Positions 1 through 64,000 are shown, counted from the stretch's first letter. The stretch is DNA of 64,000 bases from an uncultured Bacteroidales bacterium (GCA_963846335.1 CAWJVS010000004.1:5769-69768), one strand, 5' to 3'. Notes: generated from the sequence alone by a model not told the origin. Numbers and translations: made by a program.

Positions 1-233
1 AGATGGCACAGACTATCACGGAACTTGCATTCGATTATCTTGATGCGCCGCCGGTTGTGGTGGGATCACGGAACTGGATCACGCCTGCGTATGAAATGGA
101 AGAGTTTTTCTTCCCTCAGCCTGATTGGATACTCGATGCAATTCATGAAAAGATAATGCCGCTTAAAGGGCATTCGGCCAGTACCGATTATTCTGCAGCC
201 AAATCAATTGCCCTCAATAAGGAAGGGGTATAG
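1..233 (+). CDS. 2-oxoacid/acetoin dehydrogenase E1 beta-like (transketolase C-terminal domain), 3' end only
   Basis: AFDYLDAPPVVVG...P is typical of the E1-beta C-terminus; truncated by window start. Confidence 0.75.
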   Translation, partial: MAQTITELAFDYLDAPPVVVGSRNWITPAYEMEEFFFPQPDWILDAIHEKIMPLKGHSASTDYSAAKSIALNKEGV

Positions 234-281
234 TCTTTTTAGTTGTAACATTTTATTAACCCTATAAACCCATCTTTTTGA

Positions 282-289
282 TATCTTTG
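282..289 (+). promoter_or_regulatory. Bacteroidota sigma70 -7 box
   Basis: TATCTTTG matches TAnnTTTG, 18 nt upstream of ATG 308. Confidence 0.55.
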
Positions 290-307
290 CGGTGAAATTT
301 TTAAAAT

Positions 308-1094
308 ATGGAAAACGCAATTGAAAACATTAAATCAAAAACAGGGTTTATAATCGACATGGATGGAGTAATCTACCACGGAAACATGTTACTCCCCGGA
401 GTGACAGAATTTCTGGCATGGCTTGAAAATTCAGGGAAGAAATATCTTTTTCTTACAAATTCACCGGAAAGAACCCCTAAGGAACTGCATGAAAAACTGA
501 CCAGGCTTGGAATAAACGTGGGAGAAGATCATTTTTACACAAGCGCACTGGCAACGGCGAGTTTCCTTGCAAATCAGAAACCAAACGGAAGTGCTTATAT
601 TATAGGTGATGCAGGTCTTATCCATGCAATGTACAGTGCCGGCTTACACTGTCAATAATGTCAATCCCGACTATGTTGTTGTGGGAGACACCCACAGTTA
701 CAATTTTGAAAAGATAGAGCTGGCCGTAAATCTTGTGATCAGGGGAGCCAAGCTGATTGGTACAAATCCTGATGTGAGCGGTCCCGTTGAAAACGGCATT
801 ACTCCTTCCACGAAGGCCCTGATAGCGCCTATTGAAATTGCTACAGGGAAGAATGCCTATTATGTGGGAAAACCAAATCCTCTCATGATGCGAATTGCAC
901 TGAAGAGGCTCGGTGTGAAAAGAGAGGATGCAATTGTGATAGGCGACAGGATGGATACAGACGTGATCTGCGGGCTTGAATCTGAAATTGACACACTCCT
1001 GGTATTAAGCGGTATCTCTGACCGCAATACAATTGACCAGTTTCCATACCGCCCTCAATACATTCTCAATGGCGTAAAAGACCTTATCAGCTGA
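308..1094 (+). CDS. HAD-IIA family phosphatase (NagD-like), one frameshift near 640
   Basis: DMDGVIY, LTNS, GKPNP and GDRMDTD motifs split across ORFs 308-658 and 606-1094. Confidence 0.85.
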
Positions 1095-1102
1095 TCTGTT
1101 CT

Positions 1103-1742
1103 ATGAATATGGCTGACAAATATAAGGCTGAACGAAAAGAGGTGGCCCGTTTCATGAGACGCCTTTACAAACATGGGCTTACGACAACTTCCGGAGGAAA
1201 TATAAGCCTTCGCATTTCTGATGATCTCATTGTAATTACTCCATCTGCAACTGATAAAGGCAGGATGCGATGGAAAGAGGTCGGACTCATGAATATTTTT
1301 GGAGAGAATCTGACTCCGGAGCTTAAACCATCAATAGAATCGGAGATGCATCTTTCCATTTACAAAAGGAAGAAAGATATAAAAGCCATTGTTCATGCCC
1401 ACCCTGTCTGTGCATCCGCTTTTACTGCCATGAAATCCAAAATTAATACAAGTCTTACTGCTGAAGCTCGTGCAATTCTCGGTGATCCTGTTATTGTCCC
1501 GTATGCCCTTATGGGGACCACTGATCTTGCCTCTGTTGCTGCTGATAATATAATGAATTCAGATATTCTTGCTTCTCGAAAATCATGGCATTCTTACTAC
1601 CGGCGCCAGTCTCCTGCAGGCATTTGATAAAATTGAAGTACTCGAAAATGCTGCTAAAATGACTCTCATTGTTGAAATGACCGGCAAGAAAAGTCCGCTC
1701 ACCAGGGAAAGAATTCTGCAAATTGACAAATTTTTCAGATGA
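1103..1742 (+). CDS. class II aldolase/adducin family protein, frameshift near 1568
   Basis: GGNIS, TPS, PSIE..MH, HAHP; LLENHG continues in the shifted frame to TGA 1740-1742, overlapping the next ATG. Confidence 0.85.
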
Positions 1743-2385
1743 TAAAAGGAGTTCTCTTTGATATGGATGGTGTTCTTGTTGATTCTGAACCTTATATCTG
1801 CAAGGCTGCAATAATGATGTTCGAAGAACTGGGCATCAGAGTAATACCTGAGGATTTCCATCCATTCGTGGGAATGGGAGAAAACAGGTATATCGGAGGT
1901 GTTGCTGAGAATCATGGTGTCAGTGTTGATATTGAAAAGGTCAAAGCCAGGACCTATGAAATTTATGAAAATATAGTACGTGGCAATCTGACTCCACTTC
2001 CGGGAGCTGCATAAGTTCATCTCCGAATGCAGGAAAAGAGGCTTCAGGCTGGCATTGGCTACCAGTGCCGACAGGGTGAAGATGGAGGTTAATTTAAGGG
2101 AGATCGGATTGACATCAGATACATTTCAATCCATTGTTACCGGCCTGGATGTCAAAAACAAAAAACCATTTCCGGATATTTACATAATGGCAGCTGAAAG
2201 AATCGGACTTAACCCTCATCATTGTCTTGTTGTTGAAGATGCTGTCAGCGGAATAAAAGCCGGAAAATCAGCCGGATGCAGATGTCTTGGACTGACTACC
2301 TCATTCGAAGCTGAAGTTCTCGCTGAAGCTGACTGGATATGCGGATACATTAGCAACCGTCCCGGATGAAGCAATAAATTGGTAA
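1739..2385 (+). CDS. HAD-IA phosphatase (beta-PGM-like), frameshifts near 2010 and 2348
   Basis: FDMDGVLVDSE, ATS, KPFPDIY, VVEDA..GI motifs. Confidence 0.85.
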
Positions 2386-2403
2386 TAAATAAAATATATT
2401 GAC

Positions 2404-3404
2404 ATGGAACACAAAACTCTCGGACAATCTGATATTAAAGTCTCCGAACTGGCATTTGGAGCATGGGCCATCGGAGGCTGGCTCTGGGGAGGAGCTGATT
2501 CAAATGATGCAATTAAGGCAGTTGAGACTGCAGTAGATAATGGCATGACAACTATCGATACTGCTGCAGTTTATGGGTTCGGTCTGAGTGAGGAGCTTGT
2601 TGGAAAAGCGGTTAAAGGTAAAAGAGACAAGGTTCAGATTCTTACTAAATTTGGATTGATATGGGATGAAAAAAAGGGACAATTCTACTTTTCATCCAAG
2701 GACAACTCAGGGAAAACCTATTGATATACACAGTTATTCTTCCAAAGACAGAGTGATAAGTGACTGTGATGCAAGTCTTAAACGACTTGGTACCGATTAT
2801 ATCGACCTGTACCAGATTCACTGGCCGGATTCGACTACCCCGGTGTCAGAGACAATGGAAGCTCTTGAAATCCTTCAAAAAAAAGGAAAAATAAGGGCAG
2901 GTGGGGTAAGCAACTATTCTGTTGACCTGATGACAGATGCAAATAAAACACTACAAAATAGCCTCCAACCAGGTTCCATACAGCATGGTAAACCGTGGCA
3001 TTGAGAATGAAATTATACCATACTGCATAAGCAATAATATCGGTATTCTCGCATACAGTCCGCTTCAGAGAGGTCTCCTTACCGGCAAAATAAAACATGG
3101 ACACAATTTCGGACATGGAGACAGCAGGCCCGACACTATATACTATAAGGAGCCAAACCTCTCAAGAATTCTTCAACTTACTGATAATCTCAGGGAGCTG
3201 GCAAATGAACTTAACGTTACACTTTCCCAGCTCGTTCTTAACTGGACAATGGAACAACCCGGTATTACCTGCACATTGGCTGGCGCCAGAAACGATACCC
3301 AGGTACTTGACAATATTAAAGCAGTTGATTTTCAGCTCACAAATGAGGAGATGGAAAAAATAACCAGTCTGCTCTCCAATCTTAAGTTAGAGACAAAAAA
3401 ATAA
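2404..3404 (+). CDS. aldo/keto reductase, two frameshifts
   Basis: FGAWAIGG, IDTAAVYGFG.SE, SLKRLGTDYIDLYQIHWPD, GVSN, YSPL.RGLLTGK. Confidence 0.88.
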
Positions 3405-3412
3405 AATCGTTT

Positions 3413-4648
3413 ATGAAGCATTTCCTTACCGGCTATCCCTCCATTCGATAAACTGCAAAAAGAGATGAATGGGATTTCTTTACCTGAATATCGTGAAGCA
3501 AATGCACATATACATACTCCGTATTCCTTCAGCGCTTTTTCAGATCTGGATTCGATTTTTAAGATGGCAGTGAGTGAGAAAGTTACAGTACTGGGCATTA
3601 ACGATTTCTATGTAACAGATGGTTATGATTCATTTCATAAAGGATGCATTGAAAACAAGATTTTTCCCCTGTTCAATATTGAATTTATTGGATTACTGAA
3701 AGAGGAACAAAAGAACGGTATAAGAATCAATGATCCTAATAATCCCGGAAGGATCTATTTCAGCGGGAAAGGTCTTGATTATCCGTTTCATACGGGATTT
3801 ATGCTCAGGAAGCAGCTGAAAAGTGTGATCAGGGAGAGCCAGATACAGATAAAAGCGATGATATCGAAAACTTAACCTGCTGATTGAACCGTATTGACCC
3901 CTCGCTGAAGTTTTCTTACGAAAAGATAAAGAAAGAATTTGCACATGATCTTGTGAGGGAACGGCATATAGCAAAGGCTATAAGGACTCTGGCAATGAAG
4001 GAGTTCCCAACTCCGGAAGAGCAGCTTCATTTCATTGAAACCCTTTATGGCGGAAAAAAATCAAAAACCGGTTTATCCAATCCGGCTGCTCTTGAAAATG
4101 AGATCCGGTCAAATCTTCTGAAAAGCGGAGGAGCCGCCTTTGTGAAGGAGGATGACAGGTCGTTCCTGGAACTCAGAAAGATCATCAGGATCATAGTAAA
4201 GGCCGGAGGTATACCCTGCTATCCTGTGTTGCTTGATGATCCATCCGGGAAATTCACTGAATTCGAATCTGATCCGGAAAAACTTTTCCTTTCGCTCAAG
4301 GATCTCGGAATAGAATGTATTGAACTTATCCCGGGACGAAACGATTTCGCTATTCTTAAGAATTTTGTTGAATTTTTTCATAAGAAAGGATTTATAGTCA
4401 CCTTTGGCACTGAACATAATACTCCGGAGATGATACCCCTGACTGTGACAACCAGGGGTTCTGTACCACTGGACGAAACGTTGAAAAAGATTGGATGGGA
4501 AGGGGCCTGTATTATTGCCGCTCATCAGTATCTGAGGGCGGACGGAAGACAAGGATATGTATTACCCGATGGCACACACAGTATAAAACAGATGAGAGAA
4601 CTGGTAAATCTTGGACAATTGGTGATTGAATACTTTTTAAATCAGTAA
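3413..4648 (+). CDS. PHP-domain metal-dependent phosphoesterase-like protein, frameshifts near 3450 and 3880
   Basis: HIHTPYSF, GINDF, IELIP.RN, GTEHN; ATG 3413 then ORFs 3465-3875 and 3884-4648. Confidence 0.7.
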
Positions 4649-4652
4649 TGAC

Positions 4653-6629
4653 ATGAAGCGGGAAATTAAAGGATCTGATTGAGATTTCAAGGTACTACGG
4701 AAGCAATAAGGATTATGTGATAGCCGGAGGTGGAAACACTTCATTCAAGGATGATGAAACCATATGGATAAAAGCAAGCGGTCAGTCACTGGCTGAAATG
4801 ACGGAAGAAGGCCTTGTAGCCCTGAACCGGGAAAAACTTCATGTTATATCTTCAAATACTTATTCGGATGATCCCTCAACCAGGGAAGAGGAGGTAAAGG
4901 CCGACATGCTGCTAAGCATTCTTGATCCGGCAAGTAACAAACGTCCTTCCGTAGAAACATCCCTTCATGAGATCATCAGGTATAAATTTATTGTGCACCT
5001 CCATCCCACCCTGATCAATGGCATTCTTTGCAGCAGGAATGCAAGGAACCTGATCCAGAAGCTATTCAGCGACACTGTCCTTTTTGTGCCGTATACTGAT
5101 CCCGGTTATATTCTTTTCAAAAAACTGGAAGCTGAAATAATGAGTTACCGGCAGAAGTTTCTCCACGATCCGAAAATTATTTTCCTTGAAAATCACGGAG
5201 TCTTCGTTGGTGCAGATTCAACTGAGGAGATAAAGCAAATTTACAGTGAAATAATTCAGAAAAATAGGGGAAGAGATCTCTCCTGTTTCGGACATAACGC
5301 CTATCCCCTACAATCCGCTGCTTCACAAAGTACTGCCTGCGCTCAGGATGCTGCTATCCGTAGATCAGCCCGGGGTAATAAGGTTCAGGAATAACTCCCT
5401 AATCGCTAGATTTTATCAGAATCAGAATGAGTTTCATAAGATCTCACTGCCTCTTACACCCGACATTATAGTCTATTGCAAGACCAGGTATTTGTATATT
5501 GATCATTCTTCCACAGCAGAAAAAATCCTTGACTCTTTCAGGTACCAGCTGCCACATTTCATCAGTGAATATGGGTACAAGCCAAAGGTGCTTGTAATCA
5601 AAGATATGGGAATTTTCGCAGTTGCTGAAAGCTTTGCTTCGGCAGAAGCATGTCTTGATGTATACGAAGACCTGATCAGGATCAGTTACTATGCTTCCCA
5701 ATGTGGCGGCATCAAATTTCTGTCACCGGAACAGGTAGCATTCATCGATCAGTGGGAAGTTGAGAACTACAGGAGAAAGGTATCGCAGACTGGCAGGTCA
5801 GGAAACAAACTCAGCAACAAAATCGCTATTGTAACAGGAGGAGCCCAGGGATTTGGCGCCGGGATAGCCGAGGCTCTTATGGTTTAAACCTCAATGTGGT
5901 GATTGCCGATCTGAATGAGGAAACCGGAAGTTCCTTTGCATCCACGTCATGAACTCGGCAAAAGGGTCAAATAAAGCAATATTTGTCAAAACAGATGTAT
6001 CAGATCCTGCTTCGGTTAAAGAACTGTTGATCTCTACTGTAAGAGAGTTCGGAGGTCTTGATATTATTGTCAGTAATGCTGGTATTTTAAAGGCAGGCGG
6101 GCTTGATGAGATGGATCCTGATACATTTGCCAGGACAACAGATGTCAACTACAATGGATATTTTCACTGTGTAAAATATGCATCGGAAGTCATGAAGCTT
6201 CAGAATCAGGAAAATCCGGATTATTTTACGGATATAATCCAGATAAATTCTAAATCCGGACTCCGCGGAAGCAACAGGAACTTTGCATATGCCGGCGCCA
6301 AATTCGGAGGTATTGGCCTCACCCAGTCCTTTGCCATGGAGCTTGCTCCTTACAGGATTAAGGTAAATTCGATCTGTCCGGGTAATTTCTATGAAGGCCC
6401 CCTGTGGTCTGATCCCCATAACGGATTATTTGTCCAGTACCTTAAAACCGGAAAGGTCCCGGGCGCAAAGACAATTGAGGATGTAAGGAAATTCTATGAA
6501 GACCAGGTACCTATGAAAAGGGGCTGCAGACTGGAAGATGTTATGAAGGCACTTTTATATATTATAGACCAGGAGTATGAAACAGGACAGGCAGTACCCG
6601 TTACCGGGGGACAGGTGATGCTGGGGTAG
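4653..6629 (+). CDS. bifunctional class II aldolase / SDR dehydrogenase (SrlD-like C-terminus), several frameshifts
   Basis: N-terminal GGGNTS.K, PSVET.LH, HLHP, LENHG; C-terminal TGGAQGFG, SNAG, INSKSG, YAGAKFGG, TGQ...VTGGQ. Confidence 0.8.
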
Positions 6630-6660
6630 TTTTGAGCGCTAGGGCGGAGAGAGTGCGAAG

Positions 6661-6741
6661 TGAGAGACTGAGAGACATAGAGACTGAGGGACTGAGTGAA
6701 ATTACTCAGTGAAACCCGTGAAAACTCTGTGATACTCCGTG
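6661..6741. repeat. composite short-repeat element: (GAGAGACT)n-like tract, hairpin and four CTCnGTG-like units
   Basis: tgagagactgagagacatagagactgagggactgagt; hairpin ACTGAGT-gaaatt-ACTCAGT; actcagtg/acccgtg/actctgtg/actccgtg. Confidence 0.65.
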
Positions 6742-6762
6742 TTAAATAAATATATAAATAAA

Positions 6763-8025
6763 ATGAAAACAAAAGCAGTTAGAATTTACGGGAAGAAGGA
6801 TCTGAGGCTTGATGAATTTGAGCTCCCGGAACTGAAGGATGATGAGATCCTTGCACATGTTATTTCCGACAGTATATGTATGTCCTCTCACAAAGCCGCC
6901 CTGCAGGGTGCTGATCACAAGCGCGTTCCAGACGATATTCATATAAATCCCACAATTATTGGCCATGAATTTGCCGGAGTAATCCTGGAAGTTGGGAAGA
7001 AATGGCAACATAAATTCAAAGCCGGGCAGAAGTTTTCTATTCAGCCAGCGATGAACCAGACCGGTTCCCTCAATGCTCCGGGCTATTCTTTCCGTTATAT
7101 AGGCGGTGACGCGACACATGTTATTATTCCATCTCTGGTAATGGAGGCTGATTGCCTTCTTGCCTATGACGGAGAGGCATTCTTCCCTGCATCCCTCTCA
7201 GAACCCATGTCATGCATTATCGGTGCATTTCATGCCAGTTATCATATTCCGCCAGGAACCTACATCCACGAAATGGGGATAAGAGAAGGCGGAAAGATGG
7301 CTATTCTGGCCGGTGTCGGGCCCATGGGGCTTGGAGCTATTGATTATGCACTTCATCAGAAGAGGAAACCCTCTGTGATCGTCGTCACAGATATAGATGA
7401 TAACCGGCTGGCAAGGGCATCATGCCTTTTTACACCAGAACATGCAGCAACAGAGGGTATCAGATTGATGTATGTGAATACAGGCAAGGTGGACGATCCT
7501 GTCAGACATCTTCGGGAATTAACCGGTGGAACAGGATTTGATGACGTTTTTATTTTTGCTCCTGTCAAATCAGTTATTGAACAGGGTGATGCAATACTTG
7601 GCTTTGACGGGTGCCTCAATTTCTTTGCTGGTCCCACCAATCCGGAATTCAAAGCTGAATTCAATTTCTACAACGTTCATTATTCATTCACTCATATTGT
7701 CGGAACTTCAGGCGGGAATACTGATGATATGAGGGAATCCCTGCAGCTCATGAGCGAGGGGAAGATCAATCCTGCTGTGATGATCACTCATGTGGGAGGC
7801 CTGGATGCTGTTGTTGAGACCACACTGAACCTGCCCGGAATTCCAGGCGGTAAAAAGCTTATTTATACAAACATATCTATGCCGCTTGTATCCCTTTACA
7901 AGCTTGGAGAATTGGGGGCAAAAGACAAATTCTATGCAGGGCTCCACAAAATCGTTGCAGAAAACGATTACATATGGTCGCTTGAGGCAGAGAAATACCT
8001 GCTTGCAAACGCAAAACCAATCTGA
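6763..8025 (+). CDS. L-sorbose-1-phosphate reductase-like zinc-binding dehydrogenase (SorE-like)
   Basis: MKTKAVRIYGK.DLRL..FELP, DSICMS, GHEFAG, GPMG.GAIDY, GTSGGNTDDM, PGGKKLIY. Confidence 0.8.
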   Translation: MKTKAVRIYGKKDLRLDEFELPELKDDEILAHVISDSICMSSHKAALQGADHKRVPDDIHINPTIIGHEFAGVILEVGKKWQHKFKAGQKFSIQPAMNQTGSLNAPGYSFRYIGGDATHVIIPSLVMEADCLLAYDGEAFFPASLSEPMSCIIGAFHASYHIPPGTYIHEMGIREGGKMAILAGVGPMGLGAIDYALHQKRKPSVIVVTDIDDNRLARASCLFTPEHAATEGIRLMYVNTGKVDDPVRHLRELTGGTGFDDVFIFAPVKSVIEQGDAILGFDGCLNFFAGPTNPEFKAEFNFYNVHYSFTHIVGTSGGNTDDMRESLQLMSEGKINPAVMITHVGGLDAVVETTLNLPGIPGGKKLIYTNISMPLVSLYKLGELGAKDKFYAGLHKIVAENDYIWSLEAEKYLLANAKPI

Positions 8026-8052
8026 GCGATAGCGCGAGACAGACTTAAAGTC

Positions 8053-8114
8053 CGCTGGCGCGGATTTGTAATCCGTGCTTTTTTTTTGGCACGAGTTACA
8101 AACTCGCGCCAGCG
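8053..8114. repeat. inverted REP doublet (REPIN-like) between convergent genes, possibly also a terminator
   Basis: CGCTGGCGCGGATTTGTAATCCGTGC (8053-8078), T-tract, then GCACGAGTTACAAACTCGCGCCAGCG (8089-8114). Confidence 0.8.
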
Positions 8115-8121
8115 ACAAACA

Positions 8122-9045
8122 TTATGTATTCTTCAGTTCTCTTGCGAATTCCGTAGAGATATAGTTTTCATAGCTCAGACAGACATGCGTTGCAAATGCA
8201 ACAGCTGTTTCAATCACGTCAGACCATTCATCCCGGGATAGTTTTTCAAGTTGTTCCATTTTTATGGCTTTACGATATATTGATGTGAGTATCCCGGCAT
8301 TGAAATTATCCCCGGCTCCAATCGTACTTACCGGAACAATGCTCCTTACAGGAAATTTTCCTGAGAAAGACGGAGTCCTTACAAAAACGCCCTCTGTATT
8401 TGCTGTATAAACGAGACATTTACTATAATTTCTCACCTCATCCCACGCCTCATCCGGACTGTTTACACCAAAAATATTTCTGAAATCCTCATCTGATCCC
8501 CTTACCAGACTGGCAAACTTCATATTCTCAATTATAAGTGGTTTAAGCTGACCAAGTTCTGAAAGATGGCTCTTCCGGAAATTCGGATCATAAAGAACCA
8601 GTGCCCCTTTCTCATTAGCTCCACGCACAAACATTTTGAACTTCTCCCGGATCTCTGGCCATATTGCATAGAAGGATCCGCATTGTACAATATCATCCGG
8701 TCTGATGGCAGGGAAGTCAATATCGAGCCGTTTCCCGGGATAATCCTTGTAAAAAGTGTAATGTGCATCGTTCTTCTCATCCAGAAATGCAAGTGCAAGC
8801 GCAGTACTTCCCTTTTGATAACGATGCACAGAAGAAGTGTCAACTCCGTTTTTCCGGAGAAAATCATCAATCAGTTTTCCGACATCATCAGCTCCATATT
8901 CACTTATGAAAGATACCGGCAATCCCATTCGTCCCATTGATACCATACTGTTCAGAACAGAACCGCCTGCCTTTGCTGCCTGGGGCTGCCCATCCTTGAA
9001 AATAATATCAAGAACAGTCTCGCCTATTCCATATATTTTTCTCAT
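8122..9045 (-). CDS. PfkB family carbohydrate kinase (fructokinase-like)
   Basis: GIGET..D, GGS..N, YDPNFR, STIGAGDNFNAG. Confidence 0.9.
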   Translation of the reverse strand: MRKIYGIGETVLDIIFKDGQPQAAKAGGSVLNSMVSMGRMGLPVSFISEYGADDVGKLIDDFLRKNGVDTSSVHRYQKGSTALALAFLDEKNDAHYTFYKDYPGKRLDIDFPAIRPDDIVQCGSFYAIWPEIREKFKMFVRGANEKGALVLYDPNFRKSHLSELGQLKPLIIENMKFASLVRGSDEDFRNIFGVNSPDEAWDEVRNYSKCLVYTANTEGVFVRTPSFSGKFPVRSIVPVSTIGAGDNFNAGILTSIYRKAIKMEQLEKLSRDEWSDVIETAVAFATHVCLSYENYISTEFARELKNT

Positions 9046-9052
9046 ATAATTA

Positions 9053-9595
9053 TCATTTTACAATTCCTGAAATACTTTTAAATATCTCATTACCAGCAAC
9101 ACGCGCAAGTTCAAAAAGCAGGCTCTCCATGGTTGTTATCGTGGCTCCCTCCTGCCGCATCCGTTCAATTGCTATATGCTTGTCATTTGGTTTTCGTGAA
9201 GAGACACAATCTTCTACAACTACAGGTCTTCTGCCGCCTGCGAGAAGATCGAGGCAGGTTTGAAGGACGCATACATGCGATTCAATCCCACAGATTATTA
9301 TATCCGTTTTGCCCAGTAAATCTATCTCCTTTTTAAAAGCCGGCTCTTCATAGCAGCTGAAGGAGATCTTTTCAATATATCTGAATTCAGGAAACAGCTG
9401 TATTACTGAGGGAACAGTCGGTCCAAGACCTTTTGTATATTGTTGTGTAACTATTACAGGCACAGACAGGATCTTCAAACCTTCAATGAGCTTCAGACAG
9501 TTCCTGAGTATCATGTCACCTTCATGAATATGCGGTAAAAGCCTCTCCTGTATATCAACCACTACAGCCGCAGTTTTTTCTCTTAATATCCTCAT
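9053..9595 (-). CDS. isochorismatase family hydrolase
   Basis: VVVDIQERL, TQQY..GLG.T, K..FSC, GIESHVCVLQT. Confidence 0.9.
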   Translation of the reverse strand: MRILREKTAAVVVDIQERLLPHIHEGDMILRNCLKLIEGLKILSVPVIVTQQYTKGLGPTVPSVIQLFPEFRYIEKISFSCYEEPAFKKEIDLLGKTDIIICGIESHVCVLQTCLDLLAGGRRPVVVEDCVSSRKPNDKHIAIERMRQEGATITTMESLLFELARVAGNEIFKSISGIVK

Positions 9596-9640
9596 GATAG
9601 TTGATTTATTGTGTCTGCTCCAATAAGTTTAATCATCCTG

Positions 9641-9736
9641 TTGCCACCAAGCCACAAAGACACCAAGTTTCACAAAGAGTAAATCAATAATGACATATTC
9701 TTGGTGTAACTTTGCGCCTTGGTGCCTTTGTGGCAA
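9641..9736. repeat. palindromic element with 4x CACnAAG per arm
   Basis: left arm CACCAAG/CACAAAG/CACCAAG/CACAAAG; right arm CTTGGTG/CTTTGCG/CTTGGTG/CTTTGTG; outer TTGCCAC...GTGGCAA. Confidence 0.8.
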
Positions 9737-9898
9737 AAGACTTCTTGCTGCAGATTCAATTATTATACTTTTTGACTGAATTTAATATTGGGTGAATTTA
9801 ATAAATTTTATCCTTGAACTGTAGCAGGATTTTTTGTATGTGTTTAGTGAATTACAATTGTTTCATTACTTTTATAATTCTGATAAATTAGAAATATT

Positions 9899-10933
9899 AT
9901 GAAAGCAATGATGCTCACAGGGATCAGGCAGATGGAGATGAAGGAGATTGCTGAACCTATGCTGATAAAACCGAATGATGTCAGGATAAAAATGTCCGTT
10001 GTCGGGATCTGCGGATCGGATATCCATTACTATACGCAGGGACAGATCGGTTCCCAGGTGGTGGAATATCCTTTTGCAGTGGGCCATGAAGGAGCTGGCG
10101 TAGTTGTCGGGACCGGAAAGGATGTAAAGAGGGTAAAACCAGGCGATGCTATTGCAATCGAGCCTGCCATGCCATGCTGGGAATGTGATCAGTGTCTTTC
10201 GGGAAGACACCATACCTGCAGGAAACTGAGGTTCCTTGGGTGTCCGGGACAGGCTGAAGGGTGCCTGACGGAGTACATTGTGATGCCGGAGGATAGTTGC
10301 TTTCCTCTTGGAAAAGGGTTAAGCCCTGATCATGGTTCTATCTCTGAACCACTCGCCATCGGCATATATGCAGTTAAGAAATCGGGGGGAGTGAAAGGTG
10401 CGGATGTCGGCATATTAGGTTATGGCCCGATAGGGATGAGCGTGATGCTGGCAGCCAAAGCAGAAGGAGCAGGATCATTTACAGTGACCGATAAAATTCA
10501 GCCCAGACTGGCTGTCGCTTTAAAGGAAGGGGCATCATCACTTTTCAATCCGCTTGAAGAAGATTTTACTTCAATGATAAAAAGGCATCATCCTTTCGGA
10601 CTGGATGTGGTATTTGAATGCTGCGGCCAGCAGGAAGCGCTTGACCAGGCTATCGATGTTCTTAAACCGGGAGGACGACTGGTAGTTGTCGGAATACCTG
10701 AATTCGATCGCTGGGAGATGAGTGTTGAGCTGACACGGCGGAAAGAGATCTCCCTGCAGTTCATACGCCGTCAGGTTGACTGTGTGGAGGAGGCTCTTGA
10801 AATGATGGAGAACGGAAAAATAAATATATCCAACATGGTAACACACAGGTTTCCGTTCGAAAAGACAAAAGAGGCATTTGACCTCGTTGCAGCCTACGGG
10901 GATGGAGTCATGAAAGCTATGATCGACTTTTAA
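9899..10933 (+). CDS. zinc-dependent polyol dehydrogenase (sorbitol/L-iditol dehydrogenase-like)
   Basis: GICGSDIHYY, GHE, C..C..C....C structural Zn site, G.GPIG. Confidence 0.9.
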   Translation: MKAMMLTGIRQMEMKEIAEPMLIKPNDVRIKMSVVGICGSDIHYYTQGQIGSQVVEYPFAVGHEGAGVVVGTGKDVKRVKPGDAIAIEPAMPCWECDQCLSGRHHTCRKLRFLGCPGQAEGCLTEYIVMPEDSCFPLGKGLSPDHGSISEPLAIGIYAVKKSGGVKGADVGILGYGPIGMSVMLAAKAEGAGSFTVTDKIQPRLAVALKEGASSLFNPLEEDFTSMIKRHHPFGLDVVFECCGQQEALDQAIDVLKPGGRLVVVGIPEFDRWEMSVELTRRKEISLQFIRRQVDCVEEALEMMENGKINISNMVTHRFPFEKTKEAFDLVAAYGDGVMKAMIDF

Positions 10934-10982
10934 TAAGGGTGAGCAAACTTAAACTTTGTTTCCCCTGTGTTTAAAGTACAAT

Positions 10983-13574
10983 TTATTGCAGTAAGATCCT
11001 GTAAGTCTGTATCCGGTTATGCCCTATTTTCAGTTTCAGGACACCATCTTCCGGTTTTATCTCCGCAATATCCGTCTCTATATGTGTAACTGATTTGCAT
11101 TTGATTATGGGTGATGATGAAGAAATTACAAAGTCCTCATCACTGTTGCCCAGATTCCAGACACGCATTATAATACCTTCATCGATCCCCTCTTCCGCCG
11201 GTTTTAATGACCAGACCAAAACACGAGGATTTGATATCTCAAACAAGGAAAAGCACTCATCATTGTATCCTGATCTGCCACTGATCCTGCCTGCGACCAG
11301 CGGATTCTGGTGTTCCAAAGAAAATTTCATTGCTGATGCGGCATCAAAGCCATCTTTATCAGGCCTGAGCGCAAAAAAGTTTATGAAACCGGAATCTCCG
11401 TCCTGATTTATAATTCCCAGGCCGGGTGCATCTACCTGGCCCCCTGCCAGTACTTTGATCTGTGGTGTCTCAGGATCCATCCAATTAATGGTACTGTTCC
11501 CCGTTTTCATAAAGAATGCATCACGGTTGGAAATGATCATTCCCTTATTCCCGTCCGATATATCTGCAAAGTGGTTCATGGCAATCCAGTCTAACCTGCA
11601 GATACTGTCCGCATAATGCCCCCCGTCTGATTTCTGTCTGGCCTTAAGGATAGCTCCAGCCTCCTCATGCCAGATCTCCGGTTTGTGAAGGTTCAGGGAA
11701 AAGGTATAGGTAAGCGGTTCGGATCCGATATTCTGCCTGATATAATTCTCAAGTTCTATACGGTCATTGAATCCGAAAAGGGTAATTTTTGAAATATGTT
11801 TAACTGGTTTGTATGACTCGGCGACAAGTGTCGCTGAAACTGCCCCGGCATTTTCAATTCTGAGAGGAGATCCTGATAATCCTCCCAATGAACCCAGATC
11901 ATTGGCAAACAAATTACTGACAGGTTTAATGTATTCGTGGTTATTATCATTCTTGTCAACCAGGCTTGTAATAACTCCCTGCCGTGAAAAGGTGATCCTG
12001 TAATGGGAATTTTCAATTATGCTGTCAGAAACCATTACGGTCCGGTTAAATGTTCCCGGATCAGAATTCACTTTTATCTCATATACTTTATACCCGAGGG
12101 AAGGAATGTCTTCAGCCACTATCCGCAAGTATTTTAGATTTTCCCTGCGAATAAACTGAAAAGGCACTTCGTTGCCGGAAGTCCGGTCAACAACTTTAAT
12201 TGCCTCAGATCCGCTATAAGGATAGTCGCAGTAATCTGTCCTTTTCCAGCCTAATGGATTAAAGGCAAAGAAAGCTTCCTTTGACTTTTTGGGAGTTATA
12301 ATTAAATCTCCCAGTCTGGCTGCGGACATATCGTACAGGGTATCAACATATCTGCTTAACTGGCCGGCTATTTTTCTCGCCCAGTCAGCCCTTTGTTTTC
12401 TTGTGATTACAGACCCGTCAGCAGTCCAGTCATGATCAAAGTAGAGACCACACGAAATCCAGGCCTTTTCCCTTATTTCGTTCAATCCTGTTCCGAAACT
12501 CTTATCTTTCAGGGCAATTAGCGAATAGATGGCTTCTGCAGCCCTCAGCTTTTCCACTGAACGTTTTACTCCTGCTGACACCTCTGCAAGGGATGCGAGG
12601 CTGTTTCCCCATTCTGAGCTGCCATAAGAAACAGATTCAGAAGGAAGGATCGATCCATATGACTCCTCAAAATCCACAAAGAAATCTGTTTCATTGGATA
12701 CGATCACCTGGTATTCCGAATCTGAATTTGATTTAGCGACTGCCATAAACTCTGCCGATGCTGTTTTTAAATCATCCCACCCTTTCCCAAAAGCTCCGGC
12801 AATGTGATAGGGGTATTTTGTGCTGTTCATAAGGTTTTTACAAAGAAGTATCGATTTTTGCGGATCCCGCGCTTCAGCATAACCTCCAAGCTGTTGATTA
12901 TCTCCCACCAGCGAGTACCATTTCATCAGGATCTGCTGATCATCAAGCCCCCTGTACCAGTAAATTTCATGTGGCCTGGAATATAGACCGGTTACCTTTG
13001 TTGCACAATCACATACTCCGCGCCATGAATATTTGGCACCGGAGCCTGCCCACAGGGAAGATAAGCCTAAAGGCAGCACCTGATCTTCCATATTAATGAC
13101 CAGATTGAGATCAAGCCCGTATCTGCGCTCAAGCGATCCTGCAAAATACATGTCTCTTAACGTTGCCTCCAGCGGTGCAATACCATGTAATGAAGGAAGA
13201 GTATTAAGAGGCACTGTGATTTTGCCGGACCTGATCTGCTCTATTAGTTTTGCAAACTGCTGAGGGCTTCTGTTTTGCCGGTATTCATATACCCAGTATG
13301 AACCATCGCAGTTCCATTTGCTCTGGTAAGGGTATAATTCATGTGATGTTGAATCATTTAACCTGATATAATAGTCAAGAGTTTCCAGGAAGGCATCTCT
13401 GTAGCTTTCCTCATCGGCCGACCACATATAATCGGTATGATCATCAGGGGCAATGTATATTTTTCTCTGCTGACCACTGATAGTGTTCAGAATTAAGAAC
13501 CCAAAAACGAATAATCCGATTAGTTTCATTGCAGCATATGCCGGAATTAAATTAAATTTGATTTTTAAAACCAT
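10983..13574 (-). CDS. secreted GH38-like glycoside hydrolase (probable start 13529)
   Basis: signal peptide ending ISG-Q, HTDYMW, FNPL.W.R, IPSLGYK.Y, LKPAE...I.RVWN. Confidence 0.7.
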   Translation of the reverse strand: MVLKIKFNLIPAYAAMKLIGLFVFGFLILNTISGQQRKIYIAPDDHTDYMWSADEESYRDAFLETLDYYIRLNDSTSHELYPYQSKWNCDGSYWVYEYRQNRSPQQFAKLIEQIRSGKITVPLNTLPSLHGIAPLEATLRDMYFAGSLERRYGLDLNLVINMEDQVLPLGLSSLWAGSGAKYSWRGVCDCATKVTGLYSRPHEIYWYRGLDDQQILMKWYSLVGDNQQLGGYAEARDPQKSILLCKNLMNSTKYPYHIAGAFGKGWDDLKTASAEFMAVAKSNSDSEYQVIVSNETDFFVDFEESYGSILPSESVSYGSSEWGNSLASLAEVSAGVKRSVEKLRAAEAIYSLIALKDKSFGTGLNEIREKAWISCGLYFDHDWTADGSVITRKQRADWARKIAGQLSRYVDTLYDMSAARLGDLIITPKKSKEAFFAFNPLGWKRTDYCDYPYSGSEAIKVVDRTSGNEVPFQFIRRENLKYLRIVAEDIPSLGYKVYEIKVNSDPGTFNRTVMVSDSIIENSHYRITFSRQGVITSLVDKNDNNHEYIKPVSNLFANDLGSLGGLSGSPLRIENAGAVSATLVAESYKPVKHISKITLFGFNDRIELENYIRQNIGSEPLTYTFSLNLHKPEIWHEEAGAILKARQKSDGGHYADSICRLDWIAMNHFADISDGNKGMIISNRDAFFMKTGNSTINWMDPETPQIKVLAGGQVDAPGLGIINQDGDSGFINFFALRPDKDGFDAASAMKFSLEHQNPLVAGRISGRSGYNDECFSLFEISNPRVLVWSLKPAEEGIDEGIIMRVWNLGNSDEDFVISSSSPIIKCKSVTHIETDIAEIKPEDGVLKLKIGHNRIQTYRILLQ

Positions 13575-13650
13575 ATAAGATCAAATATATAATAAAAGAA
13601 TGCTCCAAGGATAAAAAACAGCTATTTACAATTCCAAAAATCCTCACTTT

Positions 13651-15624
13651 ATGAAAAAAAAATCCTGGTTAATCCAAAAGATGACATCATTCTTTTTCGC
13701 GACAATCCTCTTCTTAACACCCAACGTACTGTCAGCTGAAGTGAAACCAAAAGAACGAAACATACTGGCTGGTGAGGCAAAATCAATTGACCTGGCCAGC
13801 ATCCTCGTAAAGGACAACTCCTGGATTAAGATTCCGGATTATAAAAACAGGGTTTTCTGGCAGAACCTGCCGGGCGGAATAAGACAGGAATATTTAACAA
13901 AGGCAGAAGGTTATCTTAAATATGACTGGCCGGTTGTAAAAGCAACTGACTATCTGGAATTTATCCGATCGGGTGACAGGAGGCAGGAAGTATATGCAGC
14001 CTGCAGTGATGCACTGAATTCCCTTGTAATGGGAGAACTGGTTGAGGGAAAAGGGCGGTTCATGGATCAGATAATAAATGCCGTCTGGTACTTTAGTGAA
14101 CAGACCTGGTGGGGATGGTCGGCACACCTTGGACCTCAGAAAGCCGGCGCAGGTCTCCCTGACATAAATGAACCTTTTGTTGATCTCGGGGTCGGGGAAA
14201 TTGCCAGTGACCTTTCATGGACATGGTATCTTTTTCATGAGGAGTTCGATAAGGCACATCCGTTGATATCTGAGAGGCTTAAGCAGGAAATAATGAATAA
14301 AGCGCTTATCCCCTATTTTACAAGGGATGACTTCTGGTATATGGGTTTTAGCGGAGGCCGTCCGAATAACTGGAATCCCTGGATTAACTATAACATGCTG
14401 AATTGTTTCCTCCTGATTGAAACAGATCCTTTAAAAAAGGTGGCGGAGGTGGAGAAAATTATTAATTCGCTCGACAAATTCCTCAATGGGTATTCTGACG
14501 ATGGCGGTTGTGATGAGGGACCCTCCTACTGGGGTGCAGCAGGTGCTCTTCTCTATGAAAGCCTGGAAGTCCTGAAAGATGCTACCGGTGGAGGTTTTGA
14601 TGTCTTCAATGATCAGCTGATCCGGAATATCGGCAAGTACTTTTACAAGGTAAATATTCATGCCCCATACTTCATAAATTTTGCTGATGCTGATGCCACT
14701 ACCATGGGTGATGCATCTGCAGTTTACAGATATGGTAAGGCAATAAATGATCCTGTAATGCAGCAGTTTGGTGCATACCTTGGAAAACTGGGCAAATTCG
14801 GCGATCATTGCATGGACGGAAAGATCTGTGACCAGATTAAAAACCTTACCCTTCTGGACGAAATAAAAAATGCCCAATCAGCAGAGGCTCTTGTAGCTGA
14901 TTTCTGGCTGCCTGATACCGAGGTTGGCGGAGCCCGTGATAAGGAAGGCAGTTTCATGGGATTCTTTTTTGGTGCAAAAGGAGGATTTAATGATGAGAGT
15001 CATAACCATAATGATGTTGGATCATGTGTCATGTATTATGATGGCAATCCATGCATTATTGATTTGGGCCGGGAGGAGTATAATGCAAAAACCTTCAGCC
15101 CCAGGCGTTATGAAATATGGACTATGCAATCAGGGTTTCATAACCTTCCTGTAATCAACGGAACCGATCAGAAGGAGGGGAAGAATTTTAAGGCCATAAA
15201 TTCCACTTTCAGTGCAAATTCAAAAAATGTGACTTTCTCGACTGATATTGCCGGAGCATATACAGCAGAAGCGATGGTTAAAAGCTGGATGAGGACATAT
15301 ACCCTGGTCAGAGGCAGGAGTTTTGCCATAACCGATAAGTTTGAACTGAGCGGACTGAATAAATCAACAACAAGTTCAAATATCATCACATATTGCAAGG
15401 TATCGGAGGTTAAACCTGGTCTTCTCAGATTTGCAGGTAAGGGATTTACTCTTGAGATGAGCTACAGTCACAAAACAGTAAAACCGAAAATTGAGTTCAT
15501 TGAAGTTACTGACAGAACTTTAAAACGTTACTGGCCTGATGGGGTTACACGTGTCAGGCTGGAGTTCATCAATCCGGGGTTGAAAGGGGGACAAACAGTT
15601 ACTTTTACGCCGGCAGATAAATAA
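13651..15624 (+). CDS. secreted heparinase II/III family polysaccharide lyase-like protein
   Basis: signal peptide, NNWNPW, DGGCDEG.SYW, SHNHNDVG, QS..HNLP.ING. Confidence 0.85.
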   Translation: MKKKSWLIQKMTSFFFATILFLTPNVLSAEVKPKERNILAGEAKSIDLASILVKDNSWIKIPDYKNRVFWQNLPGGIRQEYLTKAEGYLKYDWPVVKATDYLEFIRSGDRRQEVYAACSDALNSLVMGELVEGKGRFMDQIINAVWYFSEQTWWGWSAHLGPQKAGAGLPDINEPFVDLGVGEIASDLSWTWYLFHEEFDKAHPLISERLKQEIMNKALIPYFTRDDFWYMGFSGGRPNNWNPWINYNMLNCFLLIETDPLKKVAEVEKIINSLDKFLNGYSDDGGCDEGPSYWGAAGALLYESLEVLKDATGGGFDVFNDQLIRNIGKYFYKVNIHAPYFINFADADATTMGDASAVYRYGKAINDPVMQQFGAYLGKLGKFGDHCMDGKICDQIKNLTLLDEIKNAQSAEALVADFWLPDTEVGGARDKEGSFMGFFFGAKGGFNDESHNHNDVGSCVMYYDGNPCIIDLGREEYNAKTFSPRRYEIWTMQSGFHNLPVINGTDQKEGKNFKAINSTFSANSKNVTFSTDIAGAYTAEAMVKSWMRTYTLVRGRSFAITDKFELSGLNKSTTSSNIITYCKVSEVKPGLLRFAGKGFTLEMSYSHKTVKPKIEFIEVTDRTLKRYWPDGVTRVRLEFINPGLKGGQTVTFTPADK

Positions 15625-15632
15625 AGAATCTT

Positions 15633-17012
15633 ATGAAATACTCTTTTTTTGATTACCTGTTAACAGGTCTTTTACAACTTATTGTGTTCTCAGAGGCAAC
15701 GGCTCAGGTAAAAGTATATCCTGCTCCTCCCGGACTGAGGATAAGCCCTGATTTTACAGTAATGGCAAATAATACCCCAGTGTGGGTGGAACGAATCGGA
15801 AGCGAACTCGAAACATTCGGATATAACCTCTATGGCAGCAGGGAAATGGAGGACCTTAATGTAGCTGACTTCTCCTGTTCAGGAATGGTAACCATCGTGA
15901 TAAAGGCGACCGCAAATATTGATACATTTATTATCCGTCCAAAGAGCCTTAATCTGAAGGCTACGGTAAGCGGACCTGAGATCACCTTCACAATTGATGG
16001 CCCCCGGAAACTATACATTGAAATAAACAATCTGCCCCATCTTGCCATCTTTGCCAATCCCATGGAAGTCAATCCGGCAAAGAAGGGCGACCCCGGAGTA
16101 ATTTACTATGGTGCTGGTGTACATAATCCCGGGCGAATTAATCTGGTCAGCAATATGACTATGTACATAGCGGGAGGAGCTGTCGTAAATGCAGATATCT
16201 TTGGCATGAACCTTGAGAATGTCACAATAAAAGGACCCGGGATTCTCAATGGAAAGATTGAGGCAACAGGCTGTTCAGACTTCAATGTCAGCGGGATCTT
16301 TATACGGAATACAAAAGGATGGACAAACACATTAACAGACTGCCATAACTCCAGCTACCGGAATGTAAAAGTGTTCAGCTACGAAGCCATCTATTCAGTG
16401 GATGGGATTAATCCGGTGTCATGTACAAATTTCACTATCGATGATTGTTTCATGCGCTGCCGTGATGATTGCGTTGCCATCAAATCGGGTGATATGAAAC
16501 TAAAGGTTGACTCCATTTATGTCTCGAACTGTGTTATGGTCGGTTGGGCATGCAGTGATGGAATAACTATCGGTTTTGAACTTAACGGGGGTCCTGTAGA
16601 GAATATTTTCGTTAAAAACTGTGATATCCTGTATGCCCGGGGGGAAGGAAGAACTCAGGGCCACTCGGCTTTCAGCATAGTTTGTGACGGCCCGGCGGAG
16701 GTCCGTAATATATTCTTTGAGGATATAAGAGTGGAAAACCAGGTTGAATTCAAGAATCTCGAATTCATAGTTACAGATGGTACCTTGTACGGAACAGATC
16801 CTCCGGGACATATAAAAGGGGTGTACCTGAAGAATATTCAATGGGAGAATAAAACCAAACCTTTTATTATCAATGGTTATTCACCTGACAATATGGTTGA
16901 AGAAATCATATTTGATAAATGCAGTGTCGGTGGAAAAATCCTCAACAGCGCAGCTGATGCGGATATCAGGACAAACAGGTTTGTGAAGGATCTTAAGTTT
17001 CTCAATTTTTAA
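15633..17012 (+). CDS. secreted beta-helix GH28-like / pectin lyase-fold protein
   Basis: signal peptide ATA-Q, L.IFANP.E, YYG.GVH, DGINP...DDCVAIK, V.NI.F..I repeats. Confidence 0.75.
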   Translation: MKYSFFDYLLTGLLQLIVFSEATAQVKVYPAPPGLRISPDFTVMANNTPVWVERIGSELETFGYNLYGSREMEDLNVADFSCSGMVTIVIKATANIDTFIIRPKSLNLKATVSGPEITFTIDGPRKLYIEINNLPHLAIFANPMEVNPAKKGDPGVIYYGAGVHNPGRINLVSNMTMYIAGGAVVNADIFGMNLENVTIKGPGILNGKIEATGCSDFNVSGIFIRNTKGWTNTLTDCHNSSYRNVKVFSYEAIYSVDGINPVSCTNFTIDDCFMRCRDDCVAIKSGDMKLKVDSIYVSNCVMVGWACSDGITIGFELNGGPVENIFVKNCDILYARGEGRTQGHSAFSIVCDGPAEVRNIFFEDIRVENQVEFKNLEFIVTDGTLYGTDPPGHIKGVYLKNIQWENKTKPFIINGYSPDNMVEEIIFDKCSVGGKILNSAADADIRTNRFVKDLKFLNF

Positions 17013-17075
17013 CAACCAATTAACAGGTAAATCAGCTGAATCGTATATATTTACAACAACCTTAAAAAAAAAATC

Positions 17076-18008
17076 ATGAATAAAAAATTAATCCTGTTTG
17101 CAACTTTTGTTATGGCATGTTTGTTAAACTATGGCCAGAATGTAGGATCATCGCCTGAATACATTAAAGCTCTGACTCCGGAATGGAAAGGTGAACGTTT
17201 TCCTGATGGCAGGCCAAAGGTATCAGATGCCATTCTTGACAGATTGAAAAACATATCCATAGAGGAGGCATGGGGAGTATTGCGAAATAAAGGATTCCAT
17301 AATCAGTATGAAGGTGACTGGATGATAATACATCCGGAAGAAGCAATGACCGGACGTGTTGTTACTGCTCAGTACATGCCGCTCAGACCCGATCTTGAAA
17401 AGTACGTCAAAGAACAGGGGATAAAAGAAAATCGCTCACAAAAGGGAGGAACAAATTCATGGCCTATAGATGCTCTCGTACCAGGTGATGTTTATGTCGC
17501 TGACGGATATGGTAAGATAGCTGATGGCACATTGATCGGGGACAACCTCGGTAATTCAATTTACACAAGGGGACAGAGAGGTGTGATATTCTATGGAGGT
17601 GTAAGGGACGAGGAGGGGTTAGCCGAGATTGAAGGATTCAATGGCTGGATTAAGGGTTCCGATCCTTCATACATTTACCAGATGATGCTCACTTCAATTA
17701 ATGCTCCTATCCGCATTGGACGGGCAATCGTTCTCCCCGGAGATGTTGTACTCGCCAAGAAATACGGAGTTATTTTTATTCCGGCTTATCTGGTTGAAGA
17801 CCTTGTTATTACTGCTGAAGTTACAGCTTTAAGGGATGAATTCGGACATCAGCGTCTCAGAGAGAAGAAATATCTTGCCGGACAGATTGACAGCGAATGG
17901 ACAGAAGAGATAAAAAAGGATTTTCTGAACTGGTTGAACAACTACCCGGGCAAATTACCGATGACCAAAAAGGAACTGGATGATTATATGAAAGAGAGAA
18001 ACTGGTAA
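17076..18008 (+). CDS. RraA-like (HMG/KDG aldolase family) protein with Sec signal peptide
   Basis: GR.VTAQY.P, IGDNL, GGVRD, IRIG...V.PGDVV; N-terminus MNKKLILFATFVMACLLNYG-Q. Confidence 0.8.
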   Translation: MNKKLILFATFVMACLLNYGQNVGSSPEYIKALTPEWKGERFPDGRPKVSDAILDRLKNISIEEAWGVLRNKGFHNQYEGDWMIIHPEEAMTGRVVTAQYMPLRPDLEKYVKEQGIKENRSQKGGTNSWPIDALVPGDVYVADGYGKIADGTLIGDNLGNSIYTRGQRGVIFYGGVRDEEGLAEIEGFNGWIKGSDPSYIYQMMLTSINAPIRIGRAIVLPGDVVLAKKYGVIFIPAYLVEDLVITAEVTALRDEFGHQRLREKKYLAGQIDSEWTEEIKKDFLNWLNNYPGKLPMTKKELDDYMKERNW

Positions 18009-18058
18009 TGAAGACGGAATTCTGCAGTCAAATATTCATTAAATAAAAACCTCGCACT

Positions 18059-19603
18059 ATGAAAAGTATCATAAAAGAGATCGCTGAAAAAAATAGTAAA
18101 CAGGCAGCAGCCAAATCAGAAGCTATCAGAGCTGAGATTGAAAACCCATCAACCGGCAAAAACCGTCGTGACTTTCTTAAAAAGGCAGCCCTCGGAGGCA
18201 TCGCTTTAGGCGGCATGATGCATATGTCGCTTGAAGATACAATAGCCCAGACCACCTCAAAGGTTCAGCGTGCTTCAAGCCCGTCTGACCTGAAAATTAC
18301 GGATATGCGCTACTGCGTATTGCAACTTGATGTAGATGGTTCCCGTAATCCGCTGATCAGGATCGATACAAATCAGGGGATATATGGATTGGGAGAGGTA
18401 AGAGATGCAGCTGACGAAAGATATGCACTTATGCTGAAAAGCCGTATCCTGGGAGAAAATCCATGCAATGTAGAAATGCTCTTCAAGATAATTAAGCAAT
18501 TTGGAAATCACGGACGTCAGGGAGGTGGTGTAAGTGCAGTGGAAATGGCTCTCTGGGATCTGGCAGGAAAAGCATTTGGAGTACCCGTATGGATGATGCT
18601 TGGAGGAAGATACAGGGACAAAGTCAGATTGTATTCCTATATACCTGTACATAACTGGGCCAGTATAGATGAGGCAAAGTTCAGGGCAGACGTAAAACAA
18701 CGCCTTGAAGTTCAGGGATATACATGGCTTAAATTCTATCCCAGCATCGAAAACATAAGCCATATACCAGGGATAACGGTAAACTCGAAGTTCTGGTCAG
18801 CCCCAAAATACACTGACATAACATCCTATAATAAAACGAAACAACCGTTTACACAGATTCAGTTTACCGATAAAGGTCTTGCTGAAATGGCAAAATACGT
18901 GGAATTTGTGCGCAGTGTTGTGGGTTATGAAGTTCCTCTTTCAGCTGATGGATTCGGTAATTATGATTTAAACAATTGCATCAGGGTGGGTCGGGCTCTG
19001 GATCCCTATAGATTAGCATGGTTTGAAGATATGCTTTCCTGGGAAATGACCGATCAATGCAAGGTATTGACTGACTCTGTTGAAACGCCTACTATTACAG
19101 GAGAAGATATTTATCTGAAGGAAGAATTCATTAAGATCTGTGACAGACATACTGTTGATCTGATACACCCGGATCTTCATACAGCGGGTGGAATCTTAGA
19201 AACCAAGAAAATTGGTGATTATGCCGAAGAAAAAGCAGTTGCTATGGCCATGCATTGTTCAAGCACCCCGGTAGGATTTATGGCAAGTGTGCACTGTGCA
19301 GCTGCCACACAAAACTTCCTCGCACTGGAAATGACAACACAGGCAGTGGATAACGTCTGGTGGGCTAACCTGGTTAAAACCACCGATGGCAGGAAGTTAG
19401 CTGAAAAAGGGTTTGCAAATGTACCTGAAACTGCACCCGGTTTAGGGATAGAATTAAACGAGGATGAAGTCAAAAAACACCTCTTCCCTACCGACAAGAG
19501 TTTTTTTGCTCCAACTCCTGAATGGAATGATAAGCGGTCAAGTGATCACCTCTGGAGCGGCAGGTTTACAATAGGGCAAAAAACAGGTATTGTACCCAAA
19601 TAA
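18059..19603 (+). CDS. mandelate racemase/MLE enolase-superfamily enzyme (copy 1), Tat-like signal
   Basis: RRDFLKK plus hydrophobic stretch, IRIDTNQG.YG.GE, SAVEMALWDLAGK, WFED, TGED, PDL, PGLGIELNE. Confidence 0.9.
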   Translation: MKSIIKEIAEKNSKQAAAKSEAIRAEIENPSTGKNRRDFLKKAALGGIALGGMMHMSLEDTIAQTTSKVQRASSPSDLKITDMRYCVLQLDVDGSRNPLIRIDTNQGIYGLGEVRDAADERYALMLKSRILGENPCNVEMLFKIIKQFGNHGRQGGGVSAVEMALWDLAGKAFGVPVWMMLGGRYRDKVRLYSYIPVHNWASIDEAKFRADVKQRLEVQGYTWLKFYPSIENISHIPGITVNSKFWSAPKYTDITSYNKTKQPFTQIQFTDKGLAEMAKYVEFVRSVVGYEVPLSADGFGNYDLNNCIRVGRALDPYRLAWFEDMLSWEMTDQCKVLTDSVETPTITGEDIYLKEEFIKICDRHTVDLIHPDLHTAGGILETKKIGDYAEEKAVAMAMHCSSTPVGFMASVHCAAATQNFLALEMTTQAVDNVWWANLVKTTDGRKLAEKGFANVPETAPGLGIELNEDEVKKHLFPTDKSFFAPTPEWNDKRSSDHLWSGRFTIGQKTGIVPK

Positions 19604-19662
19604 CATAGCTAAGAATAATAGCCGGTTTTCTCATCTTATTATCATTTCATTAAAATGAAATT

Positions 19663-21033
19663 ATGGGAAAAAACTATTCAAGACGTGAATTTTTAAAGCA
19701 AAATTCGTTAAAAGGACTCGGTGCAGTTGTCTCATTAGGGGTTACACCTGCACTCTATTCTCCTGACATTAGAAATGCGCATACCCTTGCATTGCAGGGG
19801 GGACAGCCTGTAAGGACGAAAGGATGGCCTGCCTGGCCTGTCTGGGATTCAGCATCTGATGAGGATCTTGTTTTAAAGGTTCTTCGCAGCGGTGCATGGA
19901 CCCGCGCAGGAGTGGTTACCGAATTCGAAAATAAATGGGCAGAAACGATTGGCACCAAACGTTGTCTGGCTGTCGTTAACGGGACAAATGCACTTATTGC
20001 ATCACTTAACCAGTTTGATATTGGAGCGGGAGATGAAGTGATTATACATCCGTATACATTCATCTCGACAATAATATGTATCCTTCAGAATGGTGCAATG
20101 CCCGTGTTTGTAGATACTGATCCGGAGACATTTCAGATTGATGCTGACAAAATTGAAGCTAAAATCACCAGGCGAACCAGGGCGATACTCCCTGCCCATA
20201 CACTTGGAATGCCGGCCGATATGGAGAACATTATGCAAATTGCTGCAAAACATGATCTTATAGTTGTTGAGAATTGTTGTCTTGCAGCATTGGCTGAGAT
20301 AAATCACAGGAAAGTGGGAACGTTCGGCAATGCAGGGTGTTTCAGTTTCCAGGCTTCAAAAACTATTCCTATGGGAGAAGGTGGAGCAATCGTAAGCGAT
20401 GATGATAAATTCATTGACAGATGTTATTCTTACCATAACTGCGGAAATCCTTACGGCTCTGTTTCCCTGCCAAATGGTGTAACAGGAGGAACAGTTCTTA
20501 ATGCCACCAAATTAAGAATATCGGAATATCAGGCAGCTATCGGACTCGCCCAGTTAAAACGATTGGAAATGCAGACCGATATACGCAATGAGAATGCTCA
20601 TTATCTTAAATCGAAGATAGAGGATATCCCCGGGATTGTCCCATTTAAGCTGACCAAGAATGTTACAAAGATCTCTGCCTGGCAGTTTGCGCTCAGGTAT
20701 AAAAAGGAGGCGTTTCAGGATTTGCCAAGAGACGGTTTTCTTAAAGCTCTTCGCGCAGAGGGAATACCATGTTCATCAGGATATGTAACCCAAAATGATA
20801 AGCCTTACCTGAAGAATGCCTTTGAATCGAAAAATTTCCGTAAGATGTATCCTGCGAAGATGTTGGATTTTAACAGATTTGTCGCAAAGAATTTTTGCCC
20901 GGAGAATAATCTCCTCTGTGAGGAGGCGGTTTGGTTTTCTCAGAATATGCTTCTTGGATCCAAATCAGATATGGATGATATAGCTGATGCAATTGAAAAA
21001 GTTCATGCTAATGCAGGTAAATTAATAAAATAA
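19663..21033 (+). CDS. DegT/DnrJ/EryC1/StrS PLP enzyme (copy 1), Tat signal
   Basis: SRREFLK, NGT.AL, GDEVI, FSFQASK, GEGG. Confidence 0.9.
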   Translation: MGKNYSRREFLKQNSLKGLGAVVSLGVTPALYSPDIRNAHTLALQGGQPVRTKGWPAWPVWDSASDEDLVLKVLRSGAWTRAGVVTEFENKWAETIGTKRCLAVVNGTNALIASLNQFDIGAGDEVIIHPYTFISTIICILQNGAMPVFVDTDPETFQIDADKIEAKITRRTRAILPAHTLGMPADMENIMQIAAKHDLIVVENCCLAALAEINHRKVGTFGNAGCFSFQASKTIPMGEGGAIVSDDDKFIDRCYSYHNCGNPYGSVSLPNGVTGGTVLNATKLRISEYQAAIGLAQLKRLEMQTDIRNENAHYLKSKIEDIPGIVPFKLTKNVTKISAWQFALRYKKEAFQDLPRDGFLKALRAEGIPCSSGYVTQNDKPYLKNAFESKNFRKMYPAKMLDFNRFVAKNFCPENNLLCEEAVWFSQNMLLGSKSDMDDIADAIEKVHANAGKLIK

Positions 21034-21036
21034 GCG

Positions 21037-23286
21037 ATGGGAAAATATTCTATACTGGTTTTTCTGTTATGTAATATAATTACAACCATACCTCTCCACT
21101 CTCAGGTAAAAACTCCCCCGGTTAATCTAAGTGTTGCATTGCAGCCCGATGAGGAAAACCTGAATGTCTTTCAGCAATGGATAAGGTGGAATAATTCCGG
21201 CAGTCTGCTGATCAATCATCTGACTAAGCAGGCGATGGATTATTATGATATCAGAGACATGGAAATTGCGAAGCTGAAGACTAAAAGCGAGTGGATGATG
21301 CGGCAGTCTGTTGTCAGGGAAAAACTGATGGGGATGGTTGGTCCCTTCCCGGAAAAAACTCCCGTTAACGTGCGTATTACCGGTACAATAAAGAAAGAAG
21401 GCTACAGGATTGACAAGATTGTTTATGAACCGATGCCCGGATATTATGTCACTGGGTGTCTTTATGTTCCCGATGGCATTAAAGGGAAGGCGCCAGCAAT
21501 CCTGAATGTCATCGGACATAACCAGGAAGCCTTCAGGGCACCCCTATATCAGGTAATTAACTTTAACCTGGTAAAAAAGGGAATGATCGTTTTCGCAATA
21601 GATCCTCCGGGACAGGGAGAACATGTTCAGTATTTCGATCCGAAGATCAATTTTTCTTCAATAGGCTATACTGTGATCGAGCACTGCTATTTTGGGAATC
21701 AATGCTTTCTGTCGGGTTCTTCAGCTGCCAGATATTTTATCTGGGAAGGGATGAGGGCGATCGATTACCTGGTAACACGAAAGGATGTTGATCCTGAAAG
21801 GATCGGAGTAACCGGGTTTTCAGGGGGAGGGACGGTAACCTCATATATTTCCGCATTTGACGACAGGGTAAAAGTTTCTGTACCATGCAGCTGGGCCACA
21901 TCAAACAGAAGAGCTCTTGAAACAAAAGGAGATCAGGATGGCGAGACAATATTTCCTCATGGAATTGCTGAAGGGATAACCTTTGAAGACCTTCTGGAAG
22001 TAAGAGCCCCAAAACCTACTCTGATGACATTTGTGTCACGCGATGAATATCTCTGCTTACAGGGTGCACGTGAAGCATATTCTGAAGCAAAAATGGCATA
22101 TAATGCTTTTGGCCGGGAAGATAACCTGGAACTGGTCGAAGATGACTCCAAACACTGGATGACTCCAAAGATACGGCTGGCCATTTATGCATTTTTCATG
22201 AAACATTTTAATATTTCAGGCGACCCCGCAGAGGCGGAAGCGGAGATATTATCACCGGAAGAACTGAAAGTGACCCCTACCGGACAGATTTCAACTTCAT
22301 TGGGAGGCGACTTGATTTTTGATGTTAATAAAAAAGAAACTGAAAAATTGATAGAAAATCTTGAGAAAGGGAGAAAAGATATTGAGAAACATCTTGGCGA
22401 AGTTAAAATCAAAGCAAAAGAAATTTCAGGATATATTGAACCTGCTGCAGAACCGGTAAAACCATTTATAAATGGAAGATACCAGAGAGAAGGCTATTCT
22501 GTTGGCAAATACGCGATTATGGGAGAAGGTGATTACGCAATTCCAATACTCCTGTTTGTTCCAAATGATAATATCGCCAGACATCCTGCTCTGGTTTACC
22601 TTCATCCCGGGGGTAAAGTCACGGAGGCAAAGCCAGGAGGGGAGATTGAAAAACTGGTAAAAAGAGGATATGTTGTTGCAGCAACCGATGTATTGGGAAT
22701 TGGCGAAACAAAAAATACCGCATCGAGGGGACATACAGCCGGATACACAGCAGTTATAATTGGCAGAAGCGTTGTAGGTATCCAGGCAGGTGATATCGTC
22801 AGGGTCGTAAATTACCTTAAAGGTTGCGATGATGTTGATACCTCCAAAATTGGTGCCATCGGAATAAATGAAATGTGCATTCCACTTATACATGCAGCAG
22901 CATTTGACACCTCAATAAAAAATATTGCACTGATCGGATCTCCTGTCTCCTACCGCTCGATAGCCATGAACCGGCTGTTTAAAATAGGCCTCAGAAAATA
23001 TGAGAAAGAAGTTAAGGGTCATCCTTATGAAGTTGACTTTTCATGGGGTATTGCCGGAGTTTTAACAGCATACGATCTGCCTGATCTGATTGGGTGCATT
23101 GCCCCCAGAAAGGTTGCAATTGCCGATTTAAAGGATCATTCCCTTGAATCAGCTCCTGAAGACCTTATAAAACAGGAAATGACTTTTCCCCGCTCAGTCT
23201 ATTCTTACAAAGGTGTATCAGCTAACCTGAAGATTACCTCTGTGTCAGAGACTTCCGCAGATCTTGCTGACTGGTGTTTTAAATAA
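21037..23286 (+). CDS. secreted tandem alpha/beta-hydrolase (acetylxylan esterase-like), copy 1
   Basis: signal peptide, DP.GQGE, RAIDYL..R.DVD..RIGVTGFSGGG, APKP; second degenerate hydrolase domain. Confidence 0.85.
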   Translation: MGKYSILVFLLCNIITTIPLHSQVKTPPVNLSVALQPDEENLNVFQQWIRWNNSGSLLINHLTKQAMDYYDIRDMEIAKLKTKSEWMMRQSVVREKLMGMVGPFPEKTPVNVRITGTIKKEGYRIDKIVYEPMPGYYVTGCLYVPDGIKGKAPAILNVIGHNQEAFRAPLYQVINFNLVKKGMIVFAIDPPGQGEHVQYFDPKINFSSIGYTVIEHCYFGNQCFLSGSSAARYFIWEGMRAIDYLVTRKDVDPERIGVTGFSGGGTVTSYISAFDDRVKVSVPCSWATSNRRALETKGDQDGETIFPHGIAEGITFEDLLEVRAPKPTLMTFVSRDEYLCLQGAREAYSEAKMAYNAFGREDNLELVEDDSKHWMTPKIRLAIYAFFMKHFNISGDPAEAEAEILSPEELKVTPTGQISTSLGGDLIFDVNKKETEKLIENLEKGRKDIEKHLGEVKIKAKEISGYIEPAAEPVKPFINGRYQREGYSVGKYAIMGEGDYAIPILLFVPNDNIARHPALVYLHPGGKVTEAKPGGEIEKLVKRGYVVAATDVLGIGETKNTASRGHTAGYTAVIIGRSVVGIQAGDIVRVVNYLKGCDDVDTSKIGAIGINEMCIPLIHAAAFDTSIKNIALIGSPVSYRSIAMNRLFKIGLRKYEKEVKGHPYEVDFSWGIAGVLTAYDLPDLIGCIAPRKVAIADLKDHSLESAPEDLIKQEMTFPRSVYSYKGVSANLKITSVSETSADLADWCFK

Positions 23287-23305
23287 TCAGTAAAAACCAG
23301 CTATC

Positions 23306-24739
23306 ATGAACAGAAAAAAGTTTATTAAAAATGTATCATTTGGTGTTGCAGGAATGAGTTTGGTCAGTTCTTGTTCAGGAGGTAAAAATGAAAATGTAAA
23401 TGAAAAAACAAACTTATTGAAAGAACATGTTCCTGATTACCGTGCTAAGATAAAGTCATCATTTGCCCTGACAAATACAAAGAGCGCCGGTGATAAAATA
23501 ATATTAGCGCTTATAGGGGCAGGCAGCTGGGGGACATACCTGGTACAAAATATCATTGAACTTAACAAAAATATCGAATTTAAATATGTGTGCGATGTTG
23601 ATGATACCCGCGGAGGAGCTGTCATTGCCGATATTGAGCGAAAGCAGGGTTTTCCGCCCGCGAGTGTGAGAGACATGCGAAAAGTTTTTGACGACAAAGA
23701 TGTAGATGGTGTAATTATTGCAACGCCTCATCACTGGCACGGGCTTGCAAGTATATGGGCCATGCAGGCAGGCAAAGATGTTTATGTCGAAAAATGTGTC
23801 TCCTTTACAATTGGCGAAGGGCAGAAGATGATTGAGGCCGCCATGAAATATGAGAGAATTTTGCAATGTGGTACTCAAAACAGAAGCGCTCCATACAATT
23901 TTAAGGCACGCGACTACATTAAAAGCGGTGAACTTGGGCAGATTGTTGCAGTTGAGGTCATGGAACTCGATGATGGACCAGTGCCTTTTAAGGAAAAGGA
24001 AGCTTCAGCTGCTCCTGATACAATCGATTGGGATATGTGGCTCGGACCTGCACCAAAGGTACCTTACAGTGTTTCACGGAATAAATCATGGGCTTACTAC
24101 TGGGATTATTCAGGAGGAAATGAACTGGGTCTCGGGGCAATCCATCAAATGGATTTAACCCGTTTTGTTCTGGGTGATCCGGGCTTCCCCAAATCGGTTT
24201 ATTGTGCAGGAGGCCGGTACCTTTTTAATGACAACCGGGATATCCCGGACTACCAGATGACTACCTTCGATTATGGCAATTTTATACTGACGCTTCAAAC
24301 AGGCGCCTTTACTCCATATATGTCAAAAGCCGGTATGGAAATAAGGGATGGTGATCTTTTTCCCGAATGGAAAATGAACTGCGACAAGATTGTTATTTAC
24401 GGCACAAAGAGAGTAATGTATCTGGGTCGCATGGGAGGCGGCTGGCAGGTATTTGACAAGAATGGCATAGTTGTGGCCCAGGAATATGGCCGCTTTCCAC
24501 TGCGTATTCATCTCGCCAATTTTACAGATTGTATTCGCACAAGGAATCAGCCAAATGCCGGGATTCTTGAAGGGCATAAGAGCTCAGTACTTGTTCATCT
24601 TGCCAATCTGTCCTACCGTGCAGGAAGTAAACAACTTTTATTTTCTCCTGAACACGAGATAATAACTAATGACAATAATGCTCAATCCCTGGCTGAAGGG
24701 TACCATAGAAAAGGATTTGAAATTCCTGATGTTGTATGA
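23306..24739 (+). CDS. Gfo/Idh/MocA oxidoreductase with Tat-like lipoprotein signal
   Basis: NRKKFIK..LVSSC, IGAGSWG, ATPHHWH, GKDVYVEK, QCGTQNRS, WDMWLGPAP, IHQMD. Confidence 0.88.
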   Translation: MNRKKFIKNVSFGVAGMSLVSSCSGGKNENVNEKTNLLKEHVPDYRAKIKSSFALTNTKSAGDKIILALIGAGSWGTYLVQNIIELNKNIEFKYVCDVDDTRGGAVIADIERKQGFPPASVRDMRKVFDDKDVDGVIIATPHHWHGLASIWAMQAGKDVYVEKCVSFTIGEGQKMIEAAMKYERILQCGTQNRSAPYNFKARDYIKSGELGQIVAVEVMELDDGPVPFKEKEASAAPDTIDWDMWLGPAPKVPYSVSRNKSWAYYWDYSGGNELGLGAIHQMDLTRFVLGDPGFPKSVYCAGGRYLFNDNRDIPDYQMTTFDYGNFILTLQTGAFTPYMSKAGMEIRDGDLFPEWKMNCDKIVIYGTKRVMYLGRMGGGWQVFDKNGIVVAQEYGRFPLRIHLANFTDCIRTRNQPNAGILEGHKSSVLVHLANLSYRAGSKQLLFSPEHEIITNDNNAQSLAEGYHRKGFEIPDVV

Positions 24740-26169
24740 TTGTGATATCTGTATTACTGACTTTGTTCTTCAGCTATGCATCAGATTTTTTCCCGGACTC
24801 AAAATCTGCAGGAAGAATCATCTATATTGATCAGACTGCCGGAGATGACAGCAACAAAGGGACCAGCCCTGCATCAGCATTGAAGAATTGTCCGGGGATG
24901 GAAGCTTACAAAGGTTCTGTGATGCTACAACCCGGTGATACAGTTTATTTCGACAGTTCCGATACCTGGACGGTAACCGGGTTACAGGGCATTCTCCTGG
25001 AAGGAGGTGTTACCTACATAGGTGATTCATGGGGATCCGGAATCAGGGCGGAAATCAGGGCTGCCACCGACCTTCCATCAGGAGTGGTCCGTTTTCAAGA
25101 CCATGTAACCATTCCTACGGTCTTCAGGGGATTCAACGTGGACGCCAACAGAAAGGTAACAACCGGTATAGACATAAACCATACTCATTCGACACTTATG
25201 AATGGGGCGACAAAAAGGGTGGAAAACTGTGAAATTCATCATGTATGGAGCCGTACCTCCTTAAATCAATATAAATACGGCATAATAATCAGCAACTATC
25301 TGGGGCCAAAAGGTTATTGTGAGAATGTTGAGATCATAAACTGCAAGGTTCACGATATCTCGAGGGATATCATCTGCTTGTATCCCAGTGACATTGAAGG
25401 AAGCAGGATCAGGAACATCACAGTAAGAGGATGCGAGGTTTACAATTCAGGCCAGGATCCTGATTATGGTGCAGGGTCTGGTATCTGCATCAAAGGTTAT
25501 GTTGAGGATGCATATGTGGAGTACAATTACATTCACGATGTAAAAGCTTCAGGTCTGTTCATTAACAGTAATGAAACCCGGCATTATTCTGGTATAGGTC
25601 CCAGGAACATTCACCTGCGCTATAATATAATAGGCAACAACACACCGCATGGTGCTATAAAACTCCATGACGGGAAAAGCGGAAGCGATCCGAAAGATGT
25701 GAAGATATACGGTAATATAGTTTATGGAAATCCGGTCAATCTCGGCCTTGTAATGCTCAAGAGCCTTGCCAACGCCAACAGCATCCGTGTTTTCAATAAT
25801 ACTTTCTATAACGCCCTTATTATTATTGACTCCCCATCAGCTACATTCCCGGTATTCGAGTTCAGTAACAATGCGGTGTTTTACAGCGGAGGACCACCGA
25901 TTATCGGCGCAGATCGCTTCACACTCTTTTCAAACAATATGATCGAAAAACCGGTTTTTAAAGATCCCTCCGGGTTACCAACGGGTTTTAAAGGAAAATA
26001 CGGCGTAGACCTGGCTCCAAACACTGATGGACTTAGTCTGCCTGGCAATTCACCCGGAAGAGATGGCGGTAAAACCCTGATGGAAACTTACAATGGCAGT
26101 ATCAACTCTGTCGTACGTCCAGCTGGAAATGCATGGGATATAGGCGCCTACGAGCAATCTGCAGATTAA
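24736..26169 (+). CDS. secreted right-handed parallel beta-helix protein
   Basis: YID...GDDSN.GTSP, PGD.VYF, N-rich beta-helix repeats, SPG.D.G...DIGAYE C-terminus. Confidence 0.75.
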   Translation: MIVISVLLTLFFSYASDFFPDSKSAGRIIYIDQTAGDDSNKGTSPASALKNCPGMEAYKGSVMLQPGDTVYFDSSDTWTVTGLQGILLEGGVTYIGDSWGSGIRAEIRAATDLPSGVVRFQDHVTIPTVFRGFNVDANRKVTTGIDINHTHSTLMNGATKRVENCEIHHVWSRTSLNQYKYGIIISNYLGPKGYCENVEIINCKVHDISRDIICLYPSDIEGSRIRNITVRGCEVYNSGQDPDYGAGSGICIKGYVEDAYVEYNYIHDVKASGLFINSNETRHYSGIGPRNIHLRYNIIGNNTPHGAIKLHDGKSGSDPKDVKIYGNIVYGNPVNLGLVMLKSLANANSIRVFNNTFYNALIIIDSPSATFPVFEFSNNAVFYSGGPPIIGADRFTLFSNNMIEKPVFKDPSGLPTGFKGKYGVDLAPNTDGLSLPGNSPGRDGGKTLMETYNGSINSVVRPAGNAWDIGAYEQSAD

Positions 26170-26255
26170 GATATTGCATCAGGTATCCTGCTGTATCAGA
26201 TTCAGGTAACAATTTAATGATTCGAAATTAAAAATCAAACAGATAAAATTTAAAG

Positions 26256-28534
26256 ATGGAAATAAACCCGGGAAAAACAGCTGGAAAGATACTTTTACTT
26301 TTAAGTATCTCCATTTTTATCAGGACAGGAACACTGCATTCACAGTTAAAACCTTTACCGGTGAATGCTGGTATTGCTCTTCCGCCCGATGAAGAAAACC
26401 TGAATGTATTTCAGCAATGGATAAGGTGGAATAATCCGGGTAGTCTGCTTATTAATCATCTTAACAGGCAGGCAATAGATTATTATGAGATCAGGGACAG
26501 GGAGATAGCAAAGCTGAAAACCAAAAGTGAATGGATGAAGAGACAGGCTTTCGTCAAAGATAAAATAATTGAACTCGTTGGCCCTTTCCCTGAAAAAACT
26601 CCGTTTAAATCCGAAGATTACCGGTACAATTAAAAAAGATGGCTACAGAGTCGACAAGATTGTATTTGAAGCGATGCCAGGATATTATGTCACAGGTTGT
26701 ATTTATGTTCCGGACGGCATCAAGGGAAAAATCCCTGCCATACTGAATGTCTGCGGGCACAATCCGGATGCCTTCAGAATGGCAATTTACCAGGTAATAA
26801 ATTATAACCTGGTCAAAAAGGGGATGATTGTATTTGCAATCGATCCTCCGGGACAGGCTGAACATGTTCAATATTTTGACAAAGAGAAAAATACCTCTGC
26901 AATCGGATATTCCGTAATTGAGCATTGTTATTTCGGGAATCAGTGTTTTCTGACAGGCTCATGTGCTGCAAGGTATTTCATCTGGGAAGGGATCAGGGGT
27001 ATTGATTACCTTGTAAGCCGCAAAGATGTTGACCCGGAAAGGATCGGGGTAACCGGATGGTCAGGAGGAGGTCAGGTTACATCATATCTGTCCGCATTTG
27101 ATGATCGCGTTAAAGTGTCAGTACCATGCGCCGGATCCATCATAAACAGAAGATTACTGGAAACAAAAGGAATTCAGGATGCGGAATCTTTTTTTATAGC
27201 CGGGCTGGCTAATGGGATAACATTTGAGGATCTTATTGAAGTAAGGGCTCCAAAACCAACATTGATGGGATTTACATCAAGAGATGAATACCTTACTATT
27301 CAAAGTCAGCACGCAGCTTATGCGGAAGCAATAGCAGCTTACAGAGCCTTTGGTTATGAAGAAAACCTGAAAGTGTCAGAGGATGATTCCAAGCACTGGA
27401 TGACGTTCAGGTTCAGGAACGATTTATACGCCTTCTTCATGAAACATTTCAATCTGCCCGGTGATCCTTCAGAGATCGAAGCTGAAATTATACCGGCAGA
27501 AGAACTGAAAGTGACTCCTACAGGACAGATCTCGACTTCATATGGAGGGGATATGATCTTTGATGTGAATAAAAGGGAAAGCGAAAAACTTATTGAAGAC
27601 CTTGAGAGATCAAGAAAAGAGATAGATAAACATATAAGTCTTGTTAAAGTCAGGGCAAAAGAAATTTCAGGATATATTGATCCGGCAGGTGAAGAAATAC
27701 ACCCTTTGCTTAACGGAAGGTACCAGCGCGAAGGTTATTCAGTTGGGAAATATGCCATTATGGGCGAGGGAGATTATGCCATTCCGATTCTCCTGTTTAT
27801 ACCTGATGATAATAAAAACAAGCATCCGGCTCTGGTCTATCTTCATTCCAAAGGAAAAATAACAGAAGCAAAACCGGGAGGAGAAATAGAAAAGCTTGTC
27901 AGAATGGGTTATGTTGTGGCTGCAGCAGATGTTATTGGGACTGGTGAAACGAAAAATACCGTGACTAACAGGCAGGGAACAGCTGATGCAGGAAGCACTG
28001 CAATTTTAATAGGGAGAAGTGTGGTTGGATTACAGGCGGCGGATATTATAAGGGTGGTTAGATTATTTAAAAACCTGCAGCGAAGTTGATCCCATCAAAA
28101 TCGGAGCGATCGGTATTAATGAGATGTGTATGCCTCTGATACATGCAGCAGCATTTGATTCCTCTATTAACAACATTACTCTTATTGGTTCCTTAATCTC
28201 ATACCGGTCAGTGGTTATGAACAGGATATACAAAATCGGACTGACTCCTGTAAATAAAGGACCTAACATGCCTTATGAAATTGATTTTAACTGGAACATA
28301 GCCGGAGTATTGAAGGGATACGATCTGCCCGACCTGATAGGATGTATTGCTCCAAGAAAAGTCGCAATTACTGACTTAAAAAACCATGCGCTTGAACCAG
28401 CTTCCGAGGAGCTTGTTGAACTCGACATGAAATTTCCTCAATCAGCATATAATTACCATGGTGCAGCAGACAACCTGAAGATTTTCACTTCAGGTGCAAC
28501 TTCAATTGATATCGCTGACTGGTGTTTTAAATGA
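26256..28534 (+). CDS. secreted tandem alpha/beta-hydrolase (acetylxylan esterase-like), copy 2, frameshifts near 26604 and 28065
   Basis: close paralog of 21037-23286 (PDEENLNVFQQWIRWNN, GVTGWSGGG, ends ADWCFK). Confidence 0.85.
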
Positions 28535-28582
28535 TATGATATGAAACTTAGTTTTGTTTTTAAAACCTAAAAGTCAATATTT

Positions 28583-29501
28583 ATGTCAGAAACAATTAAT
28601 CGAAGGAAATTTTTTACCCGCACTTCTTTATCTGCGGCAGGCTTAATACTGGGAAGTAACCTGGCAGGATGTACGTCTGAACAGGAATCCGGGATTGCCT
28701 CGTACGATATAATGAAAGAAGTTGCAAAATACCGGAAGATTGATGCTCATGCACACCCGGAAACTGATCTTGGGAGGCAGATAGACAGTGCAGACAGGCT
28801 GGGAATCGAAAAACTTCAGATTTCAAAGCCAGGCATTAAAGAAGATTTCAAACCTGAAGAATTCAAAGCAAATAACGATCTGGTTCTGGCTGCCATGAAG
28901 CAGTATCCAGACAGGTACATTGGATTTTTTACATTGAATCCAGCCTACCGGAAAGAATCACTTGAAGAAATAAAACGATGCGTTGATCTGGGTATGGCGG
29001 GCTACAAGGGTTATACGCAGGTGAAAGTGAATGACCCCTTATACTATCCGATAATCGAAAAACTCATCGATCTGAAAATGATAGTATTCCTTCATGCTGA
29101 ATGTCAGCTTGGGGTGGGCGGATACAGGATGAAATATGATGCAGGGAAACCTCCAAATACTTCTGTCGCTGAAGATTTTATGGATGCTGCCAAAAGGTAT
29201 CCCGAGGCAATGTTTCATTTTGCCCATATTGGAGGAGGATTTGACTGGGAGTATCAATGCAAATCTTTTAAGAACTATCCGAATATTTTTGTTGATACGG
29301 AGGGAGCAATAACGAAGAGAACATGATTGATTTTGCAATACGATATCTTGGTGAGGACAGAATTCTGTTTGGCACCGACAACTGCTATCATCTTAATTAG
29401 GTAAGATTCTCGCATCAAACACAAATGAGGCTCAGAAGAAAAAGATCCTTTTCGAAAATTACAATAATATCTTAAGGAAAGGAGGTCACAATGTTGCCTG
29501 A
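28583..29501 (+). CDS. amidohydrolase family protein, Tat lipoprotein; frameshifts near 29300 and 29395
   Basis: NRRKFF...LAGC, IDAHAH, FLHA, FAHIGG, and LGEDRILFGTD in the shifted frame. Confidence 0.82.
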
Positions 29502-30880
29502 TAATAAAAAAAATTTCACCAGGCGGAGATTTATAGCTGCAGTATCAGCCAGTTCTATAGCTGCAGTCGCTTCAGGGGCAATTCCTGCGATTGGAAAATC
29601 AAACGGGATTACTGAAAAACTGGCAATCCTGGGAGGTGAGCCGGTACGGAAGAACAAGGACTGGCCGAGGTGGCCATATGTTGATGCTAAGGTGATTGAC
29701 TCAATACTAAAGACCACCAACAGCGGAAAATGGTGCAGAACATCGGGAGGATTTGAGTCTGAGAGTCAAAAAGGGCCGGTCGATGCCTTTGAGACTGAGT
29801 TTGCCAGGCTTTATGGTATCAGGCGTTGCGTGGCTGTCAATACAGGAACTTCAGCTTTAAATACAGCTGTCGAGGCTCTGGACATAGGTGCAGGAGATGA
29901 AGTAATCACCTCACCCTACAGCGATATAGGCACCATTGATTCGATAATGGTCAGCCGGGCACTCCCGGTGATGGCTGATCTGGATCCGGAGTCTTATCAG
30001 CTCGATCCTGAGGAAGTGGAGAAAAGAATCACGGAAAATACCAAAGCCATTATGCCGGTTCATATAATGGGTGTACCATGCAATATGGAGAGAATCATGG
30101 CAATTGCTAAAAAGCATAACCTGATAGTGATTGAAGATTCATGCCAGGCGCATTTTGCAGAATACAAGGGAAAGAAGCTTGGAACTATTGGCGATCTGGG
30201 ATGCTTCAGCTTTCAGGTAAGCAAAGCTGTTGCCTGTGGTGAGGGAGGTGCTGTTATAGGAAATGATGAAGAACTGATGAATATGGTCTATGCCATTCAG
30301 AATAAAGGATCGCGACCGGGGCAGGGGCATATCAGGATCGGACCGAAATACCGCATGACTGAATTTGAAGGGGCAATTCTTATGGGCCAGTTGCCAGGAG
30401 TGAAAGAACGCTTTGAAATCCGTAATAATAATGCAGCTTATTTGTCTTCCAGACTTAAAGATTTTCCGGGACTTGTTCCTCAGAAACAGTATGAAGGGAC
30501 AACCAGTTGCGGTTATTATAAATATGCAATGTCATATCATAAGGAACACTTCAATAATGCAGACCGCAGCAAATTTATAAAGGCAATCCAGGCTGAAGGC
30601 ATTCCCTTGAGCGGATATATCGAGATGGGATTTCACAGGGACAATGGCTGGCAGAACTATCTGTTAAACCTGAAGGTGTATCAGAAAATGTATTCTCCGG
30701 CCAGACTCAAGAAGATACCGGGATGAATTTACCTATCCAAACTGCGACAAGGTTTGCAGCGAAGTGGTAATTCTTGAAGGTCCGGGTCATCTGCTCGGTA
30801 CCAGGGCAGATATGGATGACATGATAAACGGTATAATGAAAGTCTACGACAATAGGGATAAACTAAGCTCAATAAAGTGA
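29491..30880 (+). CDS. DegT/DnrJ/EryC1/StrS PLP aminotransferase (copy 2), Tat signal; frameshift near 30716
   Basis: TRRRFI, GT.AL, PVHIMG, IEDSCQAH, FSFQVSK, GEGG; C-terminus continues to TGA 30878-30880. Confidence 0.88.
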
Positions 30881-30919
30881 TTACTGTACATTATTTAAAT
30901 AACTTTAAATCTCTCCCAT

Positions 30920-31954
30920 ATGAAAACGAATCAAATTTCCCGTCGCAATTTCATTCAGAAAACAGCATTGACCACTGGAGCAGCTTCGCTTTTACCGCTT
31001 GGAATAGCCAGTGATTCATTTGCTGCAGAAGCTGTTGGAGATAAGTCTTCCCGTGAAATCTGGATTGCCGGGATTTCCCAGATGGACCTGACAGCAGAAA
31101 CACCTGAACTGATGGCTCAAAAGGTATACGAGATCCTAAATGAAGTAGTAACATTTAAACCTGATTTTGTAGTGCTGCCTGAATCATTTCCATATGTCCC
31201 GAATAAACTTAAAATAAATGAAAAGGTGGCTATCTCAGACAAAGTACAGGAAAAGCTTGCAGCTTTCTCACAACAAAACAACTGTTACACCCTGTGCCCG
31301 GCGTGTACTAACTCCAACGGGAAAAACTACAATTCAATTGTGGTTTTTGACAGGAAGGGTAAGAAGATAGGCCAGTACAATAAGATTCATGCAACTGATG
31401 TGGAAATTCAAAACAGGGGTTTTAGCTGCGGTTCATTGTTTCAACCTGCTATCCAGACGGAATATGGGCCAATCGGTATTCAGATATGCTATGACATAAA
31501 CTGGGATGACGGATGGCAGATGCTTAAGAATCAGGGCGTTAAGATCATTTTTTGGTGTTCGGCATTTGATGGTGGTATAATGGTAAATACCAAAGCATGG
31601 CAACACAAGGTAGTCGTAGCTTCAAGCACTCTGAAAAATACATCAAAAATTTGCGATATCTCGGGTGAAACAATAACAAAAACCGGAATATGGAGTCCAA
31701 ACTATTACTGCGCTCCGGTAAACCTGGAAAAAGCATTTGTGGCAGCATATGACTACCTCAGTCAATGCAGGGAGATTGAGAAGAAATATGGAAGAAAAGT
31801 CAGAATTACAACTTTTCACGAGGAAGAGTGGACAATTATTGAGAGCCTTGCCCCTGACGTTCTCATTAAGGATCTCATGAAGGAATTTAATATAAGATCT
31901 TACGATGTGGATCTCAGTAATGCCGAAACACTGCAGAATCAATCACGTCTGTAA
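30920..31954 (+). CDS. carbon-nitrogen hydrolase (nitrilase/amidase family), Tat signal
   Basis: SRRNFIQK; catalytic triad LPE / YNKIH / QICYD. Confidence 0.88.
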   Translation: MKTNQISRRNFIQKTALTTGAASLLPLGIASDSFAAEAVGDKSSREIWIAGISQMDLTAETPELMAQKVYEILNEVVTFKPDFVVLPESFPYVPNKLKINEKVAISDKVQEKLAAFSQQNNCYTLCPACTNSNGKNYNSIVVFDRKGKKIGQYNKIHATDVEIQNRGFSCGSLFQPAIQTEYGPIGIQICYDINWDDGWQMLKNQGVKIIFWCSAFDGGIMVNTKAWQHKVVVASSTLKNTSKICDISGETITKTGIWSPNYYCAPVNLEKAFVAAYDYLSQCREIEKKYGRKVRITTFHEEEWTIIESLAPDVLIKDLMKEFNIRSYDVDLSNAETLQNQSRL

Positions 31955-32023
31955 GATCCAATAATATTGTAGTTGTGGAAAAAGTCCTTTGTGTTCCTTA
32001 TTCTTAAAGAACATCTATATCTT

Positions 32024-33040
32024 TTAAAATTCCAGCAGGTGAAGCGCATCCTCGACTGTCCCCTCTTTGACCTTCAATTGTGGCTCCCAGTAACCGGGGA
32101 TGGATTTTTTACTCAGATACTCTTCCATTGTCGGGTGGGGAGAAAGGAACATTTTTTTAACTTTTATGGGTGTTTTCAGGGTATATGGTTTGCATGAGGG
32201 AATTGCAGACATGGCTCTCTTTGCACCTTCATAGAGCGCTTTGCGTGTCTCCTCCAGTGGGTACAGTACAGCCGCTTCTCTTGCGATCCCACGCTTTACT
32301 GCAACAGTTACGCAATTCTCACCAAAAAACTTCTTCGCTTCGCGGCATGTAGCCTCATCACCTGTGGCCATTATGGGAGGTACTCTGAAATACCCGGCAA
32401 TTGCAGCGTTCTGGGCCAGTTCACCCGATTCCACATCATTGTACCAATACCGGTTCTCAACACTCTGTGTGTGGTTCAATACACCATCCGGGGTTCCCCT
32501 CATGGCATGAAAACCGAGCAGAACGCATCCTGCAAACGACTCGTCGAGTCCCCACAGCGCACCCGGCGCGGGTTTAGGTTTTCCGGTTATATATGTAGCA
32601 CCTGGTACCATCAAATCCGGGATCACAGCCTGATCGCCATGTCCGTCACAGACCACAACTTCAGTTGCACCCCCGTCACGCAGTCCACGCACAACTGCTG
32701 CAACATCTCCCATAAAGTATTCACACGCCTTAATATTCAATGGTGTGTCCTTTACCCAGGCCTGGTCGAACTTATAAACGCCACTGATACCCTCCAGATC
32801 TGTAATAATATAGATTTTCTTTTGGGCAGTGACAGAATTTGTAAAGATGAGTAACATCAATAAAACCGTTAATAACCAGTATGGTTGTAAACATTTAAGG
32901 GAAAGCAATGTATTTCTCCGGGAATAATTGTTCTCCGTTTTTGACAGATATCCTCCGGGAAAATTCAGATTGAACCAGATCTTATTAGTTTCCATAGCTT
33001 TAATTGTTAATATTAGATTTATAAAATGTTGATTATTCAA
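32024..33040 (-). CDS. dppA: M55 family D-aminopeptidase (DppA-like), secreted; true start probably downstream
   Basis: IITDLEGISG, DGHG, GFHA..G..GVLNHT, SGE, TGD; hydrophobic signal ending VTA-Q. Confidence 0.8.
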   Translation of the reverse strand: MNNQHFINLILTIKAMETNKIWFNLNFPGGYLSKTENNYSRRNTLLSLKCLQPYWLLTVLLMLLIFTNSVTAQKKIYIITDLEGISGVYKFDQAWVKDTPLNIKACEYFMGDVAAVVRGLRDGGATEVVVCDGHGDQAVIPDLMVPGATYITGKPKPAPGALWGLDESFAGCVLLGFHAMRGTPDGVLNHTQSVENRYWYNDVESGELAQNAAIAGYFRVPPIMATGDEATCREAKKFFGENCVTVAVKRGIAREAAVLYPLEETRKALYEGAKRAMSAIPSCKPYTLKTPIKVKKMFLSPHPTMEEYLSKKSIPGYWEPQLKVKEGTVEDALHLLEF

Positions 33041-33234
33041 ATTGATTCATCATATTTCCTGACAATTTATAAAATATTTACTCTCTTGCTTTCTTATCAG
33101 AATATTTTTTTGGCTCATTTTAAAATTATCAAATATTCAATTGTTAAAAAAAGGCGCTAATTATTTATGATATTTATCATTGGGGTTAACAGAAATAATT
33201 TTAATCCATACGACTCAATTTAAGAATCAATTAT

Positions 33235-33242
33235 TATATTTG
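33235..33242 (+). promoter_or_regulatory. Bacteroidota -7 promoter box upstream of susC
   Basis: TATATTTG in the AT-rich divergent intergenic region, 45 nt before ATG 33288. Confidence 0.55.
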
Positions 33243-33287
33243 TTTGTAATGGTTTAGTAAATTTTTAATTTAAACCCCAAGAAATCT

Positions 33288-36200
33288 ATGAAAAAAGACA
33301 AACCTTTTAGTGAACTGGTGCTTTGTTCGCTGAAAAAGAACCTCCTCACATTTTGTACTGCAGTTATTCTAATGATTTTCGGAATTCTGCAGGTACATGC
33401 AAATGAGACCTACGTGCCGGATAATCCGGATGGTATGTTACAGCCGCAACAGGCCAGAATCTCTGGTACTATAACTGATGCTGCCACTGGTGAAGCACTC
33501 GTTGGTGTGAATATTACCATCGAGGGTACTACTACCGGTACCATCAGTGATGCATCCGGAAAGTTCAGCCTTGAAACCCCCGGACAGAATCAGGTTCTGG
33601 TAATATCCTATATCGGTTATGAGACCCAGAGGATAACATATACGGGGCAACAGGTTATTGATGTTAAAATATCGCCATCCTTGCAGGCCCTGAGTGAAGT
33701 AGTTGTTACATCCCTTGGAATCAAGAGGGAAGCAAGAAGTCTGGGGTATGCAGCATCTTCTGTTGATAATCAGCAGATTGCCGTCGCCAGGGTAACAAAT
33801 GTAGGCAACAGCCTGGTAGGTAAAGTTGCCGGAATGGTTGTTACCGCTCCTACAAGCGGCCCCGGAGGTTCTTCAAAGATCCGTATCCGTGGTCAGTCAT
33901 CATTTGGTGGCTATAACTCACCCTTGATCATTGTAAACGGCGTCCCTTTCAGTAATAACTCGATGGGAGCAACATCTACAAGTTATGCAAATCCAAACGG
34001 TGGCTCTTCTGATTCAGGAGACGGGTTGCAGAGCCTGAATGCCGATGACATTGAAACCATGACTGTATTAAAAGGTACAGCTGCGGCTGCGCTTTATGGC
34101 TTCAGAGCCAAAGACGGTGCAATTATAATCACTACCAAATCAGGGAAGGGTCAAAAGGGAATAGGAATAGAAATTAATTCCAATATACAGTCAGCTAATG
34201 CTCTGGATTATACAGACTGGCAGTATGAATACGGACAGGGGGAAAACGGACTCCGTCCCACATCGGTGTCTGATGCTCAAAGTTCAGGGGTATGGAGTTT
34301 TGGGGAAAAATTTGATGGCGTACCCACTCCTCAGTTTGATGGTTCAACCCAGCCTTATTCACCGCATAAAAACCGTATCCAGGACTACTACGTGAACGGG
34401 ATGACCTATACCAATTCCATAGCACTCAGTGCCGGATATGATAAGGGAAATTTCAGGTTTTCTTTCGCCAATACTGATGCCAATAATATTATAGTCAATT
34501 CAGATTTTCATAAAAAAATATTCAATCTGAACTTCGACTATAACTTTACAGAAAAATTGTCTGTCAATCTGAATGCCAATTATTCGAATGAGTTCAATCA
34601 CAACCCTCCTCAGATTGGGATTGAGAGCTTGTGTATCCCTACAACTGTTTCTACCTTTGCCAATAGCATTGATGCAAACTGGCTAAAGAACTATAAGACT
34701 GAGCAGGGTACTGAAATGCCGCTGGCACGCTTTACCAACAGGGATAATCCATACTGGACAGCTTATGAGCACACTGAAGATATCCATCGGGACCGGCTTT
34801 TCGGCAATGTATCTCTGCGTTATCAGTTTACTGACTGGCTGTATGCTATGGGACGTATTGGCCAGGATTATTATTCACGTCCCACGGATTATAATGTACC
34901 AACAGGCACCCGCTGGCTTAATGCAGCCCCTACCGGTTTTAACGGGAATTATTATCAGGATGTATCTACTTTCCGGGAGCTGAATATGGATTTTTTGGTG
35001 GGAGCCAAACATAATTTTGGAAATCTGGGTGCAGACCTGACAGTTGGAGGGAACAGAATGGACCAGATATCGGACAGGATGGGAACCAGTGTTGTCAACT
35101 TCTACGTCCGCGATTTGTATACGATCGAAAATGGCCAGACCAAAAGTCCGGGATACAGTTATGCCGAAAAGAAAGTAAACTCTCTTTACGGTACTTTGGA
35201 ATTATCCTATAAATCCTGGTTATTTGTCAACCTGACGGCCCGCAATGACTGGTTTTCAACCCTTAATCCGGAATCCAACAGCTATCTGTATCCGTCAGCA
35301 AGTACCAGTTTTGTATTTTCTGATATTTTTGCTGACAGGCCCAGCTGGTTTAATTTCGGAAAGATCCGTGTTGCGTATGCTGAGGTCGGGGGAGATACTG
35401 ATCCATACACGAATGCTCTCTATTATGGAATGAATGCCAATACGCTAAATGGTATCGGGATGGGGAACATAACTTCAACCATCAGCCCGAATCCTGATCT
35501 GAAGCCATTGAAAGTGAAAGAGGCAGAAGTCGGACTTGAATTAAGAACATTTAACAGCAGGGTAAATCTCGATATTTCAGTGTACCGGAAAAACACGGTA
35601 GATGAAATACTTAATGTAGCCATATCCAGTGCTTCGGGTTATAATCAGACAAAGGTAAATATCGGAAAATTAAGGAATAATGGCATTGAAATGATGCTAA
35701 CCCTGGTACCTGTTGAACAGAACCTTATCTGGGAAACAGCATTTAGCGGAGCCATTAATAACAGTGAGGTAGTGGAACTTGCCGGAGGCCAGACCAGTTT
35801 CAGGGTTGCCACCGGAGCCTGGGTCGGATTTATAGCCCATGAACTGGGAAAACCGCTGGCTTCTGTACAAGGCTTTGATTATAAAAGGGATGACCAGGGA
35901 CGAATTCTTACCTCTGCAGGAAAACCACTGTTAGGTAATCTGATGACTTATGGAAGCGGAGTACCGACATGGTCGGCTGCCTGGACAAATACCTTTTCAT
36001 ATAAAGGTTTTAATCTGTTTATACAGTTAGATGGCAAGGGTGGCAATGTAGTTTATTCCAACACTGCATTCAATGCTCTCAGGCATGGACTTTCCAAAGA
36101 ATCCCTTCCCGGAAGAGAGGGAGGTGTGATTATGGAAGGATGGAATGCGGACGGAACACCTAATACTACAGCTGTTCCCGCACAGGCTTTCTATTCATCC

Positions 36201-36476
36201 GTAAGGGGTATAGGTGAACCTTTCATTTATAAGGGAGATTATTTTAAGTTGCGTACTATTTCACTCGGCTATGACCTGAAAAGAGTCATCAAAGCGGATC
36301 TGATAAAAGGTATTACTGTTTCCGTTTTTTGTAATAATGTTGCATTGCTTAAAAAATATCTGGCCAATGTCGATCCGGAAGCAACATTCGCAACCAATGA
36401 TAATTACCAGGGGATGGAAGTCAATACTCTTCCTACCACCCGAAGCGTTGGTGTCAATTTAAATGTTAAGTTTTAA
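33288..36476 (+). CDS. susC: SusC/RagA TonB-dependent outer-membrane transporter
   Basis: CarboxypepD_reg-like N-domain, LSEVVVT.LGI.R, L.GKVAG, I.IRG, DIE..TVLKG..AAALYG.RA..G.I.ITTK, C-terminal F. Confidence 0.96.
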   Translation: MKKDKPFSELVLCSLKKNLLTFCTAVILMIFGILQVHANETYVPDNPDGMLQPQQARISGTITDAATGEALVGVNITIEGTTTGTISDASGKFSLETPGQNQVLVISYIGYETQRITYTGQQVIDVKISPSLQALSEVVVTSLGIKREARSLGYAASSVDNQQIAVARVTNVGNSLVGKVAGMVVTAPTSGPGGSSKIRIRGQSSFGGYNSPLIIVNGVPFSNNSMGATSTSYANPNGGSSDSGDGLQSLNADDIETMTVLKGTAAAALYGFRAKDGAIIITTKSGKGQKGIGIEINSNIQSANALDYTDWQYEYGQGENGLRPTSVSDAQSSGVWSFGEKFDGVPTPQFDGSTQPYSPHKNRIQDYYVNGMTYTNSIALSAGYDKGNFRFSFANTDANNIIVNSDFHKKIFNLNFDYNFTEKLSVNLNANYSNEFNHNPPQIGIESLCIPTTVSTFANSIDANWLKNYKTEQGTEMPLARFTNRDNPYWTAYEHTEDIHRDRLFGNVSLRYQFTDWLYAMGRIGQDYYSRPTDYNVPTGTRWLNAAPTGFNGNYYQDVSTFRELNMDFLVGAKHNFGNLGADLTVGGNRMDQISDRMGTSVVNFYVRDLYTIENGQTKSPGYSYAEKKVNSLYGTLELSYKSWLFVNLTARNDWFSTLNPESNSYLYPSASTSFVFSDIFADRPSWFNFGKIRVAYAEVGGDTDPYTNALYYGMNANTLNGIGMGNITSTISPNPDLKPLKVKEAEVGLELRTFNSRVNLDISVYRKNTVDEILNVAISSASGYNQTKVNIGKLRNNGIEMMLTLVPVEQNLIWETAFSGAINNSEVVELAGGQTSFRVATGAWVGFIAHELGKPLASVQGFDYKRDDQGRILTSAGKPLLGNLMTYGSGVPTWSAAWTNTFSYKGFNLFIQLDGKGGNVVYSNTAFNALRHGLSKESLPGREGGVIMEGWNADGTPNTTAVPAQAFYSSVRGIGEPFIYKGDYFKLRTISLGYDLKRVIKADLIKGITVSVFCNNVALLKKYLANVDPEATFATNDNYQGMEVNTLPTTRSVGVNLNVKF

Positions 36477-36493
36477 TCATAAATAATTTTCTT

Positions 36494-38020
36494 ATGAAAA
36501 CTATATATCCATATATCTTTTTGATTGGAATTATTTTAAGCAGTTGCGATAAAGATTTTGTTGAGGTGAATACCAACCCTGTTGCCGCGACAAATCTGGA
36601 TCCTGCTTATTTACTGACCAATGCACAGTATAGTGCGATGCTTTATACAATACAATACCAGAGTCCGATAGCCCAGCATATTATTACTCCCTTCGGAAGC
36701 ACACTTGAAGGCGGACAGCATAACATATGGTATGAACCCGGAGATAATTCATCTGTCTGGGGCGATTTATATCCCGGATCCGTTAAGTTACTGGTTGACA
36801 TAATTACCAGAACCAAAGATGATCCGTCCAGAAGTAATTTGTATAATATGGCCCGGATATGGAAAGCCTATTGTTTTCAGGTTTTGGTAGATACTTACGG
36901 GTATGTGCCTTATTCCGAAGCCGGACAGGCTTTTACAAATACTATCTTCCTGCCCAAATACGATCCTGACGATGTCATTTATGATGATCTGCTCAAAGAA
37001 CTTTCTGAAGCCGTTGCCGGTTTGGATCCCGCAGGTACATTAGAGAAAGCTGATCTGTTCTACGCAGGCGATGTAGCCAAATGGAAAAAACTCGGGAACT
37101 CACTTTTATTAAGGGTTGCGATGAGGTACAGTAAAGTTAATCCGACCAAAGCGGAGCAATATGTTGCCATAGCTGTCAATCCTTCAAATGGCGGTTTAAT
37201 GAGCGATGTTGGTGATAATGCAAAGGTAGTCTGCAGCCCATCATATCTGGCACCTACTGCAGGCACCTGGCAGGGAACAGAAAGGGCTAACTTCTATATT
37301 GCCAAGCCCTTCATCGATATACTTAAAAACTCAAGTGATCCCAGACTTTCAAGGATCGCTGTTCTGTATGAATTCCCTGCCAACGACCTGGCTACAGCCG
37401 GTTATGCAGATACTTCACGTGCTAATCAGATTGGAATGCCGATGGGGTACAATGATGCCACCATAAGTTCAGCTCCGGATTATCCCGGTAAAGAAGGTGC
37501 AGCCTGGAAATATTCGCAGGTTAACAGGAGGACCCTGGGTAAAAGCGATGCCACATATTTCTTTGTTACCTATTGCCAGACACAACTTTTGCTCGCAGAA
37601 GCTGTAGAAAGAGGATGGGCAACAGGAGATGCAGCTGAAATTTACAATGCAGCTGTAAGAGGAGGCATGGACCAGATGGCGCAGTTTGATGCACTCGCTA
37701 CAATTCCAGTTGAAGAGCAGGATGCTTATCTTGCTGCTCATCCTTACGATCCTGCAAACGCTCTGGAGCAGATAAATACCCAGTACTGGATAAATTGCTT
37801 TGCAACCGGAGAGGAAGCCTGGTCAAATCACCGCCGCTCCGGGTTTCCTGCATTGGAGCCTAATCCATATCCCGGTGGTGACCCTCTGGTTGCCGGAGAC
37901 TTTGTTCACCGCCTGCAGCATCAAAACACTGAAAGAACTGTAAACGTAGAGAATTATGATGCTATGGTACAAGCAATGGGACCCGATAATATGGCAACAC
38001 GCATTTTCTGGGATGAATAA
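36494..38020 (+). CDS. susD: SusD/RagB lipoprotein
   Basis: lipobox ILSSC, NTNP, LVD.YG.VPYSEA, W.K..NSL.LR.AMR, DPRL, EQI.TQ.W, EAW...RR.G.P, T..FWD. Confidence 0.95.
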   Translation: MKTIYPYIFLIGIILSSCDKDFVEVNTNPVAATNLDPAYLLTNAQYSAMLYTIQYQSPIAQHIITPFGSTLEGGQHNIWYEPGDNSSVWGDLYPGSVKLLVDIITRTKDDPSRSNLYNMARIWKAYCFQVLVDTYGYVPYSEAGQAFTNTIFLPKYDPDDVIYDDLLKELSEAVAGLDPAGTLEKADLFYAGDVAKWKKLGNSLLLRVAMRYSKVNPTKAEQYVAIAVNPSNGGLMSDVGDNAKVVCSPSYLAPTAGTWQGTERANFYIAKPFIDILKNSSDPRLSRIAVLYEFPANDLATAGYADTSRANQIGMPMGYNDATISSAPDYPGKEGAAWKYSQVNRRTLGKSDATYFFVTYCQTQLLLAEAVERGWATGDAAEIYNAAVRGGMDQMAQFDALATIPVEEQDAYLAAHPYDPANALEQINTQYWINCFATGEEAWSNHRRSGFPALEPNPYPGGDPLVAGDFVHRLQHQNTERTVNVENYDAMVQAMGPDNMATRIFWDE

Positions 38021-38062
38021 TCCTGATTGAATATTCTGTCTATTAATTAAGACAGTATAATA

Positions 38063-38114
38063 AAATCTCACCTTTGTCACGAAAATTTAGGTTGATGAAG
38101 GTGAGATTTATTTT
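38063..38114 (+). terminator. stem-loop downstream of susD
   Basis: AAATCTCACCTT ... AAGGTGAGATTT followed by ATTTT. Confidence 0.6.
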
Positions 38115-38164
38115 AAGAAGATATATGATTTTAAATATATTACTCATTAACAGCCTCATAAGAT

Positions 38165-39710
38165 ATGAAAACCAACTTGCAGAAAATTGATGAAGCCAAC
38201 AGGCAAAGTGAAAAAGCGGACGCTGATGCCATAAAGGCTGAAATTGCCAATCCAGCTACAAGTGAAAGCCGTCGCAACTTTCTTAAAAACGCAGCATTGG
38301 GAGGAATAGCGCTCGGAGGGATGACACACCTGTCGATAGAAGATACAATTGCCGAAACAACTCAAAAAGTCCAGCGCTCCTCAAAACCTTCCGAATTAAA
38401 GATAACTGATATGCGTTATTGCGTGGTTGAAAACCGGCGGCCAATTATAAGGATTGACACCAATCAGGGCATATATGGTCTGGGTGAAGTAAGAGATGGT
38501 GCAGACTGGCGGTATGCCATGATCCTGAAAAGCCGTATAATGGGTCATAATCCCTGTAATGTAGAAATGCTGTTCAGACTCATCAAGCAATTCGGCGGTC
38601 ATGCCCGTCAGGGAGGTGGTGTCTGCGCGGTTGAAATGGCGCTCTGGGACCTTACCGGTAAAGCTTATGGCGTTCCATGCTGGCAGCTGCTGGGAGGAAG
38701 ATACAGGGACAGGGTTAGAATGTATGCTTATATTCCAAGGCATGACGGACCAAATATGGATGTGGAGAAATTCAAGGCAGAAATAAAATTCCGTATTGAA
38801 GAACTGGGTATAACATGGTTCAAGATGTATCCCTCCCTCTCCTGGGTCAGTAACATACCAGGTACGACTGTCAATGATAAATTCTGGTTTACTCCTGAAT
38901 ACAGAAATAGTTATAATCCCATAGGTACCGGCGCTTTACGTACCAAACAACCTTTCACTCAGACACAAATTACCGAAAAAGGATTGGCTGAACTTGCAAA
39001 ATACGTAGGTATGATCCGGGATATTATAGGATGGGATATCCCGCTGGGTTCCGACGGCTTTGGCGATTACGATGTAAACACGGCTATCCGTGTCGGACTG
39101 GCACTTGACCCATTACAGGTTGGCATGGCTCGAAGACTTCTTCCCTATGGATTATATTGACCAGTGGAAAACAGTAACTGATGCAATAAATACTCCAACA
39201 CTGACAGGAGAGGATATATATCTGAAAGAACAGTTCTTTAAACTTATCGATGCGCATGCAGTAGATATTGTTCAACCTGATCTGGCTACCTCAGGCGGGC
39301 TTCTTGAGACGAAAATAATCGGTGATTATGCCGAATCCAAAGGAGTTCCGATGATACTTCATTTTGCAGGTTCTCCTGTATCCTTCATGGCCAACGTTCA
39401 TTGTGCTGCAGCCACTAATAATGTTCTTTCGCTGGAAATGCCTAATAATGGGTCACTGGATCATCCCTGGTGGGAGGAGCTGGTAAAAACCACCGACGGA
39501 AGAAAATTATTTGATAAAGGCTTTGCCAACGTTCCGCTTGATGCCCCCGGATTTGGGATTGAACTGAATGAAGATGTCGTAAAACAGCATCTGGGCAGTG
39601 ACAATAAAAACTATTTTCTCCCGACACCGGAATGGGATTCATCAAATTCACATGACCTGCTCTGGAGTGGAAGAACTACAGGAGGAACCGAGTTGGTAAA
39701 GAAACGTTAA
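38165..39710 (+). CDS. enolase-superfamily enzyme (copy 2), Tat-like signal; frameshift near 39110
   Basis: SRRNFLK, IRIDTNQG, VEMALWDL.GK, WLED, TGED, PDL, PGFGIELNE. Confidence 0.88.
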
Positions 39711-39725
39711 CATGATCCTGATTAT

Positions 39726-40640
39726 ATGAATCAATACAGTACAGAACCTCTGGGTATCCGGAGAGATCCTGAAAAATTGATAATTGAACGGCCGGTGCCG
39801 GGAAAACCACATAAGGGGAAGGTCCTTCTGGCTATTCAGCCTCACTCAGACGATATCACCCTTTATGCTGCAGGAACGGTGGCAAAGCTGATGGATGAAG
39901 GTTACACAGGGTATCTTCTGCGCACTTCGGACGACAGCAGTGGTGACTATGAAGGCAACAGGAGGGATAATGAAGCCATTGCCAGATTTTTCGGGATGGA
40001 AAAGGCATATGACTTTATGTATAAGCATCACCAGATGGATGCAATACAGATCCAGGACCTGAAAGGAAGATTGATTTTCCTGTTCAGACTCCTGAAAGTG
40101 GATACATTAATTTGCTATGATCCCTGGGAACATTATGAAGAGAATCCCGATCACATTGCAACAGCCCATGCAGTTGAAGCAGCCAGATGGATGGCCGGAA
40201 CAGAAGCTGACTACCCTGAACATCTCGATGCAGGACTCACACCATACAGCCCAACTGAAGTTTATTACTACGCCCGGAATCCTCAAAGAACCAACAGAAT
40301 AGTTGATATCACCAATTACATGGATAAAAAAGTGGAATCCAACATGCTGAATATTACCAAAGGTCCGGCCGGTACAGGAAAAGGAATGGCCCTGAAAGAA
40401 CGTCTTGCCAGAGAGGGAAAGAAACTTGCAGTTCTTGGAGATGATGACAGCAAGGCAGATTTCAACTATATAAAGAATATTGTATTTGATATTCAGGCAA
40501 GGGATCCGAATTTCTATTCAATATCAACAAGGGAATTGGGAGAACAGTATGGAATTGGCTGGGCTGAACGTTTCCATTATATTGGTCCTGAAGAGAATCT
40601 GTCAGATAAATATATCCAGGAAAATGCTGTCGCGAAGTAA
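39726..40640 (+). CDS. PIG-L/LmbE family de-N-acylase (copy 1, no signal peptide)
   Basis: LAIQPHSDD, DPW..YEENPDH, VDI..Y.DKK, AERFH. Confidence 0.85.
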   Translation: MNQYSTEPLGIRRDPEKLIIERPVPGKPHKGKVLLAIQPHSDDITLYAAGTVAKLMDEGYTGYLLRTSDDSSGDYEGNRRDNEAIARFFGMEKAYDFMYKHHQMDAIQIQDLKGRLIFLFRLLKVDTLICYDPWEHYEENPDHIATAHAVEAARWMAGTEADYPEHLDAGLTPYSPTEVYYYARNPQRTNRIVDITNYMDKKVESNMLNITKGPAGTGKGMALKERLAREGKKLAVLGDDDSKADFNYIKNIVFDIQARDPNFYSISTRELGEQYGIGWAERFHYIGPEENLSDKYIQENAVAK

Positions 40641-40688
40641 TTTAACAGTAATAAATAAATGCATTATCAACTTCTATAATCAGAATAT

Positions 40689-41732
40689 ATGAAACGAAAA
40701 GAATTCTTACAAAAAGGAATAGCATCCGGAGCCTTGCTTGGAACAACCTTTATAGCGCCAGGCTTAAGCTCAGACAATAGCGACCAGAAACAAACCAATA
40801 AGGACAAAGTTCAGCAAAAGCCTTCCGGTGAAAAAACATATACAGTGATGGGTGATCCTGAAGCGATGGAAATTGAGAGATCAGTACCCGGCAAGCCACA
40901 CCAGGGAAAAGTACTGCTGGCTATCCAGGCCCACTCGGATGATATTCCCCTGTTTGCCGGAGGAACAGTAGCCAAGCTTATGGATGAAGGTTATAAAGGT
41001 TACCTCTTGCGTACATCTGACGACAGCAGTGGCGATTATGAGGGGAACAGGATAGACAATGCAAAAATCGCCGAATACTATGGAATGGAAAAAGCCTACG
41101 ATTTCATGTATCCTCATCACAGGATGGACGCTATCCAGATACAGGATCTGAAAGGCAGACTGATCTTTCTTTTCAGGCTGCTTAAGGTGGATACGGTAAT
41201 TTGTTGGGACCCCTGGGAACATTATGAAGAAAATCCCGACCATATTGCAACTGCTCATGCCGTTGAAGCAGCCAGATGGATGGCAGGAATGAGAACAGAT
41301 TACCCGGAACAACTGGATGCCGGCCTCAAACCGCACAGCCCGAAAGAGGTTTATTATTACGCCAGGACCCCTCAAAGAGCCAATAGAATTGTCGATATAA
41401 CTAATTATATCGATAAGAAAGTGGAAGTCAATATGCTAAATGTGACTAAGGGTCCCGCCGGATTGGGAAAAGGGAGAGCCTTAAAGGAAAAGCTTGCAAA
41501 AGAGGGCAAAAAACTGGCTCTTCTTGGAGAAGATGACAGCAGGGCTGATTTCAACTATATTAAGAACTTTGTCTTTGATATCGATTCAAGAAGGTTGAAT
41601 TACTCCAATATATCAAACAGAGAATTGGGAGAACGCTATGGACTCGGATGGGCAGAACGCTTTCATTATATCAACAGCGTATCGCCAAACAGGCTGGAAA
41701 AATACGTTATAGACAATGCCATCCCAAAATAA
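40689..41732 (+). CDS. PIG-L/LmbE family de-N-acylase (copy 2, Tat-like signal)
   Basis: MKRKEFLQKG plus hydrophobic stretch; AHSDD, ENPDH. Confidence 0.85.
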   Translation: MKRKEFLQKGIASGALLGTTFIAPGLSSDNSDQKQTNKDKVQQKPSGEKTYTVMGDPEAMEIERSVPGKPHQGKVLLAIQAHSDDIPLFAGGTVAKLMDEGYKGYLLRTSDDSSGDYEGNRIDNAKIAEYYGMEKAYDFMYPHHRMDAIQIQDLKGRLIFLFRLLKVDTVICWDPWEHYEENPDHIATAHAVEAARWMAGMRTDYPEQLDAGLKPHSPKEVYYYARTPQRANRIVDITNYIDKKVEVNMLNVTKGPAGLGKGRALKEKLAKEGKKLALLGEDDSRADFNYIKNFVFDIDSRRLNYSNISNRELGERYGLGWAERFHYINSVSPNRLEKYVIDNAIPK

Positions 41733-41775
41733 GGAGTTTAAATAATTTATTGTAAATTCTTAATATACGTGTTAA

Positions 41776-42681
41776 ATGGCAGAAAAAGCAATGGGTGATC
41801 CTGAAGAAGTTGTCATTGAAAGACCAGTATCCGGCAAGCCACACAAAGGAAAAGTTCTCCTCGCAATTCAGGCACATTCAGATGATGTTCCGCTTGACTA
41901 TGGAGGTACGGTTGCCAAACTTATGGATGAAGGTTATACAGGTTATCTTCTTCGCACTTCTGATGATAGCAGTGGTGATTATGAGGGGAATAAACAGGAT
42001 AGTGCAAATATTGCCAGATTCTACGGGATGGAAAAGGCTTATGATTTTCTGTACCCTCACCACCGGATGGACAGTATTCAGATCCAGGATTTTAAGGCAG
42101 GATGATTTTCCTTTTCAGACTCCTGAAGGTGGATACGATAATTAGTTATGACCCATGGGAACATTATGAAGAGAATCCCGACCATATCGCGACGGCTCAG
42201 GCCGTGGAAGCGGCCAGATGGATGGCCGAGATGGATACCGATTATCCTGAACATCTGGATGCAGGGCTTTCACCTTATGGTCCGGGTGAATGTTATTATT
42301 TCTCAAGGGTTCCTCAAAGGGTCAATAGAGTTGTTGATATAAGTAATTACATTGATAAGAAAGGTTGAAGTCAACATGTTAAATGTAACAAAGGGACCTG
42401 CCGGAAGGGTGAAGGAAAAAGAATAATGGAGCAGCTTGGCCAGAGAAGGCAAGCAATTGCCTCTTCTTGGAAATGATGAAAAGACGGCCAATTTCAATTA
42501 TGTGAAATATGTCGTATTCGGGATAGATACACAGCGATTATATACCTTTTTTCCAACTGTATCAAACAGGGAATTAGGTGAGCAGTATGGACTGGAATGG
42601 GCAGAACGATATCATTATATCAATGATGAGACACCAGATAAAACAGAAGATTATATTAAAAAGCATGCCATTCCTCTGTAA
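41776..42681 (+). CDS. PIG-L/LmbE family de-N-acylase (copy 3, no signal peptide), about 3 frameshifts
   Basis: AHSDD, ENPDH; ORFs 41776-42105, 42102-42368 and 42436-42681 are collinear with copies 1 and 2. Confidence 0.8.
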
Positions 42682-42748
42682 GTTGTTATCATATTCATGC
42701 TTTAACCCGAGTGTGATCTTTCGAACTGAACATTAATATAATAAGATA

Positions 42749-43735
42749 ATGAAACGGAAAGAATTTCTTCAGAAAGGTTTAGCTGCCAGCGCGTTGGCAG
42801 GATCGTCTGCCCTGGCCTTCACATCAGATGGAGCTGATCAGAATGATCAGAATCAAAAAGTGCCCTGGGGATATGATGTCGATTATGATGAAGTCAAAAT
42901 TGAAAGGGCGGTAAGCGGGAAACCACATAAGGGCAAAGTGCTCCTTGCAATTCAGCCTCACTCGGATGATATCCCGCTTTCTGCCGGTGGGTTAGTTGCC
43001 AAACTGATGGATGAAGGATATACTGGTTATTTATGCTCTGTATCCGATGACTCCAGGGGAGAAGGCGAATATGCCCAGAACAGAATAGACAATCAAAAAA
43101 TAGCTGACTTTTATGGAATGAAAGGCTCATTTGAATTACTGATGCCTCACCATCAAATGGACAGTGTCAATATTCAGGATCTCAAACAAAGATTCATTTT
43201 TCTGTTCAGATTCTTAAAAGTAGACACAATTGTATGCATGGATCCATGGGGCCATTACGAAGAAAATCCTGATCATTACGTGACCGGTTTGGCTGCTGAA
43301 GCAGCCAGGTGGATTGCAGGGGCGAATGACTATCCGGAACACTTTGCAGCAGGAATTGGCCCCTACGTCCCGAAAGAGAGGTACTATTATTCAAGAGCCA
43401 AGCAGACCAACAACCTAATTGTTGACATAAGTGATTACATTGATAAGAAAATAGAAGTAAACCTGCTGAATGCTGCAAAGGGACCTGCAGGAAATAACGG
43501 AGTAAAACTGAGGGAGAAACTTGCCAGAGAGGGAAAACGATTGCCGATCCTGGATGGAGATGACCACACGGCCAATTTCAATTATGCCAAGAATTTTCTC
43601 TTCAGCAGGAATAAAAAGCTTGGGGAAAAGTATGGACTGAAGTATGCTGAAGGATTTCACTATATGACTGATATACGATTACCAAACGAATCCCCGCTGG
43701 ATGAATATATAAAAAAGAATTCTTTACCTTTATAA
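42749..43735 (+). CDS. PIG-L/LmbE family de-N-acylase (copy 4, Tat-like signal)
   Basis: MKRKEFLQKG; PHSDD, ENPDH. Confidence 0.85.
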   Translation: MKRKEFLQKGLAASALAGSSALAFTSDGADQNDQNQKVPWGYDVDYDEVKIERAVSGKPHKGKVLLAIQPHSDDIPLSAGGLVAKLMDEGYTGYLCSVSDDSRGEGEYAQNRIDNQKIADFYGMKGSFELLMPHHQMDSVNIQDLKQRFIFLFRFLKVDTIVCMDPWGHYEENPDHYVTGLAAEAARWIAGANDYPEHFAAGIGPYVPKERYYYSRAKQTNNLIVDISDYIDKKIEVNLLNAAKGPAGNNGVKLREKLAREGKRLPILDGDDHTANFNYAKNFLFSRNKKLGEKYGLKYAEGFHYMTDIRLPNESPLDEYIKKNSLPL

Positions 43736-43796
43736 TCAGTCCTCACCTGGCAGGTAAATCATTTGAAAAGCATATTATAAATCAAATCTTAAGGCT

Positions 43797-45173
43797 ATGT
43801 CGAAAAGGAATTATTCAAGACGTGAATTTGTAAAACAAAATTCAATGGCTGGACTTGGTGCAGCCGTCGCAATGGGCATGGCACCAAATCTGCTGTCCGA
43901 TTATGTTTCAGATGCAGGCCTCCCTGCGATACTTGGAGGTCAGAAGATCAGGACAAAGGAATGGCCGGTATGGCCACAGTGGAAACCTGAAGCATATGAG
44001 GAACAGGTCCTTAAAGTCCTCAGAAGTGGCGTATGGTCACGTGCAAAAGTTGTTACCGAATTCGAAAATAAGTGGGCTGAAACGATTGGTACAAAGAGAT
44101 GTCTTGCAGTGGTCAACGGAACCAACGCATTGGTAACTACTGTTGTACAGCTGGACATTGGGGCAGGTGACGAAGTAATCGTTACTCCCTATACGTGGAT
44201 TTCCAGCATCCAGGCTGTGCTTATAGCCGGAGCAATGCCGGTATTTGCCGATGTGGATCCGGAAACTTACCAGATCGATCCTGCTAAAATTGAGGCCAAA
44301 ATCACATCGCGAACGAGGGCCATTATGCCTGTCCATATCCTCGGACTGCCTGCCGATATGGTAAAAATAATGGAGATAGCTAAAAAGCATAAACTCCTGG
44401 TAATAGAAGATTCCTGCCAGGCCTGGCTGGCTGAAATAGATCATAAGAAAGTAGGGACCTTTGGCAATGCAGGCTGTTTCAGTTTTCAGACTTCGAAACA
44501 TTTACCACTGGGAGAAGGGGGTGCTATAGTAAGCGATGATTCTGAATTAATTGACAGATGCTATTCCTATCATAATGTGGGTTTTCCTCATGGTGCAGTA
44601 ATCGGGGCAGTTGGTGCCGGGTCAGTCATGCTAGGCACTAAACTCCGCATTACTGAATATCAGGCTGCTGTCGGACTGGCACAGTTAGGAGTGCTCGACC
44701 AGCAGACCACTCTTCGAAATACAAATGCTGCCTACCTGAGGTCTCAGATAAAAGATATCCCCGGAATAAAACCATATAAACTTTATGAGAATGTAACGAG
44801 AGCAGCTTTCCATATGTTTGCCTTCCGTTATAAAAAGGAAGAATTCAAGGGTCTGACAAGGGATATGTTTCTTAAAGCTCTCACCGAAGAAGGAATTCCT
44901 AATTTAAGCGGATATGCACCATATCTGAATAAGCAACCTTACCTTCAGAATGCCTTCCAATCGAAAAATTTTAAAAGGATGTATCCGAAGGAAATGCTTG
45001 ATTTTGATAAATTTCAACAGGAAAATGCATGTCCCGAAAATGATGAATTATGCGCTGAGGCAGTCTGGCTTCAGCAAAATATGCTGCTGGCTGAAAAATC
45101 TGATCTGGATGATATTGCCTCTGCCATAGAAAGAATACGTAAGAATGCTGAAAAGATAAAGAACCTGAAATAG
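43797..45173 (+). CDS. DegT/DnrJ/EryC1/StrS PLP aminotransferase (copy 3), Tat signal
   Basis: SRREFVK, PVHILG, IEDSCQAW, FSFQTSK, GEGG. Confidence 0.9.
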   Translation: MSKRNYSRREFVKQNSMAGLGAAVAMGMAPNLLSDYVSDAGLPAILGGQKIRTKEWPVWPQWKPEAYEEQVLKVLRSGVWSRAKVVTEFENKWAETIGTKRCLAVVNGTNALVTTVVQLDIGAGDEVIVTPYTWISSIQAVLIAGAMPVFADVDPETYQIDPAKIEAKITSRTRAIMPVHILGLPADMVKIMEIAKKHKLLVIEDSCQAWLAEIDHKKVGTFGNAGCFSFQTSKHLPLGEGGAIVSDDSELIDRCYSYHNVGFPHGAVIGAVGAGSVMLGTKLRITEYQAAVGLAQLGVLDQQTTLRNTNAAYLRSQIKDIPGIKPYKLYENVTRAAFHMFAFRYKKEEFKGLTRDMFLKALTEEGIPNLSGYAPYLNKQPYLQNAFQSKNFKRMYPKEMLDFDKFQQENACPENDELCAEAVWLQQNMLLAEKSDLDDIASAIERIRKNAEKIKNLK

Positions 45174-45269
45174 TTGGTTTTATACAGAAAAATATCTTGA
45201 AAATCACATTTCCTTTTAAAAAACACAATAAACAGTTATGATAAGTACTCATCTATAAAATCAGTAATT

Positions 45270-46280
45270 ATGAAACGTAAAGAATTTTTTCAAAAAGGCC
45301 TGGCAACAAGTGCCCTTTTAGGATCTTCTGCATGGATCTCCGCTGCAGATGAAGTTCCACAGAATGATCAGAATAAAAAAACTCCATGGGGATATGATGT
45401 CAATTATGATGAGGTCAGAATTGAAAGAGATATGCCGGGGCAACCACATAAAGGTAAGGTGCTTCTGGCAATTCAGCCTCACTCAGATGATATTCCGCTT
45501 TCTGCAGGAGGATTGGTCGCAAAACTGCTGGCCGAAGGGTATACAGGATATCTCTGCTCAGTATCGGATGATTCCAGGGGATCGGGGACGTATGCCCAGA
45601 ACAGGCTTGACAATAAAAAGATAGCTGAGTATTATGGCATGAAAGGTTCGTTTGAATTACTGATGCCACATCATCAGATGGACAGCGTCGGCATTCAGGA
45701 TTTGAAACAAAGATTCATTTTTCTGATCAGAACCCTGAAAGTTGATACAATTGTCTCTATGGATCCGTGGGGTCATTATGAAGAAAATCCTGATCATTAC
45801 GTAACCGGTCGGGCTGTGGAAGCAGCAAGGTGGATCGCCGGGAATCAGGATTATCCGGAACATTTTGCAGCTGGATTCGGGCCCTATACGCCAAGAGAGA
45901 GATATTATTATTCAAGGGCCGGACAGACCAACAATCTGATTGTGGATATCAGCAGCTATATTGATAAGAAAATCGAAGTAAATATGCTGAATATCGCAAA
46001 GGGACCAGCCGGAAATAATGGGGTATTGCTCAGAGAAAGACTTGCCAAAGAGGGCAAAAAATTGCCTATGCTTGAAGGTGACGACTACAAAGCCAATTTC
46101 AATTATGCCAAAGAATTTGTCTTTACCCGCGAGAAAAAACTTGGTGCAAAGTATGGTTTGGGATGGGCTGAAGCATACCACTATATGAGTGAAATTCCAT
46201 TCGATAATTATACACAAAAAGGAACAAAGCCAGTAAATCCCGCTGTTGAGGACTATATAAAGAAAAATGCCCTTGCCTAA
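45270..46280 (+). CDS. PIG-L/LmbE family de-N-acylase (copy 5, Tat-like signal)
   Basis: MKRKEFFQKG; PHSDD, ENPDH; closest to copy 4. Confidence 0.85.
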   Translation: MKRKEFFQKGLATSALLGSSAWISAADEVPQNDQNKKTPWGYDVNYDEVRIERDMPGQPHKGKVLLAIQPHSDDIPLSAGGLVAKLLAEGYTGYLCSVSDDSRGSGTYAQNRLDNKKIAEYYGMKGSFELLMPHHQMDSVGIQDLKQRFIFLIRTLKVDTIVSMDPWGHYEENPDHYVTGRAVEAARWIAGNQDYPEHFAAGFGPYTPRERYYYSRAGQTNNLIVDISSYIDKKIEVNMLNIAKGPAGNNGVLLRERLAKEGKKLPMLEGDDYKANFNYAKEFVFTREKKLGAKYGLGWAEAYHYMSEIPFDNYTQKGTKPVNPAVEDYIKKNALA

Positions 46281-46380
46281 ATAGTTACTGGCAAGAATAA
46301 AAATGAACAGCCTGATTCTCCATCCTGCTCATACTGAGCCGGTAATATCTTTGACATTATAACCGAAATAATAGCAGTTT

Positions 46381-47869
46381 ATGAAAAGATTTTTACAACA
46401 TATTGCTGAATATAACAGGAAGCAGGAGGCCGCCGAAGCAGAAGCTATGAGGACTGAAATTGAAAATCCTTCGACAGGCAAAAACCGCCGTGAATTTCTT
46501 AAAAAGGCAGCTCTGGGAGGCATCGCGTTAGGCGGCATGATGCATATGTCACTGGAAGATACTATAGCCCAGACCACCTCGAAGGTTCAGCGTGCTTCAA
46601 ATCCGTCTGACCTGAAAATCACGGATCTTCGCTATGCTTTAACTACGATCCTTGGTGGTACAGCTATCATACGCATTGATACAAACCAGGGTATCTATGG
46701 ACTGGGAGAGGTGAGAGACGGAGCGGATCCTCGTTATGCTCTTATGCTTAAAAGCCGGATCCTTGGTCTTAATCCTTGCAATGTTGAGATGATCTTCAAG
46801 ATAATAAGGCAATATGGGCATCACGGACGGCAGGGAGGCGGAGTATGCGGAGTGGAAATGGCCCTGTGGGATCTGTGCGGCAAGGCATATGGAGTACCTG
46901 CATGGCAGCTCCTTGGCGGAAGGTATCGTAACAAAATAAGATTGTATGCGGATACCCCAACGCATGATTCTCCTGAGGAGCAGCTGAAACTGATCAGATT
47001 CAGAACTGAGGACCAGGGATATACATGGCTTAAGATGGATGTTTCAATTGAGGAGATCAGAAAAATACCAGAAACTCTTGTGAACACAAAATTCTGGGAT
47101 GGAGCACAGGGTCAGTATGATATGAGAGATTATATGTCATACGGAAACACAAAACATCCTTTCACACAGATACAGATCACGGATAAAGGTCTGGATGAAC
47201 TCGCAAAAATAGTGGATCGTGTGCGCAATATGGTAGGGTATGAAATACCAATTTCCACTGACCATTACGGCCATTTCGATCTGAACAATGGCATCCGGCT
47301 GGGTAAAGCCCTTGAGAAATACAGACTGGCATGGATGGAGGATATTGTCTCATGGGAACTGACTGACCAGTGGAAGACACTCTCTGATGCGCTGGAAACA
47401 CCTATGCTTACCGGTGAAGATATTTATCTTCTGAATGGATTTAAACCGCTGATAGATACCCATGCCGTTGACATTGTTCATCCTGATCTGTCTACCTCCG
47501 GTGGCCTGTCTAGAGACGAAGAGAATTGGTGATTATGCTGAAGAACACGGTATTGCAATGGCGATGCACCAGGCCGGTACTCCAGTATCATTCATGGCGA
47601 ATGTGCATTGTGCCGCTGCAACACAGAATTTCCTTGCACTTGAACATCATAGTGTTGACCTTCCCTGGTGGGAAAGCCTTGTTAAGATGACAGGCAGCCA
47701 GCCAATGATTACGAAAGGATATGCCAATCTGCCACTTGATGCACCTGGTCTTGGAATCGAACTGAACGAGGAGGTTGTGAAACAGCATCTGAGTCCGAAA
47801 GACAAAGGATTCTTCGAACCCACCCCTGAGTGGAATGAAAAACGTTCACATGACAGGCTCTGGAGTTAG
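46381..47869 (+). CDS. enolase-superfamily enzyme (copy 3), Tat-like signal; frameshift near 47508
   Basis: NRREFLKK, WLKMD, TDHYGH, WMED, TGED, PDL, ALEHH, PGLGIELNE. Confidence 0.88.
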
Positions 47870-47908
47870 TGCCGAATAACTGAGCTCAGGCTTTACCCGG
47901 CAGAAAAG

Positions 47909-48736
47909 TCAGGTTATGGACTCTATCTGGGCTTTTACATTATCCGGTTCAAAAACTCTGCGCCAGTCTTCTTTGATAAACTCTTTCAGACCACGCTGGA
48001 GAGCCTTATTGGCAGCATCTGAGAAAACAGCGCCTGGCAGTTCATTGAATAACACTGCCATCTGTATTCTCAGGTGCCCGAGCAGGAAATCGCGGGCTGC
48101 ATCAGGAGGGACTCCCCTTTTTATTACTTCGTCCAGTCCCTGGCGTATCACATACACACATGTTGAGGCAAGAGTCTCAACCAGTGCAGGTTCGAGAAGC
48201 CCCATCTGTTCAACAGTGATCCGGTGGGAACGGTATATAGGACCATAAAAAGTTCGTGCAAGCTTTTCGCCCCTGATATAGTCTTCATCATTACCGCTCA
48301 TTAAGGCACATACAATAGACTGTTTTGCTGCCACACCGCCGAAATGGTCTTTCATCTTCTCTTCGTCTGCCTCCCAGTTGAAGATTGAAGGATGTGCCGG
48401 ATGGGTAATGAAATAGGCGACATCAGATCTATGGTACAGCTTCCCTGCAAGTGCCGCGGCTGGATCAAGGGTTACAACAAGAGCTCCGCTTCCCATCATT
48501 GGAATCATCTCCCTAGAAACGAATGAAAGCGCTACGTCCGGCACAGCCAGGATCACTATGTCGGCCCCGGGAATACAATCCACCGCATTACTTACCATAA
48601 TACCTTTTTCCCCAAGCCTTTCCATTCCCTGAGGGCTTATCTCAAGGTATGACATCTCATAATCTGAGTTTTTAAGATTCTGGGTCAGACGGACTCCCAT
48701 CTTACCTCCGGCACCTGCTAAAACGACTTTTGTCAT
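47909..48736 (-). CDS. apnO: D-apionate oxidoisomerase
   Basis: GAGGKMG.RL..NL, LAVPD, LDPAA, THP.HP..F, D.FGG..AKQ.IVCALM.G, LEPAL.E, AARDFLLGH, FSDA match the family; lies next to apsD. Confidence 0.82.
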   Translation of the reverse strand: MTKVVLAGAGGKMGVRLTQNLKNSDYEMSYLEISPQGMERLGEKGIMVSNAVDCIPGADIVILAVPDVALSFVSREMIPMMGSGALVVTLDPAAALAGKLYHRSDVAYFITHPAHPSIFNWEADEEKMKDHFGGVAAKQSIVCALMSGNDEDYIRGEKLARTFYGPIYRSHRITVEQMGLLEPALVETLASTCVYVIRQGLDEVIKRGVPPDAARDFLLGHLRIQMAVLFNELPGAVFSDAANKALQRGLKEFIKEDWRRVFEPDNVKAQIESIT

Positions 48737-48786
48737 GGTTTGATATTTGAAGGGTTATTTACTATCGAAGCTTCTACCTTATCATT

Positions 48787-48882
48787 CTCTGTGTGACTCT
48801 GTGCATCCTCTGTGGATCTCTGTGTAACAGTAAGTTAAGAACTTACACAGAGGGCACAGAGGTGGCACAGAGTTCCACTGAG
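48787..48882. repeat. palindromic element: 4x CTCTGTG then 3x CACAGAG plus CACTGAG
   Basis: heptamers at about 10-11 bp spacing flanking taacagtaagttaagaactta. Confidence 0.85.
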
Positions 48883-48944
48883 GACTTTTTCAACCGCACC
48901 CTGGGATGGGGGTATATAGCATATAAAATAAATCCCAATTCATT

Positions 48945-49979
48945 TTATTTAAAATCCTTCACTCTGATCTTCTCCCCTGTTGCGGCGGAATCGTAACTGG
49001 CCCATACCAGCCTTACCGTTTCGAGGTTATCCTCCCCACTGTTTTCTGCTTTCACCTTCCCCTGAATACTTTCCAGTATATTCCGGTTCAAATGTATTCC
49101 GCTCTCATGGTTAACAATATAATCAGGATCTGCCCATGAATATGATGGGAACTCCACAATTTCTGATTTCGTTCCCTCACGTGTAGTGGTCCGTATTTCA
49201 AATTCCGGCCCCAGAAATACTGAACCCTTTTCTCCCTCAACCAGGACATACAGTGTTGAAAATGAATCATGTTCAACAATGGAAGCATATGACATTTCAG
49301 TATAAACAGGCATTCCGTTGTTCATCTCCATGAGTATAACTGCAAGATCCTCTCCCTTTATTTTCTTATTGACTGCTCTTGTCTGGCACCATAACGAGTC
49401 ACACTCACCAAAGAGGAATCGAACAACATCAAGAACATGCGAACCCATATCAGTCAGAATAAAATGATCGAGTTCCATAAGAAATGGCTGGTTATCAAAC
49501 ACCGGAAAACCTGAAAGGAATGAGACCCTGGCTTTGAACGGCTTTCCGATAACGCCGGAATCAACTATCTGCTTAAATCTTCTGACAGGAGCCTGCCAGC
49601 GATAGTTCTCATGGATATAAAGATTGGCTCCGGAGGATTTGCATAAACTCACCATCTTCTTCGCGGTTTCAAAATCCGGAGCCATTGGTTTCTGACAAAT
49701 AATATGCTTAATGTCTTTGTTTACAGCCATTTCCACAAAATGTGCATGAGTATCAACATCTGTAATAATATCGACAAAATCCAGTTGTTCTTTTTCAAAG
49801 AGCTCTTCCGGATCATCATAGATCCTTTGAATATTGTAGTAAGCCGCAATTTTCTGTGCCCTGGAAATGGTACGGTTATAAACAGCAACGAGCTCAACTC
49901 CATCAAGCTCACTCCATGCACCTATCTGGAATTTGGACCAGAATCCGCAGCCAAGAACTGCAAATTTTAATTTTTCCAT
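48945..49979 (-). CDS. apsD: D-apiose dehydrogenase (Gfo/Idh/MocA)
   Basis: GCGFW...Q..AW, DFVDIIT, ICQKP.A, HENYRWQ.P, SF.SGF.VF..QP.L, D.G.H.LD, VN.KIKGED.A, SGEDNL.T; apiose gene context. Confidence 0.75.
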   Translation of the reverse strand: MEKLKFAVLGCGFWSKFQIGAWSELDGVELVAVYNRTISRAQKIAAYYNIQRIYDDPEELFEKEQLDFVDIITDVDTHAHFVEMAVNKDIKHIICQKPMAPDFETAKKMVSLCKSSGANLYIHENYRWQAPVRRFKQIVDSGVIGKPFKARVSFLSGFPVFDNQPFLMELDHFILTDMGSHVLDVVRFLFGECDSLWCQTRAVNKKIKGEDLAVILMEMNNGMPVYTEMSYASIVEHDSFSTLYVLVEGEKGSVFLGPEFEIRTTTREGTKSEIVEFPSYSWADPDYIVNHESGIHLNRNILESIQGKVKAENSGEDNLETVRLVWASYDSAATGEKIRVKDFK

Positions 49980-50036
49980 ATGTAAATTTAATATTATTCT
50001 GATTTTAAAAATTAGATAAAATTTTTTACCCTTTTG

Positions 50037-50109
50037 ACCCCCATCCTAGCCTTCCCCCAGGGGGGAAGGAACAAAACCTTTCCCCCTTGGGGGAAATTAG
50101 AAAGGGGGT
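50037..50109. repeat. two-hairpin REP-like element, copy 1
   Basis: ACCCCC..CCTTCCCCCAGGGGGGAAGG..TTTCCCCCTTGGGGGAAA..AAAGGGGGT; second copy at 53940. Confidence 0.85.
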
Positions 50110-50186
50110 AAAAGGTCTCATAAATTGAATAAATTTATTACCTAAATACTTATCTATAGCGCGATTGGAATGCAGATCAACGCAGA

Positions 50187-50996
50187 TCATCTGAAGATAT
50201 GTTTTAAATAATTAATGCTTTCCGAAGCCCATTTTTCCTCTTTGAGAATCGTATCTTCAATTGCAGACTCAGGAGGTGTCCAGAGTTCAAGGATTGCAGA
50301 TTGGCATCGTCCGCTTTCCGAAAGGGCTGAAACCAACCTTGAAATATTAAGCATTCCCTGCCCTGCCGGTCTGCCTTCAATAACAAGTCCCATCTTGTGT
50401 GAGACCCTGAAAATTGCAAAGTCTTTAATATGTAAATTAATTGTATATGGAATCAGTATTTCCGAAACAGTCTCAAAGCCCTCTCCCGCCCCCATGGAGT
50501 TAACAGAATCGAGGCAGATACCAACCCATTCAGATCCGACATCCTGAATGATTCTCTCAAACTCACGTGCTTTAAACCTGTCATGATTTTCAATGGCAAG
50601 CTTAATCTTTCTCGATTTGAATTCAGGTACTAATTGCTTTATTGTGTTTATGATAGTTTCCAGATCAGGCTCATACCCTGCTCCGTCTATAACCATTCTA
50701 AGGATCGGTGAGTTCAGTGTTTTTGCCGCCTCAAGGCATTTTATTGTATGCTCCGGGGTCAGGCCTCTGCCTCCCATCTCAATTTCTATTTCTTTATCTG
50801 CAGCAAATTTTCGAAGATTGGTGAGTTCACTCTGGTTCATCATTTCCAGTGGCAGATTATCGGCAATCTGAACAAGGTTCAACCCTGATACCGCTGCTCT
50901 TCCAACCAGATCAAAGGCAGATAATTGTTTTGAAGGTATAGAACCCGGAACCCCAACAGCCCAGGTATAAGTATATGATGATAATCCTAAACGCAT
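50187..50996 (-). CDS. oiaC: 3-oxo-isoapionate decarboxylase-like xylose-isomerase TIM barrel
   Basis: GLSSY...W, VQI.D, E.G.RGL...H, GICLD..N, NLHIKDF, G.G.L, ILE.W.P; upstream of apsD-apnO on the same strand. Confidence 0.65.
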   Translation of the reverse strand: MRLGLSSYTYTWAVGVPGSIPSKQLSAFDLVGRAAVSGLNLVQIADNLPLEMMNQSELTNLRKFAADKEIEIEMGGRGLTPEHTIKCLEAAKTLNSPILRMVIDGAGYEPDLETIINTIKQLVPEFKSRKIKLAIENHDRFKAREFERIIQDVGSEWVGICLDSVNSMGAGEGFETVSEILIPYTINLHIKDFAIFRVSHKMGLVIEGRPAGQGMLNISRLVSALSESGRCQSAILELWTPPESAIEDTILKEEKWASESINYLKHIFR

Positions 50997-51001
50997 AAGA
51001 A

Positions 51002-52435
51002 CTATTTCTTTGTGCCGGGGGCGTGATATTTTTTTGAAGCATCATCGAGTACCAGTATCCAATCCAGGTTTTCACCAGGTGTAGGAGTATTGAAGGTTTG
51101 AGTGCCTGTATTGGAATACCTGGCTATCTCTTTTGCTTCACCGTTTCGGGGATTGAACCACCAGGCAACAACATCCTTTCCTTTAATTGCATCCATCCGG
51201 ACTGAAAACTTTCTGCCGGCAGGAACATATATCATTGCATAGGTTCCGGCTTCATCACGTGTGGCAACATATCTGTACAATCCGTTGCCCGGGACGGATG
51301 AAATTATCTTATCATTTACAATTATCGAATTATCAGGGATTCTTGTAATGAAGGGTCTCGACTCCATAAGAAGTCGTCCGTACATCATCTGTCCGGCCCC
51401 CGGCTGATCAATGGCTTCATACCATGGCATAAGAGGCCTGTTGACCGGGTTTTTATCAGGAGCATACATCTGCCATACTGAATGATGTCCGTAAGTATGT
51501 CCGAAGGCTCCGCTGAAGAGATCCCAGTAAAGTGGCCTGCGTACATCAGCTGCAGTTGAATGGCCATTCTGATCCGGATTGAAGTTAACGGGATGATCTT
51601 CATAGATTGGTTCACCGTCAATTACAGGCTTTACAGGTTCAAGCTTATAGTCGTCATAAGTCATTGAATAGCGTTCGTTATAACTGAGGCTGTGTCCGTT
51701 CTGACGCATGTTGAAGTCGAGCCATGTCTCATTGTGAAAATATTCTGATGAGCCATGACCTCCGGTTGGATGAAAAGTCATGAGGTGAGAACCACCATCA
51801 CCCTCTTTCAAGCCTTCAGCCATAGCGCAGACAGTCTGCCTCTGGATCCCAAGCTCAACAGCTCTGTCACCTCCCATTATCCAGATAATGTTGGGATAAT
51901 CCCGGTACCTGGTACCTAATATTTTACCATAAGCTTTTGCATTTTCAGGATTGAAGATCTGAGGTCCCTCTCCCCACATCCTGTTCCACTTATCACCCCA
52001 TGTTGGAAGCAAACCGATATAAATACCTTTTTCTCCTGCTTTTTTGATGACCCAGTCAACATGCTGCCAGTAAGCTTCATTAAGTTTCAGAGGATCATTA
52101 TTGATGAGAGGTTTATTGCCTTCTGCATTGGGTGCGTTTAACCCGTTGAGTTCAGCAAGTGCAACGGACTGGATAACAGTAAATCCCTTAGCACGGCGGT
52201 TTTCGAGATATTTCTCGGCATCTTCTTTATTCAATCGATGGAAGAGCTCCCATCCGGTATCACCGAGGTAGAAGAACGGAGTTCCATCTTCGTGAACAAG
52301 AAATCTTTTATTTTCTGAAACCTTTAGTTTCCCATGGGAGAAATCTGCAGAGGGACCGATCCAGGGCTTTTCCTGGGCAGCAGAGAGAAATGCTATAGAC
52401 AATAATGCAATTACTGAGGTAAATAGTTTTATCAT
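51002..52435 (-). CDS. GH140 apiosidase-like protein (DUF4038 plus collagen-binding-like C-terminal domain)
   Basis: [57 protein letters not shown]...VW, WFNPR.G, DW.LVL. Confidence 0.88.
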
Positions 52436-52520
52436 AAAGTCATATTTAAAATATTTCAAATCTATCTTTAATTAATCACATGAACTTACCCACTAAGCGT
52501 TCTCTCCATTAAATCAGCTT

Positions 52521-52743
52521 CACCCCGATCCATCTCCGACTAAGCCTCTCCCTAAATCCCTCTCCCAGGGGAGAGGGACTTGAAGAACCTTACTTAATTG
52601 TTCTTTCTCACTTTCTCACTTTCCCCCTTCCCCCTTTCTCCCCCGGGAGAAGGGCTAATACCCTGATTAACATTTCCTTCCCCCCTTCTCCCCCGGGAGA
52701 AGGGGCCGGGGGATGAGGCTAACGGAAGAGAAGGGGATGGGGT
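52521..52743. repeat. nested GC-rich REP-like hairpin cluster
   Basis: AGCCTC..CCCTCTCCCAGGGGAGAGGG; CTTTCTCA x2; TTCTCCCCCGGGAGAAGGG x2; ..GGGGATGAGGCT; outer CACCCC..GGGGT. Confidence 0.75.
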
Positions 52744-52747
52744 AGTT

Positions 52748-53749
52748 TCACGCAAACCTCGAATAAACTATTAATACCAGCCCTATGAGGTAGCAACCAA
52801 ACATAAGACTAAGCAGGAGGTTAGTCCCTTTGGGAGCATCCTTAAATTCCTTCCATACAAAGATACCCCAGAGTGCGGCAACCACAGGTGCTGAATTGCT
52901 TAATCCATAAGATATTGCCGGGCTGGCAGCACCAACTGCCATAAAGCTTACGGAGTTTCCAAGGCACCATATTGCACCTCCAAGCATTCCAAGCAAATGT
53001 GCCTTTGAACCGCCCCTGAACCATTCCGACATTTTTACCGGCTCTCCCTGAACAGGCCTCGCCATGAAAAAAGGATTAAGAACGATAGTACAGATCAATG
53101 CACCTATGGAAAAAAACACAACAGCAGTGTATGAACTGATCTTACCCGCATCCGCCGGTGAAAAATCAGTCGCCAGCGATGATGCAACAAACCTGTAGAA
53201 GAAGGCTATGCAAAGCCCGGCAAGCAGAGAGAGCAAAATACCCTTAAGGGTTGGTTTCTTCTGATGGGCTGCAAGCTTTTTGTACGATTGCATGCTTAGC
53301 AGTATGGCTAAAATAATAAATGCGGTACCAGTGAACAGGAACAGCGGATTGCCTTCCGGCTTTCCCATGTAGTTAATCAGTATACCAAGTGTCCAGCCTA
53401 TCCCTCCCCCGATCGGAAAGGCAACTGACATACCGGCAATAGAGATCGCAGCTACAAGTAATAGGGTCCCTATATTCCAGATTACTCCTCCTACTGCAGC
53501 AGAGAGAAGATTACTCCCATCAGCCTGTTTGAGATCAGCAAGGAAACTCCTGCCCATGTTTCCCATGCTTCCGAAAGTAAAGGCCATCAGCAATGCAAAA
53601 AGCAGGATCCCTATTGAAAAATCCCAGTAATAGTGTTCAAAACGCCATTTCTTCCCTATCAGGTTTTGTGTGTTCTGCCAGGAACCCCAGCACACCATTG
53701 CCATGGCGCATAGAAAAACGGCAAGCGCATAATTCTGTACAAGTACCAT
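52748..53749 (-). CDS. GRP/DMT (ureide permease-like) sugar transporter
   Basis: about 10 TM helices, CWGSW.NT, WRFE..YWD, AGMSVAFP, SYGL...AP.VAA.WG.FVWKEF. Confidence 0.85.
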   Translation of the reverse strand: MVLVQNYALAVFLCAMAMVCWGSWQNTQNLIGKKWRFEHYYWDFSIGILLFALLMAFTFGSMGNMGRSFLADLKQADGSNLLSAAVGGVIWNIGTLLLVAAISIAGMSVAFPIGGGIGWTLGILINYMGKPEGNPLFLFTGTAFIILAILLSMQSYKKLAAHQKKPTLKGILLSLLAGLCIAFFYRFVASSLATDFSPADAGKISSYTAVVFFSIGALICTIVLNPFFMARPVQGEPVKMSEWFRGGSKAHLLGMLGGAIWCLGNSVSFMAVGAASPAISYGLSNSAPVVAALWGIFVWKEFKDAPKGTNLLLSLMFGCYLIGLVLIVYSRFA

Positions 53750-53939
53750 ATCAAATTAAATTGTTAATATAGGAATGAGTAAACTTCCATAAAGTTATAA
53801 ATATTCATCGAGTAAAAACATATAAAATGTCATTACAAAAAGTATAATTCGTTCAAATCAGAGGAGATTCCTTGCTTCGCTTTTTTTCGCACGAACTTCA
53901 AAAATAATAACAATATTGAATAGTTTTATACTTACGTCC

Positions 53940-54008
53940 ACCCCCTTCCCAGCCTTCCCCACGGGGGAAGGAGATCATTTCCCCATTGGGGGAAATACGA
54001 AAGGGGGT
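53940..54008. repeat. two-hairpin REP-like element, copy 2
   Basis: ACCCCCTTCCCAGCCTTCCCCACGGGGGAAGG..TTTCCCCATTGGGGGAAA..AAAGGGGGT. Confidence 0.85.
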
Positions 54009-54061
54009 AAGATTGAAACAATATCTTAAGATCATGAAAATGGACAAAAGAGTTATATAGT

Positions 54062-55468
54062 CTACCTGTCCCAGTATGGCCTGTACACTTTTATCATTGA
54101 AATTGAAGGGAGATCTCCTCCTGAGGAGATAATTTTCAGAATATGATCAGTATTGGGGACTCCCTGAAATAGTATCAGGCTTTTAATCCTGGATGAATCT
54201 GCCGTTGATGAGATGTAAAATATGTTGGTACTTATTGAATATGTCTTCCATTTCACTGTATCACCACTGTTTACAATAGTTTTCAATACCCCGTACGACC
54301 TGTTCAGATGCCAGTCACCCCCATTTTCGGCATCACCCTTTTTAATAATGACCCTTCCTGAACATGAAACAAAATCCTGGGATGCCCTTCCTCTCCATCC
54401 TTCCCGGTAACTGAACCGGTTATTGTGAATCTGAAATCCTCGTAAGGCGGCTCCACTCCGGTGAAGACGCAGCTCCATTCCTCATCAATCCATGGAGTGG
54501 TGTGATCCACCCTGATCATTGCCGGCAATTCCCATGGCCATACCTCACCTTTTAAATTATATGGTCGAGTCATGTAATAGGTTCCCTGGAAAGACGAAGG
54601 ATCAGATCCATCAAGAAATACCCTTGCAGAATCGTGAGGTGCAGAGGCTGATGTCCTGTATACAAGATCCACCCGGTTTCCCTTAAAAGGCAGGATAAGA
54701 GTATCATTTTTTAGATTAAGGACTTCTCTCCCTTTGTATTCAGTTAGCAGATGAAACGGATCGTCAGGAATTGAAGGTTTAAAACAGAAAAGCGGCTTAA
54801 CCAGCTCAGCCATCAGAAAATTACCATAATCATTCAGATGAATTCCATCCGATAAAAGAACGCCGGGTTCCAGATCATTGTCCTTAAGATATACTCTTCC
54901 ACGGATCACGGATATTAATCAGGTCACATTTGTATTTATCAGCAAGGGATGGAAGCAGAAAATAAGACATTGAATCACTCCACCTGTTTTCACCGATATA
55001 GTGGTCTGTCATAATAGCGACTTCAGCTGCGGTCCTGCTCCTTATTGTGCTTAGAACTGTCTCATAATCTTTAATATTCCCATAGATGTGCAGAAGTACC
55101 AGGTCAGGATAGTATGAGCTGATGTCCATCTCAACGGTCTTAAAAAGATACTGGGTTGAAAAACCTCCGATAGCTTTGTTCTCCATTATAAGGTTAGCAT
55201 CAGGAAAACGCTCCCTGACTGCCTGTTTAACCTCCAGCCACCATTCCTGTTCACTTATTGACTGACCGTAAACCAGGATCCTTACGTCATTCCTTTTCTC
55301 CGGAGTACTGTTATGAAGAAGGTTCATCGTCCGTGATGTGTATTGTCCAAGCTTTGAAGTATCAGGCAAGACCGGTATTGGGTACGTCTGGGCCGGAAGA
55401 TATCCTGCGGTTGAAACAGACCAGAAAACCAATAATAGACGGTATAGTGAAACCTTCTTAATATTCAT
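54062..55468 (-). CDS. secreted SGNH/GDSL esterase-like protein, frameshifts near 54895 and 54390
   Basis: signal peptide LPA-Q, ILVYGQSIS, NKAIGG, DGIHLN. Confidence 0.72.
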
Positions 55469-55489
55469 AATATCTTATACCGTGCTCAT

Positions 55490-56787
55490 TTACCGGACGT
55501 AAAAAGGCAGATTGGCTGTCGAAAAGTGGCCCTTGCCATCGTAAGCATAAACGAAGAGTCTGTATGCACCTGATTCTGACGGAGTCATGAAAGTGATCTT
55601 CTCAGAATGCAAAGATATAAGTCCGGGGACCGGTTCAGGCACCACCTCTCCCTGTCCTGCATATGAAGCATATTTCGCTTCAGGCCTTATCTCCCACTTA
55701 TAGGTAAGATTATCATTATCAGGATCATGCACAGTAACCCCGGCATTCTGAGCTGAATTCCTTATCCAGAACTATTTGCTGATACTCTTACATAATTACC
55801 CTATATTAAGGGAATCTACAATTGGCGCTGAATTCACCGGCTTTTTGCCTGTCCACATATTATGCATCAGTCCCACCAGGGGTGATTCAAGTCCTGTGGA
55901 ATCGAACATGCAGAACCAGGTATGGGTTGTTTCCTGTTTAAATCCATTCCAGTAGAAGACATATGATCCCAGGCAGTTCTCCTTTCTGGGAGCTGATGGC
56001 TTCATTATATTTCTTTTCGTAGCAGATATATTTCTCAAGACCTGTCTGTTCATAGGGAGCTCCCCATGTAGTTTTTCTCACCTCCCAGTATCCGTCAGGT
56101 CCCCATTCTGAAATCAGGTATGGTTTTGTCCATCCGTATTTTGCAAGGGTAACAGGCAGTGTGTAGATATCTCCGTATGTGTTAATACCAAGAAGATCAA
56201 GGTCGGGACATCTCTTTACAATATCAGCCACCTTGCCCATCATACTTGTTCCAATAACTGTCATAACAGGATGGTTCGGATCGACTTGCATGAATGGCCT
56301 TTGCTGCCTGGTTAACAGCATCCCACACTCTGGGATTGAAAGGTTCAAGCGGAGGAACAAAATCGAGTTCATTGCCGATTGCCCACATCAGTACAGCCGG
56401 ATGGTCCTTAGTGTTCTTAACAATAGATACAATCTTCTCGGTCTGTTTCCTGATCTGCTGCAGTGTCGTTATAGTCAAAGCCATAACGTTCAGCATCGGC
56501 AGGAAGATTTACAAGAGCATTCAATCCAAGGCTCCAGGCTTCATCAAGTTCCTCTTTTTGCCAGCCTGTACGGATAGAATTTCCTCCATACTCCTTCACT
56601 TTTGAGAGATACTGGTCACCTACGACACCCTTTACATAAAATGGATTTCCGTTCACTTCAAGTTTCCAGGATTTATCTGTTTTTTTAATTTTAACAGAAC
56701 TGCCTTGTCCGTCTATTTCCATGTGATGAAACAGGCAGTAACAGCAACAGGGAAAGAAATACCCTGCAATCCTTTATTCTTATGCAT
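55490..56787 (-). CDS. secreted GH2-like TIM-barrel glycoside hydrolase with Ig-like C-terminus, multiple frameshifts
   Basis: VNG.PFYVKG, GGNSIRT, DHPAVLMWAIGNE, HPVMT, GINTY, KPYL.SEWGP.GYWE, LGSYVF.W, DPD.D.LTY.W; start approximate. Confidence 0.7.
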
Positions 56788-58355
56788 ACCAGGGTCTCTC
56801 ACGTTTAATGTCACTTTTTAAAATATCACATGCAATGTTCACATCTTCAACCATCTGGAAATCATACATGCCTGCACAGACGAAATCTGCACCGTTTTCA
56901 AATGCATAGCGGAAACCATCTTTCGGATGGATAGCTCCTGCAGCCATTGTCTTGAATGCAATGAAGGGCTGAGGAAGGGATTTCATATACGCAATGGTTT
57001 CGGCCGGATTATAGCAATATATATTATCATGTTCTTCAGGATGACGTGCGGACCAGTAATTATGGTGATGAAGCGTCTTCATCCAGAAATCAGGCTCAAA
57101 TCCAGTATCGACACACGCTTTTATGGTTTCAATTTTATGAGCTCCGATTCCTGTGAGTATTCCATTCTGTCTTATCAGGTCAAGGACTTTTGCAATAGCA
57201 TCAGGTTCACCTTTTCCCATGTAATAATCAGCAGTTTCCCCCTGAATATAGCAGGCTACAGCTCCGGTATCAATTGCTTTTTTTACCTTGTCCAGATATT
57301 GATCAAAAGGCATGGCCGATGCACCCTTATCATCGTAGAGAAGTCCTGCACAATCGGAAATAAACTGTATTTTACCTATACCTCTTTTCCAGTATTCATC
57401 TATCAGTGAACACAATATCGGATTGGTGAGTAAGTGTATTTATGCCGCACTTCTCGGCCAGTAAAAGGGTTGCAAATATCTTATCTTTCTGGTGATAGGC
57501 TTTTACAAGCTGAGATACATAAATAAGATCGCGGGAATGAGCCCATCCTGAAAGCAGGTTGCCACCGAGGATGATTCTGCTGAATGGCTTGTCTTTGATA
57601 TTTGCCATTGGCACTTTACCTTTCAGTTCCTTCAGGCTGGCATTGTTAAACACCTTGGCACTGGCACCGGTAACTGAATCGACGAGGTTCTTTTCCTCAT
57701 AGCTTTCCCATTGTTTCTGCTTGAGCAGGGCATAACCAAACACACCAAGAAAAGGGAGTGTGGAGAACCCCCGGATGACTTCACGACGTCCGAGCCTTGC
57801 CATTTTCCTCCCTGGTTTCCGGCTCAGGAAGCAAACTTTTATTTTCATTCCCTTCTGCAGGAATTATTCCGGGTTTCTTCTTCTTAAGAAAAACCCCCAG
57901 TCCAATATACCTGCCTGTAGGAAAAAGAAACAGAATGAGCAATGCAAAGAACTCTACAAGATTCTTGTCAACCACAAGGTAATTCCCCTCATGAGGCACT
58001 CCGAAATCCAGCCTTGTAAGCGGAGGGTTGGCCAGCCAGAACATTGCAATAAGCACCATACCGGCAATGGCAGATGATCTGTCAAACAAACCTAAAATAA
58101 GTGTAATCCGATAATTATCAGACCCCATGTTACTGCAAAGTCAACAACTCCCAGCACTGCAGGATTGCCCGCAATCCAGTGGAAGAAACCGGAAAAGAGC
58201 CAGTTGGAAAGCAGCAGGTAATCGGCGGATGACCATGATGGAGTGAAGGCTTTGGCAATTCCCTCAAACAGGAAATGCCATCCTATGACAATCCTCAACA
58301 GGGTAAGTGCATAGAGTTTAATTTTCTCAGGCAAAGAATCTTGTTTTATCGACAT
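56780..58355 (-). CDS. DoxX family membrane protein followed by an RR-TM segment and an AKR-like barrel domain (probable fusion, frameshifted)
   Basis: LR..IGWHFLFEG..K, WSS..YL, EGNYLVVDKNLVE; then GRREVIR plus TM, SR.ILGGN...GWAHSRDL.YV, GIGAH, AFK..AAGAI.P..GF.YAF..GADF. Confidence 0.7.
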
Positions 58356-58474
58356 GAGGCATAGTTTAGGTTTAGAAAATAAAGATAATAAAACAATGAT
58401 AAAAAAAGAGTCCTATCTGTCAAAAGCATATTTAGACTTTGCACAGGTAAGAAATAATTTTACGATATCTTTTT

Positions 58475-58601
58475 TAACCACGGAGTTGCACGGAGTTAGC
58501 ACTGAGGAACACTGTCAAACCAGTAATTAACGAGTCTGTTAATTCAGGACATAATTCTCTCCGTGTATTACTCCGTGAAACTCAGTGAATCTCCGTGGTT
58601 A
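58475..58601. repeat. palindromic element with 4x CAC(G/T)GAG per arm
   Basis: TAACCACGGAG-TTG-CACGGAG-TTAG-CACTGAG-GAA-CACTG ... CTCCGTG/CTCCGTG/CTCAGTG/CTCCGTGGTTA. Confidence 0.85.
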
Positions 58602-60550
58602 TTAATAAATCCTTCAAGAAAATTTATACTATATGGCCCTGCCACCAATGGCTCTTCAGCGTATGAGACTTTTTGCCAGTCCTTTTCAATCCATCTGAAA
58701 TCAGTTGAAGCAAGGACATAGGATTCCGTATTGAGTATTTTAGTTTTGATCTCACCTGACAATTCCGGAATCAGTACAGTCTGATTCGTGGGAGTAAAAT
58801 TTGCCACTGCCATTTTAAGCCGGCGGCCATCTGTAAGAGCCAGGCAATCTGCTGCCAATGGTATGGATGATCTGCTCCGGATCAATCTGAAAGACTTTTC
58901 TTTAAGAAGCCATCTGAAGAGGTGATATACCGGAAAGATCATGTTCTTAACTGTTTTGAACTGTTCCGGCCATCCCGAATCAAAATCACCCTGAATGATG
59001 CCCCTTTCCCCTGCTGTTTCATAAAAGGTGATCCCCTTCACTCCTGTTTCACCAAGATATTTCAGACTGCCTGTCGTCCATCCCGCGCCAAAGAGCGACA
59101 TCTGACGCGTGTCGACCGGGGATGGCATTGACTGGCATATCTTTATTGACTCAAAATTTTCAATATTGGCATTGAATCTTCGTTGTATGTTTACAGGAGA
59201 AACCATTATATCCATTCCCCCGGAATAATACCCGGCACTTCTGACGGAGTCTGACTGAGCCCTCAGATTCTCAATGAGTGTCGAATTATCAGAAGCATGC
59301 TCCTGCGGATGAACAGAATAGCATATCTGATCAATGTACCCGGAGGATGGAAAATTCCCGTTCAACTGTGCGAAATTCGCATTTGTTCCGCAGGCAATCC
59401 GGACATGCGGTAAAACCTGTTTTAATTTTGGAGCAATTAAATCCGTAAGTTGAAGAGGTGTTACAGCTTCAGCCTTATGAAACAGGCTGATGACTGATAC
59501 TCCGGGTTTCCGCGCAGCAATCCAGGCTAAAAGATCATGAGACTGTCTTATGAAATTCTCATCAAAGAACAGGGCAAGCTCGAGGGGAAATTTTAGTTTT
59601 ATCGCTTCTGCTGCAGCTTCGTCAGCTTCCTTTCTCCAGTCAGGCTTAAACAGGTAGAGATCAACCCGGTAGTGATCGAAGTTTAAGTCTTTAATAACTC
59701 TGATCTCAGTGTCGCTCAGAGGGACTGATCTTGTCGACCGGCCTATACCAATTGAAGCCATGCTGAAATTCATCTCAGGCGTGAGAGAGATCATGATCTT
59801 ATCATTTTCCGGGATGGTGCCTTCGATGCCAGATTCAACTTTCAGCTCAATTTTCTGACTGATTTTCTGCCCTTTTCTGACCGTTACAGGACATGGAAGG
59901 TTTTGAGGGGTACAATATGTTTTGTAAGAATCATCCGTCCAGTTGCGCTGATCCTCGGTCTCAAAGATATCACCGGAAAAGATCAGCTTACAGGCGATAT
60001 CATCGTATTTCCATTTCATTGCTTTAATATCCAGAAATGGCTGGTCCGGATGTATATAAACAGGGAACGTCAGGGTTTCAGCAGTGTCATCACTGTGAAC
60101 TATTAAACATTGTTTTCCCGCAAACCATTCGGCAGGATGCAAAACACAGAACCCTATGCGGCTTTTTTCAAATGCAGTCATCGCTTCACCTTCAAAACCG
60201 AATACAAGGCTACTATCAGCAAACCCCTCAATGGAATAACCGGCTAAGAAATCTATCTCTTCAGACTGGTACCTGCACTTATAAGTTATTCTGAAGGAAT
60301 CGGCATAAGTATCAATTTTTTCATCAGTTATTACCGGTTTTATAGTCAGCCATTCCCTGTCGCGGACAGCTGAATATATCATCCTTATCAATTCGCAGTT
60401 TCCCGACGAGATATACCTCAGGTTTCCGTTCTCATAAATCATTGAGAGTGTGCCAGCCTTCAGGTTGATCCGCCGGTCGTTCTCCAAATGGTTGCCATGC
60501 CATTTTGTTTCCATTCCGAGGGAATCAGAAAATTCAGTTAGAGAGGTCAT
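58568..60550 (-). CDS. apnL: D-apionate lactonase
   Basis: L.AG.LS..YENG.LRYI, IY.AVRD..W.T, R.GFCVLHP, I.P.QPF.D, FETEDQRNWTD.S.KTY..P, F.QLN, PQ.HA.D..., D.RQ..LFGA.W; apiose context. Confidence 0.78.
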   Translation of the reverse strand: MTSLTEFSDSLGMETKWHGNHLENDRRINLKAGTLSMIYENGNLRYISSGNCELIRMIYSAVRDREWLTIKPVITDEKIDTYADSFRITYKCRYQSEEIDFLAGYSIEGFADSSLVFGFEGEAMTAFEKSRIGFCVLHPAEWFAGKQCLIVHSDDTAETLTFPVYIHPDQPFLDIKAMKWKYDDIACKLIFSGDIFETEDQRNWTDDSYKTYCTPQNLPCPVTVRKGQKISQKIELKVESGIEGTIPENDKIMISLTPEMNFSMASIGIGRSTRSVPLSDTEIRVIKDLNFDHYRVDLYLFKPDWRKEADEAAAEAIKLKFPLELALFFDENFIRQSHDLLAWIAARKPGVSVISLFHKAEAVTPLQLTDLIAPKLKQVLPHVRIACGTNANFAQLNGNFPSSGYIDQICYSVHPQEHASDNSTLIENLRAQSDSVRSAGYYSGGMDIMVSPVNIQRRFNANIENFESIKICQSMPSPVDTRQMSLFGAGWTTGSLKYLGETGVKGITFYETAGERGIIQGDFDSGWPEQFKTVKNMIFPVYHLFRWLLKEKSFRLIRSRSSIPLAADCLALTDGRRLKMAVANFTPTNQTVLIPELSGEIKTKILNTESYVLASTDFRWIEKDWQKVSYAEEPLVAGPYSINFLEGFINNHGDSLSFTE

Positions 60551-60631
60551 TTTTACTGGTTGTTAAATTCAGAATATAAGATTACGAAGTTATTCCCCGC
60601 TTGATTTTAAATTTTCATGGAGTTGTTTATT

Positions 60632-62299
60632 TTACCATTTTTTTTCTCCGATGATCAGAACCCATGGTTTTGAATCAGGAGCCCTGTATTCGAGCTTTTT
60701 CCCTGTTAAGCCTGCTTCAATTATCTCCCCGTTTGCCGGATTGAACCATCGGTAAGGTAGATTGTCAGGGAGAGTTTTTAGCTTTATTTCGCCCCCGTTT
60801 TCGAGGTAAGTGATATAGAAGGAATCCTCTCTGGCAAGCATTAACCTGTTGCCTTCTGTAAGATCGGACCGCTTCTCCATATCAGTAAAATCATAACCGT
60901 CAAATGCTTTTGAGACAAAACCTGCATAGCTGCTGCCCTTCTGAATCATTGCTTCTTTCCATGACATTGGCGCATCTGTCCATACCTCCCAGCCCGGTTC
61001 ATCGGATGTGATCTTCCACTGCCACAGGCAAACTGCTCCGTAGACAATACCCATGGTTCCTCCGTGCATCAGCTGGTTCCATGCCTCCTCTCCCTGCCAC
61101 CAGCCAAGTCCGTTTTTACCACCTCCCATTCCCTCATAGGTTGGTTCTCCGTTAAGTCCGGCTTTGACAGGTTTATTATCGTACATCCTTTCCACTTTAT
61201 GGTAGAGATGTTTTCCGTCGTGTCCTGTCTGAGCCCATTGAAAATCGAGCCACTCTTCATCCTGGTGCGACCTGTTAAAGTGGAAACCTTTTGAGCTGTC
61301 TCCATTTGCCCAGGATGGAAGAAAGTCGTCTGCGGGACTATAGTGTATTCCTGCAGGCTGATGGTAATAATCCCATTTTTCTATCATCTCCCCTCCAGGT
61401 TTTACGCCGGGGTCCATGCCATGGCTGTCACCGCTTACAAGCCATAAAGCAGGCATGCTGCCGTAACGCGCAACCAGATATTTACAATACCGGGCATATT
61501 CAACAGGATCAGCCAGGGGCCCCAGAACGGTTTTGCCCTTCCAGCCGAATCCATGGAATACAGGCTGATATACGGGTACAATCCCATGGTCAACAAGTAT
61601 CATTATGATTGAATCGAGGTATTGGAAATAGTCGGGGTTAAGCTTGTTGAGATGTCCCTCATGCAAATCAGCAAAGCCTCGGGTGAATCCGGTCAGGGTA
61701 TTTCTTTTCTCAGGTCCCTCAGCGTACATATCCGGCTGAACACTCATGAGGAGTGCAGTATTAAAACCCTTTTTGCTTCTGTCTTCAGCATATTCTTCAA
61801 CCTGGTCTGTCGTTGCCCTGAATGGTATCGACCATGGTGTATCACCAACAACCAGGAATGGTTTTCCGTCAGCATGTATTACATTCCTTTTCCCGGGTGA
61901 CATCCTTAGAAGTCCATGATTCAGAAGTTTGTTTGTGCCGGTGTAAGCCACTGACTTTATTGAACCTGTTTTGCCGGCAAGTCCTTTATCCCCGGGTATT
62001 GAAAATGTAGTCCAGGTCCAGACTGAGCCTGTATCCGGAGGAGCAAATCTGATTTTCCAACTGTTGCCGCCATCCCAGAATGCAGGTCTTACAATTGTAT
62101 CTCCTTCCCCGTTATAAAAATCAGCCCATACCTCAAGATTGGCATATTGATTCTGATAACTTCCTGAGCTACTCAGAAATATTTCATATGAATTCCATTG
62201 TGGTACTTCGTATGGAATATCTGATTTCTTACATTTTGTAAATGCAAGAAAAACCGTCATCAGGACGAAGGTCAAAAAAGTCCTTCCTATACTTTTCAT
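60632..62299 (-). CDS. DUF5060/DUF4038 GH140-like (apiosidase-like) lipoprotein
   Basis: FTKC lipobox, PAFWDGG..WKIRFAP, HADG.PF..VGDT.W, R..KGFN, WLVSGD, QTGH, NGEP.YE, WFNP..G. Confidence 0.8.
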   Translation of the reverse strand: MKSIGRTFLTFVLMTVFLAFTKCKKSDIPYEVPQWNSYEIFLSSSGSYQNQYANLEVWADFYNGEGDTIVRPAFWDGGNSWKIRFAPPDTGSVWTWTTFSIPGDKGLAGKTGSIKSVAYTGTNKLLNHGLLRMSPGKRNVIHADGKPFLVVGDTPWSIPFRATTDQVEEYAEDRSKKGFNTALLMSVQPDMYAEGPEKRNTLTGFTRGFADLHEGHLNKLNPDYFQYLDSIIMILVDHGIVPVYQPVFHGFGWKGKTVLGPLADPVEYARYCKYLVARYGSMPALWLVSGDSHGMDPGVKPGGEMIEKWDYYHQPAGIHYSPADDFLPSWANGDSSKGFHFNRSHQDEEWLDFQWAQTGHDGKHLYHKVERMYDNKPVKAGLNGEPTYEGMGGGKNGLGWWQGEEAWNQLMHGGTMGIVYGAVCLWQWKITSDEPGWEVWTDAPMSWKEAMIQKGSSYAGFVSKAFDGYDFTDMEKRSDLTEGNRLMLAREDSFYITYLENGGEIKLKTLPDNLPYRWFNPANGEIIEAGLTGKKLEYRAPDSKPWVLIIGEKKW

Positions 62300-62349
62300 A
62301 TTTGATAATATATAATTATGTCAATTTCGTACAAATTTCCTGTAAAACT

Positions 62350-63678
62350 TCAATTATCTGAATTTTTGATCATTAGCAGAAGATCTTCTCCGGGCGGCGA
62401 GATAATCTGCTCCACAGACTTTTTGTCAACTTTGAATTCCTTTACTATCTTTCCGGTCCTGGGATCATAGAACCTCCCTGAAAAAGATTTTCCGTCAAGA
62501 TATCCAAAATTGACAGTGACTGACTGTAATTGAGGAATATAAGATACCATCAATTTTTTATCGGAACTGACAGCAGTAGTTACAAAGTTCGGTTTTGACC
62601 AATCTCCATATCCTGAAACAACTGCCTGGTGTTTAATGTCAGGGACAAGTGTCCACCATGGTATTGATTCGAAGAACTTAATAAAATAACCCAGCTGATA
62701 AGCTCCGGGATATTTCATTATATCCCGCCAGTCAGACGGAAAATTCCACAGATCGGAACCATAAGCCTCTCCTGTTCCGCCGCTAAGGACTGTCCAGTAG
62801 GCTTGTCTTCTGATCACCTGAGGTTCCCCCATGTCATTATTAATTCTGCCGTCCCCCTCATATTGAGACTCTCCCAGTACAAATGGCATTATGTCCGATT
62901 TGCTCCATTCACGTATTGCAGCCTCATAAACATGTGGCATAAGTTCAGGAGTAATTCCTGGTTTTTCGCGCCAGTATGTGTAGATAAAGCTGAATCCAAG
63001 CCAATCGGCATACTGGAAGAGATCTGTACTCGAATGGGGAGGGGAAGCATGATAGGTCATCAACTGATGTGCGGGTGCACTTTTATAGAGGCCGTCAAAA
63101 AATGCAAACAGTGATTCTCTGTCTCCTTTCGGATCATTATCACCGCCCATTATCCACAACAGGTTATCAAATGATTCAAATTTCTTCCCGAGGTAATGCC
63201 CGTATTGCCTGTTTTTATCCGGACCATTCTTCTGAATTGGCTTATCGGGACGCCCTCCGAATCCCTCCTCACAACATCCCAGCCATGGTTGTGACATTAC
63301 AATAAGCAGACTCAGGGAATCAGCTTTATCAATTATCTTTGCAACATGGTCATAGTAAGCCTCATTTGGTCTTGAAAAGTCATTATCCCCATGAAATGGC
63401 TTCTGACCATACCGGTTAACCTGTTCCGGGAACATTACAAGTTGAACCTGGATTGTGTTAAAGCCCTGAGATTTACGAAAATTCATATATTCTACTGCTT
63501 CATCAGTTGTCAGTTGACAAAAAATTTGCCAGCCCGTATCGGCATGGTAGAGAAATGGTTTTCCATCCTGATCAACAAAATAACGGCGGTTGTCACTGAT
63601 CTTCAAGGGGAAATGAGGCTGGCTGTATATAAGTGACGCATTAACCAATGCAAGAATAATAACAAGTAATTTTTTCAT
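62350..63678 (-). CDS. DUF4038 GH140-like (apiosidase-like) secreted protein
   Basis: RYFVDQDG.PF.Y.ADT.W, R..QGFNTIQ, WIMGGD, LMTYH, LGESQYE, RRQAYW..LSG, YDPRTG. Confidence 0.82.
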   Translation of the reverse strand: MKKLLVIILALVNASLIYSQPHFPLKISDNRRYFVDQDGKPFLYHADTGWQIFCQLTTDEAVEYMNFRKSQGFNTIQVQLVMFPEQVNRYGQKPFHGDNDFSRPNEAYYDHVAKIIDKADSLSLLIVMSQPWLGCCEEGFGGRPDKPIQKNGPDKNRQYGHYLGKKFESFDNLLWIMGGDNDPKGDRESLFAFFDGLYKSAPAHQLMTYHASPPHSSTDLFQYADWLGFSFIYTYWREKPGITPELMPHVYEAAIREWSKSDIMPFVLGESQYEGDGRINNDMGEPQVIRRQAYWTVLSGGTGEAYGSDLWNFPSDWRDIMKYPGAYQLGYFIKFFESIPWWTLVPDIKHQAVVSGYGDWSKPNFVTTAVSSDKKLMVSYIPQLQSVTVNFGYLDGKSFSGRFYDPRTGKIVKEFKVDKKSVEQIISPPGEDLLLMIKNSDN

Positions 63679-63852
63679 GTATTATTACTTTTGAGTATTT
63701 GAAACAATAGGTACATCCCACCAGAATCACAAACAAAAATAAATATAATTTACAATCATTTGCGGTACCATCATACCATTGAAATCAAAATTATATTATG
63801 ATGAAATATTATGAAAATTAATTATTTTTATTTTAAATAAACCCATAGTCAA

Positions 63853-64000
63853 ATGAAAACATATTCAAGGAGAGAATTTATCGGTGCAGGTGCATTGGGA
63901 TCGCTCGCAGCAATGCATTTTAAATCAGATTTACTTTTACCTGTTTCGACACCCTTCAACTGGCCATTGAGCTTTCAGTCTTACGGCGTAAGGGAAATGA
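63853..64000 (+). CDS. Tat-exported protein, probably a sugar phosphate isomerase/epimerase TIM barrel (5' end only)
   Basis: MKTYSRREFIGAGALGSLAA...PLSFQSYGVREM, truncated by window end; not in the ORF track. Confidence 0.6.
   Translation, partial: MKTYSRREFIGAGALGSLAAMHFKSDLLLPVSTPFNWPLSFQSYGVREM

What the first reader, a model, noticed from the sequence alone, without database searches (positions are those of the whole stretch)
13651..47869. Candidate new system: SusCD-fed periplasmic disassembly line for N-acylated amino sugars
Seen: 34 kb and 23 genes, all but one co-directional, centred on susCD. Only three are polymer-cleaving candidates (heparinase II/III-like, GH28-like, beta-helix). 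The rest are 5 PIG-L de-N-acylases, 3 DegT PLP enzymes, 3 enolase-superfamily enzymes, an RraA-like aldolase, Gfo/Idh/MocA, 2 esterases, an amidohydrolase, a nitrilase and a D-aminopeptidase. All but two PIG-L copies carry Tat-like, Sec or lipoprotein signals. There is no glycosyltransferase, nucleotidyltransferase, kinase, inner-membrane transporter or regulator. Known: DegT enzymes are normally cytoplasmic and biosynthetic, and Gfo/Idh/MocA + DegT + N-acyltransferase (WbpB/WbpE/WbpD) build 2,3-diacetamido-uronates of O-antigens. Inference: this locus runs that logic backwards outside the cytoplasm (import, O-deacylate, N-deacylate, transaminate to keto sugar, redox, dehydrate, aldol-cleave). 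It would scavenge rare amino sugars of bacterial surface glycans or aminocyclitol/aminoglycoside-type compounds for C and N.
Basis: partly seen in the sequence, partly recalled or inferred. Interest (0 to 1): 0.85.

Follow-up and report, generated by a model that had tools for sequence, protein, structure and literature searches.

The report
Composite periplasmic amino-sugar-acid utilisation locus
This is a real Bacteroidota nutrient-uptake gene cluster packed with exported deacetylases, dehydratase-like enzymes and aminotransferases, but it is a mosaic of at least two separately conserved modules, and it probably breaks down N-acetylated amino-sugar acids outside the cytoplasm.

Summary
There are 23 genes at 13651-47869 and 22 are co-directional. 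Export leaders are present on 21 of the 23 products and are conserved in homologues.

Six genes are frame-broken in this assembly. Genes outside the locus are broken too. Relatives' contigs carry 1-base indels at the break sites, so these are most likely assembly errors.

- Near 56 Tat-DegT homologues I found no PIG-L, enolase-type or RraA-like gene.
- Near PIG-L homologues the steady partner is the Tat-exported enolase-superfamily gene (16 of 19 well-flanked loci), then RraA-like and SusC/SusD. DegT appeared in 1 of 19.
- DegT3 is a 1.44-kb indel, absent from a 90-92% identical contig.

Related loci add a KDG-kinase-like gene, a DgoT-like transporter and an acetate importer. In two other loci an exported DgaE-like ammonia lyase sits where the enolase-type gene would be.

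Best reading: a SusCD-fed periplasmic route of deacetylation, α,β-elimination and aldol cleavage acting on N-acetyl amino-sugar acids. Separate DegT/amidase modules are co-located with it. No step has biochemical support and the substrate is unknown.

The parts
13651..15624 (+). Heparinase II/III-like protein with a Sec leader. Candidate lyase for a uronate-containing glycan.
   Evidence: Pfam Hepar_II_III_C, E 2.9e-8, above cut-off. Hydrophobic leader. No NCBIfam match.
15633..17012 (+). GH28-like beta-helix hydrolase with a Sec leader.
   Evidence: Pfam Glyco_hydro_28, E 1.4e-10. A 61% homologue lies near a PIG-L in L100.
17076..18008 (+). Secreted or lipoprotein RraA-like protein. Candidate class II pyruvate aldolase.
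   Evidence: Pfam RraA-like, E 1.6e-17. G-x-x-R-D motif in 10 of 10 homologues. Homologues lie next to PIG-L in L067, L068, L095, L102-104, L108 and L146.
18059..19603 (+). Tat-leader enolase-superfamily protein 1 (intact, 514 aa). Acid-sugar-dehydratase-like.
   Evidence: Pfam MR_MLE_N and MR_MLE_C. NCBIfam TAT_signal_seq hit, and best functional matches GalD/ManD, below cut-off. Invariant K225, D297, E323, E349, D372 and H399.
19663..21033 (+). Tat-leader DegT aminotransferase 1.
   Evidence: Pfam DegT, E 8.6e-88. SRREFLK leader.
21037..23286 (+). Secreted two-domain alpha/beta-hydrolase esterase 1.
   Evidence: Pfam Abhydrolase_7, AXE1 and others. Paralogues sit beside another DegT at C30:70-76 kb of the own genome.
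23306..24739 (+). Gfo/Idh/MocA oxidoreductase with an R-K-K-F leader and a lipobox.
   Evidence: Pfam GFO_IDH_MocA domains. Best NCBIfam hit is BT_2158-family glycoside 3-dehydrogenase, E 1.5e-31, far below cut-off.
24736..26169 (+). Secreted right-handed beta-helix protein. Candidate depolymerase.
   Evidence: Pfam Beta_helix, E 3.2e-8.
26247..28534 (+). Esterase 2, a paralogue of esterase 1, in three frame pieces.
   Evidence: Stop-to-stop ORFs 26247-26633, 26569-28089 and 28052-28534. Pfam AXE1 and others on the middle piece. 73% identical to esterase 1.
28583..29501 (+). Tat-lipoprotein Amidohydro_2 protein, in frame pieces.
   Evidence: Pfam Amidohydro_2, E 4e-15. NRRKFF leader plus LAGC lipobox. 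Pieces listed. The intact homologue is 310-312 aa.
29491..30880 (+). Tat-leader DegT aminotransferase 2, with its C-terminal end in another frame.
   Evidence: Pfam DegT, E 1.7e-83.
30920..31954 (+). Tat-leader carbon-nitrogen hydrolase (nitrilase superfamily amidase).
   Evidence: Pfam CN_hydrolase, E 2.5e-21. 68-74% homologues lie upstream of SusC in L109 and L110. It is also next to DegT paralogues at C7 and C30 of the own genome.
32024..33040 (-). Secreted M55 (DppA-type) peptidase, the only minus-strand gene.
   Evidence: Pfam Peptidase_M55, E 5.6e-55. Found in 8 of 56 DegT loci and between PIG-L and the enolase-type gene in L064.
33288..36476 (+). SusC-type TonB-dependent transporter.
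   Evidence: Pfam CarbopepD_reg_2, Plug and TonB_dep_Rec_b-barrel. 84% homologue in the syntenic L109.
36494..38020 (+). SusD-like lipoprotein.
   Evidence: Pfam SusD-like_2, E 4.4e-77. 84% homologue in L109.
38165..39710 (+). Tat-leader enolase-superfamily protein 2, with one frame break near 39117.
   Evidence: Pfam N domain on 38165-39160 and C domain on 39090-39710. One X1 contig lacks one base at 39117. The L109 orthologue is intact at 513 aa.
39726..40640 (+). PIG-L/LmbE (CE14) deacetylase a, without a leader.
   Evidence: Pfam PIG-L. No leader. The 87% homologue in L109 has a KRKEF leader.
40689..41732 (+). PIG-L deacetylase b, with a KRKEF Tat-like leader.
   Evidence: Pfam PIG-L. Leader.
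41776..42681 (+). PIG-L deacetylase c, without a leader, in three or more frame pieces.
   Evidence: Pieces. Matches to PIGL_e. Relatives' contigs insert a C at 42099 or 42102 and carry indels at 42359 and 42404. Leaderless intact homologues occur in L062 and L105.
42749..43735 (+). PIG-L deacetylase d, with a KRKEF leader.
   Evidence: Pfam PIG-L. 96% homologue in L088.
43797..45173 (+). Tat-leader DegT aminotransferase 3, an insertion within the PIG-L array.
   Evidence: Pfam DegT, E 1.5e-93. PLP lysine 234 conserved in 120 of 120. L088 joins window 43769 to 45213 without this gene.
45270..46280 (+). PIG-L deacetylase e, with a KRKEF leader.
   Evidence: Pfam PIG-L, E 6.5e-12. HSDD and NPDH motifs.
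46381..47869 (+). Tat-leader enolase-superfamily protein 3, with one frame break near 47510.
   Evidence: MR_MLE_C profile positions 25-134 on the first piece and 135-219 on the second. One X2 contig lacks one base at 47510.

Best explanation
The stretch is a genuine polysaccharide-utilisation-type locus of an uncultured Bacteroidales-like bacterium. It is a mosaic of modules whose products work in the periplasm or on the outer membrane.

**Module 1, the conserved core.** It comprises SusC/SusD, several PIG-L (CE14) zinc deacetylases, Tat-exported enolase-superfamily enzymes of the acid-sugar-dehydratase type, and a secreted RraA-like aldolase, often with a Tat-exported CN hydrolase.

Proposed chemistry (inferred, not shown):
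1. An imported N-acetylated amino-sugar acid, or an oligomer ending in one, is de-N-acetylated by PIG-L.
2. The free 2-amino acid undergoes alpha-proton abstraction and beta-elimination by the enolase-type enzyme. This gives a 2-keto-3-deoxy sugar acid plus ammonia.
3. That product is either split by the RraA-like aldolase or imported and phosphorylated, as the related loci suggest.

**Module 2.** This is a separately conserved set: Tat-DegT aminotransferase, Amidohydro_2, CN hydrolase, M55 peptidase, large esterases and Tat-Gfo/Idh/MocA. It probably removes other N- and O-acyl groups and interconverts amino and keto groups on free, non-nucleotide sugars or cyclitols.

**Candidate depolymerases.** The Hepar II/III-like, GH28-like and beta-helix proteins would cut an acidic glycan first.

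**Frame breaks.** The frameshifts are most likely assembly errors.
For: **Shown.**
- Families and leaders are as listed. The leaders are conserved in homologues.
- PIG-L pairs with an enolase-type gene. An enolase-superfamily gene lies within 6 kb in 16 of 19 PIG-L loci that have at least 1.7 kb on both sides (13 of 19 at 40% identity or more). RraA-like is in 5 of 19, SusC in 5 of 19 and SusD in 4 of 19.
- Gene orders: L109 reads CNh-SusC-SusD-enolase-PIG-L-PIG-L at about 80% nucleotide identity to window 31061-41539. L102-104 and L108 read SusC-SusD-PIG-L-RraA-enolase.
- L104 adds more genes: a PfkB kinase whose best matches are KDG/KDGal kinases (E 1.8e-81, below cut-off), a D-galactonate-transporter-type MFS (E 4.6e-82, below cut-off), an acetate uptake transporter (260.7 bits against a cut-off of 50), two YhcH/NanQ-like proteins, LacI, and an ECF sigma factor with FecR.
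- In a Latescibacterota genome and in contig L131, a Tat-leader DgaE-family PLP ammonia lyase sits beside PIG-L where the enolase-type gene would be. It scores E 1.2e-41, below cut-off. In the first case an RraA-like gene (49% identity) is also present.
- The enolase family keeps invariant K225, D297, E323, E349, D372 and H399. PIG-L keeps HSDD and NPDH in 116 of 120. RraA-like keeps R-D in 10 of 10.
- DegT module: its neighbours are Ceramidase_alk 13, Amidohydro_2 9, Gfo 7 and M55 6 among 126 neighbour proteins. Second and third copies of the module lie at C30 and C7 of the own genome.
- The frame breaks coincide with 1-base indels in relatives' contigs, and a gene outside the locus is split in three.
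- TatA is present three times in the genome.

**Inferred.** The substrate class, the direction of each step and the roles of residues. The roles are recalled from mandelate-racemase-type enzymes, MshB and HMG/CHA aldolase.
Against: - No enzyme here has been assayed. No NCBIfam equivalog reaches its cut-off for any of the 10 locus proteins scanned.
- The window itself has no importer or kinase for the proposed 2-keto-3-deoxy product. That part rests on related contigs at 54-75% identity.
- The DgaE-for-enolase replacement rests on two loci.
- Enolase-superfamily enzymes are not known to me to deaminate 2-amino aldonates.
- Uronate-type substrates fit the candidate depolymerases equally well, and they would also end in KDG.
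- TatC was not found in the genome, which is 75% complete.
- The PIG-L leader has R-K rather than R-R, so Sec export is possible.
- Two PIG-L copies have no leader.
- This PIG-L type was found in 0 of 400 other genomes of the class at E <= 1e-20. The core is therefore rare among sequenced species.
Confidence: 0.55

Rival explanations
1. This is one dedicated disassembly line that runs WbpB/WbpE/WbpD logic backwards on rare 2,3-diacetamido or 3-/4-amino sugars, or on aminoglycosides. PIG-L deacylates, DegT turns the freed amine into a ketone, and redox, dehydration and aldol cleavage follow.
For: - All the needed families sit side by side with export leaders.
- The nearest solved relatives of DegT act on free aminocyclitol precursors.
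- Gfo/Idh/MocA recurs beside DegT in 11 of 56 loci.
- Matching 'longest contig' lengths in the search listings hint that a few close relatives hold DegT together with PIG-L (47,638 bases) or with the enolase-type gene (87,711 bases). I could not fetch those contigs.
Against: - PIG-L, enolase-type and RraA-like genes were each found in 0 of 56 DegT loci.
- DegT was found in 1 of 29 PIG-L loci of 6 kb or more.
- PIG-L is absent from 4 of 5 DegT-bearing genomes.
- DegT3 is a 1.44-kb indel missing from L088.
- L062, L063, L064/L065 and L086 also show PIG-L arrays without DegT.
Confidence: 0.15
2. The locus scavenges peptide-like or D-amino-acid material, such as peptidoglycan stem peptides or N-acyl-D-amino acids, rather than sugars. 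On this view the enolase-type enzymes are racemases or epimerases. M55, Amidohydro_2, CN hydrolase and PIG-L are amidases, and DegT disposes of the amines.
For: - M55 is the DppA D-aminopeptidase family.
- Source annotations call the enolase homologues 'L-alanine-DL-glutamate epimerase-like'.
- The own genome has a periplasmic set of D-aminoacylase-type amidohydrolases, DgaE-like lyases and RidA at C2.
Against: - The best functional matches of the enolase-type proteins are galactonate, gluconate and mannonate dehydratases, and their best solved matches are dehydratase-like.
- Related loci carry a KDG-kinase-like gene and a galactonate-transporter-like MFS.
- The window carries GH28-like and heparinase-like genes.
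- PIG-L is a carbohydrate esterase family. Its nearest solved members are diacetylchitobiose and GlcNAc-malate deacetylases.
Confidence: 0.1
3. The locus is decaying. The six frameshifts are real and the cluster is no longer functional in this organism.
For: Six of 23 genes are split. The break sites are not long homopolymers in most cases.
Against: - Splits occur at a similar rate outside the locus. The aldo/keto reductase at 2404-3404 lies in three pieces that cover profile positions 1-72, 75-151 and 153-289. Further split-looking ORF runs are listed.
- Contigs of relatives from four runs carry 1-base indels at 39117, 42099/42102, 42359 with 42404, and 47510. By my arithmetic on ORF phases, the first three cases restore the frame.
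- The L109 orthologue of enolase 2 is intact.
Confidence: 0.08
4. The exported DegT, Gfo and amidase enzymes remodel the cell's own envelope glycans or lipids in the periplasm and are not catabolic.
For: DegT and Gfo/Idh/MocA pairs are classically biosynthetic (recalled). Ceramidase-like amidases are the commonest DegT neighbours.
Against: - They sit in SusC/SusD loci with esterases and candidate depolymerases.
- No glycosyltransferase or nucleotidyltransferase family is among the 25 commonest neighbour families.
- The copies are multiple and variable from genome to genome.
Confidence: 0.05

Closest known systems
Oxidative chitin (GlcNAc1A) pathway of Pseudoalteromonas: OngOT, OngA, OngB, OngC, OngD and KdgK (PMC9537276; passages read)
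   Same: The logic matches: TonB-dependent uptake, de-N-acetylation of an N-acetyl amino-sugar acid, deamination to 2-keto-3-deoxygluconate, then KDG kinase. Acetate and ammonia are released. L104 has a KDG-kinase-like gene and an acetate importer.
   Different: OngB is a D-aminoacylase-type amidohydrolase and OngC is a PLP D-amino-acid deaminase, and both are cytoplasmic. Here the deacetylase is PIG-L/CE14 and the eliminating enzyme belongs to the enolase superfamily (or is DgaE-like), all with export leaders. There is no GH20 gene in the window. The substrate here is unproven.
Periplasmic 3-keto-glycoside route of Bacteroides thetaiotaomicron, BT2156-BT2160, with Tat-exported Gfo/Idh/MocA BT2158 (PMC8121099; passages read)
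   Same: It is a precedent for cofactor-bearing sugar-modifying enzymes being exported by Tat in Bacteroidota, and for glycan breakdown by non-hydrolytic chemistry in the periplasm. The best NCBIfam hit of the window Gfo protein is the BT_2158 family.
   Different: The match is far below cut-off (109.5 against 750 bits). That route has no aminotransferase, PIG-L or enolase-superfamily enzyme.
DgaE/DgaF D-glucosaminate route of Salmonella (recalled; the family names come from NCBIfam)
   Same: An ammonia lyase acts on a 2-amino-2-deoxy sugar acid and an aldolase follows. DgaE-like genes lie beside PIG-L and RraA-like in L146 and L131.
   Different: DgaE acts on the 6-phosphate in the cytoplasm. 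The homologues here are distant (142.8 against 385.3 bits) and carry Tat leaders. The window itself has enolase-type genes instead.
L-glutamine:2-deoxy-scyllo-inosose / scyllo-inosose aminotransferases (PDB 5w71, 2c7t, 5w70, 7b0d)
   Same: These are the best solved relatives of DegT3 (E 1e-56 to 4e-54, aligned over residues 50-447). The PLP lysine is conserved. They act on substrates without a nucleotide handle.
   Different: They are cytoplasmic and biosynthetic, for aminoglycosides. The window proteins carry Tat leaders and sit among amidases and esterases. The donor and acceptor are unknown.
WbpB/WbpE/WbpD steps of UDP-2,3-diacetamido-uronate synthesis
   Same: A Gfo/Idh/MocA oxidoreductase occurs together with a DegT aminotransferase. 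WbpE appears among the solved relatives at E 8e-42.
   Different: WbpE is a weaker match than the inosose aminotransferases. There is no acetyltransferase here and no UDP-sugar context.
Non-phosphorylative sugar-acid routes: enolase-superfamily dehydratase plus pyruvate aldolase (general knowledge)
   Same: A dehydratase-like enolase-superfamily enzyme with invariant metal ligands lies next to an aldolase-type protein.
   Different: The known examples are cytoplasmic and use HpcH/DHDPS-type aldolases. Here both partners are exported and the aldolase candidate is RraA-like.

Membership tests
Polysaccharide utilisation locus (PUL) | Adjacent SusC-type TonB-dependent transporter and SusD-like lipoprotein | tested here: met
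   Pfam Plug, TonB barrel and CarbopepD_reg_2 at 33288-36476. SusD-like_2 at 36494-38020, with an LSSC lipobox.
Polysaccharide utilisation locus (PUL) | Linked sensor or regulator (HTCS, ECF sigma with anti-sigma, or SusR) | tested here: not met
   None among the 23 genes. The related locus L104 has an ECF sigma factor, FecR and LacI.
PIG-L / LmbE (CE14) deacetylases | Pfam PF02585 above its gathering score | tested here: met
   44.5-52.2 bits against a cut-off of 28.2 for the four intact copies. The broken fifth copy does not score on its own.
PIG-L / LmbE (CE14) deacetylases | Zinc and catalytic motifs H-x-D-D and H-P-D-H (motif roles recalled from MshB) | tested here: inconclusive
   HSDD is invariant. 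The second motif reads N-P-D-H, with Asn in place of the first His. Both motifs occur in 116 of 120 homologues. The consequence for activity is unknown.
Enolase superfamily, acid-sugar dehydratases | MR_MLE N and C domains, plus a conserved Asp/Glu/Glu metal triad and acid/base residues | tested here: met
   Pfam. D297, E323, E349, K225, D372 and H399 are invariant in 25 sequences. The roles are assigned from the alignment to 2qq6 and from recall.
Enolase superfamily, acid-sugar dehydratases | Reaches a curated equivalog (GalD, ManD, and so on) | tested here: not met
   The best hit is galactonate dehydratase at 173 bits against a cut-off of 311. The nearest solved structure, 2qq6, has no stated function.
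DegT/DnrJ/EryC1/StrS aminotransferases | Pfam PF01041 and the PLP-binding lysine | tested here: met
   281-314 bits. Lys234 of DegT3 is conserved in 120 of 120 homologues. The aligned motif is SK in all three window copies.
NDP-sugar aminotransferases (PseC, ArnB, WecE, LegC, DesI) | Reaches the curated equivalog score | tested here: not met
   The best hit is PseC at 194.5 against 423.5. All others are lower relative to their cut-offs. Use of a nucleotide sugar cannot be tested with these tools.
Tat substrates | Twin-arginine motif followed by a mildly hydrophobic stretch | tested here: met
   RRx[FIL] is present on 3 enolase-type proteins, 3 DegT, Amidohydro_2 and CN hydrolase. It is conserved in 119 of 119 DegT and 113 of 114 enolase-type homologues. 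PIG-L has R-K in 108 of 113, but R-R in L131, L146, L062, L064 and L065. No SignalP or TatFind was available.
Tat substrates | Tat machinery encoded in the genome | tested here: inconclusive
   There are three TatA/B/E matches above cut-off. No TatC match was found in a 75%-complete genome.
RraA-like / HMG-CHA class II aldolases | Pfam PF03737 and the conserved Arg-Asp pair (role recalled) | tested here: met
   64.6 bits against a cut-off of 24.5. G-x-x-R-D in 10 of 10. Aldolase equivalogs are not reached: 56 bits against cut-offs of 179 and 304.
   DegT on one side and PIG-L with the enolase-type gene on the other recur separately.

The most novel reading that the evidence does not exclude
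Two undescribed kinds of periplasmic sugar chemistry are encoded here.

1. A complete extracytoplasmic route takes N-acetyl amino-sugar acids to 2-keto-3-deoxy acids or pyruvate. It uses a Tat-exported CE14 deacetylase, a Tat-exported enolase-superfamily 'deaminating dehydratase' (interchangeable with an exported DgaE-like PLP lyase) and a secreted RraA-type aldolase.
2. A large family of Tat-exported PLP aminotransferases turns amino groups of free amino sugars or aminocyclitols into ketones. This would be an amine-based counterpart of the glycoside 3-dehydrogenase route and would open such residues to elimination or cleavage.
Probability: 0.22. Interest if true: 0.8.

Novelty: new variant of a known kind. 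Interest (0 to 1): 0.6.

Why it matters
Amino sugars and their acids make up a large share of the organic nitrogen in bacterial necromass, chitin oxidation products and surface glycans. Their breakdown in Bacteroidota is known mainly through hydrolases and cytoplasmic steps.

Three large protein families with conserved export leaders have no assigned function here:
- Tat-DegT: 6451 of the 8000 scored candidates at E <= 1e-30.
- Tat-enolase-type: all 8000 scored candidates at E <= 1e-30.
- Leader-bearing PIG-L: 5968 of 8000 scored candidates at E <= 1e-10.

If they do act in the periplasm, that would add PLP transamination, enolase-type elimination and aldol cleavage to the chemistry known outside the cytoplasm. 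It would also give testable entry points in cultured strains. Homologues of the enolase-type protein are named from Adhaeribacter aquaticus and Negadavirga shengliensis. A DegT locus lies in Catalinimonas sp. 4WD22.

In the full-text searches I found no paper describing these combinations. Subscription journals and supplementary files were not searchable.

Tried and rejected

**Literature.**
- Searches returned nothing on exported DegT or on PIG-L with enolase-type genes in PULs.
- One search was wasted, because the word-start term 'susc' matched 'susceptibility'.

**Expression.** No RNA holder was listed, so nothing can be said about expression.

**Runs holding the stretch.** All runs held only small shares of it (0.11 or less). 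I used them only for indels, not for habitat.

**Class-wide search.** The search for this PIG-L type found 0 of 400 other genomes at E <= 1e-20. It therefore gave no loci, and I turned to metagenome contigs.

**TatC.** Not found in the own genome, which is 75% complete.

**Homopolymers.** I tested whether homopolymers explain the frameshifts. Most break windows hold no long run, so this was not decisive.

**ESM Atlas.** A search on the unknown lipoprotein that follows DegT in 21 of 56 loci gave only leads (SSL_N, and an SMP-30/gluconolactonase-like cluster at rank 24).

**Not run.**
- Structure prediction, fold search and the complex job. I make no binding claim. The idea that leaderless PIG-L copies ride out with leader-bearing paralogues is untested.
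- The profile search of protein representatives.
- A family tree of DegT against characterised enzymes, because the sequences of solved chains could not be fetched.

**Considered and rejected.**
- Foreign origin of the locus. G+C is 0.41-0.45 throughout the locus, within the 0.40-0.46 range of the flanks.
- Recent tandem duplication. The paralogues are only 60-78% identical.

**Limits of the counts.**
- required tblastn E <= 1e-10 and one segment covering at least 40% or 30% of the query. Distant family members can be missed.
- In one search I passed the first 126 of 184 neighbour ORFs (loci L001-L031, proteins over 900 aa dropped). Only the 25 commonest of 101 families were shown.
- The cluster counts include the window as one 'locus'.

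Full report
**What is there.** The window is contig C4:5769-69768 of a 3.72-Mb, 37-contig, 75%-complete genome. Between 13651 and 47869 lie 23 genes, and all but the M55 peptidase are on the plus strand.

- Hepar_II_III_C, GH28, RraA-like
- three MR_MLE (enolase superfamily)
- three DegT
- two large alpha/beta-hydrolase esterases
- Gfo/Idh/MocA, Beta_helix, Amidohydro_2, CN_hydrolase, Peptidase_M55
- a SusC-type receptor and a SusD-like protein
- four intact PIG-L, plus a fifth in pieces that matches PIGL_e at 48-62% identity

None of the 10 locus proteins scanned against NCBIfam reaches a curated functional cut-off. G+C is 0.41-0.45 across the locus, within the 0.40-0.46 range of its flanks.

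**Broken genes.** Six of the 23 genes are split between frames: esterase 2, Amidohydro_2, DegT2, enolase 2, PIG-L c and enolase 3. This is not special to the locus.
- The aldo/keto reductase at 2404-3404 lies in three pieces that cover profile positions 1-72, 75-151 and 153-289.
- Other split-looking runs of ORFs appear in both flanks.

I laid contigs of four public runs on 38100-47900. They showed single-base indels in relatives at these places:
- 39117, one base left out, one contig of X1;
- 42099, a C put in, two contigs of X1 and one of X5;
- 42102, a C put in, one contig of X3;
- 42359 and 42404, one contig of X5;
- 47510, one base left out, one contig of X2.

Those are the places where enolase 2, PIG-L c and enolase 3 change frame. 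By ORF phase, the changes at 39117, 42099/42102 and 47510 would restore one frame. The contigs are short, of low depth and from relatives, so they show that relatives are intact, not what this population carries. The L109 orthologue of enolase 2 is an intact 513-aa ORF. I read the breaks as assembly indels, with a small chance that they are real.

**Export leaders.** A simple scan gave the following.
- RRx[F/I/L] motifs followed by a mildly hydrophobic stretch are on the three enolase-type proteins, the three DegT, Amidohydro_2 (which also has a lipobox) and the CN hydrolase. On the enolase-type proteins the motif comes after a 35-aa charged N-terminal region.
- K-R-K-E-F-L-Q-K-G is on three PIG-L.
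- R-K-K-F plus a lipobox is on Gfo/Idh/MocA.
- The remaining proteins have strongly hydrophobic Sec or lipoprotein leaders.
- PIG-L a and PIG-L c have no leader.
- Seven presumed cytoplasmic window proteins showed no RR or RK motif.

The leaders are conserved. The RR type is in 119 of 119 DegT homologues of at least 430 aa and in 113 of 114 enolase-type homologues of at least 490 aa. The R-K type is in 108 of 113 PIG-L homologues of at least 320 aa, with one further RR. More distant PIG-L carry a true R-R: L131, the Latescibacterota copy, and L062, L064 and L065. This supports a Tat origin for the R-K leader.

The genome has three TatA/B/E genes. TatC was not found, but the genome is 75% complete. 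No dedicated signal predictor was available.

**Is the set conserved together? No.** I fetched 56 genome loci around homologues of DegT3. Most are Bacteroidales, Prolixibacteraceae, Chitinophagaceae and Sphingobacteriia MAGs. There is one isolate, Catalinimonas sp. 4WD22, plus Latescibacterota, Opitutaceae and Lentisphaerae.

With window proteins as tblastn queries, PIG-L, the enolase-type gene and RraA-like were each found in 0 of 56 loci. Gfo/Idh/MocA was in 11, Amidohydro_2 in 8, M55 in 8, SusC in 8, the esterase in 6 and CN hydrolase in 2.

De novo clustering of neighbours showed these recurrent partners:
- an unknown lipoprotein directly downstream of DegT, in 21 loci;
- ceramidase-like proteins (PF04734), in 19 and 10 loci for two clusters;
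- two kinds of Amidohydro_2;
- Tat-Gfo/Idh/MocA;
- M55.

A Pfam census of 126 immediate neighbours gave Ceramidase_alk 13, Amidohydro_2 9, Gfo 7 and M55 6. No PIG-L, MR_MLE, RraA or glycan-biosynthesis family was among the 25 families shown. The 126 were the first of 184 candidates and came from loci L001-L031.

The own genome holds further copies of this DegT module. One is at C30:70-80 kb, with three esterases, CN hydrolase, Amidohydro_2 and an 81% identical DegT. Another is at C7, with DegT next to CN hydrolases.

**The PIG-L side.** This PIG-L type was found in 0 of 400 other genomes of the class at E <= 1e-20, but it is common in metagenomes. Around 80 metagenome loci, the steady partner is the Tat-enolase-type gene.
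- Among the 29 loci of 6 kb or more: enolase-type 17, SusC 7, SusD 7, RraA-like 6, CN hydrolase 3, DegT 1.
- Among the 19 loci with at least 1.7 kb on both sides of the PIG-L block: an enolase-superfamily gene within 6 kb in 16 (13 at 40% identity or more), RraA-like 5, SusC 5, SusD 4, DegT 1. That one DegT is 35% identical and on the other strand.

Gene orders are telling.
- L109 reads CN hydrolase-SusC-SusD-enolase-PIG-L-PIG-L and aligns at about 80% nucleotide identity to window 31061-41539.
- L102-104 and L108 read SusC-SusD-PIG-L-RraA-enolase.
- L062, L063, L064/65 and L086 show PIG-L arrays without DegT.
- L088 is 90-92% identical in nucleotides. It joins window 43769 to 45213, so the 1.44 kb holding DegT3 is absent there.

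Of five whole genomes that carry Tat-DegT, four lack this PIG-L type at E <= 1e-10. The locus is therefore a mosaic. It has a SusCD/PIG-L/enolase/RraA core (roughly 30920-47869 plus 17076-19603) and DegT/amidase/esterase modules (roughly 19663-33040, plus the DegT3 insertion).

**What the core probably does.** The enolase-type family keeps D297, E323 and E349, which align with the metal ligands of solved relatives. It also keeps K225, D372 and H399. Its best functional matches are galactonate, gluconate and mannonate dehydratases, all below cut-off. PIG-L keeps HSDD and N-P-D-H. Its nearest solved relatives are BC1534, diacetylchitobiose deacetylases and BshB. The RraA-like proteins keep the Arg-Asp pair in 10 of 10.

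The fuller locus L104 adds several genes:
- a kinase whose best matches are KDG/KDGal kinases;
- a D-galactonate-transporter-type MFS;
- an acetate uptake transporter, above cut-off;
- two YhcH/NanQ-like proteins, a family that NCBIfam names for N-acetylneuraminate anomerase;
- LacI;
- an ECF sigma factor with FecR.

In a Latescibacterota genome, two RR-leader PIG-L genes lie next to a Tat-lipoprotein of the DgaE family and an RraA-like gene of 49% identity. The DgaE-family match is to D-glucosaminate-6-phosphate ammonia lyase relatives at E 1.2e-41, below cut-off. In contig L131, a Tat DgaE-like gene lies directly upstream of an RR-leader PIG-L.

An enolase-type enzyme and a DgaE-type enzyme can both remove the proton next to a carboxylate and eliminate the neighbouring hydroxyl. 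Finding one or the other beside PIG-L points to a 2-amino-2-deoxy sugar acid as the deacetylated intermediate.

The chain I propose is as follows.
1. The substrate is taken up by SusCD.
2. PIG-L removes the N-acetyl group, and the acetate is taken up.
3. Elimination and deamination give a 2-keto-3-deoxy acid.
4. The RraA-like enzyme splits that product, or it is imported and phosphorylated.

This mirrors the published OngB/OngC/KdgK route for oxidised chitin, with unrelated and exported enzymes (PMC9537276, passages read). Every step is inference. Amino-uronic acids are an equally open substrate class. They would suit the heparinase-like and GH28-like genes at the head of the window locus, and they too would lead to KDG-type products.

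**What the DegT module probably does.** The PLP lysine is conserved in 120 of 120 homologues, so these are transaminases and not the histidine-type dehydratases of the family (that distinction is recalled). The four best solved relatives are L-glutamine:(2-deoxy-)scyllo-inosose aminotransferases, at 187-196 bits. Next come a DegT of unnamed function and a Kdo-8-amine transaminase (167-168 bits), then perosamine synthetases and AHBA synthase.

CN hydrolase recurs next to DegT in the own genome. That might reflect hydrolysis of 2-oxoglutaramate formed from glutamine, or removal of an amide from the substrate. I cannot tell which. The partners are mostly amide hydrolases, which fits removal of varied N-acyl groups.

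Tat export of a Gfo/Idh/MocA enzyme in Bacteroides, and periplasmic oxidation of glycosides, are in print (PMC8121099, passages read). I found nothing in print on exported DegT enzymes.

**Verdict.**
- The single 'disassembly line' is not supported as a conserved unit, but the general idea survives. That idea is exported enzymes taking N-acylated amino sugars apart without glycosyltransferases or nucleotide sugars.
- The most solid new point is the pairing of leader-bearing PIG-L with a Tat-exported enolase-superfamily enzyme inside SusCD loci, together with RraA-like proteins.
- The second point is a very large family of Tat-leader DegT aminotransferases with amidase partners.
- Both lack any assigned function, and both could be tested in cultured relatives.

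Noticed in passing
own genome C2:42001-60000 (locus L147): There is a second periplasmic-looking set outside the window. It holds four secreted Amidohydro_1/3 (D-aminoacylase-type) proteins, two DgaE-like PLP enzymes with RR leaders, a RidA (Ribonuc_L-PSP) with an RR-type leader, an S15 peptidase-like protein and two DUF362 proteins. Family by family it parallels OngB/OngC/OngD, but with export leaders.
   Followed up: partly
L012:11455-12837 and 20 other DegT loci: An unknown lipoprotein of about 460 aa lies directly downstream of Tat-DegT in 21 of 56 loci. Pfam gives only a weak SSL_N hit. The Atlas points to SSL_N clusters and, at rank 24, an SMP-30/gluconolactonase-like cluster. It is absent from the window.
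   Followed up: partly
DegT loci L004-L046; own genome C30:99.6-105.9 kb and C17:121.6-128.9 kb: Neutral/alkaline-ceramidase-like proteins (PF04734) are the commonest annotated neighbours of Tat-DegT. They also lie near other DegT paralogues of the own genome. There is none in the window.
   Followed up: partly
window 1-13000 and 54000-58000: Many genes outside the locus are split between frames. Examples are the aldo/keto reductase at 2404-3404 in three pieces, the aldolase/short-chain dehydrogenase region at 4717-6629, and 54062-55468. The assembly as a whole seems to be rich in indels.
   Followed up: partly
window 47909-53749 (minus strand): Directly after the locus lie several genes on the minus strand: a PGDH_C/NAD-binding protein, a leaderless Gfo/Idh/MocA-like ORF (not Pfam-tested), a xylose-isomerase-like TIM barrel, an Apiosidase-like (DUF4038) protein with a leader, and a sugar/ureide-permease-type membrane protein. 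They may be a cytoplasmic continuation of sugar processing.
   Followed up: no
window 10983-13574 (minus strand): A secreted 863-aa protein diverges from the first gene of the locus. It has only weak GH38 C-terminal domain matches.
   Followed up: no
window 39726-40640 compared with L109:8296-9336 and L113: The make-up of the PIG-L array varies between relatives. The 87% homologue of leaderless PIG-L a has a full KRKEF leader in L109. In L113, PIG-L b follows the enolase-type gene directly, with no PIG-L a. Leaderless copies recur in L062 and L105.
   Followed up: partly
window 18059-19603, 38165, 46381 (N-termini): The enolase-type proteins carry a conserved, charged stretch of about 35 aa before the twin-arginine motif. 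It is also seen in L075, L082, L083, L102-104, L109, L113 and L116. Its role is unknown.
   Followed up: no
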